Numbered from the stretch's first letter, positions 1 to 64,000 are shown. The stretch: DNA of 64,000 bases from Octopus sinensis (GCF_006345805.1 NC_043010.1:26040001-26104000), one strand, 5' to 3'. The notes: generated by a model from the letters alone, not told the origin. Translations and numbers: made by a program.

Positions 1-1699
1 CATATGAAAGGCGTGACCTCTAGGACAAAATTCCTCATCTTATAAAATGTGGCCCCAGTAGACCCGAATGAAATCGGGTTATATTAACCAAAAGGTGAAA
101 AGGGGTATAAATGGGGCTGGAAGGGGATTAAAATTTAAAGGAGCGAGTGTTTAGGAATTCTCTGTTACATCAAGCTAAAAAATTGCGCCAGCCTTTTAAT
201 CTTCAATGTGTTGCCGTCCATGATGAAGAGGTTTTGAATGCTTGCCATGGTGAGTCTACTGTCGTGAGAAAGAATCACTTCAAAACTTGGTGTTTACGAA
301 TTTTCTTTTACATCAAGTTCAAAATTTTACGCCAGCCGTTAAACTGTCAATACGTTGCTGTCCGTCGTTAAGAAATGCCAGTCATGGTGACTCTACTATC
401 CTCAGATTCTATCCCTTCAAACTTTGCTTTCCAATATTTCATTATTTTTATTCAGCTCGCAAGTTTGTCTGTCCCTTTTAAATGTTAGCGTTTTGCTGTC
501 TGCCTTGAAGCAGACCTTTCTGTTGCCACTGCCTGATATTTATGATTGATCTTTCTAAATATTTTATTTCTCAACTTACTCAAGATCTTTTGTTGTTTAT
601 AAATAGGAGAGAGATAGATAAAGATAGAGAGTAAGAGAAAGCGAGGGAGAGTCCGAGAGAAAAGAAAAGTAAGAGAGTGGGAAAGTGAGAGAGAAACAAA
701 GAGGGAGAATCATCATCATCATCGTTTAACGTCCGTTTTCCGTCCTAGCACGGGTTGGTCAGTTTGACCGGGGTCTGGGAAGCCAGGAGGCTGCACCAGG
801 CTCCAGTATGATCTGGCAGTGTTTCTACAGGTGGATGACCTTCCTAACGCCAACCACTCTGTGAGTGTAGTGGGTGCTTTTTTTGTGCCGCCGGCACAGG
901 TGCCAGGGGGGCTCGCAGCAGCAACGATCGGTTGGTGCTTTTCACGTGCCACTGGCACAGAAGCCAGTCAAGGCGGCGCTGCAATCGGCCATGTTCGGAT
1001 GGTGCTTTTTACGTGCTGAAAGGAAGCAACAGAAAGTAACAACCACACTCTTACCCGCGCGTAGAGCAGGTCACCTTCAGCTAGTATATATATACATATA
1101 AACGTGCGAGCATGACGGATTTCTTTTAAGTTTCTGTTTACCAAATCCACTCACAAGGCTTTGGGGCTATAGTAGAAGACATTTGTCCAAGGTGTCACGC
1201 AGTCGTTATATTAAACCCAGAACCAAGTGGTTTTGGAGCAAACTTCTTAGTACACAGCCATGCTTCTGCCTCTGTGTGTGTGTGTGTGTGTGCATATTAC
1301 ACACACACACATACATACATACGCACGCTCATATGTATGTTAGCCATTATTGTCCCTGACTATGCCTAACTTAATAACACCACCTATCATAGTCCACTCA
1401 TGTAAGGAGAATTTTGCCGAAAAGAAGGGCGTGTATGTGTATGCATCATAAGAACATGCTATAAAGGCGACACAGTGTCTTATCCTGCATATGGTACTTT
1501 AAGAAATTGCTTCTCTTTTCAACTTTGCGAGAGTTTAACCCTGCTTCATTTTTCACAGTGTATACATACAATCCATCAAATGGATTTTTATTAAACAAGA
1601 AATAATAAATCAATCAATAAAATTAATCCGATTTTCCACATAAATTAACGATTATTTCACATGTAACCTAAGTTTCTTCTTTCAGTTTCCTTTGATTAT

Positions 1700-2060
1700 T
1701 CTGTTTCACTTTCGTTCAGTCCACCTTCTTTCACTTTGTTGTTCGCCATTACACATAAATAGATTCAAGGTAGCAGTCCTCAACCTTATTTTTCCGTGAC
1801 GGTCTGAGTTCGTGCCAAACAATTTTCCCACGGACTTGGGGATCACGCGCATAACAAACCACAAAGTGTATATTATGTAATATATATTTATTACATCGAT
1901 CATCCATCCATCCACTGCAGAAACACCCTGCAGATTGCGGTAATCAATAAAATTTGTAAATTTTTTCTTTGTGTGTGGCCCACTACCAAATGATCCACTG
2001 TTTGGTTTATAGGGATCCGTGGCTTTATAGGGGGCGCGTTTGTCTTTAGGAGGCGGTGAG
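1700..2060. promoter_or_regulatory. Candidate promoter / first non-coding exon (donor gag|gtaacg at 2061)
   Basis: Non-repetitive, locally CpG-enriched stretch upstream of the gene with a plausible + strand donor. Inference only. Confidence 0.3.
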
Positions 2061-4312
2061 GTAACGTAATTAACATACTAAATTCTACCTATAGTAGTAA
2101 TTATATTATATATGATAAAACTAGTAATGGATGTTAAAATAAAATGAGCTCTCGTCGGGCACAGGCAAGTCACTAACTTGCTATGTATAAAGTAAATTTA
2201 CAACTTTTAAATTTTTTTATCATTTCACTGTTAAAAGCTTATACAATCCATGTTAGTTTAATCGTGTTTACCCCACTCACCATTTAGGTGGGCGCTAGGT
2301 ATTACAACAATTTAAAACTTTTGTTAAGCTGGTGTTTGTTTGGTACATGGTTTTGGTTCACTTTAAACAGGAAGTTGGTATCAAAAAGATTAAAGGTATT
2401 TTGTTGCTACTTCTAGCAGTTCAATCGAATGTAGAGATTAATCATGAATGAGCAAATTGGGGCCTGTGGGGTTTTTTGAATGTCAAGCTTGACGAAAAAT
2501 TACTTCGAAATTTTTTTTTTTAGTTGTAAGGTCTGTTTGATCACTGAGTTATGTCTCATGCAGCCCACTTCTCGAAAAAAGGTTACCCAAGCAACCTTGG
2601 TACTTCTTCATTTCTAGGGGTCCCATGAAAATAAAAATGAAATGTTTTTACCTGTTTGAATATGTTTGTTTATCTTGTCCAAAGTGAAGATACAGTTACC
2701 TCCTTAACTGGGTCAATGAAAATTATTGGTTGTCGGGGGCGCTGAAAATTAAATTGATGAAGGTAGTGTTTGGTAATGCCGAGATAGCTCATGGACTGTT
2801 GTTTCTGCTAAAACATTTATGTTGCACTATATCTAACTGGTACTGTGTTTATTTTTACCATTCACGATATAGTAATTAATCATTTAATTTTTTTTTATTG
2901 AAAGACACTAGATCCTTACTTTCATTTTTTCTAGAAAAAAAAGAAACGTTCTCGAAATAAAAACATCATTAAATTTTTGACAAGGCAAGAACTTTTACCT
3001 TCCTGGGTCCTCAGAAATATAGTAGTGTCTAAAATTTTCTGAAACCAATGTTTGATAGGGTGTTTGAAAGTAAAGAATACGTGCACCCGGTTTTGGGTTA
3101 GGGTTTTTGTTATGCCGAAAACGGGTGGTGTATGTCGTCTTTACCTCCGCCCAACAAATGTTTCAGGAGAAAAAAAAAAAGAAACAAACTTGAGGCAACC
3201 GACTCCTAGAAGTCCAATTATTGCCTTCAAAGCTAACAAACCCACAAATGTTCGAAATTTCCAATAAAATACATAGAAATTAAATGGAGTTTACAAAGAC
3301 TACAGAGATGGGACAGAAAAGTTATGCAGAGAAAAGGTTAGGGGTGAAAGGCGTTAAAAAATGTAAGGGGACAAGTTACAAATGATTAAAAGCAAATAAT
3401 TTACATGGAATAAATAAAAACGAAAGGAAAATTAGTCCTTCTTTCGATTTACCATTGCAACGTGAAAGCGGAAGTTTTTCGTTAGCAATCAGTATCAAAA
3501 AGTTGAAATTTCGAAAAAGAAAGTTAAGTTATAATTTCTGTATTTTGAAATGCAGAATACCCCGAAAAATATTTCGCAAAGTAGTTAAAAACGAAAAATT
3601 TGAGATGAAACAAAATCGTAATTTATGTTTAGGGAAAGCCTACGAATCCAACAAAAACAAACCCAAAGTGGTGACACCTATTTGATGTGTCCGTCCAGGC
3701 ATAGCTGAGTGGGGACAATATTTTCACTTACATTTGGTAGTTACAAACCAAAAAGAATGCCAAAAAAGTTAATAATAAAATACAGTAATTAAATCAAAAT
3801 ACATAAAAATTATTTTAATATCATATTTCTGTTGAAACACATTACCATTGTTTCAATTTTTTAAATAATGAAGAATTTACTAAAATAATTTAGTCATTAT
3901 TAAGTTGGTGTTTGGAACCAAATAACATAAAATTTTGTTAGATTAAAAATTTATGTCACTTTAAAACAGGAAGTTTGTGTCACAGAACCAGAGGTGGGTT
4001 CAGGTAGGTCTGTATCAAAAGGATTAAATACTCTCTTGTGTTGATTAGGTTACTCCACTGCCTGTTCAGGGTACTCCTCTTCTTCAATTTTTATATTGCA
4101 CGTTTGGATGACCTCTACTCAACTCCCGACGTCTAGACTTCTCCCTCTATATCTACGTATTGGACTAGTCTACTTCATCGTCTGGGGGCGTCCACACAAC
4201 ACCTCCCCCTTTTGAGTTTTTTAAACCAGAATTTATCAATTTTATTTCCTCGGTGAGAAACTGGCATATCATTTTCTCTTGGCATTAATTTCCATCAATT
4301 CTGTAGGTTTTC

Positions 4313-4675
4313 TCACATTTTAAAAATCTTATTTATGAACCTATCATTTCCCAATTTCAATTTAATTTCTTCCAGTGTTTTGTCAAAAATAGAACAAATT
4401 TTTCTGGAAAACATCAAATCTGTAGGTGACCTACCCGACTGCAAAAACTTTGTCATATTTGTATCTTCAAGGATTTCCCGTCTGGTCTTCCTTAAGGCTC
4501 TCTTGAATGTGTCGACGAATCTTTCTGCTAAACCATTTGACCTTGGATGGTATGGCGGAGTTAACACATGCTTCATCTGAACCGACTTACAGAACCTTTC
4601 GAACTCCTTCGCCGTGAATTGTGTACCATTATCTGATACAATCGTACCTGGCACTCCATAATGTTGTCTTTTCAT
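4313..4675 (-). mobile_element. Gypsy-type LTR retrotransposon integrase fragment (decayed)
   Basis: Translation [21 protein letters not shown]...[20 protein letters not shown] is the retroviral-type DDE integrase core. No LTRs found. Confidence 0.9.
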
Positions 4676-6254
4676 TATAAATCCTCATGTGCTCTTTATA
4701 TTAATATTCTAGAAACCTCTGTGAGGTGCTCCATGATCATTTTTTTTTTTTCGTAGTTTCATCTCATCTCTCATTTGATCAGTCCTTCCTCTGGTCCAGG
4801 CTCATTCATGTCATATACATATGTCTTCTGTTGCATTATTGTTATCCTTTTCAATGTTTGTACACCAATTTCGGTCAGGCAGGATATGGAATCCTTCTCA
4901 TTTGTGATGGCTCACTTTTACAAGAGACAAACACTTCTTCCTCACCAAACAGGTTATTCCTCTTCACAAAGTGCTAAGCCTTTCTAGATTGACTCCTCAC
5001 ACAGAGCATTTCCTCTTTACATTAGGTTTAACCCTCCTTACTCTCTTAGTCTTTTCCAGTTGTTTTCTTTAAGTTTTGTTTTTCAAACAAGTTTGTCAGT
5101 TTTCTTAGGTATCTGTATATTCCCTGACTTCATAAGTAATTGGAATAATACTGCTGGGAGGAAGAAACTTTTATTGATTTAGTTCCTGCTGTTATTAGTG
5201 TTCTTTGTTTTTCTAGATGACTCTCATCTCTGTCAGTCGAGTATGGCTGTAGTCTAATGACTGAAACCAGTAAAAGACAGAAGTCATATGTTTGTGTGTA
5301 TCCTTTCCTTGACATCATGTAATGGTTGTAAATAGGCAAGCAATGTTGTTTTCTGGTCTTCCATGGAAAATAAAAATGTCTGATCTTGGGGAGATATTAC
5401 CTTACTTGAAAACTGGTGAAAGTAGTCAAAAGAAAGAGCATCCAGTCATAGAAAATTTTCCTCAATAAATTCTGCCTGACTCAGCCAAGTGTAGAAAAGT
5501 GGATGTAAGATGATGATGACAATTTGAAGTGATTGAATGACAGCTGCTCTGTTATCTAATCTTGCAGCGACAGATGCTTGGTTGAAGACTGCTCAGTAGA
5601 CATGTTAGGTACCAGTCATTATCTGTGTCAATTCATTACTCTTCTTTCAGAAATCTACCATGTACTTTTAGTCAAGCAAATGATTATTGATTTCAAATTT
5701 AGGCACAAGACCAGCAATTTCAGGAGAGGGGTCTAGTTGATTACATCAAACCCCAGTGTTTAACTGGTACTTATTTTATTGATCCCAGAAGGATGAAAGG
5801 CAAAGTTGACCTTGGCGGAATTTGAACTCAGAACATGAAGACAGACGAAATACTGCTAAGCATTTTGCCTGGTGTGCTAATGTTTCTGCCAGCTTAAAGC
5901 AAATAAATATTAGGGCAGCGAGCAGGCAGAATCGTTAGCACGCCAGGCAGATTGCTTAGCGGTATTTTGTCTGCCATTACGTTCTGAGTTCAAACACCTC
6001 CGAGGTCGACTTTGCCTTTCATCCTTTTGGGGTCGATTAAATAAGTACCAGTTTCGCACTGGGGTCGGTGTAATCAACTTAAACCCTGTTTAGCCCCCTG
6101 TGGGCAATAAAGAAATAAATATTAACAGTAAAAATTGACTTTAAAAATAAAAAAAAAGTATGTGATGCTATTGAATTTAGTTTTCCAAACTTCTGTTTAT
6201 CATTTTCTTTCATGTGTATGTGTTATTAATTATTTTTATTTGTTTATTTTGCAG

Positions 6255-6464
6255 GTCTTTTTTTTTTTCAATTTCCGGAAACTGCCAATTACACAAATTG
6301 GTCTGTCTTTCTTCCTTCCCTTTTTCTCTCCCTTTCTCTTTCTTGGAGAACAGATCGGATTTGTGTAACTAAAAGAATTTGTCTTGAGAGATACCACAAG
6401 AACGAAAACAAAAAAAGTCCTCATAAAGATTGCTGAAGCAGTCGGTGGCTGTGTTGGTGTCCAG
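6255..6464 (+). other. Probable 5'UTR exon of the Tudor-MIF4G gene
   Basis: ttattttgcag acceptor, ccag|gtaagt donor. No ATG in 210 nt. When spliced to 12680 it places an in-frame TAA upstream of ATG 12705. Confidence 0.55.
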
Positions 6465-7036
6465 GTAAGTGATCTAAATTGAACAGTGGCGAACCTACCT
6501 GAATGTCACATGTATTGCAAGTACATGTGGCATTTGGTTACATTCACACCCATCCATTTATATTTTATTGACAGAGATCTTCATTTTTCCATCCTTGCAT
6601 AGGTCAAGATGTGAAGGTGCGTGACCTAGTGGTTAGGGTGTTGCACTGACAATCGCTAAATCATAGGTTCAATTCCCAGATTGGGCTGCACATTGGTGTT
6701 CTTGAGTAAAACATTTTGTTTCATGTTGCTCTGTAGGCAGGACAGTGACAGGTGCTCTGGTGCATTGGTAGAGATGCTTTGTGGTATATCTTCTGGCTCT
6801 CAGTATTCTGAGTTCAAATCCCACCTGCCTGGAGAAGGCAACAGGAAACCACTCCAGTATTAATGCCAAATCTAGTCATGGCAGCCAAAGTTCCAGTAAT
6901 CTGCTTAATGGTAGCAGGGGAGAGTGTGGGCACCCCCAGGTCATATAGAGAGTGCTAGAGAAGGCTCACATGCACAGGGCCTGCCCATGGGCAAACCATG
7001 AGGTGCGATATGAACATTTAACGTGGTTTTATAGTC

Positions 7037-7136
7037 NNNNNNNNNNNNNNNNNNNNNNNNNNNNNNNNNNNNNNNNNNNNNNNNNNNNNNNNNNNNNNNN
7101 NNNNNNNNNNNNNNNNNNNNNNNNNNNNNNNNNNNN
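7037..7136. other. Assembly gap (100 N)
   Basis: N run. Confidence 1.
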
Positions 7137-7199
7137 TATCAACATAAAAAAAGCACTACACTGTGTCTCATATTTTTGTTTGCCCACTCTGTTATACAT

Positions 7200-8872
7200 A
7201 TACATGTATGTATATGTGTACATTCATATTTATTACATCAAAGACAATGTCTTTATGTGTTTGTGTATTACTTATACGTTCGAAAAGTGCTGCACCGATC
7301 ATAATGAAATTTGGAACACAAAATCCAAGCCTAGGGAGAAAGTTAATGCTGTGTGTTTCATACAATTTCATGTACCAAAATTACTGAATGGGTCCTTATG
7401 ATATTTGAAACTTAGATTCAATGCATAAGGGCAGGTATAATGCAATATGTTTGGTTTGAATTTCAGATGGCTTAAAGGGGGCAGAACCCCCCATGGAAAT
7501 TCATAAATTTTCGATGTTGATGAAATTTCAACCATGGGTAATTGACACACATCAACAAGTAGACTCAAAGTTTCCACATGAAGATTCTAAGACACCCAAA
7601 TTTTAGTTATTTCTTTTGTGATCCAAAACTAGGTCAAAAGTAATGAATGGATCTTTATGAAATTTGGAAATTATATTCTATGCATAAGGGCCATAACCCC
7701 CATGACAATTCATATATTTTTGCTGTTGATGAAATTTTAACCATAGATATTAGATACAAATGAAGTAATATTTATAAAATTTCATCTTCTTACAAGTTAG
7801 AAAGACTCCTTCATGGGGACTTAACACCCACAATTTTGTCATTTTATCTAAGCAAAGACGAATAGTTGTACTCTTGGAAGCTGTGGGGGTCATCCGAGCA
7901 TAGAAGATGAGCATGATTTGTAATTCAATGGTACAACAGTGTAACAGTTTGCTTTGGCATACACTTAGATTGTGATTTTTGCAATGTGCTGCATAAATTG
8001 TCAAGTAAATGAGAGGCATCTTTGCCTCCACTGATTCAGTTGCAAAGTGTTTAGTAAAGTTATTTGATTGCAGATTTCCTTTCAGTCTTTTTATTATCAC
8101 TGCATCACACCACTTGGTAACATTGATTTCAAGGCCTTCCCAGATGAGTGACTGGTTATTCAAAGACATTTATAGATTGTATATTTATTGTCCAGTTACG
8201 TATCAGTATAGTGGTCATTTGCAAACTCCAACTTTCATTTCTCCTTAGCCCTCATGTCACACAGTTGTTAATGTTTATTTCAGTTGGGTCACACCCTTCA
8301 AATTGCTATAGATTCGTAATGCATCTTACGGCTGTGCCTGTCACCTGCATGGTGAGGAATACTACATTGGGAGTGGTAACGACTAGGGTACTGTAGCTGA
8401 CTGCTTATTGTGATCATTCGTCTTTTGGTTTCATGTAGCTTTGCTCTCTTTTACAAACCCAGTGAACATATATTTCCTATTTCAAAAAAATTCAAACAAT
8501 AGATATAAGACCCAAGTTAAAAAGATTCTCAACAATTCAACTTCTCTGGTTGACATTAAGATGTCCACCCCCAATAGGGGTGTTAACTGTCACATTTTAG
8601 AGCTCCATGACCACCCATTTTTCAGGAGCAAAATCCTTTTAACAGGTTCTATAAGACTGGAATTTTGGAATATGCTCATAAAAATCAGTAGTATGGGATA
8701 CATGTGGCACGATTACAATTTTTTTAGGGTGTGTAAAGAGGGAAATAACCCTCATTTGCAATTTTGATGAAATTCGAAACATAGGTATTCCAGTTCATTA
8801 CAGAAAATATAACAGAAAAGTCTAATTCTTCAATTGTATGTAACTCGGGCAACGCTGGGTAACTCTGCTAGT
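7200..8872 (+). mobile_element. Non-autonomous Helitron-like (DINE-1/HINE-like) element
   Basis: 3' GC-rich motif actcgggcaacgctgggt followed by CTAGT (8868-8872). 5' microsatellite plus ccgatcataatgaaatttgg motif. Internal diverged sub-repeats at ~7310-7760. The 5' end is uncertain because of the gap. Confidence 0.6.
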
Positions 8873-9273
8873 ATGTGTATATATAACTTACTTGGAAAAG
8901 GATACGTGGCATTCGATCATATAATAATATAAATAATATATAAATATATGCATATATACATACATATATGTACATACTTACATATATATGTATATATACA
9001 TGCATATATGGGTACAGGGCATCAAAAAAACGTTGAACACAATGACAAACGAAAACATAAAAACAAAAACATAAAAGTAAAAACATAGAAACGAACTTGT
9101 TTTCGAACAACAAAAAAACCCCAGAGAAACAAGACATGTAACATAAAGAACATTCCCCTTCTTCTGTTGTCCCTGTTTCACCTACTCCATGTTTCAAAGG
9201 CAAGGACAAGGCACGACTTTGTTGAAACAGTGCTTCCTGCAAAGCAAATTAAGTAAAATTTGGGATTTTTTGC

Positions 9274-11503
9274 GGAGGGTGAAATTGGTAACAAGAACAG
9301 GACAATGTGAACAAAACTGCTCACTCTTCTACCTTTACTATCTCTTCTCTGTCTATCTCTCCCCCTCTCTTGTTCTTCATCCTTTCTGGTTTTCTCTCCC
9401 ACTCTTCCCTATTCTTCTCCTCTTCACCGTTCCCTCTCTCTCACTCCTCCTCCTCGACTCTCTCGTCGCTGACACGTGACGAAAGATAATCTGTCTTTCT
9501 GCCCATAACCTTTGAAAAGAAAGGATGTGCTTCGTACAAAACTCAACAAGACCGAGCCGTGAAAATTGAAAAGGAAGAACGCTTCAGATATGAATACAAA
9601 ATCGCGGCAAATGCCAGTAGCAATCCAAAAACGTTTTTTGCCCATGTCCAATGGAATTCCCACTTGAACAACCAAATTGCAACGTTGGTAGACTCAACAG
9701 GTGTATCGATTGAGGACCCTTATCAACAAAGTCAATTATTTGCTGAGGCTTTTTCAACTATTTTCAAACAAGATGATGGTCGTGAACCCCCTCCATTTAA
9801 TAGATCGGTACCTCCAATGCTTCGATTGGTCATCACGCGGGACGAAGTCGATCGCGTTATTCAAGGCCTCGATGTCAACAAGGGTCATGGCCCTGACGGC
9901 ATACACCCACGGGTTATCAAAGTGTTGGCTCCGGTCATCTGCGAGCCCTTAACACACCTATTCAATATGTCATTGGCGACAGGTGTTATACCTGCGGACT
10001 GGAGAACAGCGATAATCTGCCCAATTTTCAAGAAAGGGAGCCGCGAAGACCCGCTTAACTACCGACCGGTTTCCCTTACATCAATAATCAGCAAGATGTT
10101 CGAAACCATCCTTAAGAAAAGTATGATGCTCCGCCTCCAAAACACAGCCTCTATCTCTGATTCCCAACACGGCTTCGTGCCGAAGAGATCATGCTTGACC
10201 AACTTACTGGTAATGGAAGAATTGGTGACGCGCATCCTCGATGATAGTGATGCTGTTGACATCGTTTTATTGGATTTTGCCAAAGCTTTTGACTCGGTAA
10301 ACCAACGCCTATTACTTGTCAAGCTTCAAGCATATAGGTTCCATCTGGATATTGAATGATGGGTTGGTGCCTTCCTCTCAGATCGCTCCTTCCAAGTCCA
10401 AGTTAATGGTTCACGGTCCAACGTCTCCAGTGTGAGCAGTGGCATGCCTCAAGGTTCAGTGCTTGGGCCCTTATTGTTCTTAGTCTTCATAAATGACTTG
10501 CCCGACGACCTCACGCAACACACCCTTCTATTTGCCGACGATGTCAAACTGGTCGCTCCTCGCGGTGATATAGAGGATCTTCGTCAATGCCTCCACCAAA
10601 GTTGGAGATGGTCTAACGAATGGGACCTGTGTCTGAACGTGTCAAAGTGCTGTCATCTGCCTGTTGGCTATCCTCCTGCAACTCAACTTGATTTCGAGCT
10701 GGGTCGTCTGCTGCTGGAGAGGACCGATCAGGTATAGGACCTGGGTATCTTGGTGGATTCCTCGTTTTCGCCTTCGGCCCAGTGCATCCATGCTGCCAAC
10801 AAAGCACGCGAAATTCTGTTCTTGATTCGACGGTCATTCGGAATGCTCACAGCAGCCATATTCCTACCGCTCTGTCACGCTGGTGAGACCCATATTGGAG
10901 TACGGGATTCAAGCCTCTTCTCCTTATCTCCTCAAAGACATACAGCATCTCGAAAGAGTCCAGAAGCTGGCTACCCGCATGGTTCTTGGTCTCAAGAATT
11001 TGTCTTATGAAGAAAGGCTGAAGACGCTCGACCTTTACTCTCTAGAAAACGACGACGCCGTGGTGATCTCATTCTCGCTCACAACATCATAAGCGGAAAG
11101 TGTAACCTCTCGAAAGAGCTGTTCTTCACTCCTGCTCCAGAGCGTCGGCTGCGGGGTCATTCTGAAAAGCTCTATCTGCGACGATTTCATCTCAATCGAA
11201 GGAGAGGGGCTTTCTCCATCCGGGTTGCGGATCTGTGGAATAAGCTGCCAGACGAGATGGTGAAGATGCCGACGACCGCTCGGTTCAAAGTCTCCCTTGA
11301 CCTCAAGTGGCCTGAACTCTATACATGAACACCACCCTGTACATAACTCCATGTCCCCCTACATGGCCTTGCTTTTTGCTTTTTGAGCCAAAAAATTAAC
11401 TAACTAACTAACTACCGTCTCCTTCATAAGCTCGTCTTCCTCGCCTTCAGAATATTTTTTCTATCATCTCACTGTCCCGTTCTTGTTACCAATTTCACCC
11501 TCC
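9274..11503. mobile_element. Small TIR element (31-bp TIRs 9274-9304 / 11473-11503) interrupted by the LINE
   Basis: ggagggtgaaattggtaacaagaacaggaca versus tgtcccgttcttgttaccaatttcaccctcc: reverse complements with 1 mismatch. Confidence 0.65.
9480..11415 (+). mobile_element. 5'-truncated CR1/L2-clade LINE reverse transcriptase, inactivated
   Basis: YRPVSLTS, QHGF...RSCLTNL, LDFAKAFD, G.PQGSVLGP and FADD motifs. Premature stops at ~10357 and ~10735, a frameshift near 10875, and a (TAAC)n tail at ~11397-11413. Confidence 0.93.
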
Positions 11504-11849
11504 ATATTACAAACAAGATCCAGTTTGTAATATATCTAAAAGTTCTGCAATCATCATCATCATCATCATCATCGTTTAACGTCCGCTTTCCATGCTAGCA
11601 TGGGTTGGATGGTTCAACTGGGGTCTGGGGAGCCCGAAAGCTGCACCAGGCCAGTCAGATCTGGCAGTGTTTCTACAGCTGGATGCCCTTCCTAACGCCA
11701 ACCACTCCGAGAGTGTAGTGGGTGATTTTATGTGCCACCGACACAGGTGCCAGACGAGGCTGGCGAACGGCCACGCTCGGATGGTGTTTTTTATGTGCCA
11801 CCGACACAGGTGTCGGTGGCACATGGTGGAAATAGTGGCAATGGGTGAC

Positions 11850-12440
11850 TTAATACAAAGATATCACTTAATTGTCTGTACCATGGCCCACAAAAAAGCT
11901 TTTGAAGCTGTTGACAAAATATTACCAGACATTAGACATTGCAATCCCATGATGGGAAATGTCACAGTATTATTGTCAGGAGACTTTTGACAAACACTAC
12001 CAGTTGTTCCAATGGGAAGTCTTTTGTATTATGGCATCATGTGAAAACACATCGGTTTTCAACAAATATGAGATTGAGGCTTTCAAGACATCAATCAGTT
12101 GAACTATTTTCATGTAATAAACAAACAGAACTTCATGTATAAAAATGATCTTTTTTCTATTTTAATTATTACATTGTTTTCTCTTACAAAAATATTTTAT
12201 CATTGCCATTACTGTATAGATAAATAACATATCACATACAACTCACTTATTATTGTTATATCATAAACAAACACAAGTTCATGTATGATGTTGATCTTTC
12301 TTCTACTTCAATTATTCCATGGTTTTCTCTTCTAAAAATACACACATACAGGAGGAGTAAATTATACATATAATAAGACTTTCAATGTAGCTCTTGATAA
12401 ACAATAAAAGTAATTACCTGCTCAATGATGGGTTTTACTG

Positions 12441-12445
<5 letters not shown>
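11850..12445 (+). mobile_element. Helitron relic: Pif1-like helicase fragment plus 3' end
   Basis: CTMAHKKAFEAVDKILPDIR...LLSGDF*QTLPVV matches Helitron helicase motifs II/III. CTAGT at 12441-12445. Confidence 0.8.
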
Positions 12446-12521
<76 letters not shown>

Positions 12522-12704
12522 CATTTTGTTTTATTTCATATCTCTTGAAGTTTCTAAATTAAAATAATAGTTCTTATAATGTAAACAACATATGAGTGTG
12601 TGTGTGTGTGTGTATGTGAATAAATATAATAGTAAAATGTGTGTAAAATATATTTGTTTTCCTTTTCTTTTTTTGCCAGTTGTGGGTTTTGGGTATTTTT
12701 CCTT

Positions 12705-12780
12705 ATGGATCTTCAGCACCAAGTTGGCAAAGTGACTCATGTCATTGACCCCAGCAACATTTGGCTACAGCTGTCAACAG
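12705..12780 (+). CDS. Coding exon 1 (exon starts 12680): MDLQHQVGKVTHVIDPSNIWLQLST
   Basis: Acceptor ttttgccag at 12679, donor gttggt at 12781. VTHVIDP..IW.Q matches the first strands of extended (Tudor-SN type) Tudor modules. Confidence 0.85.
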
Positions 12781-15700
12781 GTTGGTCATTATTGTCTCAT
12801 TTAATCTAATACCTGTTATTATCATTGCGACTTTGTGTGTGTATCTGTCTGTACCTGTGTGTGTTTGTGTGTGTATGTATACATATATTTGTGTGTGCTT
12901 TCCTGCAGTGCTTTGCTTAAAATCTACTTTAGTCATTTCATCTTAAAACTTTTCTACTATAATAAGGTGAATTTAATTGAAGGAAAAAAGTTTGTGTGTG
13001 TATTGATTCAATATTGGTCAGAGAATGTTGTCTGTTAAGTAGTAATGTTTTAGTTGTTTGTTTGCATCTGTTTTTTATTTGCTGGTAAGTCACATGATCT
13101 TTTAAGGCTTTAATAGGAAAAGAAAAGAGAAATAGAAATGACTTTCTTGTGTTTGTTTTATGAAAATGAATGTCGATCGAAAGTTTGTTTAAATCAGACA
13201 ACATATGTTTGTGCTACAACTTATTTTCATTTCTGAATTTCTTTCGTTGCTTAAATGATTGTTTAAAAAAAAAATATGGAAGGATGGCATCAGTAAGAAT
13301 ATATTAAATTACATTTGGGAAATGAACTTCTTAAACCATACATTAAATAGATCTGTCCATTGTCACGTCTTCCAAGCACCCTTGACATGGTTCCTCAGCT
13401 GGCCAGAAATAAATCAAATCCTTCTATTGGATGAAAGGAGGACATAACTGAGTAATGTGGTCCTCTGTTTATAGGGAAAAGACTGGGTGGTCTTTGTTGG
13501 ATTGCCTTTGATCATTGCTTTACTGGATCAGTGTTGGTCTGTGATTAAATTTGTTTGTCCATCATTGTTGATGACGACCAAGACTATCACATGGGGAAAG
13601 AAACAGGGCATGATGTGTCTAGCTGTGGTCAGTCAGTCTGATGTGTGCTTACATATAAAGGGGGCACCAAAATATTGGGTTGGTACATAATTATTGTGGC
13701 TTGTTTTTCAACAAATTTTATTCAACAAAAACAATAACAACATGTAACAAAAACATCTTTAAATGATTATTCTAGAGCATATTCACCATCTACTTCAGTT
13801 ACTGCTTCCCCATTTGCTTGGCAGATGGTTAGACTGTCATTGAAAGATGTTTTCGTTGAATATTGTTATTGCTTTTGTTGAATAAAATTTGTTGAAGAAA
13901 AGCTGCAATAATTATGCACCAACCCAATATTATAAGTGCTTAGGACCTCTGTGGGTCTTAATCTGGTCCTGTTAACCCTCAAGCAAGGTGATATTTAGCT
14001 CATGATTAGATATGTCTTCATGGAACATTGGAAAGGAATGATTTCACTTGTATGACAGTGTCACTCTGTTATTCCTATACAATCATCGAGCGATGTCATG
14101 GCAAGGAGGCACAAATACCTAACACCCATATACATATACACAATGGCCTTCTTTTATTTTCTGTCTACCAAATTTGCTCACAAGGTTTTGGTTGTCCCAA
14201 AGTACTTGTCCAAAGTATCATACAGTGAAATTGATCCCGAAACTATGTAGTTGGGAACTGAACTTCTTAACCATGCTGCCATTTGAACTGGATTGCCCAT
14301 CTCCAGTCCACTGCAGGACAAAGGCTTCTGCACATTCTCTCCACTAACCTTAGTCTGATGTACAGGTAGTGAATTTAAGCTTGAGATCATACTAGTTTGC
14401 TGAGCCTACTCTGTCATACTGGCCCAACATACCTTGGCAGAGGGATGCAGTAAAGTTGATTACGGCGACCCCAGTGCTCAACTGGCACTTTTTCTATTGA
14501 TCCTGAATGGATAAAAGGCTAAGTTAACTTCAGTGGGATTTGAACTCAGAACATAGCAGCAGATGAAATACCACTAAGCATTTCGCCCAGCGTGCTAACG
14601 CTTCTGCCATATCTGTGTCTATGTATCTGATAATTGGAAATTGTTTTCCTTTTGTTGATAGCCATGTGACCAAATCCATTACACTTGACAAGCATTTTAT
14701 TAGTTTATAGAGACAAGAGTGGCCATTTGCTGGAGCTGACTTGACCATGGTGCATTAATGAGATGTCCTCAGTGGTGTCTCTACAAGATTGGGAGCCATC
14801 ATTATTTGCAAACATTCTAATGACTCTTTGTTGAAAAATGATGAATCCTTATTTTGCCAAGAAAAATGAAAAACTTTGTGTCCAAAGATCTTTTTATTTC
14901 TTATGAAATTATTGATGTCCATCATCATCTTGTTTTCAGAATCTCTGTTTTATATTTGGGTTTAGTGAAGTTAACGAAAATCTTCATTTTTGAAGATCCG
15001 TTATCTCTTAGGAAATCATTGAAAATTGTTGTTATCCTCATCATTATTTTTGAAATTTCTTTCTGTTTTTCCAGTTGAGTTTTGTGAACTTGAAACTGAC
15101 ATCCAAAAGTGTTTCCACAATGAAAAACCCGCCACACAAATCGGCATGGTCCAGCCCGAGCAGTTTGTTATTGCATATAGCTCTTCAGTTGAGAAATGGT
15201 TACGAGCTCGCATCTCAAGGGTTATGGGGTCAGTTGTCCAGTTTTGCTTACATTTTGTTGATTCTACACATTCTTGTATCTCTTGTATCACATTCTTGTA
15301 TGTCTATCTCTCTTTCTCTCATTTTCTCTGTCTCACGTTATTTCTTTCTTTCTCTTTCTCTTATCGCTCTCTCTATCATCTTTTTCTATCTCTCTCATCT
15401 AGGTTGTCCCATAGGACACACCATAGGGGTTTTGGTTGCACATACTATAAGAGTCACAGGGCACTGCACCATGTGGTCCCGCAGTTTCCATTTAACTAAG
15501 AATATTAGGGTCTCATCCATTGTCTTGCATTCAAGATCCTCTGCATGACATCCTGCTAGTTCAAAGCCAGGAATCTGATCTGTTAGGTCCCCTGCTGACA
15601 ACTAAATCCACGCCCTGCTGTCGATGCTTTGATTTTTCTGTCTCCTACCCTTCGACCTGTCTGGCCTGGTAAGACCTGCCTGAAGGTTTCTCTTCCTCCA

Positions 15701-18700
15701 GCAGAGCTCTCCTGGTCAGTGGAGCACACAGGCACTTCACCGCGACAAGCTACTGGTTGAATTGGCCGTTGACTACACAGTAGTTCTTCCACCCTTTGAC
15801 GGGTCTTACTTTTCATCCTGCAGGATGTCCAACAATCACCCTCCTCACCAAGCAAGCTTGATGGAGGTCACCAGTTTAGTCGCCAACAACCCGACCATGC
15901 AACAGGTTGTACTGAGTTACATGTCACCAGTAGTGTTCTCTCATCTCTCTCTGTTTTTCTTTCATCTCTTTCATCATCTCCATCTCTGATAACTCTCTCC
16001 TTACCTGTCTCTCTCTTTTTATCCTTATATTTTTCATTTTCTCTCTCTTTCTCTCTCTCACACGTAAAATATGGAGTTCATGTGTTTTTGAAGATCTCTT
16101 TTGTAACCACATCTTGTAAACTCCATTGCTGATATCTTATTCTTTTCGTTCCCCACTTTCTTCCAGAGAAAAAGCTGATTTATTTTACTTGGACTATGGG
16201 TTTGCTGAGCAACGACCACTCAATAGAATATCAACTGAATTTCCTCCACGTTTCAGTGAACTAAATGCCCAAGCATTGCATTGTAGATTGTATGGTATTG
16301 AACCTGTGAGTTTACAGTTCTTCCTCTCTCTCTCTTTTACTCTCTTTTACTTGTTTCAGTCATTTGACTGTGTCCATGCTGGAGCACCACTTTTAGTCGA
16401 GCACATTGACCCAGGACTTATTCTTTGTAAGCCTAGTACTTCTTCTATTGGTCTCTTTTGCTGAACCGCTAAGTTACAGGGATGTAAACACACCAGCATC
16501 GGTTGTCAAGCGATGTTGTGGGGACAAACACAGACACACACATGCATACATATATATATACATACGACAGGCTTCTTTCAATTTCCATCTACCAAATCCA
16601 CTCACAAGGCTTTGGTTGGCCCAAGGCTATAGTAGAAGACACTTGCCCAAGGTGCCACGCAGTGGGACTGAACTCGGAATCATGTAGTTTGTAAGCATCT
16701 ACTTACCACAACACCCACTCCTATGCCTCTTAAAAAAAAATTTTTTTTTAAATCCTGTTAGTCTCTTCAGAACCATTTTGTTTCCCATGTCTGGATACCC
16801 AACCACCAAATAATTGAATAAGTTTATTTGCTTGATGGATTACCTGAGTGTCTGCTCGGATATCTGACTGCTAGAAAGTACCAAATCGCCTTCAGTTGAT
16901 TTTGAAAATAATGGAGAATTTAGTTGGAATACACTGGCTTTAAAAATGCAGAATTTAGTAAAATAAACCCTTTTGTTATATTTCTCTTGAAATACATTGC
17001 CTGTGTTCCCATTAAGTTTGAAAATAAGAATTTAGTAAAACAATTTTGTCATAATTTATCTGGTGTTTTGGTTCATAAATTAAGATGCAGTTTTGATGCT
17101 AGGAGCCAGTCAGGCGGCACTAGCATTGACCTACGCTTGAATGGTGCTTTGAGCATAGGTTGATGCTAGTGCCACCTGACTGGCTCCCCATGCTGGTGAC
17201 ATGTAAAAAGCATCATTCAAGCATGGGTCAATGCCAGTGTGCCCTGACTCGCTCCTATGCCAGTGCCTCCCAACTGGCTCCTCTGCCGGTGGCATGTGAA
17301 AAACACCACCTGAATGTTGTCAATGCCAGTGCCCCCTCACTGACTTCCATGCCAGTGGCATGTAAAAAGCACTCACTATACTCTCGGAGTGGTTGGCGTT
17401 AGGAAGAGCATCCAGCTGTAGAAACTTTGCCGGATCAGATTGGATTATGATGCAGCCTTATGGCTTGCCAGTTCTCAGTGAAACCCTCCAACCCATGCCA
17501 GCATGGAAAGCAGATTTTAAATGATGATGATGTTTCCATTTAGATCACTTTAAAACTGGAAGTTTGTATCATAGAATGAGGGCTGTTTGAGGTGAGTTGG
17601 TATGAAAATGGTTAAAACTCTACAATATAAATAAAGTAAACTGTCAAAATACAATGTCTGCTAAGCCCTCTTCCTTGATGTTAATCAAACAGCCACTGGT
17701 AGAAAGCTTACCAAATAAATAAGGTTTCAGCTATGGTGGACTTGGAGGTTAAGGAATTTTAGAATGATATATTTTGTCAGTCTCTTTTTTTTTTTTTTTT
17801 TCACACTTTCGTTACCATATTTCTGTTGAAATACATTGCCTTTTTATTTCATTCGATTTTTGAAAATAATCAATAATTTAGTTAAATCATAAAGTAAGTT
17901 ATGAATATAATATGGCAGAAATGTTAGCTTGACAGACAAAATACCGCTAAGCCTGGCTTTACGTTCTGAGCTCAAATTCCGCCGAGGTCAACTTTGCTTT
18001 TCATCCTTTCAGAGTCAGTAAATTAAATACCAGTTGTGTACTGGTGTCGATCTGATCGAGTATATAATATGGTAGAAAAGAAAGTGGAATGATCAGAGTT
18101 GTGGAGTTTTGGTCTCTCTTATGCCAAAGGCCAACTAAAAAAGGACTACATCAGCAACAACCACCACCACCACCATGACATTCGTAGAAATTATATTCAG
18201 CATTTTCAGTGTTACTTAAATTGATTTTCTCCTTTTCATTCCAAGTGATTTGGGTTTTGTGATGTTTAATTGTAGTGTTTGTTTCCTTTCCAGCTGGCCC
18301 CACCATCATGGATAAACCGAGCCGGGAAAGTACTGAGTAATGTGGTTTCTGGACAAAATTTTTTCGTATTCTTCCATTGTTCCTCAGTTGGCAAATATGT
18401 TGTTTCACTCTACAATTAGTAAGTATTACCCCCCACCTCACCCCAACCACTACCACTGAAATGAATTATTCTGTTGTCTATAATCCTTTTGTAGTCATAT
18501 TTCTAATGAAATGCTCAGGCGAAATGCTTAGCAGTATTTCGTCTGTCTTTATGTTTTGAGTTCAAACTCCGCTGAGGTTGACTTTGTCTTTCATCCTTTC
18601 AGGGTCGATAAATTAAGTACCAGTTGCATACTGGGGTTGATCTAATCGACTGCCCCCCTCCCCCAAATTTCGGGCCTTGTGCCTAGAGTAGAAAATTAGG

Positions 18701-21700
18701 AAAGAATTTTGAGGAAAAACAACTGAACACTGCCCTGTTTTTGATATGTTTATACATTTGTAAGTGTATCTCTACAGATTTTCTGTTGAAATGAGAGCTA
18801 GCACTGAAAGTTGTGATGTTTCATATATGAACACGTCTATGTAAACAATGTGACCGAAGATAGAAAAATAGGTAAAGGGGTGTACATACATGTGAAGAGT
18901 TGTTGCTTCTTCTTGAGTACCACTTCCAACCTATTAACCATTACATTGATTACATTGCCTTCAACCGACTCAGTGCACGACTCTGGTCAAGATCTGAGAT
19001 CCGACGCACCACCAAAGTACGGATCTACCAAGCACTAGTGCGAATGATTCTCCTTTATGGCAGCGAGTCATGGCCAATGAGGGTGGAAGATATTAAGCGA
19101 CTAGAATCCTTCGATCACCTCTGTCTACGCCGCATCCTTCGTGTCCACTGGCATCACTTTGTCTCCAACAATTCGGTGCAACACCAGTGCAGAATCACCT
19201 CCCTCTGACAAGTCATCCTAATGAGATGTCTGCGTTGGCTGGGTCATGCCCTCCGTTGTCAACCAGGAGAATTCATCTACGAAGCAAAATGCCCCAGCTC
19301 CCCTTCAGGGTTGGCGAAAGCGTTGTGGTGGACAGCGAAAAACCTGGCTGATAACGGTCAAGGCTGATCTGGAACCCAACCTAGGCCCCCATATCTACGG
19401 CGTTCACCGCTGGAATAAGGAGTGGTCGGAGATCATGCGGTCGTTAGCCTCAAATCGCCAGACCTGGTCAGCGTTTGTGAGAGATGCAGCATTGAGGATA
19501 AATGAAGCCAGCTCAACCCACCCCGGGTGAATGCTGTACGAAGAAGAAGTTTAGTGGTGTAACACCATTGGCTAGATCAATTTTACATATTCCTGGTAAC
19601 TGGTATCTACATATTCCTTTATTCTTTTACTTGTTTCAGTCATTTGACTGTGGCCATGCTGGAGCACTGCCTTTAGTTGAACAAATCGACCCCAGGACTT
19701 ATTCTTTGTAGGCCTGGTACTTATTCTATTGGTCTCTTTTCCCGAACTGCTAAGTTACGGAGACGTAAACACACCAACATTGGTTGGTCAAGTGAAGGTG
19801 GTGGGACAAACACAAGCACACACAAATACATACATACATACATACATATGATGGGCTTCTTTCAGTTTCCGTCTACCAAATCCACTCACAAGGCTTTGGT
19901 CAACCCGAGTTTACAGTAGAAGACACTTGCTCAAGGTGCCACACTGTGGGACTGAATCTGGAACCACGTGGCTGGGAAGCAAGCTTCTTAAGCTATGTCC
20001 ACCTTGTATATTATGGTCGCAAAAGAAATACAGTGTCCCTACCAGCAATCAATAGGTCTAGACATGCTCTTGTACACGTTTCAGTCATTTGACTGTAGCC
20101 ATACTGGAGCACCACCTTTTGTTGATTAGTTGTCAAGTGATGGTGGGGGAACAAACAAAGATACATATACATAAATATATATATGTATATATACATGACA
20201 GGCTTCTTTCAGTTTCCGTCTACTAAATCCACTCACAATATGTTTATATGAAAGGCTTCTTTCAGTTTCCGTCTACTAAATCCACTCACAATATGTTTAT
20301 ATGAAAGGCTTCTTTCTGTTTCTGTCTACCAAATCCACTCACAATATGTTTATATGAAAAGCTTCCTTCAGCTTCCATCTACCAAATCCAATGTGCTGTA
20401 ATTTTAATTGTTATATTGTTTACTGGATTTATTTCTCATCGTCATTTAAAAACCACTTTTCCATGCTCACATGAGTGAAACACAATTGCTGGCAAGAAGT
20501 GAGATGTGTAAATGAATCAGCTGCTCTCGACATCCTGCAAAGAGTTTTGGCATCAAAACTATTTTTTTAAAGGCTACAGAAAGAACATTCTAGAAACTAC
20601 ATCATGCTACAACTTCACACTGACCACGGGAAACTATTGTGGTACCCTTGTGCTGTCTGATCGCATATCTAATGATTTGGTTTCAAATCACTGCTACAAC
20701 CTGTTTTCAAAGAATCTTTTTAATTAAAATATTTCCTTTATGTTTTTTTTTCCATTACAGTCAAACTCTGCGCAGTGTCATTCATGAATTGTTGGAGTCT
20801 GAAGTTTGTAAAGTAAGTACAGAATTGTATTTGATTTTCCTACTTTATTTTTTGCCTTCTTACAGCTTAGGTAAACTTAGCCGGTGCATTTAGTCTCATA
20901 GCCAAGGACACAGTGAGGCTGTTGAGAAATCAGCAATTGGTTGATTTTCATGATTGTGACTCATTCAAATTATATTTCTGTCCTGTTGTCAACTGGATTC
21001 ATTACAAAATTTTAGAGCAGAAAGTGCCTGGTCATAGTTTTGCTCATTTGAATGAGACTGAATGTTTATGTTGGTGTTTGCTGTTGCCGTTATTCTTTAG
21101 TATGACATTGGCCCTGAACAAGCATACATATAAATTAGAAGCATTCCAGCCACAATCATCCAATTTTTTTTTTTTCAACCCTAAACATTTATTTACTATT
21201 TTGTCCATTTTCATCTTTTAAACAGTAGGCTGTGGCTTGATGGAGATTTGGCTGCTGTTTCTAACAGGTTGAGTTTTTGTGATCACTATACTAGCAATAG
21301 CCTTTTTAAAAGTTTTTTATGAGCATGCTATCCTAAAATTTAGGATTTGAAGTATGTGGTTTATATTTTCAAGCTGGAAGTTTGATGAGGGACGACTGGC
21401 AGTAATATGAACCAGGCTGAGTTTATATGTGAAACTTTCCTCACCCACTATTAATTGGTGAATGGTCTATTTGCAGACAATATAACGGAAAATGGAGTTA
21501 ATAATAAATGTGGCTGGGGTTTAATTTATTTCAAGGGTTGCATTGAGGGAGAATGTAGATGTGGACATAACTTTCTTATTAACTGACATAGTTTGTTCAG
21601 ATTGCATATGTTTGATAGAGTAACTCTTCCACTTTACAAAAGTTTCTACTCAACATAGTCTCTTTCACAAGTGATACATTTATACCATCTTTGGACCCAA

Positions 21701-24700
21701 CTCTCAAATCTTCTTTGAAGAAAATTCAGGTGTGAACTGTTGTACCCACTTCTTTATAGTTGTTTTTACTATGTCTGTGTCATTAAATCATTATCCCCAA
21801 AGACTGTCCTTTATCAGACCAAACTGACACCAGGTTCTGGTTGTTCAATTTGCCAATTGCTTGGTCTATTGACCAAGACGTATGTGGTCCTGCATTGTCC
21901 AGGTGAACGTGGATCATTGTCAGCTTCTTATTCAATCTCTTCCTCCTAATGGCTTCTCTAAGTTTTTCAATTATCTCAGTGGACCACTTGCTGTTCACAG
22001 GACAATCACATTCCAGGAAATCAAGTAAAAATGACCATTGTTGTGTCTCTTATGATCCCCTGACCATTACTGTGTTCATTATGGTCAGCTAGAGTGTGAT
22101 GCTAAGTGTAATTTATTCTTTCAGCCTGATGGGGAAGTTCCTATTGCAGAATACATTGCTTCTCCATCTAGTAAGTATAATTTTTACTTTTATCGTCATG
22201 TTCTTTTTTTGTCAATTTTTATTATTACTAGCAGAGAAAAAAAAAACTGCTTGGCATGTCTTTTTCAGCTGGTCATTATGATGTGTATGTAACCCATACC
22301 AGAATAAAATGTGCAAAATGTATTCCCATGCCTTCTCTCTCCTGCCTCTGTTACAGGGGCTGTTTTATGCTCTTAGCTATGCAAGCTACAAGGTGATCAC
22401 CACTTGTGCTGGTGCCACAAAAGAAAAGCATCCAGTATACTCTCATAAAGTGGTTGGCATGGAGAAGGCTATTCAGTTATAGAAACATGCCAAAGTAGGC
22501 ATTGGAGCATGATGCAGTCCTGCAACTCATCAGATCCTATTGAACAATCCAACCATACCAGCATAGAAGCTGGGCATTAAATAATGATGATAATAATGAT
22601 ATACGTATATCAATTCATTTTGCGAGATTCCTGATGTGAAATTGTGTGTTGAAACAAATATTGTTGTATTTTGGGATGGTCATTTTTTTTTCTTTGCCAA
22701 CTATACACATGCACTATATATTTGTTCTTTACTTGTTTATCACTGTTCTTTTTTTTTTTTATATTCTAACTCCTGTCCATTATCTGGAAATCTTTCGTTA
22801 GACATCTGTGACCTCTTCAGCAACACTTTTTGTTTTTGTGTGTGCTCCTGCTCCTCTTACTCTATTCTTTATATCAAAAAAATTGAACAGACTGGTCTCC
22901 TTGGTGGCCCTGTCACTGGGTCAGTGGTCAACTTATGGTTCTTGTGCAGTCCATACAGTGCTGGGATGTCGTTGCTGGTGACGTAAAAGTTGTCAGCAGT
23001 GTGCTTCTTTGCCCCTAGGATGTTTGACCACATCATTATATGAGCATTGAGAATCTTTGGTCTCTCTTTGACAGCAACAACTACCCAAACAACAATAACA
23101 ACTGTAATGGCAACTCCACAAACGGCCACAACAACTACAACAACAACAGCAATAACTATCAGGTTGGCAATATGAACGAACACACTAACACAAAAAGATA
23201 CAACTTTAGACAGTGGGGGTCAGGGGCAGCACCAGCAGCAATGGGAGGAGAGATGTGAGTGAGGGAAAGGTCAACATATCAATATACTCTTTTACTTGTT
23301 TCAGTCATTTGACTGTGGCCATGCTGGAGCACCGCCTTTAGTTGAGCAAATCGACCCCAGGACTTATTCTTTAGAAGCTTAGTACTTATTCTATCGGTCT
23401 GTTTTACTGAACCACTAAGTTACATGGACGTAAACACACCAGCATCGGTTGCCAAACGATGTTGGGGGGACAAACATATACACATATATATGCATATATA
23501 TCACAGGCTTCTTTCAGTTTCTGTCTACCAAATCCACCCACAAGGCTTTGGTTGGCCCGAGGCTATAGTAGAAGACACTTGCCCAAGGTGCCACGCAGTG
23601 GGAATGAACGCAGAACCATGTGGTTGGTAAACAAGCTACTTACCACACAGCTATTCCCGTGCCTATATATATTTATATGAAATTTGTGGCTAAATCTACT
23701 GGTCAAGGATTGGACTTACAGTTAATTTCAGAAGTGCCAGTCAAGTACCTGAGGTCACCCTAATGGACCATATTCTTTTATCTACCTTAAATTTGTCATC
23801 GTTTTTCTGATGATGCTACAATTTTTTCCATTTCTGATAAATACCATTATTCTATGTGGTTGAAATTTGCAACCCATGTTTAGTACCAATTCCAGATATT
23901 GTTTTTCAGTTAGTAACCATTTTCACTTCACTGATTTTGCATTTTTCATTTCTTCCGTTTTATATATTTTTTATTTATTTATATATTATTTCTTTTTTTT
24001 AGTTCCATACAATGACAATCGAGGTTTTCCAGCAGACCACTTCCACACATCTAAAGTCTATTCTAAAGTGGCCGACACATGCAAATCTGAAGATTTTAAT
24101 GCAGTTCCAAACAGCCGGCACCCTCACACTGGCATGCACATCGACGACAAGAATTACTGGAATCAAACGCGAATTCCAAGTGCTGACCTCTCGGTGTTTG
24201 ATGCGACGTCAGAACTGACTCCTGAGAAACTTGCCAACATGGACAAAATGCATCAGTTCCAGAAAGCTCAGCAGGAGGTCCAGAACCTTTTCAGTCACAA
24301 TGCTGACTATATGTTCGCTTCAAACAGTGAGTGTAAGTTTAGGATTTTGTTGTTTTTGACAAAACCGCAGCCGTTTATGAAGCAAAATTATGATTCTTTA
24401 AGAAATTCCCGGTGTGTTTATATATGCATCATCATCATCATCATCGTTTAACGTCTGCTTTCCATGCTAGCATGGGTTGGACAATTTGACTGAGGTCTGG
24501 CGAACCAGACTCCAATCTGATCTGGCAGAGTTTCTACAGCTGGATGCCGTTCCTAACGCCAACCACTCCGAGCATGTAGTGGGTGCTTTTACATGCCACC
24601 GGCACGAGGGCCAGTTTGGTGGTACTGGCAACGGCCACGCTCAAATGGTGCTTTTTATATGCCACCTGCACAGGAGCCAGTCCAGTGGCACTGGCAACAA

Positions 24701-27700
24701 TCTCACTCGTATGGTACTCTTAGCACTCCACTAGCAATGGATACCAGTCACCGAGTTTGATTTCGATTTCATGCGCCTCAACAGGTATGCATATTTGTGT
24801 ATGATTATGTATGTGTATACATATTATGCTTGTGTGTGTGCATATATGTATGTTTACATTTGTGCGTTTGCGAAAATCACTTCCTCTATTAACATGCCAT
24901 CTTCTGGCTTTGTACCTTTGAAGATGTGTGGAATGAGATATCCCTTACATGGAAAAGAGGCAAGGACTAGTCAGTGCCTTGAGAATATATCTGTGTAACC
25001 CATGCTAGTTTATAAAAGCTGATGTAAAAAATAAACGAACCAAATTGATGGAACACTGCTGCTTGATACTTCTTACTAAAATCTCGCAGACCACATTCTA
25101 AATACCACCATTCATCTGATTCCCACAGATTCAACATACTGCAGTCACTGTGCATACGAATGTGTTTGTTCTTTTCTCTACCTGTGTAACCCTTTTGCAT
25201 TCAGATTACTCTGTCAAATGTGAAATGCTTATTTATTCACATTGTTTTGAATTAACCATGCATTGTCTCATAGCACTGAGATTTTGATGAGGTGATTGCT
25301 TATTTTAGGATGATTTTGTCAGGCAGGTGTGAGAGAACATATAGAATATTTGGACTGGATATGACTGGTTTAAATGCTAAACAGTTAATTGTTGCTATGA
25401 TTATTGCTGCTTCTCTGAACCAGGCCACTTCAAACTCCCCCCCCCCATCCCATTCCATCTTGTTCATCTCTTTCTCCTCTTCTATCACCGTTACTGTGTC
25501 ATGCTATACAGGCATGTTCTCAGCTCTTTGTTTCAATCCATCTACTTCAGAATCTCAACTCCTGAAATCCTTCTTCCCTTGCATTTTTTTTTTTAACCCT
25601 GTAAACAATAACTTACAGACGCTGTAGCATCAATCTCACAAGTCTGGGAATTACTGCTGTCGTGATGGGCACTGCATCTCCTACTTCAAATAACTTAATT
25701 AATTAAAAAAAAATAGATAAAAAAACTAGCCATTTTTCTGTGTATATAAGATAATATTCTGTTACGTTCCCAAGCAGTGTTGTATAAACATGTCATGGAA
25801 AATCCTGAGCAATGTGATGTGCACATGTTGAACACATGCTATGTGCGGTTGTGTTATATATTTGTACCAGTCAAGTGGTGGTATTCATTTAATTGACTTT
25901 GCCTTCCTTCAGCCTCATGGCTTTGTGTCTATGTCAGAAGTTGTTATTGTTCTTTTTTTCAAGTGAAACATAAAATTCTTCAAGTTTCACTTGAAAAGAT
26001 AATTGAGAGTGGAGAGGTAAATACTATTTTTGAGCGAGTTTATTGAAAGGTGGGTGAAAGTTGCAAAAATGGCAAGAGTGGATGATATTTCTCTAAGTGT
26101 AGGCCTGTGAGTTGGAGAGAAGGAATTGGAGAGGACACTTGCTCTTGGGGTTTCAGGGAAATATCAGACAATAGGGTTCCTCGATTATCCCCAGAGGCCT
26201 TCTCATATCAGGAGGGCCACATCTCTATCATCCTCTCTTCTCCTTTTTTTTTTAAACCTTTGTATGCTATGTATCCCTTCTTTTTCAATATATACTGTTT
26301 ATACTTTCTTCCCTTTTTTTTATCATTTAATTATATGTCAATCCCCACACTTTGTGTTTGTATTGCCCTTCTTATCCTTCACCCTTGTGGCAAATAAATG
26401 AAATCGTCATCATCATCATTATTATTAAGGCGGTGAGCTGGCAGAGTTGTTAGCATGCTGGACGAAATGCTTAGTGGTATTTCGCCCGTCACTGTGTTCC
26501 AAGTTCAAATTTGGCCAAGGTCGACTTTGCCTTTCATCCTTTTGGGGTTGATAAATTAAATAGCAGTGAAGCACTGGGGTCAATGTAATCGACTAGTCCC
26601 CTTCCCTAAAATTTCAGACCTTGTGCCTTTGGTAGAAAGGATTATTATTATTATTAATATTATTAAGGCAGTGAGCTGAAAGAATTGTTTGCATGCTAGA
26701 CAAAATTTTCAGCAGCATTTTTTGTAGTTCTTTACATACTGAGTTCAAATTCCACCAAGGTTGACTTAGCCTTACATACTTTTGAGGTTGGTAAAACAAG
26801 TGCTAGTCAAATATTGGGGTCGAATGTAATCTTCTAATACTCTTCCCCTCAAAAACCGCTGCTCTTGTGTGTCAAAATTTGAAGCCATCATCATTATTAT
26901 CATTATCAGGGTTAATAAAATAAGTACCAGTTGAGTACGGGGGTGTGTGTGTAATTAACTTACCCTCTCCCTGAAACTGCTGGCCTTGTGACAAAATTTG
27001 AAATCATCATCATCATTAAGGTGGTGAGCTGGCAGAGTTGTTAGCATGCTGGGCAAAATGCTTATTTGCAGTTTTGCCCCTCTTTATGTTTTGAGTTCAA
27101 ATTCCGCCTAGGTTGACTTTGCTTTTCATTCTTCTGGGGTCGATAAAATAAGTACCAGCTGAGCACCAGGATTGATGTAATTGATTTTAGAAACCCCACT
27201 CCCAACTTGCTAGCCTTGTGCCAAAATTTGAAACCAATATTATCATTATTATTTTGGTTTGGCTCAAGTTTGGTCTTATTCCTGGCAGGATATGTGGATA
27301 ACGGATTACTACCTCTAACCTTCAGTATCCACAAGTTTTCATCAGTCTTTCAAGTGCTTAGAACCCTCCTGATAATCCTTATTATTACTGTTGTTGTTAT
27401 TATTAAACTATTCTGTATGCACTTGTTCAGTGTCTAGGCATTGCTGACTTGTGGAGTTATGTCGAACAGCTGCTGTTGCATCTAGGACGGATCTGTCAGT
27501 CGTCCGAGTCCATAATGATGACTGCCCTGCTGCCCTCTTTTAATCGGTCTGGCAAGGCAGTTTTCCTTTATCTGGTGGACAAGGCTGAAAGGAAAGAGGA
27601 CAGAAACTTGAAAAGGAAAGTGAGAGCGGGGAGGGAGGTGCTGTCCTTAAGTGAATTTATGAAAAGGTGGGTGAAAGTTGTGAAGGTACCACTCTCAGTG

Positions 27701-29676
27701 TAGACCTGTGAATTGGAAGAAAGAAGTTGGAGTGGGCCTTCATCCTTGGTACTCAGGGTGATCTTGAATGATGGGGTCCCTTGATTATCCCTAGAAGTCC
27801 TCCTGAATCAGGGGGAACCCATCACGATTACTTTTCCCCCTATTTTTCTAGTGTTATATACTATGTATACTTCCCTTCTCCTAATGTATACCATGTATAT
27901 TTTTTATTTTATCATTCCATTATATGTAAACCCCCCACACTTTATGTCTGTCTTTGTATTGTCCTCCTCATCTTTCACTCTGGTGGCAAATAAATCATTA
28001 TTATTATTGTTGTTGTTATTGCAGGTTCTCTCGACTGTAACTATTCCAACAGCAAGACACTCACAGAGGTAATGAATGATGTCCAAAGCCAGATTCAGGA
28101 ATTGTATACGGACAAGAAGTTTCAAGTGGAGAATAATAATCCAAGAAATCTACGTTAGTAACAGCTTTCCTTTATTACTTTAAAACCCCTTTTGTTTGAC
28201 ACCTAAGTATGTGCTATAAAAACAGACGATAAAATATCTTCCCACAAAATGTATGTGGTTTTTACATCCCTGGAATGCTCCAGCAACATGTAGAGGACTA
28301 GTTACAGGTAAGAGCAATGATGTCCTTGGAGAAAGTCTAGGTGTCAACAAGGATGAACTGGCTGATCTATTCAGTAAAACTTTTGGGCTCGGGACTACTA
28401 TGGATAACTTCCAGATATCCTTCACTTGCAGCATTACTGAGCAGGGGCACTGCTGGTTTGAGCTAAACTATACAGACTGAGGGGTGCTGCCATATGGAAC
28501 TGTCCAAGATAAGATCACAGCAACAAAACTATACTTCTTGCATTTGTGTAGTCTCTGAGCATTGCTGACTTGGGGACATGAATGGTTGCTGTTGCTTGTA
28601 ACCTGGACCTGGCTGTCAGCCAACCCCATCAAGAAGATTGCTTCACTGCCTTCATTTTATAAGTTAGGTCAGGTTGCTTCCTTGTTTCTGGTGCATGATA
28701 TTGAAAGGGTTGAGGGAAGACACTCTCCTTCTCAGTCAGTCCCTCATTCAGATTTACAAGTGCTACCTGGAAAGAAAAGTAAGAATGGAGAGTGAAGTGC
28801 TCTCCACCAGTGAATCTGTCAAAAGGTAGGGGTGATTGATGAAATTGCTTTGAGTGAATAGAAATACTCTAAGCATTTGCCTGTAGATAGAACATCAGTT
28901 GGGTAAAGGTTTGTACTCTTGATGATCAGGGTAATCTTGAATCTGTGGAGTTCCTTTATTGGCCCTGGTTGGAGGCTCTCCTGCATCACAGCTATGTCAT
29001 ACATCTATTCAAATTTGGTATACTATGTATACATTTTATTCCATTTTCTCTACCCCCCCCCCCCCTTTTTTTTTGGTATACTATGTATACATTTTATTCC
29101 ATTTTCTCTACCCCCCCCCCTTTTTTTTTACATCACCTAATTTTATGTAAATTTCATGAACAGTTACCTGTCTTATAAGGATTTTTCATCTTACCCCACC
29201 GAAAATTAAAGGCACCAAACTGACGGAATCATTTGCATGTTGGACAAAATGTGTCTAGCAGTATTTCTTCCAATACTTTATGTTCTGGGTTCAAATTCTG
29301 TGAAGGTCAGTTTTGCCCTCCATCCGTTCAGGAATTGATAAAATTAGACCCCATTGAGCACTGGGGGTTGATGTAACTGGTTTACCCTCCCTTCTAACAA
29401 CTGCTGGTCTTGTGCCAAAATTTGAAACCATTTATTATCATTATTATTATTATTATTATTATTAAGGCGGTGAGCTGGCAGAAACGTTAGCATGCTGGAT
29501 GAAATGCTTAGCAGTATTTTGCCCATTGGTATGTTCTGAGTTCAAATTCCGCCAAGGTTTAATTTACCTTTCATCCTTTTGGGGTTGATAAAATAAGTAC
29601 CAGTTAAACACTGGGGTTGATGTAATCAACTCATTCCCTTTCCCAAAATTACTGCCCTTGTGGCAAAATTTGAAAC

Positions 29677-29707
<31 letters not shown>

Positions 29708-32700
29708 TATTTATTTTTCTGTAGCATCAACTCGGTTTGATTCAACTCCTATATCACATCCACCAGTACGGAGTCAGGATATTTGGACAACCAAGACCCG
29801 TTCGGTGCCTCCTGGTTTCCAGCCTCTCGGTTCTACTGAAACCTCAAACAACTGTCCTCGGAGAAATTTCGATGACTTCAACACTTGGAACCCATCATTC
29901 GAACCTCGGTATGTTAAGACGACATAGTTTGAACTAGAAAGTAGCGTTGTTGATATTGTTATTTTTGTCATCTTGTGGACCTCAGTACTTGATGGTATTA
30001 GATGAATATGGGGCATGGAGGATCAGAGAAATTGGCTACATCCCTCCTCACAACTGCCCCCTCCCCAAAACATTAGTATAATTATAAGTGTATGTGCATG
30101 CATACACGTAAGCCCATATATTTCTAGTTTATGTTGAGTGGTGCATTCTACATTCTTCATCACCACTGAGGTCAAAGGCAAAGTTGGCCTTGGCGAGATC
30201 AAATCCTGCTGAAGTCACTTTTGCATTTTGTTCCTCCTCCAGGTTGATAAAGTAAAGTCCCAGTTGAGAATTAGGGTTGCTGTAATCGAATATTTCCCCT
30301 CTCTTTAAAAGTTTTGGCTTTGAGCCTAAGTTACAAACCATTATCATCATCATCATCATCATCATCATCAAGGCAGCAAGCTGGCAGAATCGTTAGCACA
30401 CCAGGCAAAATGCTTAGTAGTATTTCATCCATCTTTATGTTCTGAGTTCAAATTCTGCCAAAGGTGACTTTGCCTTTTGTTCTCTTGGGGTCGATAAATT
30501 AAGTACCAGTCAAGTACTGGAGTTGATGTGATTGACTTACCCATTCCCAACAAATTTCAGGCCTTGTGCCTATAATAGAAAGGATTGTTATTATCATCAT
30601 TATTATTATTATTATGGTGAGCTGGCAGAATAGTTAGCACACCGGATGAAGTGCTTAGCAGTATTTCGTCTGTTACTACGTTCTGAGTTCAAATTCTACC
30701 AAGGTCAGCTTTGCCTTTCATCCTTTTGGGGTTGACAAATTAATTACCAGTGAAACACTGGGGTTGATGTAATTGACTAATCCCCTCCCTGCAAATTTGA
30801 GGCCTTGTGCCCCCAGTAGTAAAGATTATTTCTTCTAATATACTCAGCTTGTTGCTAGAAATGTCATTATTGTACCAGCTGTTCACTTTCCATGTTGGTG
30901 CTTTCATCTCTAGTCTTCAAGATGTTCCAGAGACTTATAATATAATAATAATAATAATAATAATAATGAAATTATTGTATACAGTGCTCAGGTGCACCAC
31001 AACTTGTCAGAAAGTGCATATAAAGTACATGCAGTAATGTAGAAATGTCTGGAAAGCGAACAATGTATGAGTCAGATACATGCTTGTGTGTGTATGGAGG
31101 GGAGAAAATCAACTGTAGTGTTGGCGAATCTCAGGAAGCATAGAAGTTTTGAAGGATGCAGTGCTCTGACAACTAACAACTGATGCCAGCAGTTTGTTCC
31201 ATGCTTCAGCAACTCTCAGCGTGAAAAAATGTTTCCTGAAGTCATGGGAGCTGTGCTGTTTTCTTACTTTGTAAATATGTCCACGGGTGTTAGATGGGTG
31301 GAGTTTGAAAAGGTGCTCAGAGTTATTGTTTGTATGATGGTTGATAATTTTATGGGTGTCTGCCAAGTCAGCTGCCAGGCGTCGGAGTTTCAATGTGTCC
31401 ATGCCCAGGGAAGTAAGGCGTTCAGGATATGGCAAATGCCTGATGGAGGGTATTCTTTTGGTTGCACTTCACTGAACAGCTTCCAGACGATTGATATCCT
31501 GGGCAAGATAGGGGTTCCAGACCGGTGATGCAAATTCCAGGTGAAGTCTTACCATAGCTATATAAAGCCGCAGATAGATAGCCGGAGAGTGGCTCACAAA
31601 GGATTTGGTGAGTGATGCCAAGACACCCTCAGCCTTCTTGACAATTTTAGCGATGTGTTTTGTCCAACGCAAATCACTGTCGACAATAACACCCAGGTCA
31701 CATTCACATGAAGACTTTTTGAGACTAGTGTTGTGGAGGGAGTAGGTGGACGCTGGGTTTCTCCTCCCAAAATGCATGGTGGTACATTTGTCCACTGCCA
31801 GCTTGAGTTGCCAGTCCATGATCCACTGCTGCATTGTGTCCAGGTCTGCTTGCAATAGAGATCTATAGTGTACAGGATTTGACCTCTTTTATTTCGAGGT
31901 ACAGCTTGATGTTATCTGCATATTTCAGCACTGTGGCATTCTTTAAGTTGGCATCTATGTCATTAACATATGCAACAAATAAAAGGGGGCCAAGAACAGA
32001 TCCCTGTGGTACACCAGATGTCATCTCATAGGGCGAAGAGTGCTGTCCTAGAACTGTGACAAGCTCTTTTCGGCTGAAAATAAAGGACTTCAACCAGTTA
32101 TAGAGTTCGTCTCTTACACCCAACGCAGAAAGCTTCACCATAAGTCTTTTGTGTGGCACAGAGTTAAAAGCCTTAGCAAAGTCCAGGTAAACAACATCCA
32201 CCCAGGATCCGCAATCAGTGATTTGGGTAACGTCCTCAAGAAACTCGATGAGTTGATTACTTCTTACACTGCCAAGTAATGCTGTCCCTGGATAGGTTTT
32301 ATTCTCATTTTCATTCCTAACATTTCTAACAGATTTTTCTTTAAATTGAATATAGAATTTTGATTTAGTGTATTATTATTGTTATATATATAAAGTTAAT
32401 CTAAACAAGAAAACAAAAAGACAACAACGCGAGGATGTGGAACAAATAAAGTATTATTGGGCACTCAGGAAAGAAGGGAAGAAGGAGGGTATGACGTTTC
32501 GAGCGGAGCTCTTCGTCGGAAACATAGGAGAAAGAAAGATCCCGAGGTGGAAGGACAGAGGGAAAAAAATGCAAGTGGTCTTCACGAGGTCATATATATA
32601 TGCATGCATGCATGCACACACAGAGACAGAACAGGTTTTATTATTCAGTTTCCATCTTCCAAATCCATTCACAGAAATTTTGGTTAACTTGGGACTGTAG

Positions 32701-35086
32701 AAGAAGACATTTGTACAAAATGCCATGCAATGGGACTGAACTTCAAACTTTGCATTTCAGAAATGAACTTTATTTGAATGTGTAAAATCACATTTACCAT
32801 TCAATCCCAGTCATATATCATCATCCTCCAGTGTTTTAAATTCGGGTTTTGTCCCTGTTAATGGGGGTGGCTGGATCTACCTCAGTGCCATAGCAACTGC
32901 CCTCACACCATCTCGCCATCTTCCTCGGTTTTGGGCATCCTCCCTTCTCAGGCCAACCCTCCCAATCTCCTCCTCCACGTTTTCCTTGATCTACTCCATT
33001 TTTTTTATGGGGTGCTCTGAAAGGGGTCTCAGGGAGTAACGTGTCCCTGCCTTCCTGAGCTAGTTTCCCACCACATTTCTTAAAAATCGTGGTAGAGGCC
33101 TTGGTCTCAGGACCACTCATGTCTAGAAACTGAGGTTGGGGGATAAGCAAGGGCACGCTCCCTGTACAAAATACAGCTCTGAGAAAGCGTTGTCACTAAA
33201 AATATAAATTGTCTAAAATCAGTACTTCAGTTGCTAGAATTATTCCCAAAAGTGAGAACATCGCATCATTGTCCAGGAAAAGAACATACTGGACAATTAA
33301 TCTTGAGATGAGCTGTTCCTGTTCTGTTATTGGCACTGTGTTATGTTTATGAATTAGATTGCTAACTGATAAAATGGTTTAGTCCACCTTCACGAAAATA
33401 AGACTGGAATATAGGAAAACATTTTCACCCTAGGTTGTGAAATCGCTGTAAAAATGTTAAGTGGTTTGTTAACATGATCAGATTTAGCCTGGAGGTTAAA
33501 TGGTAACAATAGCTCTTCCTTTGTGTTGTGAAAAACCACTTGATTACTTATTGTCAGGCCAAACTCATTGGATTCAGATCCTGTTTCTATAGGCTGTGTG
33601 TAATGGCTGTGTTGCAGGCTCTGTGTGTGTTGTATATACGTATATTAGTGTACATATAAATTTCTGATCTATGTTGAGTGGTGCATTCTACTTTCTTCAT
33701 CACCAAGTTTGTTCTTTGTCAATAAAAAAAGCAGAAACCAAGGAGATTGGTTGTGGTCTACATCAGCAAAAATACCATTATAAAGTTTGCAAATTTGGTT
33801 AAATTTGTATTCTATAAGGTGATGAGAGTCCCAATATTTCTAGTAAAGCTTGTCTCCTTTAGAAAGAGAGAGGGGTGGGATGTAAGTTATTTAGGCTAGT
33901 GCTAAACCCATCACATATAGGCCTCCATCATTAGATGGGTATCCATCATCATCATCATTTAATGTTCTTCTTCCATGCTGGCATGGATTGGATGGTTTGA
34001 TAGAATCCAATCAACATCAAGTTTCAGTGTTGCTTTGACATGGTTTCTGCAGCTGGTTGCCCTTCCTAATGCCAACCCTCTTACAGCATGTATTGTGTAT
34101 TTTTTTTTTGCATGACACCAGCGCTAGTGAGATTGCCAAATAACTCGTGAGACAAAAAGTATGACTTCCTTGACTAAATAGAGTTGTAGTAGAGAGGATG
34201 GCTTCATGCCAGATGTTGAGAAGCTAAAGTATGACAGAGGGACAGACATAGGTGTCTTGTCCCTGTTAAATTTGGTTCAGTCCTTTCATAACTAAAAAAC
34301 TGAAGTTAAAGAATTTTTTTCCTCACCAACTTCTCTTTATTTTCAGCCAACAACCATCTTTAAGTCCTAACTATTTGAAGCTGGTGAAACCTAGTACTGT
34401 ATTGGTGCCACCTTCAATGTTCAACAGTTGTTCAAAGACAGAACCACCAAAACCTAATTTACCCAGGTAAATCCCATCAAATTCTTTTCTTCACACATAT
34501 TTCATTTTCAGCTGAGGCATTTACAACATGATGGGTTCCTACTGCTTACTGCTCTTATTAATAAATGCTTGATTAGCTTCTGATAATAATTATGTATGGA
34601 TATTAAATTTCATCATCATCATCATTTAATGTCAATGCTAGCGTACGTTATTTACTAATGTATATTTATGATAGGCTGATAAGCTGGCAGAATTCTTAGC
34701 ACGCCAGGCAAAATGCATTTCAGCATTTTTGCCTGTTTTTATATTCTGAGTTCAAATTCCACTGGGATTGACTTTATTTTTCATCCTTCTGGGGAAGGGG
34801 GGGTCAATAAAATAAGCACTAGTGGAACCCTGGGGGTTGATGTAATTGACATATCTCCTCTCCTGACCTTGTGCTAAAATTTGAAACCAATATATATATA
34901 TATATATATACACATATATATACACACACACACACTGTGTACATTTAAACACATAAGAGATGGCCATAACATGTATGGTATGTGTGCCTGTTTAAATGTA
35001 CACTGTATTTTTTTATATGAATAATATATAGTCTATTCACCAATAGCAAAGAAATTTTCTAAATTTTTTTGCTACTCTGAAATTTA

Positions 35087-35139
<53 letters not shown>

Positions 35140-38100
35140 ATGGGTGTGTGGTTAAGAAGTTTGCTTTACAACCACATAGTTTTAGATTCAATTCCACCAT
35201 GTGACACCTTAAACTAGTATCTTCTATAGTTCTGGTATTTGAGGGTGATTTGGTAGATAGAAACTGTTGTGTGTGTATAAGTATATTTTAAAAAAATTTT
35301 CAGCAAATAAAAAAAAAATTACTATAAGGAAATAATGATTAAAAAATTTTTCTTAATTTTTGTAGGAATAACTGGTCAACTTCATGGGGATCAAATTCCA
35401 GCCATTCTGTAATTGATACCAATTTAACAGAATTAGCTCAGAAACTCCAGCAGGTAAGCTGTCTTATTTTTGTGAATTGTTTCTTGAATAAGGTCTCTAT
35501 GTTTAATTTGTAACTTAAAGATGTTGCTTGGTTCAATTGTTATTTGATTAATATTATTAGATTATTGTTACTGTTCTTCCTGCTGTAATTGTTGTTAAAG
35601 CGTCGAGCTGCATCATTCAGAAAATTCACCAACATTAATCCTGACATGCCCATGCACCACCATCACCACCATTATCATTTAACATTTGTTGTCTATGCTG
35701 GCATGGGTTGGACGGTTTGACCAGGGCTGGTAAGCTGGAAGGCTGCACCAGACTCCAGTCTGATTTGACAGGGTTTTCTACAGCTGGATGCCTTTCCCAA
35801 CACCAACCACTCCGAGAGTGTAATGGGTTCTTTTGCGTGCCACTGGCATGGGTGCCATTTGCACAACACCAGTATCTGCCACAATTGAGATTTTGCTCGG
35901 CTTGATGGGTCTTCTTCGCAAGCACGACATAATGCCACAGGTCTTGGTCATTGCCTCCATGAGGCCCAACACTTGAAAGGAACTCAATCACTTTGTCTCC
36001 ATGAGGCCCAATGTTCAAAAGGAACTTGGCCACTTTGCTTCCGTGAGGCCCAACACTCTTTTTTATCTTATTGCATATTATTCTGCATACTCTACATGTA
36101 TCTCTTGCTATCATTGCCATCTTTCTTTATTTACATGTCTGTTTTCCATCCCCTCTTTTAACCTTTTCTGACCAGTCGTAGGGCACCTGCAATAAGTTCA
36201 TTATTATATTGTTAATTGGTAAGAGCTATCTTATTGTCTTTATTTTCTCGGTGTCATTTCAGGTCCTTCCTTCAACTCATTCCAATGTACACTGGCCACA
36301 GCTCTACTGGGAAATGGATCAACTCTTCCTTGATTTCAGTAACTCTTCTCATGCTTTCACCTTTCATTTGAAACGCTTGTATTAATGTTGACACATTTCG
36401 TTTATGTCTCTGGTTCTGCCTTCATCCCAAATGAGTTTCCAAGAGAATATTTGCCCAATGATATATGTGTGTGTGTGCATGCGCATGTGATTTTGTTTGA
36501 AAGCATGTAACCATTGTAGACGAGTGTTGCTGTCATACAAGCAGTGGCCTTCATTTCTAATCTTGCGTGAAAACAAGTCTGGCCATGGGGAAATATTACC
36601 TTGCTTAGAAATTCGTGAGGGTTGGCAGCAGGAAGAGCACCAATGAGAAAATCTACTCTCAGTGAATTGTATTTGCCATATACAATAATGGAGAAGTGAA
36701 TGTTAAAACAATGGTGAATTTATATTTACATGTGTGTGTGTACATGTATGTATGTATGTGTGGTATGTACATATGTGTGTATGGTACATATATACGTATG
36801 GCATGTGTGCCTGTTTCTTAATTGCAGGGTTCCAGGTTCAGTCCCACTGTGTTGCACCTTGGGCAAATGTTTTCTACTGTAGCCTTGGGTCAACCAAAGC
36901 TTTGTGAATGGGTTTGGTAAGTGGAAACAGAAGCCCATCATGTGTGTATGTGTGTCTACTTGTCTTGACATTCTGTGCTTTTTTTGTCAGTGAATGTCAT
37001 TCATTTTTAATATTCTACAAAAGCCAATTCTGGTCATGGGGAAATTATTTTGCTTAGAAAGAGGTGAAAGTTGGCAACAAGGTGGGCATGAAACCATAAA
37101 AACCATACCAAAGCAGACATGATCACAATTCAGTCCTGGGATTCTATCAAACCTACATACTTATATTAACATGTTGACACATACATCTAGACACACGTAT
37201 ATGCATATATACTCTTACAACCGTGTCTAATGTTCACAGTTGTACAGAGTAAATATTAAATAGTCATCTTCACTCCTAGTTATATTGTGGTACTCTGTTG
37301 GTTATGACGACAAGGGTTCCAGTTGATCTGATCAACAGAACAGCCTGCTCATGAAATTAATGTGCAAGTGGCTGAGCATTCCACAAACACGTGTACCCTT
37401 AATGTAGTTCTTGGAGAGATTCAGCGTGACACAGTGTGTGACAAGGCTGACCCTTTGAAGTACAGGTACAACAGAAAGAGGAAGAAAGATTAAGAGAAAG
37501 TGTACAGCAGGGTTTGCCACCCCACCTGCCGCTGTTTTTGCTTAATAAACTCTCACAACGCCCAGTCTGGGAATTGAAACCATGAGTCCACTGCCCTAAC
37601 TACTAGGCCATTGCACCTTCACATCATCATCATCGTTTAGCGTCTGCTTTCCATGCTTGCATGGGTTGGACATGTTACCTTAGTTATATAATGTAGGCTG
37701 TAATATCAATATACAAAATATTTTATTGAACATGCATAACATAGTGGCCTCCCTTCGTTGCCAAATGCAGCAGGTTGGTACATTGACTCGAAGTTTGAGC
37801 GTTAAATGCAGCAGACAAGATAGACATGCAGCTGTTGTTGCTAAACTCCAGGGTTTCTAATTGGAACTAGCCCAACTTTTGTCTTTTTTTCCCTTCTGGT
37901 AAAGTGTACCTAAGACTACATTTACCAATATGTTTGTTTTTTCGAAAGGGTTGAGAGATTTGAGTGCGATTGTGTTACTATTTTTAACAGGTGAATATAG
38001 GCTCAATAGATGTGTAAACCCCCCCCCCCCCCCACCAAAAAAAATCCTCAACACCTTCAGAGTGCTCGATATGCACAATTGGTCTCAGTAGTTTCCACAT

Positions 38101-41100
38101 TGGTATCTAAAATGTGCACTGCAGCACAAAAGCCAAACTGCTTGGCTGAATTGTACTTCTTTCTTATCTATCGATGACATAATATAGACTTTAGTTAATT
38201 GTTCCGTATGACTTTGTTTCAGGAGAACTATCCAGTGCCCAGAAACTGAACCTTATTTTGAAGACGGTCTTAACACAAGCAATTCAAGAACCCAACTTCT
38301 TTAATAATGCGATCACTCTAATATTTTATTTTCAAGGTAAGTTTCTTTAGAACATACTTCAAGAAAGACTATTTAACCTGATAAAGTAATCCTTCAACCT
38401 TTGCTCTCTCTCTCTCTCTCTCTCCAAACCACTTTCCTTCTATGTCCTCTCCTTGTCTTGTCTATTACTATTACCTCTACAATGAAGTCTGATTTTCTCA
38501 ATTTGATGGCCATATACCATTTCTAACCAAACCCTATCAGCCTCATGTCTTCTCTTCTCCTTACACTTACTGTTTCTCCCTTAAACCTTACACTAACCTA
38601 TTCCCTCCTCAATCCTTCTCCAGAACTGTCCACTGAGTACATATTTTCATGGCACCAGCATTATAGAGGCTAAATGAATTTCCTTGACCCTGTGTTGTCC
38701 CTGTTTAATTTACCAGTCATTTTACAGAGTGATCTTTGTGCTTTTTTTTTCTCCATAGCACCCCCATTAGAGAGGTCACTTTACAACTGAAAGGGAGACA
38801 GGGTCAGAGAGAGAGAGAGAGAGATGACAGGAAGTGTAGTGGTGTGTTATACATGTTTTTAATTTGTCTTCTTTTCATTTTCAGATCATAACAATTTTGA
38901 GAATAGTTTGCGCACAACTATCACAGATTTAGAGATTGATCATGTTAAGGTTGGTAATCTTTTTCTTATTTCTACTTTTAGAAAATATCAGGCCTGAATG
39001 GTGTATTTTGTTATGAAGCTCTACCTTTTGTTAGGTGTTCATTTTAAAATTACTTAAAATTCAAGTAGCAGTTTTTTTTTTTTTTTATTGTTCTTCGTAT
39101 TTTACCATTGTGACAAAATAGCCAGCACTACTCCTCCTTATATGGTGTGCGTTTTTGTAAAGTTGTGGTTAACTGGAATGCTTCAGATATGAAGTACAAG
39201 TCAATGAGCAAAATACTCTTTTGATGTGTTTCCTGCTCATCTATCATCGTTAACTCCTTCATTATCATTTTTCTGCTGAAAGACAAGTGCCAGCTTGACT
39301 GTGCAGTAAGAAGTTTGCTTTCCAGCCTCATGGTTCTGGGTTCAGTCTTGCTACATGGCACCTCGGGCTAGTGTCTTGGGCTGACCAAAACCTGACAGAA
39401 ACTATGAAGAAGCCCACCTTATGCATACACGCATACATATATATACATGTGTGTGTGAGTGAGTTTATGTATGTTTGTGTCCTTTTGTCTTGACAATACA
39501 TAGTAGTTTTAAAATGGTGGTCACTGCCATACAAGCAGTGTTATCTGTTTTCAATATTCTGCGAGAACATGCCTGACCATGGGGAAAATATTACCTTGCT
39601 TGGAAACAGGTGAGGGTTGGTGACAGGAAGGGTATCCAGCTGTAGAAAATCTGCCTCAATGAATTCCAACCATACAAGCATGGGAAAGAGGATGTTAAAT
39701 TGAAAATACACACATTCACACACACACATGACAGGCTTCTTTCGGTTAGCATCTACAAATTCCTTTATAAGGCTTTGGTTGGCCTGAGACTAGAGTAGAT
39801 AGTACTTTGTCCAAGATGCCATGCAGCAGGACTGAACTTGAAACCATTTGGTTGGTAAGCGAAATTCTTAACCATGTAGCCATGCTTGCCCCTATGCTAC
39901 AAATACCTTTAGTTACGTGGCCATCCCCTCATTTAAAACGCATCTTCATTCTGTAGAATACAAAGAAATGATAATTCATCCCTATGACATTTCCTGAAAG
40001 ATACACTCTGATTATTTTGCCAAAAAACTAACCGAGGGCTGCTTTCTAATAGAAATAAAACTTTTGCCTTGATAGCTGCGATTGCATGATGATGATCTTC
40101 TGGCTTGTGGATGTATATCTGTTTCCAGTACAATACTGTGGTTGGCTGGGGCCCCTGGGGGGTACCAGGAACTGCCAGCTGTCATGACATTAATATATTT
40201 CTTTTTACTGTTATGACTATATTCAGTACTTATTCATTCTAGTACTTCCTTTCCTTATTCTTTCTTGTGCATCTGTAATAATAATAATAATAATAATAAT
40301 GATAATAATAATAATGGCATATAATGTAATATAGTAATATATATATAAGGATATTACACAATACTACTCAATGCTGCTAACCTCCCCACCATTGAAGGGA
40401 CTTTGTCTTGTCTTGCAAGGTATTCAGTGACCCTTCTTGTGCTGGTGCCAAGTAAAAAGCATCCAGTGCATTGTGGAAGGGCATCTAGCCATAGAAACCA
40501 TGCCAAAACAAACAATACAGCTTGGTATGGCCCTCTGGTTTGCCAGCTCCAGTCAAACCATCTGACTTGTGCTTGCATGGAAAAGAGGTGTTAACAATGA
40601 TGATGCACCTGTTACTTCATTGTACTTGTCTTTGTAATAACTCCGTCCAAAATTTACACTGTTGTTGTTGTTTACCAGCCGGAAAGTTCAACTGCTGAGA
40701 CCTTTGCAGACTTGTTGGGCCATATTTTTGTTGAAATCTGCTCCCGAAACTCTCAGTAAGACAACTTTATTTATTTTTGATTTTTCATTTGGATTTTTTT
40801 TTTCTCTGATTACACCTGGTTGCTTGAAGCCACTGACATTTTGCATGAGGCTCTACATGGTAACATGAAGCTATTGAAAATAAATAAATAAATTAATAAT
40901 AATCTTTTCTACTATAGGCACAAGGCCTGAAATTTTAGGGGTGGGGGCTAATCGATTACATTGACCCTAATGCATAACCGAAAGGATGAAAGGCAAAGTT
41001 GACCTTGGTGGAATTTGAACCCAGAATGTGAAGACAGACGAAATACTGCTAAGCATTCTCCCAGCATGCTAGTGATTCTGACAGCTCGCTGCCTTCATAA

Positions 41101-44100
41101 TAATACTAATGGTTTCAAATTTTGGCGTAAGGCCAGCAAATTTGGGGGGAGTGGGTAAGTTGATAACATTAATCCCCAGTACTCAACTGGTACTTATTTT
41201 ATTGACCCTGAAGGGATGAAAGGCAAAGTTAACCTTGGCGGAATTTGAACTCAGAATGTAGAGAAGCTAAAATAATGCTAGGCATATTGTGACCAGTGAT
41301 GTATAACTATATCTGATATTCTGGCCAATACCATGGTATGTCATATTTACCCCTTTCATTACCAAACTGAATGAAACCAGCTCTAGCTCTGAGTACAAAT
41401 GTCTTGTTTTCATAAGTTTTGAATTAAAATCTTCCACCAAACCTTTGTCACAATTTATGTTCCTAACACTAGCTGAACGATAACTAAATTATTTTACTCA
41501 ATTCTTTGTTATATTTAAAATTAATTGAAAGAAACACAGAGCATCTCAACATTGAATCTTGTGGTGTGTGACCAATTAAAGCACTTCATGCTACTTTAGT
41601 GGTGTTTGAATTTAGAGTGCAAGGCATTTGTCTGATGTAACGAAAGGGTTAATGTTTATTTCTTTGTAATCTCTGTTTTTTCTCTTCCTGTCTTTTCTTT
41701 CAGAAGATGTTCTTTCACACCATTTAGGACAATTCTCACCAAATGGTTGAACTTCTCCAATGTAAGTTGGAGCATTTTTTGATTTTATGCTGGAGAATGT
41801 TTATTGTATTTCATCCTTACAAAACTTACTGTTTTTATGTTTACTGGACCACATTCCATCCCTGCCCATCCCATATTTTTCTTTCAAACAGTGTATTTAG
41901 CACTATGCTATTGAATATGACTCTCTTCTTATTTTATAGCCATCTGAGTATGATTTGAAGGAGATTAGACTGCTATTTCTAGCAGAGAAAGCAACCTTGT
42001 TGGCTTAGTGTTTTAGTGTTGCTCTTCACCCCTACTGATAAACCTTTATTGACCCTGCCGTCCTGTATTTTTGTGCATTAGGAATTACATTATCTACTCT
42101 TTCATTTCTTGAAGATAATCAAGTGTGCTTTATGAGAGATTTGGCAGCTATTTCTAGCCAGCTGAGCAACCATGTGGAGGCTTCTCCAATGACCCATGGC
42201 TCTTTCATTAGCTTAACCCACCTTCCATCCCTTATTAGTGTAGTTTAAAGAGGTAGATTATTGGAAACAGAATTACCAGTGAGCTGTTGGCAGCAAATAG
42301 CTTTCTTGTATGCCAAGAGCAGAAGTGTGATGCTACATGGCAGCAGTACATGGGCCTTGAATGTAAAACGAGTGTAGAAGCTGCATAGAAACATCATGGA
42401 CATCATCATCAGTTTTACATCCGCTTTTCCATACTTGCTTGGTGGAATTTGTCAAATCATATTTTCTATGGCTGGATGTCCTTGCTGTCATTAAACCTCA
42501 CCTGTTTCCAAGCAAGCAGGGACGTGCTGCCTGGCTAGGTAGGCAGTGCCTACCCTGAATAAGATAGGTCAATAGCAACATTTTCCTTTTATGGCAAAAT
42601 ATGCATATAATTCAATAAAACTGAAGGTTACTCTGATTATTATGCATAAAATACAAAATATTTTATTTTTTTGTAGATTAGGTAGGCATACTTCGCCCCT
42701 GCCTTTCAATCTCAGTATTAAAACTACATATAGTACTGCTGTAGTACACATGCTGCGTACATTCCTACAACAACATTTTCTTTATGTGCTATAAAGGCAG
42801 AAGTAAATCTGCCTCTAACTCAGTCGTGTACCTATGTTTCGCTTATTTTGTTTAATGTTTTACTACATAAACGTCACCAACTGCCTACCCTGAGTAATTA
42901 CTGACAGCATGTACCTACAAACAAAGTAATAATTCTTTGGCCACACATGTTTGTTACAGAAAGAAGGTTGGAAATAAACAACACTGCTTGTATGACGGTG
43001 ATGCTTTTTTACAACTATCATGTGATGTCAAGATAAAGATACACACAAAGGGCTTCTTTCAGTTTCTGTCTACCAAAGCCACTCACTAGGCTTTGGTCAG
43101 GCTGATCTTATAGTAGGAAACACTTGCCCAAGGTTCCATGCAGTGGAATTGAAACCGAAATCCATTGGTTCAGAAGCAAGTTTCTTAACTGCTCAGCCAT
43201 ACTTGTTCTTACACACTAAGCACAATCTGTTGGTGATTACACAACAACAACTTAGATATAAGGTTGAGTGCATGCAAGCAGTGGCAGTGGAGGAAGAGTA
43301 AGTCTTCGTCTTGTATTGTGCAGTAATAGATGAAGCAGCTGCGTTTGTACAGATGTGATGTAAATGGACAACTCCACGTAACCCTTTAGCATTCAGATTA
43401 CTCTGTCAAATGTTATATTTACTCATTTACTTGTTTCAGTCATGTGATTGTGGCCATGCTGGAGCACCACCTTAAGTTGAGCAAATCGACCCCAAGACTT
43501 ATTCTTTGTAAGCCTAGTATTTATTCTATTGAGTTCTTTTGCCGAACCGCTAAGTTAGGGGGACGTAAACATACCAGCGATGTTGATGGGGGGGGGGGAC
43601 ACTGACACACAAACGTATACACCCTCATATATATATATACACAACAGGCTTCTTTCAGTTTCCATCTACCAGATCCACTCACAAGACTTTGGTCAGCCAG
43701 AGGCTATAGTAGAAGACACTTACCCATGGTGCCACACATGTGGTTCGTAAGCAAGCTACTTACCACACAGCTACTCCTATGCCTGTTTGTTTATTCACAT
43801 TGTTTTGAATTAATTCTGCATTAACTTGTAGCTTTGAAGTTTCAGTGATGCAATTATTTATTTTTAGATTGACTTTCTAGGATAGGTATAAGAGGCCAAC
43901 TCTGACCAGTTTGAACTTAAAACAGGTAGAATATTTGGGCTGGAAATGGCTGAATTAAATGCTAAAGAGCTAAAGGAAAACAGGAGTGTGTGTGGCAGAA
44001 GAAGTCCTAGGAAGACAATGGGAGGAAGTAGTGAGACTGGTGATTGAGTGATGTGTATTTCCTTATTTTATGATGGATCCTTGTAGAGAAGAAAAGCTTG

Positions 44101-47100
44101 AAGTGTTTTGAGAGGACAGGAATCTACTCTGCAGGAATTTGTTTGAAGGTCAAGGAAGAGAGTTTGCCAGTACTGGTCACCTTGTTGGATTATTGGAGGG
44201 ACCAGAGAAGAAGTTTTTTTAATTTAGTTTCAGGTTTGCAATTATTGAATAGACTTATGATCAAAAACGTTCCAGCTATGACCATCCCATCTTTTATTGA
44301 ATTGAAAAAATGCATCTAAGACAACATGAGCCAATATTCTTTTAAAGACATGAAGTCATGTTTGGCAGCAACTGTATGTACATAACAGTGAAGTAGGTGG
44401 AGCAGAGGGCAGGTTGGAGAAGAGTTTTGTGTATGTCTTTTCTATGATGTCATTTGAGAGAGATTTGGTTGCTATTTCTTGTTAGGCTTACAAAGAATAA
44501 GTCCTGGGGGTGATTTCTTCGACTTAAAAACCTTTCAAGGCAGTGCTCCAGCATGGCTGTAGTCAAAAGGATAAAAGAAAGGAAGAAAAATGCCAAAATC
44601 AAAGTAAATTTCTTAACTCTTGGATTTCAAATTTCAATGATTTTTTTTTTTTGCAGCCCAACAATTCTCCACAAAGTGATTGTAATTTGTGTAATCTCTA
44701 CCAGCATTCATTCCTCGACTTTTGGACAGTTGCTGGTCTCAGTTGTTTGCAGAATCTGTCTTCAGAATTCACGGGTTTTCTCAGGAGAGAGATGAAATCA
44801 ATGATCCTTAGTACCAGTGTGGAATTGTAAGTAAAGAAAATATATTAAAATGGAGTCGTTTTTGTGAAGTTTTGTGTGATGTTACTTTAAAGAAACTAAT
44901 TGTGGAAGGTTGGAATAATGCGAGAGGATATAGAGTCAACGACAAAAACAAAAACAAAGTGGAATATTTATGAATTGGCATCTGAGATTTTAGTAGAAGA
45001 CTTACACACACACATGCGTGCACATGCATGTATGAGACGAAGAACTGTAAGCCCTGACAGAATCCAAACCTTGTCTATCACATTACATGTGTATTTGTTG
45101 CATTCTGTTCATGTTTATAATGTTACACACACACATGTATAACTAACATACATACATGCACATATAATGTGCATCTGTGTGTGTGTGTGTGTATGTGTTT
45201 CTTAAGGTGGATTTCAGATAGGTTCAACAATTTTGTTATAAACGTATATTCTGCCATGGATCGATGTATATCAGTTTTTAAATGTACCAATGTATCAGTC
45301 ATTAAAATGTTAAAACATATTAAAAATCTATGAGTACATAAATATATAAAGATTTAATATACATATATAGATAGATGAATGGGATTAAGTTCTAAAAGTG
45401 TAGATGTGGGCAATGTGTAGATGTGTATACAATACACAAAGAAATCTTATGTGAATCATTTTATACATCTTATTCAATGCATGTCTATTCCTTTTTTTTT
45501 TCCATCAAAGTGCGGTGCGGTCAAGGTTGTTTTCCATCTTTGTTGAACAAGAACAGATGCTGTACAGTCAGGAGCAGAAATCAGTTGAAACAGTTGGAGT
45601 CCAGACAGACATTCCAACTGTGCCAGAAAAGGCTGATATTGGTAGGTAAACCCCAGCATAATGATCCCATTCACTAATCGTGGTTCCTTCAGTCCTCCTC
45701 TTCTCCCATATTCATTACTTGTATACTTGCTATACCCTTGAGTTGCTTAAGATGGTATTGTAGTACCATTGTTGTAGTACGCCATTCTGGAGCTGTTGTC
45801 TTCCTACAACATGCTATAAATGTTGTTATTGTGCAGTAGCAACCACAGACCCCTGTGGTAGGTAAGTAGTGATCCCAACAGCCAGATACAACCCACAGAT
45901 TTATTGTTGTGGATATGCTTGCTTCCCAGTCATTTGATCATGGATTCAGTCCCACTGTGTGACCCCTTTGGTAAGTGTCTTCTAGTTTAGCCTCAGGTTG
46001 ACCAAAGCTTTGTAAGTAGATTTGGCACATAGAAACTGGAAGGAGCTCAACGTGTGTGTGTTTGTGTGCGTGTGTACTCTCATGGTTGTAAATGAGCATC
46101 CCTGTCATACGTGTTGGGTTGTTCACTTCCAGACTTCTGTGGTAATTAACTCCAACTTTGGAGAAATATTACCCTCCTTAGAAACAGGTGAGGGTTGGCA
46201 ACAGGAAGGACATCTGCCTCAACTAATTCCATCCAGTCCCATGCTGCCATTCAATGGGGAAACCATCTACACATTGTGACAGGCAGCAGTTAATTGTCTA
46301 AGGTGCAGTGTGACAAGCTGGACATGTAACCAGTGTTGTCCATTTTAATTTCCTGTGTGTTAGCCTCTGTGGATGTGGGCAAAGTGACCGACAGATTTAA
46401 AAAATAATTTTTTGTAACTAAACACTTTCAAACTTCAGACACTGGTAGAATGTGTCATATAAAACATCTTTTACTCTTAGCGTTTTTGAGAAAAACTATA
46501 TTTACAAAGTAATTTCATGTTAAAGTTTTCCTATTTCGGTAATTTCAACCAATCAATGACATGTATTCAGCTGAATAAAATTACTGCCATTGTTTGTCAA
46601 CAAGAACTTTCGGCGGTGTATTTTTCATTTGTCACTGTTATTCATGACAACCCTAACCCTTTCCTTAAAACCCTAAAGCTAAAACCAGTACAAACACGAA
46701 CAATGTCATAAATAACGGTGACAAACGAAAAATACACTACCGATAGTTGTTGTTGACAAACAACGGCAGTAATTTTATTCAGCTGAATACACGTCATTGA
46801 TTGGTTGAAATTACCGAAATAGGACAACTTTAATGTGAAATTACTTTGTAAATATAAGTTTTTCTCAAAAATGCTAAGAGTAAAAGATGTTTTATATGAC
46901 ACATTCTACCAGTGTCCAAAGTTTGAAAGTGTTTAGTTACGAAAAATTATTTTTTAAATCTGTCGGTCAAAAAGTAAAGATCCAGTGAATGAAGCTAGAG
47001 TGCAACAGCTGTTACTTTTGTTCTGGACATATTGGTAAATCATATTGGTAAATACTGCTAGTATTGTGACATGGGTAAAGCATCAGTGTGAATGGATGCT

Positions 47101-48331
47101 GTTTAGAAAACACAAATGGGTAAATGTTTTTGTTGAAGCTACTTGTTATTGCTACATGGGTTAAAATTTACCATGCATTGTCGTCATCGGCAGGGATTTA
47201 TTTCTGAGTATTTAGTACATTTCAGCCGTAGGGGGTGATGGGCTTTCTGATGGCTAATAAGTCCAATTCTTGCTCTAGACAGGCCATTGGCATAATTTGA
47301 CTGAGGCAGGAATATTCTGTTTTGCAGAAAACAAAAGAACAGATATCAGAATGAAAGAACAACAGGAAAAACAAAACAAAGCAACCCAACCCCAACTAAA
47401 ACCTACAAATCCAATGCATTTTTTGTTATAGACCATGTTTTGTGACATGAGTAAAAAAAAAAGTTAAATGGTGAGTTTCTGCGGAAAAAATATGAGGATT
47501 CAAAGAAGGATGAGGAATATGAAAATTTGATTGGGCTCAGATAAATCACTGCCAAATCTTTGAGGAGAGTATTTCAGCTTTGCACTAGAAGTGAAGGGAA
47601 TACTTGTCTGTCACATAATGTCTATAATGTCTATACATAATGTCTAAGTACGATCTGTTTTTTTCCCTCAAATAATTAATCGATGTTATAAAACATTTGA
47701 CGTGTTGTAATGTCCAATAAATAATTTGGGTTAGAGCAAATCAAAACACATCAAGCTAGGGTCAATGTTGTTGTTATCACTCAGAAAGCTGACAGAAATA
47801 TTTGGAGTGTATAAGAAAGTACTTCGGGTTGATGCAGTTGAGTCTCTAAATTGCTAGCCTTTGTGCCTAAGTTAGAAACCTTTATTATTGTAACTCAGGA
47901 AAGTCAGCTTAACTGAAATGACCTTTGACTCAGAATTAGCCAATCATATGTTTGAGAGTGGTCTCACAGTCCAGCGAACTAGATATGCTATACTTTACAT
48001 TATAGTGGGTCACTTTAAGGAATAGCATTTGTCTTCATAGCAGTAAAATCGTTATCATCATCATATGTCCGATTTCCATATTGCCATGGGCTGGACGAGT
48101 TGACATTAGCTGACAAGCCAGAGCTGCACCAGGTTCTAGGCATCTGTTTTGGCTTGGTTTCTACAGCTGAATGCTCTTCCTGGTGCCAAATTCTTTACAA
48201 AGTGTGCAGAGTGCTTATGTGGCACCCAACATGAGTGTTTTTCTGTGGCACCAACATAGCTGCCTTTTATGTGGCCCCAGCATGGGGTTTTTTTGTTTTT
48301 TTTTACATAGCACCAGCATAGGAAATATGTA

Positions 48332-48363
<32 letters not shown>

Positions 48364-48720
48364 CATATTACAGAGAAGAACATACCACCACCATGTTCTT
48401 AATGATGAAATTAACCTCTCTGTCTATATATATCTACCCTCTTTGTAATGTTGGCAAATGAAATATAAGAATGTGCATTGTCCGTTTAATTAAAAAATTC
48501 TATATGTGGCTGAAGATTGCTCGACATTTTAAAACTGATGTAATACTTAGTGTTTAATAAAATGAAGTAGCATGAAAGGATTGTACTACACTACCTTGGA
48601 TATCCTTGTTGCTTATTTTGATTATAACCACCCCATTTGATTATATGGATAATACCATACAAAATTTTGGTGCCTTTAACTTAAGTACCATATTCATCTG
48701 AATCTAAATTTTGCTGAACT

Positions 48721-48754
<34 letters not shown>

Positions 48755-50179
48755 TACATACACACATACACTTCCTGTGTTGGTTTATATATATTTTATA
48801 TTTGTAACTGAAAACAAAACTGAAAAATGCCATTCTTGTAAATATTTAAACACTTCCTTTTTCTTATATTCTTTCTTCTTTTCCATTCTTTTATTACAGA
48901 TCCTGTGCAATTGTCACCTGATCACAATATTCCAATGTACCAGCAGAATGGAGACACGTCAGCTGTTGATTCCTGGACCCAGCCTAATTTCTCTGAGCCA
49001 GCAGACATCATTGACAACGTGGAGACAGATTATAACTCCAGCCAAAATGCGCCTTTAGAACATCAGTTCAGTGCCCTTTACAGCAGGGATAACCCAGCCT
49101 CCCCTCCTTTGACTCCGCCATTGGATTCAACTCGATGTTGTTCAACTGAACTCTTACAATCGTCTGAGTTTCCATGTGCTGCTTCGCCTCCACGGTCAGC
49201 ATCACCAGAACCAGAGCCGGAAGAAGAGAACGACTCCCCACCTCTCAACTCTGATGATTTGGAGGTCCTGCCAGAGAGAGTCTCTCATCAGGAGAAATAT
49301 CTCTCACAACGGTACAGTTCCGATTTGGAATTGAAACGACCGTCTGCGATGTCTCTGAACTTGTTTGAACCTTACTTCCTTGAAAAGACCCTTGAGTCAG
49401 CATCGGCCCCTTGTCCCTCTCCACCTCAACCACCTCCTCAAATCGAAGAAGAAAAAGAAGTACCCAACATGGTAGACGAGGTTGAGGAGAAACAAGCAAA
49501 TTCAGAATTGTTGCGAGGGAGCTATGCTGCTCGAGTGGCTGATTCATCTGGTGATGGCCCTAATAGGAATGCCAACAGCCGGACTTCCAACCGAAATAAT
49601 CCATTATTTGACTATCCCGATGACCACATTGCTGCTATACGAAATAATGCTAGGGATATCGGTAATGGCAAAATTCGATTTGTTGCTAAGCGACTGGTTC
49701 CCGAGAAAGGGACCACAGTTATGAACACGTCCTGCAATTATGAACTACGGGGTAAAAAAAATGGCACTTTCCCATCTTTCTCTTCTACTAATGCGACACC
49801 CTTAACTTCCTCTTGTGTGTCCTCACAAACTTCAAAAGGAAGGGCTTCTTCTAGCACTAAAAAGACACTGTCAGGGAACAAGCCTGCTAGCAATATGTCA
49901 CAGGAGCACATAACAAAGTCAGTGCATCTCTCTAGTTTACGCACAAATTCGGAATCAGACACACGGACTTCCACTGCCGATGTTAGGTATGCAAACACAG
50001 ATGCCAAAGCTGGCAGCATGCACTCTCAGCCCGAGCCCAGCTTGAAGCTGAATTCACGGTCAGTGGGTAGGACTCAAAGTTGTAGTCAGGAAATACCGTG
50101 TTACCAGTGTACTATATGTGGTAAGGAAGGGCACCAGAGTCATCAATGCCCCAACCATTCCAAGTATTTTTTTATGTAA
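12705..50179 (+). CDS. Multi-exon gene (19 coding exons, ~1135 aa): Tudor + MIF4G-like + C-terminal CCHC zinc knuckle protein
   Basis: join(12705-12780,15075-15228,16167-16305,18294-18418,20761-20812,22125-22170,24003-24326,28025-28153,29725-29908,34347-34466,35366-35453,36263-36338,38223-38336,38885-38949,40679-40755,41704-41761,44657-44826,45511-45641,48900-50179). Every intron is GT..AG with a pyrimidine tract, phases match at all 18 junctions, and the total is 3408 nt with no internal stop. Missed symmetric exons cannot be excluded. Confidence 0.88.
13673..13929. mobile_element. Mariner-type MITE
   Basis: TA|ttgggttggtacataattattg ... caataattatgcaccaacccaa|TA. Mariner-like TIRs with TA TSD. 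Confidence 0.85.
15075..15228 (+). CDS. Coding exon 2: Tudor core (EFCELETDIQ...AYSSSVEKWLRARISRVMG)
   Basis: tttttccag acceptor, gtcagt donor, phase 1 to 2. W.RARI motif. Confidence 0.9.
15395..15915 (-). mobile_element. RTE-clade LINE 5' region fragment
   Basis: Minus strand contains an RTE-like 5' leader (ccaggccagacaggtcgaagggtag). GC-richer than flanks. Family assignment is from resemblance only. Confidence 0.45.
16167..16305 (+). CDS. Coding exon 3: Tudor core (EKADLFYLDYGFAEQRPL...ELNAQALHCRLYGIEP)
   Basis: ctttcttccag acceptor, gtgagt donor. DYG and QA..C.L.GI.P are Tudor hallmarks. Confidence 0.93.
16343..16727 (-). mobile_element. tRNA-derived SINE family B (representative copy)
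   Basis: Pol III A/B-box-like head on the minus strand and a central (CA)/(TA) tract. Other copies at ~1100-1270, 19622-19990, 23287-23662, 39730-39890, 43040-43200, 43425-43783, 56245-56600 (+) and 63425-63660. Confidence 0.85.
18294..18418 (+). CDS. Coding exon 4: extended Tudor C-terminal part (LAPPSWINRAGKVLSNVV...YVVSLYN)
   Basis: cctttccag acceptor, gtaagt donor, phase 0 to 2. W...A pattern typical after a Tudor core. Confidence 0.85.
18880..19550 (+). mobile_element. RTE-clade LINE 3' fragment
   Basis: TKVRIYQALVRMILLYGSESW...FDHLCLRRILRV.W and GGQRKTW motifs. Ends ccgggtgaatg plus a short GAA tail. Confidence 0.88.
20201..20390. repeat. 53-bp tandem repeat x3.6 derived from a SINE B body
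   Basis: Unit ggcttctttcagtttccgtctactaaatccactcacaatatgtttatatgaaa at 20201, 20254, 20307 and 20360. Confidence 0.9.
20761..20812 (+). CDS. Coding exon 5 (QTLRSVIHELLESEVCK)
   Basis: ttttccattacag acceptor, gtaagt donor, phase 2 to 0. Confidence 0.85.
21646..22060 (-). mobile_element. Mariner transposase C-terminal fragment (decayed)
   Basis: HLDNAGPH motif (DD34D second Asp). A frameshifted C-terminus reads WVQRWYKCITCERDYVE*. Confidence 0.75.
22125..22170 (+). CDS. Coding exon 6 (PDGEVPIAEYIASPS)
   Basis: ttctttcag acceptor, gtaagt donor. Supplies the required phase 0 to 1 link. Confidence 0.8.
22869..23070 (-). mobile_element. Penelope-like element RT fragment
   Basis: IPALYGLHKNHK...GPPRRPVCS resembles the PLE YGLPK.HK...P.RP motif. 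Confidence 0.6.
24003..24326 (+). CDS. Coding exon 7 (linker, PYNDNRG...DYMFASN)
   Basis: Poly-T ag acceptor, gtgagt donor, open frame within ORF 23867..24451. Confidence 0.88.
24427..24790 (-). mobile_element. SINE family C with RTE-like 3' end and (GAT)n tail (representative copy)
   Basis: catcatcgtttaacgtc...gctggatgcccttcctaacgccaacc consensus. Copies at 711-1016, 11551-11815, 17090-17532 (+), 33945-34250, 35650-36055, 40410-40605 (+), 48052-48320, 52235-52412 (+), 57975-58290, 60285-60565 (+) and 63655-64000 (+). Confidence 0.85.
25990..26415 (+). mobile_element. LINE 3' end, Tx1/L1-like (copy 1)
   Basis: Homologous to 27600-27995 (aggtgggtgaaagttg ... cccacactt ... gtggcaaataaat), followed by a (CAT)/(ATT) tail. 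Confidence 0.6.
26427..27240 (+). mobile_element. tRNA-derived SINE family A, head-to-tail cluster
   Basis: aaggcggtgagctggcagaa head, gttcaaattcc B-box and (ATT/ATC)n tails. Other copies at 5688-5893 (-), 5913-6115, 18505-18700, 29200-29700, 30370-30820, 34680-34890, 40905-41280 (-) and 56740-57040. Confidence 0.85.
27400..28015 (+). mobile_element. LINE 3' end, Tx1/L1-like (copy 2)
   Basis: Residual frame LKRKVRAGREVLSLSEFMKRWVKV resembles the Tx1-type ORF2 C-terminus. aataaa plus (ATT)n tail. Confidence 0.6.
28025..28153 (+). CDS. Coding exon 8 (SLDCNYSNSK...NNNPRNL)
   Basis: ttgcag acceptor, gttagt donor, phase 1 to 1. Confidence 0.8.
28180..29160 (+). mobile_element. Decayed Tx1/L1-like LINE fragment (copy 3) with a 56-bp tandem duplication at ~29015-29130
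   Basis: Shares the tatactatgtatac 3'UTR motif with copy 2. Residual coding-like sequence. Confidence 0.4.
29725..29908 (+). CDS. Coding exon 9 (STRFDSTP...WNPSFEP)
   Basis: ttttctgtag acceptor, gtatgt donor, phase 1 to 2. Confidence 0.85.
30940..32285 (-). mobile_element. CR1/L2-clade LINE RT 3' portion, decayed
   Basis: VVYLDFAKAFNSVPH, SGVPQGSVLGP, KYADNIK and WNPY motifs on the minus strand, with stops and frameshifts. (ATT)n tail at 30940-30967. Confidence 0.92.
32820..33175 (-). mobile_element. Short RTE-related non-autonomous retroposon fragment
   Basis: Minus-strand tail ...VDPATPINRDKTRI plus a (GAT)n end, typical of RTE 3' ends. Confidence 0.45.
34347..34466 (+). CDS. Coding exon 10 (QQPSLSPNYL...PPKPNLP)
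   Basis: tattttcag acceptor, gtaaat donor, phase 2 to 2. Confidence 0.83.
35366..35453 (+). CDS. Coding exon 11 (NNWSTSWGS...ELAQKLQQ)
   Basis: tttttgtag acceptor, gtaagc donor, phase 2 to 0. Confidence 0.85.
36263..36338 (+). CDS. Coding exon 12 (VLPSTHSNVHWPQLYWEMDQLFLDF)
   Basis: catttcag acceptor. The gtaact donor was chosen because the next exon needs phase 1. Confidence 0.75.
38223..38336 (+). CDS. Coding exon 13: MIF4G-like helix (ELSSAQKLNLILKTVLTQAIQEPNFFNNAITLIFYFQ)
   Basis: tttgtttcag acceptor, gtaagt donor. A..EP.F motif of MIF4G domains. Confidence 0.88.
38885..38949 (+). CDS. Coding exon 14 (DHNNFENSLRTTITDLEIDHVK)
   Basis: cattttcag acceptor, gttggt donor, phase 1 to 0. Confidence 0.83.
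40679..40755 (+). CDS. Coding exon 15 (PESSTAETFADLLGHIFVEICSRNS)
   Basis: gtttaccag acceptor, gtaaga donor. Resembles the MIF4G F..F(L/I)GEL(F/Y) helix. Confidence 0.85.
41704..41761 (+). CDS. Coding exon 16 (RCSFTPFRTILTKWLNFSN)
   Basis: Long CT tract plus cag acceptor, gtaagt donor, phase 2 to 0. Confidence 0.83.
43378..43972. mobile_element. piggyBac-like MITE interrupted by a SINE (43425-43783)
   Basis: aaccctttagcattcag ... aatgctaaag termini. The halves match intact copies at 25190-25385 and 51715-51936. Confidence 0.75.
44657..44826 (+). CDS. Coding exon 17 (PNNSPQ...FWTVAGLSCLQ...STSVE)
   Basis: Poly-T gcag acceptor, gtaagt donor, phase 0 to 2. Confidence 0.87.
45511..45641 (+). 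CDS. Coding exon 18 (AVRSRLFSIF...VGVQTD...KADI)
   Basis: ttccatcaaag acceptor, gtaggt donor, phase 2 to 1. Confidence 0.85.
46385..46969. mobile_element. Foldback / long-TIR MITE (265-bp arms, 54-bp spacer)
   Basis: 46385-46649 is the near-perfect reverse complement of 46704-46969. No clear TSD. Confidence 0.85.
48900..50179 (+). CDS. Terminal coding exon 19: S/P/E/T-rich disordered region ending in zinc knuckle CTICGKEGHQSHQC
   Basis: Strong CT tract plus ttacag acceptor. 424-aa ORF in the track. CX2CX4HX4C at 50108-50149. Confidence 0.92.
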
Positions 50180-50341
50180 CTGCTGTTCACATTCAGTGTT
50201 GGTCCCTGGCGCGACTGTTGTTTGGTATTTTGAAAGGTTTCATCTGTCTATCAATCCGCATTGCATTTGATACTGATGGATAATCAATCACTTTCAATCG
50301 ATCACTAAAATCTCTTGCACTGCATCATCAATTCTTCATCA

Positions 50342-50391
<50 letters not shown>

Positions 50392-51130
50392 CGCACGCAT
50401 GAAAGTATGTTCATGTATGTTTCATGTATGTTTATTTTCCAATACACCTTGGCTATCAGTTTTGTATAGTAAGAAATAACAACACCCATCAAAGATGATA
50501 CTTGGGGAGACTTTACTCTAAGTAATATTCTAAGTTCTGTTGTAATGTAGAGCAAGAGATGAAAGCTCCCGGCAAGTCAAGACCTCATTTCTTGGTTGAA
50601 GTCAGTTCTCCTCACATCACTAAGGGAAAGTATGAATGCCACACATCCCGTTACCCAGCTACTAAAACATAGAGGGCTTTTTAGCCTAGTTAAACTTGAT
50701 AATCTATGACCTGCTTCTAATAGTATTCACTCTAATTTTTACTTGCTTTCTTCTTACTCTTTCTTATCTTCAAATGATGACACAGAATGCTTTCTTTTTC
50801 TTTGTTTTCTTTATTTTCTAGTAGCAAAAATGGCTATTAAAACTTGGTAATTGCTATTGTTAATTAATATTTCACTTATTACCTTAGACAGATGTAAGTG
50901 GTTTTTGGTTTCTGTTTGGATACAAGCCCATTGTGTTACACTCAAAATGAAGCTTCTTAATGACCCCTTTTTAAGCTCCTATATTGAAATCTCTCCCCTG
51001 ATGACTAAAATAAGTAGAATAAGTTTTAGGGCTAAAAAGGTTTTTTTTTTCTTCAGACTGTAATAGAACTTGTTGCAAAGTTGTATAAAATCCTAAAAAC
51101 AAATGATGCATGTATGTGCATACACACACA

Positions 51131-51181
<51 letters not shown>

Positions 51182-51714
51182 TTCAGTAGTTACCCAGGTT
51201 AACAATATAATCCTGATGAACAAGGATCAAAGGCACAGTATGATGCTTCACTGTACACACTTAGCAGTTTGGATGTGGTCACATCTAAGATGACTAGCCT
51301 CTACATGGTTGTTTAACATTGCTGGAAATAACAGCCAACTCTTTTTCAAATTGTACCCTGACAATCTTAAAATAATTTAGAGCAAAAAAAAAATGGCAGG
51401 CAATATTGGGTGATGTAGTCCAAGATACACTTGTCACAATAAATGAAATGGTCATGATGGTATTTTCTTTGGTCATGGGTCTCCTCAATCAGTGCAAACT
51501 AAATTAACAATAACATCTACCAATGTTGAGCATCATAACAAAATAGTTCCTAGTATTTTGAGTTCAAGTCACATCCAGGTCATGTTTACCTTTCATTTTT
51601 TTGAAGTCTCCTATGAAACAAATAGCGTTCTAGAAGTAGTGTCGCTCAAATTGACTTGTGAAGGGGTGCTTATACTGTGGCTACAGTCCAGTGATTGAAA
51701 GTAGTGGAGAATTT

Positions 51715-51936
51715 TTAACCCTTTAGAATTTAAACTGGCCATGTCTGGTCAAAATATCCTTTATGTTCAAATCGACCAGATCTGGCATCTCACACCTACC
51801 CTGGAATGTCGTTATAAACATTAAACATTCATATCATCAAAATCACAAGGCTACCTGATAATGCAGTTTAAATTCAAAACAATGTGAATAAATAAGCCGT
51901 ACATGTGACAGAGTAATCTGAATGCTAAAGGTTTAA
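51715..51936. mobile_element. piggyBac-like MITE
   Basis: TTAA|ccctttag ... ctaaagg(t)|TTAA. Further copies at ~25190-25385 and ~55095-55280. Confidence 0.8.
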
Positions 51937-54702
51937 GAAATAGATGAGTAATATTTTGTGGATGTATATTTTAGATAAGCACCGAAACAATGTATGGCGA
52001 ATGTTCACCATTGGTGTATTGATGTCCAGTTTCTCTTGCTTGCATGGGTTGGACTGAGTTTATAGAGGGTGAGTTTCCATGACCAGATGTTCTTCCTGTC
52101 ACTAACCCTCACTTGTCTTTAAGCAAAGTAATACCCGCACCCCCACCCATGGCCAGACATGATTTTGCAGAATCTTGTAAATGGATAATAGTAAGACTCA
52201 TTTGCAATTATATATATATATGTGTGTGTGTGTGTATGGCATGTAAAAAGCACCCACTACACTCTTAGAGTGGTTGGCATTAGGAAGGGCATCCAGCTGT
52301 AGGACCATGCCAAATCAGATTGGAGCCTGGTGCAGCCTCCTGGCCTGCCAGTTCTCAGTCAAACCGTCCAACTCATGCCGGCATGGAAAGCAGATGTTAA
52401 ATGGTGATGATGTGTGTGTGATGGACTTCTTTCAATTTCTATCTATCACATTATTCACCAGGCTTTGCTCAGACTGGGGTCATAGTAGAAGACATCTGAC
52501 CAAGGTGCAGCACAGTGGAACTGAACTCCAAATCATGTAGTTGTGAAGCAAACTTCTTAACCACACCTGTGTCTATAATAAATATCATTTCAGTTTATGA
52601 CCTTCCGGTTGTTTGCTTGCTCAGTGAATTAGCATGTGAAGTGACCGAGTGTTCCACAGACACATGTACTCTTAATGTAATACTCAGGTTGAATCAATGC
52701 AACACAAGTATGACAATGCTGGACTGTTGAATCATGGATGCTGTTTCCTCCCGTGAGCTTCCATTACCATCTGCCCAATTTCACTTACAAAGTTTGGGTT
52801 GACTTGAAGCTATGGTAAAGGCACTTGCCCAAGAAGATGCTATGATGCAATGAGATTGAACTTCATGGTTGCATGGTTGCAAAGGAAATTTCTTAACTGC
52901 TTCAACACACTGAAATAATTTTCTCTAGAAACATCAATTTTTAGTTAATCCCATATTTTATGGCAAACACATAATGGCTTTTGTTCTCTTTCTGCTTCTT
53001 AGTTTATCATGCTATGTACAGTTTAGCAAACTTTATTTCCCATCGTTTCTTTTAATTTTATTGGGTTTAATCAGCGAGAACGAACAGTACCCTTGACCTC
53101 TGCAGACCTTCCACACTCAGCTTTCAAAGCTAGTGTGATCAATATGTCTGATGTTAGGTTTCAGCATCTGAAACTAGATGTCTGCAGCAAAAATATGGGT
53201 ACACAGAGATTGTGAAAAGTTTTAGGGAGTTCTTTGGAGAAAGAATTGTATAAAGAATTATTAGCCCAGGGTGTGTGTGTAGTCAACGACGCACATTACG
53301 GGTGACGAGTAGAAGATGTATGTGTGTAAGAGAGAGAGAGAGAGAAATGAAATATACGCGAGGGAGGGAGTGTGAGAGAATGCTTGTATCTGAGAGAGTA
53401 AAGAATAAGGATGAGGGAAAGAGGAGGGAACAGGAGCCGGAGTGTATATATATTTGTGTATGTTTGTCTGCGCTCGTGTGAGAGAAAAGAGAGTATGCGT
53501 ACGTGTGTATATGTATCGGAGAAAAGGTATGTGTACATGTGTATGTAAAAGAGTCAATGTTTGTGTGTGTCTGTGTGTGTGAGAGAGAGAGAGAGAGGGT
53601 GTGTCGGGTGGATTTCAGTTAAGGTGGTTCGTTTCTCAGTGGTGCGGGGATTTCTGCTGTTGGAGAAGACTGGCTTTTGTGTGTTTGTTAATTTAAGTCA
53701 CACAAAATGACAGACGTCCGTTAAATTCAAACAGATTAAAATGATATCGGGTGGATTTCACAAGAGAAATACGTTCGGTATCAATTTAATAGAGCACCGT
53801 AGAGGGAAGTAACTCATATAAATTAATCTTTATAGTCTCCCTTGACAAGCCACTGTCAAGCTTTAACACACTTGACATTTTCATCATCCATCACTCCCGC
53901 TACTTTCTCTGAACGGCAAAAGGGTAAAGTAATCTGGCTTTTGCGTTCCTTCAGACAAAAAGGAATATATTAGATTTGTTGTCAGAATGGTCACACTAAA
54001 GCAAGGAAGTCTGCTACACGTGTACAGTAGTACTTTTATTCCAGTTTTAGGTAAATATAATCTGAATGATATAACTAAGAAGTAGTTTTAAAATATTATT
54101 TAAAAAGTGTATGTTAAGTCTCGTATCAGCTAAATATTTCTCAATCGAAATCTATAATGTGCGAATTTAGACAAGTTTATTGTAGAAAAATATTTGAGGA
54201 AGAATGTATTAATTGTAAACAGAGTAAGGTATACAACAGCTCTAAATTTCATTACATATTTATAAAATTTGCAAGCATACATATGTACACATACGTGAAT
54301 ATATAGACACATCTGTTCTCCTCACTGTCTGCATATGCGTACATGCATGCATATACTCATCAGCGGGCAGTTTCCAATGACTGCATGCCAGCCAAATGCC
54401 TCTCTTTCTCACTCTCTCTCCCTCCCTATATATATATATATATATATATAGTCACTAAGAGGATATTTAGACCCCTTATAGGGATATTTTTATCCAAGAT
54501 GCACTGGTTTAATATATTGTATTTTGAAGAGATATTTTTTCAATGAATATATTATATAAAATATCAAATATTATTATTAAGATTGAAAACAGAGAGATCT
54601 AATGGATACAAATTAATTTATTAATCAATTAACATTTTAGTAAATTAATTTGTATCCATTGTATCTGTTTTCAAACTTAATAATATTTGATATATATATA
54701 TA

Positions 54703-54741
<39 letters not shown>

Positions 54742-56371
54742 AGAGAAAAACATTTGCACAAGCGTGTAGAGTCTGTAATGTTTGTCTACATATGTATGTG
54801 CATGGCGAGTATGGTTTCAAAGTCCTACATTAAAAAAGGAAAACGGTTTCTCTCAACTTACTTCATTGAATGGAGATACTCTGAGTGATCTGTAATGTCG
54901 AGAGTGTGCACGGCGGATGAGATCCTGTTTGAACACCACAGTTGCTTCTATCTATGATCCGCTGCCGGAAACTTAAAATACATCAGATACTATATACTTG
55001 CTCACACAGACACATAAATTTATTTCCTGAAGTATTTTTTCTCTGAAATTTGAAGAACATATATGCAGGGTAGACCAAAAGTCACAAAGGCATTAAACCT
55101 TTAGCATTTCAACAAAATATTATACCTGTTTTATGTTACAACTGGCCAGATCGGGCCTCTTATACACAATGTCATTCTAAAGATAAATAATCACATTATT
55201 ATAATCTCAAAACTACAAGAGAATTCCTGATTAATTCAAAAAGCATTACATTTAACAGAATAATTTGAATGCTAAAGGATTAATAAGGTTTTAGCTTTTT
55301 GTTTTAAAATTACAATTTTACAATTTTTTGTTTTAAAATTACAGCATCATATATGAGATATATATAGGAAACAGATGTTAGATAGGAAAAATCACATCTA
55401 AATCTAAAAAAAAAATTTTTTTTTAGATTCATTAAAATTTTATCCTTTCTTTGTGACTTTTGGCCCAGCATGTATATTTCTAGGTTTTTCTTTTTTATGT
55501 CTTTCTCTATTTTATTTTCTGTCCTCTCTCTCTCCTCATCCTCCCCATCGCTAACCTTACAAACACACATATCAGTCCATTTTTTTCTCTCTTCTTACTA
55601 AAGTATTAAACCATTAAACTCCTCGCAAACTCCATTATCTTCTATTATTTATATTTTTTTTTACTGTCCGGGAGCCTCGGTAGTTTTTGGAACTTATTTA
55701 TTCCAAAGAAATATTTTTTTAGGTCGCTGTATTTTTCTTATTTTTTAAATTATTTTGTTTTCTTTTTTTCTCCATTTGTACAAAAAAAAATGGATTCAAC
55801 ATTATCACCAACTTGTCTGCTGTGTCAACACTTCAAAATAATAATGTATGTAGTATTAATAAACTTCTGGAAAAAAGAATAATAAATAAATAATTAAAAT
55901 TTCATTTTCTTTTATCTTTGGTGCTCCAGTGTGGCCATAATCTGAATGACTGAAATCAGTAAAAGGTGGGTGGGTGGGTGGGAAGTGAAAAAGACTAAAT
56001 CATATTTTATTAATACTGGCCTTGAAGCCACCTTTTAAGCAGCCCTTCAGAAATTGAATCTCCTTCTGATATGCCCTGGGAAATCATGGTATGAAATGCA
56101 TTGTCATTGATCGAATTTGGTTGCCAATGCCTTGTTTAAAATACAGGAAAAATATGTGGGTCTAGGAAATTCCCTGGGATTAGGGGAGTTGCTGTTTGAG
56201 TTTTGCTGTCCTTGTACCAACAGTCTGGAAGGAGTTAATGAACTTCTGTGTGGTAAGTAGCTTGCTTAGCAACCACATGGTTCTGGGTTCAGTCCCACTG
56301 CATGGCATCTCGGGCTGACTAAAGCTTTGTGAGTGGATTTGGTAGATGGAAACTGAAAGAAGCCCGTCATA

Positions 56372-56411
<40 letters not shown>

Positions 56412-57057
56412 AGTGTGTGTCTCTGTGTCCAGCATCGCTTGACAACCGATGCTGGTGTGTTTACGTCCCTGTAACTTTGTGGTTTGGCAAAAGTGACTGA
56501 TAGAATAAGTGCTAGGCTTACAAAGAATAAGTCCTGGGGTCGATTTACATGACTAAAGGCAGTGCTCCAGCAGTCAAATGACTGAAACAGATAAAAGAGA
56601 ACATCACTCAAATTTAAATTAAGTTGTAGCTTTGCCTGTATATGTGATGTTAAAAATTGAAATGATACAGAGGTTAGCATGGCCCCTGCAAAAGGAATAC
56701 TTGCAGATTCCTGAAGCGTTCCATATTTTCTAAGGTGGCAAGCAGGCAGAACAGTTAGCATGTTGGGAAAAATGCTCTGTGGCATTTCTTCTGAGTTTAA
56801 ATGCTGCTGGGGCTGCCTCTAACTTTTCATTTCGGGGTTGATGATGTAAGGACCAGTTGAGCACTGGGGTCGATGTAATCAACTTGCTGGCTTTGTGCCC
56901 AAATTTGAAACTGATAATATTAATTTCTAAGGTGACAAGCTGGTTGAATGAGTAGCACTTCGTCTGTCTTTACACTCTGAGTTCAAATTCCACTGAGGAT
57001 GTCTTTGCATTTCATCCTTTTGGAGTTAAGATAATTACCAATATTTCTTAAATTTTT

Positions 57058-57325
57058 GAGGTCCAATGCTTGAAAGGAACTCACCAACTTAGCTTCTATG
57101 AGGCCCAACATTTGAAAGGAACTCACCCACTTTGCCTCTGTGAGGCCCAATGCATGAAAGGAACTCAGCCACTTTGCCTCTGTGAAGCCCATCGCTTGTA
57201 AGGAACTCAGCCACTTTGCCTAGGCTCAACACTTGAAAGGAATTTGGCCACTTTGCTTCTGTGAGGCCCAGTGCTTGAAAGGAACACAGCCACTTTACCT
57301 CTGTGAGGCTCACTGCTTGAAGATT
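57058..57325. repeat. ~42-bp minisatellite x~6.5 abutting the N gap
   Basis: Unit gaggcccaa..cttgaaaggaactcagccactttgcctctgt. The same unit occurs x2.4 at 35960-36055. Confidence 0.85.
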
Positions 57326-57330
57326 TCTTT

Positions 57331-57430
57331 NNNNNNNNNNNNNNNNNNNNNNNNNNNNNNNNNNNNNNNNNNNNNNNNNNNNNNNNNNNNNNNNNNNNNN
57401 NNNNNNNNNNNNNNNNNNNNNNNNNNNNNN
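57331..57430. other. Assembly gap (100 N)
   Basis: N run. Confidence 1.
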
Positions 57431-57932
57431 TATATAGATTTATATAGATTTAGATATAGATATAGATATAGATATATTTCCTTTTGTATTTGGCTGTAAG
57501 ATTCTTTATGTGAATTCGTGTGTTAAAGCATATTTTATTGTGTCTGGGGAGAGTCATTTGCTTTTATTGCCTTATTATTTAACACACACAACAGTTCGAT
57601 TTCCACTCATTTACATATTTATCATTTGAGTGGAAATTGAACTGGTGAGTCTGTTAAATAATAAGGTACTAAAGGAGAATGACTCTCCCTAGACACAATA
57701 ATAGAGTGGGTGTTGCATTGTGTTCTTGAGTAAAGCACATCCTTTTATGTTGCTCTGTGATCATTGATCATTTTTCATCTGACATGTGGCATATGGTACA
57801 CCTGTACAGGTAATGTCAATTTGACGGAGGGAGTGTACACAAACATTTGGTCACTATAAACAAATCATTTGTGTGGTTGTCTGGCAAGAAATTGCCGAAA
57901 CCTCATACATTGTCTAACGACAGGAGAGTCAT

Positions 57933-57975
<43 letters not shown>

Positions 57976-58746
57976 CCTCATCATCATTTAATATCCATTT
58001 TCCATGCTGGCATGCATCTAGTAGTTCAACAATATCTGGAAAGCTAAAAGCCAGTGTTGAGCTCTGTTGTCTGTTTTGTCATGCTTTCTACAGCTGGATA
58101 CTCTTCCTAATGAGTACACTGGGTGGCTTTCCTGTAACACCTGTTCTCATAAGGTTACAATGTAACTTGCAAAACAAAACACCTTGACTGGGTAGGGGAA
58201 TAGTTTTGGGAGGAGATGGCATTATGCCAGATGTTGAGCGGCTAAAGTAGGATTGAGGGATAACCGCAGATGTCTTACAAATAGAAGAGAGTCATGGCTG
58301 AACCAGCTGGATATTGAGACAGGAGAACGTGGTGAGCAGGGGTCAGCATGAACATTCAGTGTACCTGAAATCATATATCCGATAAATATATACATACATA
58401 AATACATACATATGCACATATACATACATATATATTTGGTATATCTTGGCTGTATAGTTAGATCTACAACTGTTACTGGTGAGTAAATCATAATTCCATA
58501 TATTAAATATATATGTGTGTGTGTGCATGTGTGTAGGTGGTGTGCATATAATTATAGAATATATATATATATTATATATATATATAATATATATTATGTG
58601 AAATAGAAAGATGAATAATCTTGTAGTAGATTAATCAAAAGTTAACCGATACCTTAGTAGCCAAAAATCACAGCAGTAAACAGCACGGTTGGAGGTACAA
58701 ACCATCTGGTGTTGCAACCGTGCGTTGGTGCGGATAATTGAAATTA

Positions 58747-59188
58747 AAACATTATTGGTGAATTGAAGAAATGGAGCTGAACGCAGATTGAACAGAAATC
58801 GTTTTATTTCATTCTACACGTGTTTCGAAAGGCACAAATTACCAAAATCCGATTGAATAATGGGACCATATTGTGTCTTTCTCTTCAGGAAGAAAAAAGG
58901 AAATCTGACCCGTTGAATTCTTCAGCCACCGGTTCTCAACATACACTGATAAACAGTTTCGCCATGGGCTCTTAGGAGCACAGTTCGATTTGTTTTTTGC
59001 TCCGCCTCTGTTCTGTTTTTGTTTTTCCAACGGATTTCCTTTTTCTTCCTGAAGAGAAAGACACAATATGGTCCCATTATTCATCGGATTTTGGTTATTT
59101 GTGCCTTCGAAACACGTGTAGAATGAAATAAAACGATTTCTGTTCAATCTGCGTTCAGCTCCATTTCTTCAATTCACCAATAATGTTT
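58747..59188. repeat. Long inverted repeat (~165-bp arms, 112-nt loop)
   Basis: 58747-58915 versus 59028-59188 are reverse complements with few differences. Confidence 0.9.
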
Positions 59189-59354
59189 ATATATATTATA
59201 TATATATATATATATATATCTATATATAGATAGATAGATAGATAGATTAGATAGATAGATAGATAGATAGATAGTAGATAGATAGATATAGATATAGATA
59301 TATATATACATATATTTATAAATATACATACACACACACACACACATACACACA

Positions 59355-59410
<56 letters not shown>

Positions 59411-59569
59411 CACATACATATATATCATATAATAATGCATACATTTGTATGCATATATATATGTATGTGCATATATAATATATACTTATATGTATATATA
59501 ATATCATATAATTATGTATGTATGCATGTATATATATAGAGATAGATAGATAGATAGATAGATAGATAG

Positions 59570-59636
<67 letters not shown>

Positions 59637-60165
59637 ATATCAAAAGAGAAGATTAGATAACATTTTTTGGTATTATATATTCACCATTACACATGTTTCT
59701 TCTGCTAACAAGAGTTACAAAATTGTACATGTAGGAAAAACATGTAAAACATCTCCTATCATATTATTGTTTGATTCTCTGTCTGAAAAATTTTTAATAG
59801 GAAATATCTTACATGTTTTCTCCTACATGTACAATTTTATTAACCCCTATTAGCAAATGAAACATGTGTAATGGCGAATAAATAATGGCAAAAATTTTTT
59901 TCAGTGTTCTGCTTTAGAAATTTTTTCCAGAATTTTCAACTCTGATGCATACCTCACACAAATACAACATACACATATGACTTTGGAATACTGGAATAAG
60001 CAAATGTGTTTCAAGAAGACAGTCCTTGGATTTTAACCCTTTCAATATAAAATATATATATATACATTAATTTTTATATATATACATATATAGAGAGAGA
60101 CATATTCACAACGCACATACTTAATTAGATATGATGTATGTGCGCATATGTATGTGTACATATAA

Positions 60166-60216
<51 letters not shown>

Positions 60217-60581
60217 ATGGTATATATACATACCATATATATATACATATATATATACATATATATATATACATATATATACCAAGTTGCTTTACTGGCC
60301 CTGTGCTCTGTGGCATGCGTAAAAGGATTCGAGCAAGGTCATTGCCAGTACCGCCTGACAGGCCCCTGTGCCAGTGGTATGTGAAAAGCACCCACAACAC
60401 TCTCAGAGTGGTTGGCATTAGGAAGGGCATCCAGCTGTAGAAACTCTGCCAAATCAAGATTGAGGCCTGGTGCAGCCATCTGGTTCGCCAACCTTCAGTC
60501 AAAATCGTCCAACCCATGCTAGCATGGAAAGCGGACATTAAACGATGATGATGATGATGATGATACATACTATATAATATT

Positions 60582-60623
<42 letters not shown>

Positions 60624-61522
60624 ATATTTAAAAATCAACCACAGATTTTAGTCATTCCATGGTGGCCATTCCCATTTCTCTTTCCTCCCCATCTTTCTGA
60701 ACATATATTCTTTACCACTGATCCAAGACACACACTTTTTAGCTTCTCAATCGTCCCATACAAATGTATCTCCTTTTCCTTCTTAAAAACCTTTCTGCAA
60801 CCTTGCTGTAATAGCAATACATTTTTCATCCCTTTTGTTCTTCCATACAATCAAAAATCTGTCATGGCTTATTTTTTTCTCTTTCATTCTAAACTTATCT
60901 ATAAATATAAATTATTTCTTGATAATTATGTTGTTGTATCTTAATTTATTTCTAGTGTATTTTTTTCTGATTTTTTTTTCTCTGTGTTTGATATTTTTTG
61001 AAATTATTTATTTACTTTTCTTTCAAATAAATAAATATACCCCTCCAAAAACAAAAAAAAAACACAAAAAAATCAAAAATCAAAAATCAAAATTCAAAAA
61101 CCAAAAGCATGACCTAAACCTGTTAATTAATCTTCGTCAATTTTGCTTTTTTTGAAAATAATTTACTATTAATAATGCCATTATTTTTCTCTTAAACTTT
61201 TACCAAATTTGCTAAAACATTTTTGTCGTCTAGCAACCAAACTGACTTCTGCTATTAGAGTCAGTACTCTAGAGAGATATTTGACCCTTTTCCATTGATT
61301 CTCAAAACCAAATTCCACTTTAGACCAGTTGATTCAAAGTAATGGAATGGTAAAAAAAAACAATTCAAAAAATATTTGGATTTCTTGTGTGATTTCTTTG
61401 TGCTGCGATTCCCAGCGACCAATTTCCATTACCATTTCAACAAGACTGGGGGTAGCCACATTTTTGGTTTATTTTGTTTCATTGTTCTTTTACCAACTAC
61501 CTCTGTTTTTTCCTCTAATTCT

Positions 61523-61557
<35 letters not shown>

Positions 61558-61879
61558 TATTGTTGTTGTTGTTGTTCTTGTTGTGGATGTTGATTATATG
61601 GCAACTAGATTCAGCCACATTTACTGTAGCTTGACATATGCATACACAGACATATACACTCATATGTGTGTATTCATATACATGAGTGTGTGTATGTATA
61701 TATGAATGCTGTATGTATATGTATATGTGTATGTAAGTATGTATATGTATATATATATATATATATATATACATAAAAATACATATACATATATAAAAAC
61801 ACATACATATACATACATATATATATATATATATGTGTGTATATGTATATGTGTTTTTATATATGTATATATGTATATT

Positions 61880-61923
<44 letters not shown>

Positions 61924-62035
61924 CATATATACATATATACATATACACATGTGTATATTTAAAAATCAACCACAGATTTTAGTCATTCCATGGTGGCCAT
62001 TCCCATATATATATTTTTAAATACACACATGTATA

Positions 62036-62098
<63 letters not shown>

Positions 62099-62112
62099 TA
62101 TATATATATATC

Positions 62113-62155
<43 letters not shown>

Positions 62156-62214
62156 TATACATGTGTATATTTAAAAATCAACCACAGATTTTAGTCATTC
62201 CATGGTGGCCATTC

Positions 62215-62264
<50 letters not shown>

Positions 62265-62471
62265 TACATATATATATTATAATATATAATATATATATAT
62301 TATATATATAATATATATAATATATATATATATATATATACATACATACATATATATATACATATTACATATATATGTGTGTGTGTGTTTATATGTCATT
62401 TCATGTGTGTGTTATACACACACATAAAAATACATATACATATGCACATGTATATATATATATATAATATA

Positions 62472-62535
<64 letters not shown>

Positions 62536-62734
62536 ATATGTATGTATATACACATGTACATGTGTATATACTTTTATGTGTGCATGTGTGTGTGTGTGTG
62601 CATACACACACATGAAATGACATATAAACACACATATATGTACACAGTTATATATATACACATATATGGATATTTTCTCTATTATCACTGAACAAGGGTC
62701 AATATCTGCAATCGTGTCTGCCAATTTTCACATT

Positions 62735-62814
<80 letters not shown>

Positions 62815-62820
62815 CTAAGT
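59189..62820. repeat. Microsatellite-rich zone: (AT)n, (GATA)n, (CA)n with local duplications
   Basis: Visible directly. Includes three copies of a 58-bp block at 60618, 61949 and 62161. Confidence 0.9.
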
Positions 62821-63051
62821 ATATTTTCTTATACTGAATCAGCATAAAAGAACATTATGAACCCAAGACTAGATCTCGCACACACGCACATAATTACACA
62901 CAGATATTGTAGATTCTTTAATTATATAATTCCCTACAATCTCTGGAAACTGTTTATAAAGAATTACCATTAAAAGTTTCCTAAACCTTTTTGGATTGTT
63001 TGTTGTTTTCATTTATTTATTCACTTATTAATTAGCTTTCTATGATATAAT

Positions 63052-63280
63052 ACAAGGGAGTGTTGTAAAGTTCCTGGCTTTAAGGGTATCACGAAAGGCC
63101 TTTTTGGAGGCCCAACCCTCCGAGTTCTTTTACAGGGCTTAAAAAACTAAAAGACTGCTGCAATAAGCGTGTGAATTTGAGGGGGGGAAATGTTGAATAA
63201 AATCATAATTAACTGATCCTCCTGTATTTTCGTTTACCCAAAGCCAAGAACTTTTAGCCAAAGTTAGCAGCCACCTCATA
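63052..63280. mobile_element. Mariner-derived MITE
   Basis: aaagttcctggcttt ... aaagccaagaacttt TIRs. The interior retains a transposase end (KKLKDCCNKRVNLRGGNVE*). Confidence 0.7.
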
Positions 63281-64000
63281 TGCAAGTACACCACTGGTTT
63301 TTCAATATTCTGGGCTCCAAAGTCTTGACAATTTAACCATTTTGCCAGACAAGCCTTACTTAATGATAATGTAACACATGTCTAACCAACAAATTATTCA
63401 TTCTAAGTGCCATCATTTATGTTTTATCTTGTTCTTATTTCAGTTGTTAGACTGCAGCCATTTTAAGGCACCACCTCAAAGAACTTTTAGTCAAATATAT
63501 CAACCCCAGGACTTCTTTAAGCCTGATACTTATTCTATCAATCTCTCTTGTTGAACTGCAAAGTTACAGGGACATAAACACACCAACACCTACCGTCAAG
63601 TGGTGGTGGGGGACAAAAACAGACACATGCACAGATATATACACATATATATACATGTGCCAGCGTCATCTTACTGGCACAGCAGCACGTAAATAACAAC
63701 ATTCGAGTGTGGTCGTTGCCAGTGTTGCCAGACTGGCTCCTGTGCAGGTGGCACGTAAAAAACACATTTTGAGCGTGGTCATTGCCAGTACCACCTGATT
63801 GGCCCTCATGTTGGTGGCACATAAAAGCACCCACTACACTCTCAGAGTTGGTGGGTGTTAGGAAGGGCATCCAGCTGTTGAAACTTTGCCAGATCACATT
63901 GGAGCCTGGTGCAGTCTTCTGCTCACCAGTCCTCAGTCAAACTGTCAACTCATGCCAGCATGGAAAGCGGATGTTAAATGACAATGATGGTGATGATGAT

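What the first reader, a model, noticed from the sequence alone, without database searches (positions are those of the whole stretch)
12705..50179. Unrecognised Tudor + MIF4G + zinc-knuckle protein: candidate germ-granule/piRNA adaptor linked to translation or cap machinery
Seen in sequence: a phase-consistent 19-exon ORF of ~1135 aa with an extended Tudor domain (aa ~1-180), an N/Q/S/P-rich linker, a helical domain with MIF4G-like motifs (aa ~480-690), a long disordered region and a terminal CCHC knuckle (aa 1113-1126). Established: extended Tudor proteins (TDRD1/5/6/7/9/12, RNF17) scaffold PIWI/germ-granule complexes. MIF4G domains (eIF4G, PAIP1, CTIF, SLIP1/MIF4GD, CWC22) bind DEAD-box helicases or cap complexes. 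CCHC knuckles bind ssRNA. I know no named gene combining all three. Inference: a lineage-restricted adaptor coupling Tudor-mediated RNP assembly to translation, export or decay. This is the best candidate for an undescribed system in the window.
Basis: partly seen in the sequence, partly recalled or inferred. Interest (0 to 1): 0.85.

Follow-up and report, generated by a model that had tools for sequence, protein, structure and literature searches.

The report
Uncharacterised cephalopod Tudor–HEAT–zinc-knuckle gene
The window holds a real, already-annotated but unstudied octopus gene, found only in cephalopods, whose protein joins a Tudor domain, a helical domain that looks like (but is not proven to be) a MIF4G domain, and a terminal zinc knuckle, so it is probably a scaffold for RNA-protein particles.

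Summary
Window 12705-50179 (+) carries a 19-exon, all GT-AG, 3408-nt CDS. Its 1135-aa product is identical to RefSeq XP_029644678.1, "uncharacterized protein LOC115218864 isoform X3" of Octopus sinensis.

Orthologues with the same end-to-end layout exist in O. bimaculoides, Argonauta hians and Sepia pharaonis. Two decapodiform transcriptomes carry the whole ORF uninterrupted on 3.8-4.4 kb contigs, so it is one gene. dN/dS is 0.05-0.18 in every region.

- **Tudor:** solid (Pfam 59 bits), but the methyl-arginine cage is degenerate.
- **CCHC:** spacing is exact and invariant, but below Pfam's cut-off.
- **MIF4G:** only weakly supported. Correctly spliced sequences give no Pfam or PDB sequence hit, and HHalign gives 42% over 34 columns. 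A confident AlphaFold model (pLDDT 81, ten helices) has MIF4G domains as its best structural neighbours (TM about 0.5, Foldseek E at least 0.05).
- **New lead:** an invariant VPPGFxPLG (PPGΦ, a GYF-domain ligand).

The germ-granule/piRNA and cap-machinery roles remain untested inference. Verdict: a new domain architecture within the Tudor scaffold class, restricted to coleoid cephalopods in the databases searched. The sequence is already public but uncharacterised. Interest is moderate.

The parts
12705..12780 (+). Exon 1 (coding part, ATG at 12705; aa 1-25). An AG acceptor at 12678-12679 suggests one or more unidentified non-coding 5' exons upstream.
15075..15228 (+). Exon 2 (aa 26-76), first half of the Tudor core
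16167..16305 (+). Exon 3 (aa 77-123), second half of the Tudor core (LFYLDYGF)
18294..18418 (+). Exon 4 (aa 124-164), SN-like C-terminal extension of the eTudor
20761..20812 (+). Exon 5 (aa 165-182), last helix of the eTudor
22125..22170 (+). Exon 6 (aa 183-197)
24003..24326 (+). Exon 7 (aa 198-305), linker with the conserved RIPSADLSVFDxTSELTPEK motif. The alternative donor at 24332 gives isoforms X1/X2 (+EC).
28025..28153 (+). Exon 8 (aa 306-348), conserved predicted helix KTLxEVMNDVQSQIQELY
29725..29908 (+). Exon 9 (aa 349-409). It holds the invariant VPPGFQPLG (window 29805-29831), a PPGΦ-type candidate GYF-domain ligand.
   Evidence: PMC12171015 for the motif definition
34347..34466 (+). 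Exon 10 (aa 410-449)
35366..35453 (+). Exon 11 (aa 450-479), start of the helical domain
36263..36338 (+). Exon 12 (aa 480-504)
38223..38336 (+). Exon 13 (aa 505-542). It holds KLNLILKTVLTQAIQEPNFF, the only stretch that aligns to the eIF4G MIF4G profile.
38885..38949 (+). Exon 14 (aa 543-564)
40679..40755 (+). Exon 15 (aa 565-589)
41704..41761 (+). Exon 16 (aa 590-609). The NAGNAG alternative acceptor at 41707 gives isoform X2 (minus R).
44657..44826 (+). Exon 17 (aa 610-665)
45511..45641 (+). Exon 18 (aa 666-709), end of the helical domain
48900..50179 (+). Exon 19 (aa 710-1135 plus stop). Disordered tail with conserved islands FEPYFLEKTLE, RGSYAARVA and KIRFVAKRLVPE, and the terminal knuckle.
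12705..22170 (+). Extended Tudor domain (aa about 1-185, exons 1-6). Cage positions read S61, L68, Y84, Y87, F89 instead of F/Y, Y, Y, Y, N.
35403..45598 (+). Ten-helix HEAT-type, MIF4G-like domain (aa about 462-695, exons 11-18)
50108..50149 (+). CCHC zinc knuckle CTICGKEGHQSHQC (aa 1113-1126), followed by the conserved PNHSKYFFM C-terminus

Best explanation
**Shown.** This is the Octopus sinensis gene LOC115218864. It is an intact, selectively constrained, single protein-coding gene, found so far only in coleoid cephalopods. The protein has five parts:
1. an N-terminal extended Tudor domain;
2. a disordered S/P/N-rich linker with a few invariant short motifs, including VPPGFxPLG;
3. a ten-helix HEAT-repeat domain whose nearest solved structures are MIF4G domains;
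4. a roughly 420-residue disordered tail with three invariant islands;
5. a C-terminal CX2CX4HX4C zinc knuckle.

**Inferred mechanism.** It is a multivalent scaffold of cytoplasmic RNA-protein particles.
- The Tudor domain docks a protein partner. Its aromatic cage is degenerate, so binding is probably independent of arginine methylation, or uses a non-canonical mode.
- The helical domain is a docking platform. If it is truly MIF4G-like, it would bind a DEAD-box ATPase such as Vasa, DDX6 or eIF4A/eIF4AIII.
- The PPGF motif could recruit a GYF-domain protein (GIGYF/4EHP type or CD2BP2 type).
- The knuckle could touch single-stranded RNA.

The logic parallels TDRD5/TDRD7/Tejas, where a helicase-regulating LOTUS domain is fused to Tudor domains. 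Whether it acts in the piRNA pathway or germ granules is not known.
For: **Gene reality and unity**
- The exon model is identical to RefSeq.
- Orthologues are collinear over their full length.
- Decapodiform mRNAs carry the uninterrupted ORF in six sequencing runs.
- dN/dS between the two decapodiform transcripts is 0.11 (Tudor), 0.16 (linker), 0.08 (helical domain), 0.18 (tail) and 0.045 (knuckle).

**Tudor**
- PF00567 scores 59 and 55 bits against a cut-off of 23, and hits all four orthologues.
- The best PDB sequence relatives are eTudors of Tudor-SN, TDRD1, Papi and SND1.

**Helical domain**
- AlphaFold2 gives pLDDT 81.3, pTM 0.76 and ten helices. The fold is reproduced in the full-length run.
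- Foldseek's highest-TM, probability-1.0 hits are all MIF4G domains: Paip1 0.51/0.57, DAP5 0.48/0.51, eIF4G, CNOT1 and Cwc22. Other alpha-solenoids score TM 0.2-0.32.
- HHalign aligns the 'AIQEPNFF' helix pair to the 'FEKAISEPNF' helices of eIF4G at the equivalent position, P = 2.7e-4.

**Knuckle**
- The spacing is exact and invariant in all species. UniRef names the orthologue 'CCHC-type domain-containing protein'.

**PPGΦ**
- VPPGFxPLG is invariant inside an 18%-invariant linker. The motif definition comes from PMC12171015.

**Analogy**
- MIF4G, eLOTUS and RRM domains are cited together as DEAD-box modulators in PMC12526068.
Against: - **No sequence-level MIF4G signal on the real protein:** Pfam finds none, a PDB profile search finds none, and HHalign gives only 41.6% probability over 34 columns.
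- **Weak structural statistics:** Foldseek has no hit at E <= 0.001, and the best is 0.05. The model rests on a 4-sequence alignment.
- **Degenerate Tudor cage:** two of four aromatics are lost and the Asn is replaced (S61, L68, F89). Canonical recognition of PIWI sDMA is therefore unlikely.
- **Weak knuckle:** it scores below Pfam's cut-off (16-17 against 20.8 bits) and lacks the aromatic residue after the first Cys that usually stacks on RNA bases.
- **No functional anchor:** there is no expression, localisation or interaction data, and no homologue outside cephalopods from which to transfer function.
- **PPGF is only four residues:** it can occur without binding a GYF domain.
Confidence: 0.55

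Rival explanations
1. The gene is a lineage-specific scaffold unrelated to MIF4G biology. The helical domain would be a fast-evolving generic HEAT/ARM-like module with no DEAD-box partner. The protein could work in somatic (for example neuronal) RNP or non-RNA complexes rather than in the piRNA pathway or germ granules.
For: No Pfam or PDB sequence match to MIF4G. Foldseek E is at least 0.05 and TM only about 0.5. The Tudor cage is degenerate. The knuckle is below the Pfam cut-off. There are no tissue data. The helical domain is only 28% invariant between octopods and decapods.
Against: MIF4G domains are clearly the best structural neighbours, well ahead of other solenoids. The ten-helix count matches MIF4G's five HEAT repeats. 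The one HHalign match lies at the equivalent position of the domain. PF00567-type Tudors are typical of germline and RNP proteins.
Confidence: 0.3
2. The terminal knuckle, and perhaps part of exon 19, is an exapted retroelement Gag fragment captured by a Tudor gene. It would contribute little beyond nonspecific nucleic-acid binding.
For: The CX2CGX2GHX4C pattern is the retroviral/retrotransposon knuckle type. The locus is littered with reverse-transcriptase and integrase fragments.
Against: There is no Gag or capsid Pfam hit anywhere in the protein. The knuckle and its flanks are 57% invariant across coleoids, with dN/dS 0.045. That points to an old, constrained, host-function element.
Confidence: 0.05
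3. Annotation artefact: two neighbouring genes (a Tudor gene and a helical/knuckle gene) fused by gene prediction, or a decaying pseudogene.
For: The introns are long (up to 4.4 kb) and full of repeats.
Against: Uninterrupted full-length ORFs lie on assembled transcripts from two other cephalopods in six runs. The same layout is seen in five species. All 18 introns are GT-AG with consistent phases and no stop. dN/dS is far below 1 everywhere.
Confidence: 0.02

Closest known systems
TDRD5 / TDRD7 (Drosophila Tejas / Tapas): LOTUS + extended Tudor scaffolds of nuage
   Same: Both fuse one or more eTudor domains to a second folded module, with long disordered regions. In TDRD5/7 that module (eLOTUS) binds and stimulates the DEAD-box helicase Vasa (PMC5458760). 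MIF4G domains are the other classic DEAD-box regulators (PMC12526068). The design logic would therefore be the same.
   Different: There is no LOTUS domain here and only one Tudor. The helical domain is HEAT-type, there is a C-terminal CCHC knuckle, and the Tudor cage is degenerate. No sequence homology outside the Tudor domain. Helicase binding is not shown.
MIF4G-domain adaptors (PAIP1 middle domain, DAP5/eIF4G HEAT-1, CNOT1 MIF4G, CWC22)
   Same: A predicted ten-helix, five-hairpin right-handed solenoid of about 230 residues. These are the top structural neighbours at TM 0.44-0.57. There is a local profile match over the helix 2-3 'AI.EP.F' motif.
   Different: Below every sequence threshold for PF02854. 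Foldseek E is 0.05-0.5. None of the known MIF4G proteins carries a Tudor domain or a terminal knuckle. Partner-binding residues could not be assessed.
Single-eTudor adaptors with incomplete aromatic cages (TDRKH/Papi, Tudor-SN/SND1, TDRD1 eTud domains)
   Same: These are the best PDB sequence matches for aa 8-134: 2wac, 5m9n, 5vqg and 2o4x. They share the same SN-like extension.
   Different: Those proteins pair Tudor with KH, SN or MYND domains. Here the positions aligned to the cage F, Y and N are S61, L68 and F89.
PPGΦ-bearing clients of GIGYF1/2 (TTP, ZNF598, TNRC6)
   Same: An invariant PPGF sits inside a disordered region of a putative RNA-associated protein. PPGΦ is the defined GYF ligand (PMC12171015).
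   Different: Only the four-residue motif is shared, and binding is untested.

Membership tests
Extended Tudor (Pfam PF00567, TSN/TDRD type) | Profile match above the curated cut-off | tested here: met
   59.1 bits (window protein) and 55.1 bits (P0001) against a cut-off of 23. All 4 orthologues match.
Extended Tudor (Pfam PF00567, TSN/TDRD type) | SN-like strands flanking the Tudor core (N-terminal strand plus C-terminal beta-strands and helix) | tested here: met
   Alignments to TDRD1 eTud (5m9n) and Papi (5vqg) run from aa 8-10 to aa 132-134. Strands 136-164 and helix 165-180 are predicted after the core, at low pLDDT.
Extended Tudor (Pfam PF00567, TSN/TDRD type) | Four-aromatic cage plus Asn that binds symmetric dimethyl-arginine | tested here: not met
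   In the alignments to Tudor-SN, TDRD1 and SND1, the cage F aligns to S61, WYRA to W67-L68-RA, and DYGN to DYG-F89. Only Y84 and Y87 are kept. The same holds in all orthologues.
MIF4G (Pfam PF02854) | Profile match above the curated cut-off (30.8 bits) | tested here: not met
   No hit at E <= 1 on four full-length orthologues, nor at E <= 10 on the four isolated domains. The 17.2-bit hit was on a composite that lacked exon 12 and contained a false exon.
MIF4G (Pfam PF02854) | Sequence or profile similarity to solved or bona fide MIF4G domains | tested here: inconclusive
   A PDB profile search gave no MIF4G chain at E <= 10. HHalign against a 59-sequence eIF4G MIF4G profile gave probability 41.6%, P 2.7e-4, over 34 columns. 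The reversed-template control gave P 0.12.
MIF4G (Pfam PF02854) | Fold: five HEAT-like helical hairpins (ten helices) in a right-handed solenoid of about 200-240 aa | tested here: inconclusive
   The AF2 model has ten helices, pLDDT 81.3 and pTM 0.76. The best-TM Foldseek hits are MIF4G domains (TM 0.44-0.57, probability 0.94-1.0), but E is 0.05-0.5 and rmsd 5.5-9 Å.
MIF4G (Pfam PF02854) | Binds a DEAD-box ATPase or cap/poly(A) factor | not testable with these tools
   Needs binding or ATPase assays, or complex prediction.
zf-CCHC zinc knuckle (Pfam PF00098) | CX2CX4HX4C spacing with conserved Gly residues | tested here: met
   CTICGKEGHQSHQC at aa 1113-1126. The C, C, H, C positions are invariant in all orthologues.
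zf-CCHC zinc knuckle (Pfam PF00098) | Profile match above the curated cut-off (20.8 bits) | tested here: not met
   16.2-17.2 bits, E 0.006-0.012. UniRef nevertheless names the O. bimaculoides orthologue 'CCHC-type domain-containing protein'.
Any characterised TDRD family member (TDRD1-12, RNF17, SND1, AKAP1, TDRKH) | Orthology or shared domain architecture | tested here: not met
   A full HMMER scan of 1.84 billion representatives with exon 19 found only two cephalopod clusters. A profile search with the full-length alignment found only four cephalopod proteins, all unnamed. Cluster members are all 'uncharacterized'. Sensitivity limits apply to the word-indexed search.
GYF-domain ligands (PPGΦ motif) | PPG followed by F/I/L/M/V in an accessible region | tested here: met
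   VPPGFQPLG at aa 376-384, invariant apart from Q/R, in a region with pLDDT below 50. Motif definition from PMC12171015. Binding itself is not testable here.

The most novel reading that the evidence does not exclude
Coleoid cephalopods evolved their own Tudor scaffold. In it, a MIF4G-type domain rather than a LOTUS domain recruits and regulates a DEAD-box ATPase (Vasa, DDX6 or eIF4A). An invariant PPGF motif brings in GIGYF-4EHP. Tudor-organised (possibly PIWI-containing) granules would thereby be wired directly to cap-dependent translational repression. That would be a convergent, lineage-specific solution to the helicase-plus-Tudor design seen in TDRD5, 7, 9 and 12.
Probability: 0.12. Interest if true: 0.8.

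Novelty: new variant of a known kind. Interest (0 to 1): 0.45.

Why it matters
Tudor scaffolds organise germ granules and piRNA factories, and each characterised one pairs Tudor domains with a second module: LOTUS, KH, MYND, RING, helicase or nuclease. A Tudor protein whose second module is MIF4G-like, with a GYF-ligand motif and a zinc knuckle, would be a new way to couple granule assembly to helicase control and translational repression.

It is also a clean example of a conserved gene confined, so far as these searches show, to coleoid cephalopods. Coleoids have unusual RNA biology and few functionally annotated lineage-specific genes.

The finding is not a new system. The protein is already in RefSeq and UniProt, and every functional statement beyond the domain map is inference.

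Tried and rejected
1. **Ab initio exon chaining.** I used my own splice and codon-usage dynamic programme. It recovered 14 of the 19 exons exactly and the 5' ends of two more. It also inserted false exons: a LINE tail at 19267-19526, 23075-23254, 36182-36218 and others. It missed exons 4, 8 and 12. I rejected it once the orthologue was available.
2. **A tempting eTudor-like ORF at 16896-16957** ('GEFSWNTLALKMQNL'). It had phase conflicts and is not an exon.
3. **A word-indexed search with a spliced Tudor composite** found nothing. The reason is unclear, because the cluster that holds this exact protein was found later. The true exon 4 was not in that query.
I then submitted only the contiguous exon-19 translation, and that found the orthologues.
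5. **The Pfam MIF4G hit of 17.2 bits** is discounted. The composite lacked exon 12 and contained a false exon, and the correctly spliced domain sequences of the four orthologues give no hit.
6. **Weak Pfam hits** to DUF7627, DUF7943 and STAT_linker (E 0.003-0.09, one member each) are treated as noise.
7. **Block-shuffle controls for HHalign** were uninformative, because 12-column blocks keep the short motif intact.
8. **Full-length AlphaFold** with four sequences failed to fold the Tudor domain (pLDDT 25-40). Cage geometry was therefore read from sequence alignments only.
9. **The look-up of encoding contigs for P0001** returned nothing, because only the longest isoform is on record.
10. **Literature searches** for Tudor+MIF4G, cephalopod Tudor/PIWI, the LOC identifiers and the run accessions found no description of this protein.

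Full report
**What is there**

The window is eukaryotic, about 38% GC and crowded with SINE-like repeats, microsatellites and retroelement fragments. My own ab initio chaining of open frames and splice sites found many exons but was unreliable in the repeat-rich introns.

The breakthrough came from the uninterrupted translation of the last exon (window 48902-50176). Scanned with HMMER against 1.84 billion representative proteins, it gave only two real hits:
- P0001, 1138 aa, 99% identical;
- P0002, 1142 aa, 32% identical.

I mapped P0001 back with tblastn and fixed the boundaries on the DNA. This gives 19 exons between 12705 and 50179, all introns GT-AG, phases consistent, CDS 3408 nt and 1135 aa.

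That protein is letter-for-letter XP_029644678.1, 'uncharacterized protein LOC115218864 isoform X3 [Octopus sinensis]'.

Two alternative splice choices visible in the DNA explain RefSeq isoforms X1 and X2:
- a donor at 24332 instead of 24326, which adds Glu-Cys;
- a NAGNAG acceptor at 41707 instead of 41704, which removes one Arg.

**One gene, conserved and constrained**

A profile of P0001 and P0002 retrieved four clusters, all cephalopod:
- O. bimaculoides and O. sinensis;
- Argonauta hians (1426 aa);
- a Sepia cluster that includes Acanthosepion pharaonis entries;
- a second decapodiform cluster, 75% identical to the Sepia one.

The two decapodiform proteins are encoded as single uninterrupted ORFs on 3.8-4.4 kb contigs assembled from six sequencing runs. 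These are spliced mRNAs, with 240-340 nt of 5' UTR. Alignment is collinear from the first Tudor strand to the last residue.

Nei-Gojobori dN/dS between the two decapodiform transcripts is 0.11 (Tudor), 0.16 (linker), 0.08 (helical domain), 0.18 (tail) and 0.045 (knuckle). dS is near saturation in places, so the ratios are approximate.

**Tudor domain**

Pfam PF00567 matches aa 10-120 at 59 bits against a cut-off of 23, and matches all four orthologues. The best PDB sequence relatives are extended Tudor domains: Drosophila Tudor-SN 2wac, TDRD1 5m9n, silkworm Papi 5vqg and SND1. The TDRD1 and Papi alignments start at aa 8-10 and run to aa 132-134, so the SN-like extension is present.

Those same alignments show a degenerate methyl-arginine cage:
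- the Phe before the W-Y-R-A strand aligns to S61;
- WYRA reads W67-L68-R-A;
- DYGN reads D-Y87-G-F89 (Tyr in decapods);
- only Y84 and Y87 survive.

The substitutions are shared by all orthologues. From what is established for eTudors, this argues against canonical recognition of symmetrically dimethylated arginine in PIWI tails. It does not exclude methylation-independent binding, which is described for other incomplete-cage Tudors (my own knowledge, not tested here).

**Helical domain: is it MIF4G?**

Sequence tests are negative or marginal.
- The 17.2-bit Pfam MIF4G hit I first saw was on a composite that lacked exon 12 and carried a false exon.
- On correct sequences there is no MIF4G hit, neither on full-length orthologues at E <= 1 nor on the four isolated domains at E <= 10.
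- A profile of the domain finds no MIF4G chain in the PDB at E <= 10.
- I retrieved bona fide eIF4G MIF4G domains (all PF02854) and built a 59-sequence profile. HHalign gave 41.6% probability, P = 2.7e-4, over 34 columns.
- Those columns are the 'KLNLILKTVLTQAIQEPNFF' helices against 'RLKGVIDLIFEKAISEPNF', at the equivalent position in both domains. A reversed-template control gave P = 0.12.

Structure is more telling.
- AlphaFold2 on the four-sequence alignment gives a confident all-alpha model: mean pLDDT 81.3, pTM 0.76, ten helices forming five hairpins.
- The full-length run reproduces it as the only confident region, aa 465-690.
- Foldseek against the PDB finds nothing at E <= 0.001.
- The hits with the highest TM-scores and probability about 1.0 are all MIF4G domains: Paip1 middle domain (TM 0.51/0.57, 16% identity), DAP5 (0.48/0.51), yeast eIF4G (0.44/0.46), CNOT1 (0.48/0.51) and Cwc22 (0.51).
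- Other solenoids (ZER1, PP2A-B56, SARM1 ARM, TOG, symplekin) sit at TM 0.2-0.32.

My reading: it is a HEAT-repeat domain of MIF4G-like topology. Homology to MIF4G is plausible but unproven, and partner binding is unknown.

**Knuckle and short motifs**

CTICGKEGHQSHQC has exact CX2CX4HX4C spacing. The four ligands are invariant, and the whole last 30 residues are 57% invariant between octopods and decapods. Pfam scores it just under its cut-off, at 16-17 against 20.8 bits. UniRef calls the orthologue 'CCHC-type domain-containing protein'. It lacks the aromatic residue after the first Cys, so RNA binding is an inference.

The disordered parts have pLDDT below 50 and are 43-45% N/Q/S/P/T. They contain a few invariant islands:
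- RIPSxDLSxFxxTSxLTPEK;
- a predicted helix, KTLxEVxxxxxSQxQExY;
- VPPGFxPLG;
- FEPxFLEKTLE;
- RGSYAARVA;
- KIRFVAKRLVPE.

VPPGF fits the PPGΦ consensus that GYF domains bind, as in GIGYF2 clients such as TNRC6 and ZNF598 (PMC12171015). This is a new, testable lead towards translational repression, but only a motif match.

**Mechanism and comparison**

- **Shown:** a conserved single gene with the layout eTudor, disordered linker, HEAT (MIF4G-like) domain, disordered tail, CCHC.
- **Inferred:** a multivalent RNP scaffold.

The closest functional analogues are TDRD5/TDRD7 (Tejas/Tapas). There a LOTUS domain that binds and activates the DEAD-box helicase Vasa is fused to Tudor domains (PMC5458760). 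MIF4G domains are the other classic DEAD-box modulators (PMC12526068).

It is not a member of any characterised TDRD family. No relative with a name or a described function was found. Literature searches for Tudor+MIF4G, cephalopod Tudor/PIWI and the locus identifiers returned nothing relevant.

**Limits**

- The 'cephalopod-only' statement rests on one exhaustive HMMER scan with the poorly conserved exon 19 and on word-indexed profile searches. A distant orthologue in other molluscs could have been missed.
- The AlphaFold alignment has only four sequences.
- I have no octopus transcript and no tissue information.

**Verdict**

This is a new domain combination within the known class of Tudor scaffolds. 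The sequence is already public but unstudied, and interest is moderate.

Noticed in passing
window 24326/24332 and 41704/41707: Tandem alternative splice sites. A second strong donor (GTAAGT) lies 6 nt downstream of the exon-7 donor. A NAGNAG acceptor sits at exon 16. Together they reproduce exactly the +EC and -R differences among RefSeq isoforms X1, X2 and X3.
   Followed up: yes
window 9559-10737 (+), 31469-32201 (-), 18876-19527 (+), 4316-4675 (-): Retroelement debris. Reverse-transcriptase (RVT_1) fragments lie upstream of the gene and, on the opposite strand, inside intron 9. A LINE-tail-like ORF lies in intron 4 (no Pfam match; my ab initio model wrongly took part of it as an exon). An integrase-core (rve) fragment lies at about 4.3-4.7 kb. 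All are broken into short ORFs.
   Followed up: partly
e.g. window 16333-16710, 19615-19991, 23270-23664, 43378-43784, 26403-27253, 29209-29718, 30195-30830: A dispersed repeat family of about 380 nt, SINE-like, with 10-20 copies inside the 64 kb window. Its frame-translations (…LSVSVYQIHSQGFGWP…) create many spurious long ORFs in the introns. Self-similar sequence covers about 25-40% of the window.
   Followed up: partly
window 16896-16957 (+): An open frame flanked by AG/GT reads VDFENNGEFSWNTLALKMQNL, which looks like the 'W...A...F..LV' segment after a Tudor core. It is out of phase and absent from all orthologues. It is a chance look-alike and a warning for reading exons by eye.
   Followed up: yes
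window 12678-12704: The ATG exon is preceded by a good polypyrimidine/AG acceptor at 12678-12679. Orthologous transcripts have 240-340 nt of 5' UTR. One or more non-coding 5' exons and the promoter should therefore lie upstream, but they were not located. The GC-richer block at 10-12 kb is a LINE fragment, not an obvious CpG island.
   Followed up: no
window 7037-7136 and 57331-57430: Two runs of exactly 100 N (scaffold gaps), both outside the gene.
   Followed up: no
window 1-12700 and 50180-64000: No second cellular gene is evident in either flank at the ORF level. Only transposon fragments, microsatellites and repeats were seen. The locus appears to be the only gene in the 64 kb.
   Followed up: partly
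exon 19, window about 51.4 kb-less: aa 865-875, 915-923, 967-978 (window about 49365-49397, 49515-49541, 49671-49706): Three islands (FEPYFLEKTLE, RGSYAARVA, KIRFVAKRLVPE) are invariant from octopus to cuttlefish inside an otherwise fast-evolving disordered tail. They match no Pfam family and were not predicted to fold. They are likely partner-binding linear motifs of unknown specificity.
   Followed up: partly
P0005 (Argonauta hians orthologue), versus window aa about 230-250, 780-900, 1000-1100: The Argonauta protein is 290 residues longer because of low-complexity insertions (poly-N, poly-S, poly-G, poly-H/Q, acidic runs). These fall only in the disordered regions. The Tudor, helical and knuckle parts are unchanged.
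   Followed up: no
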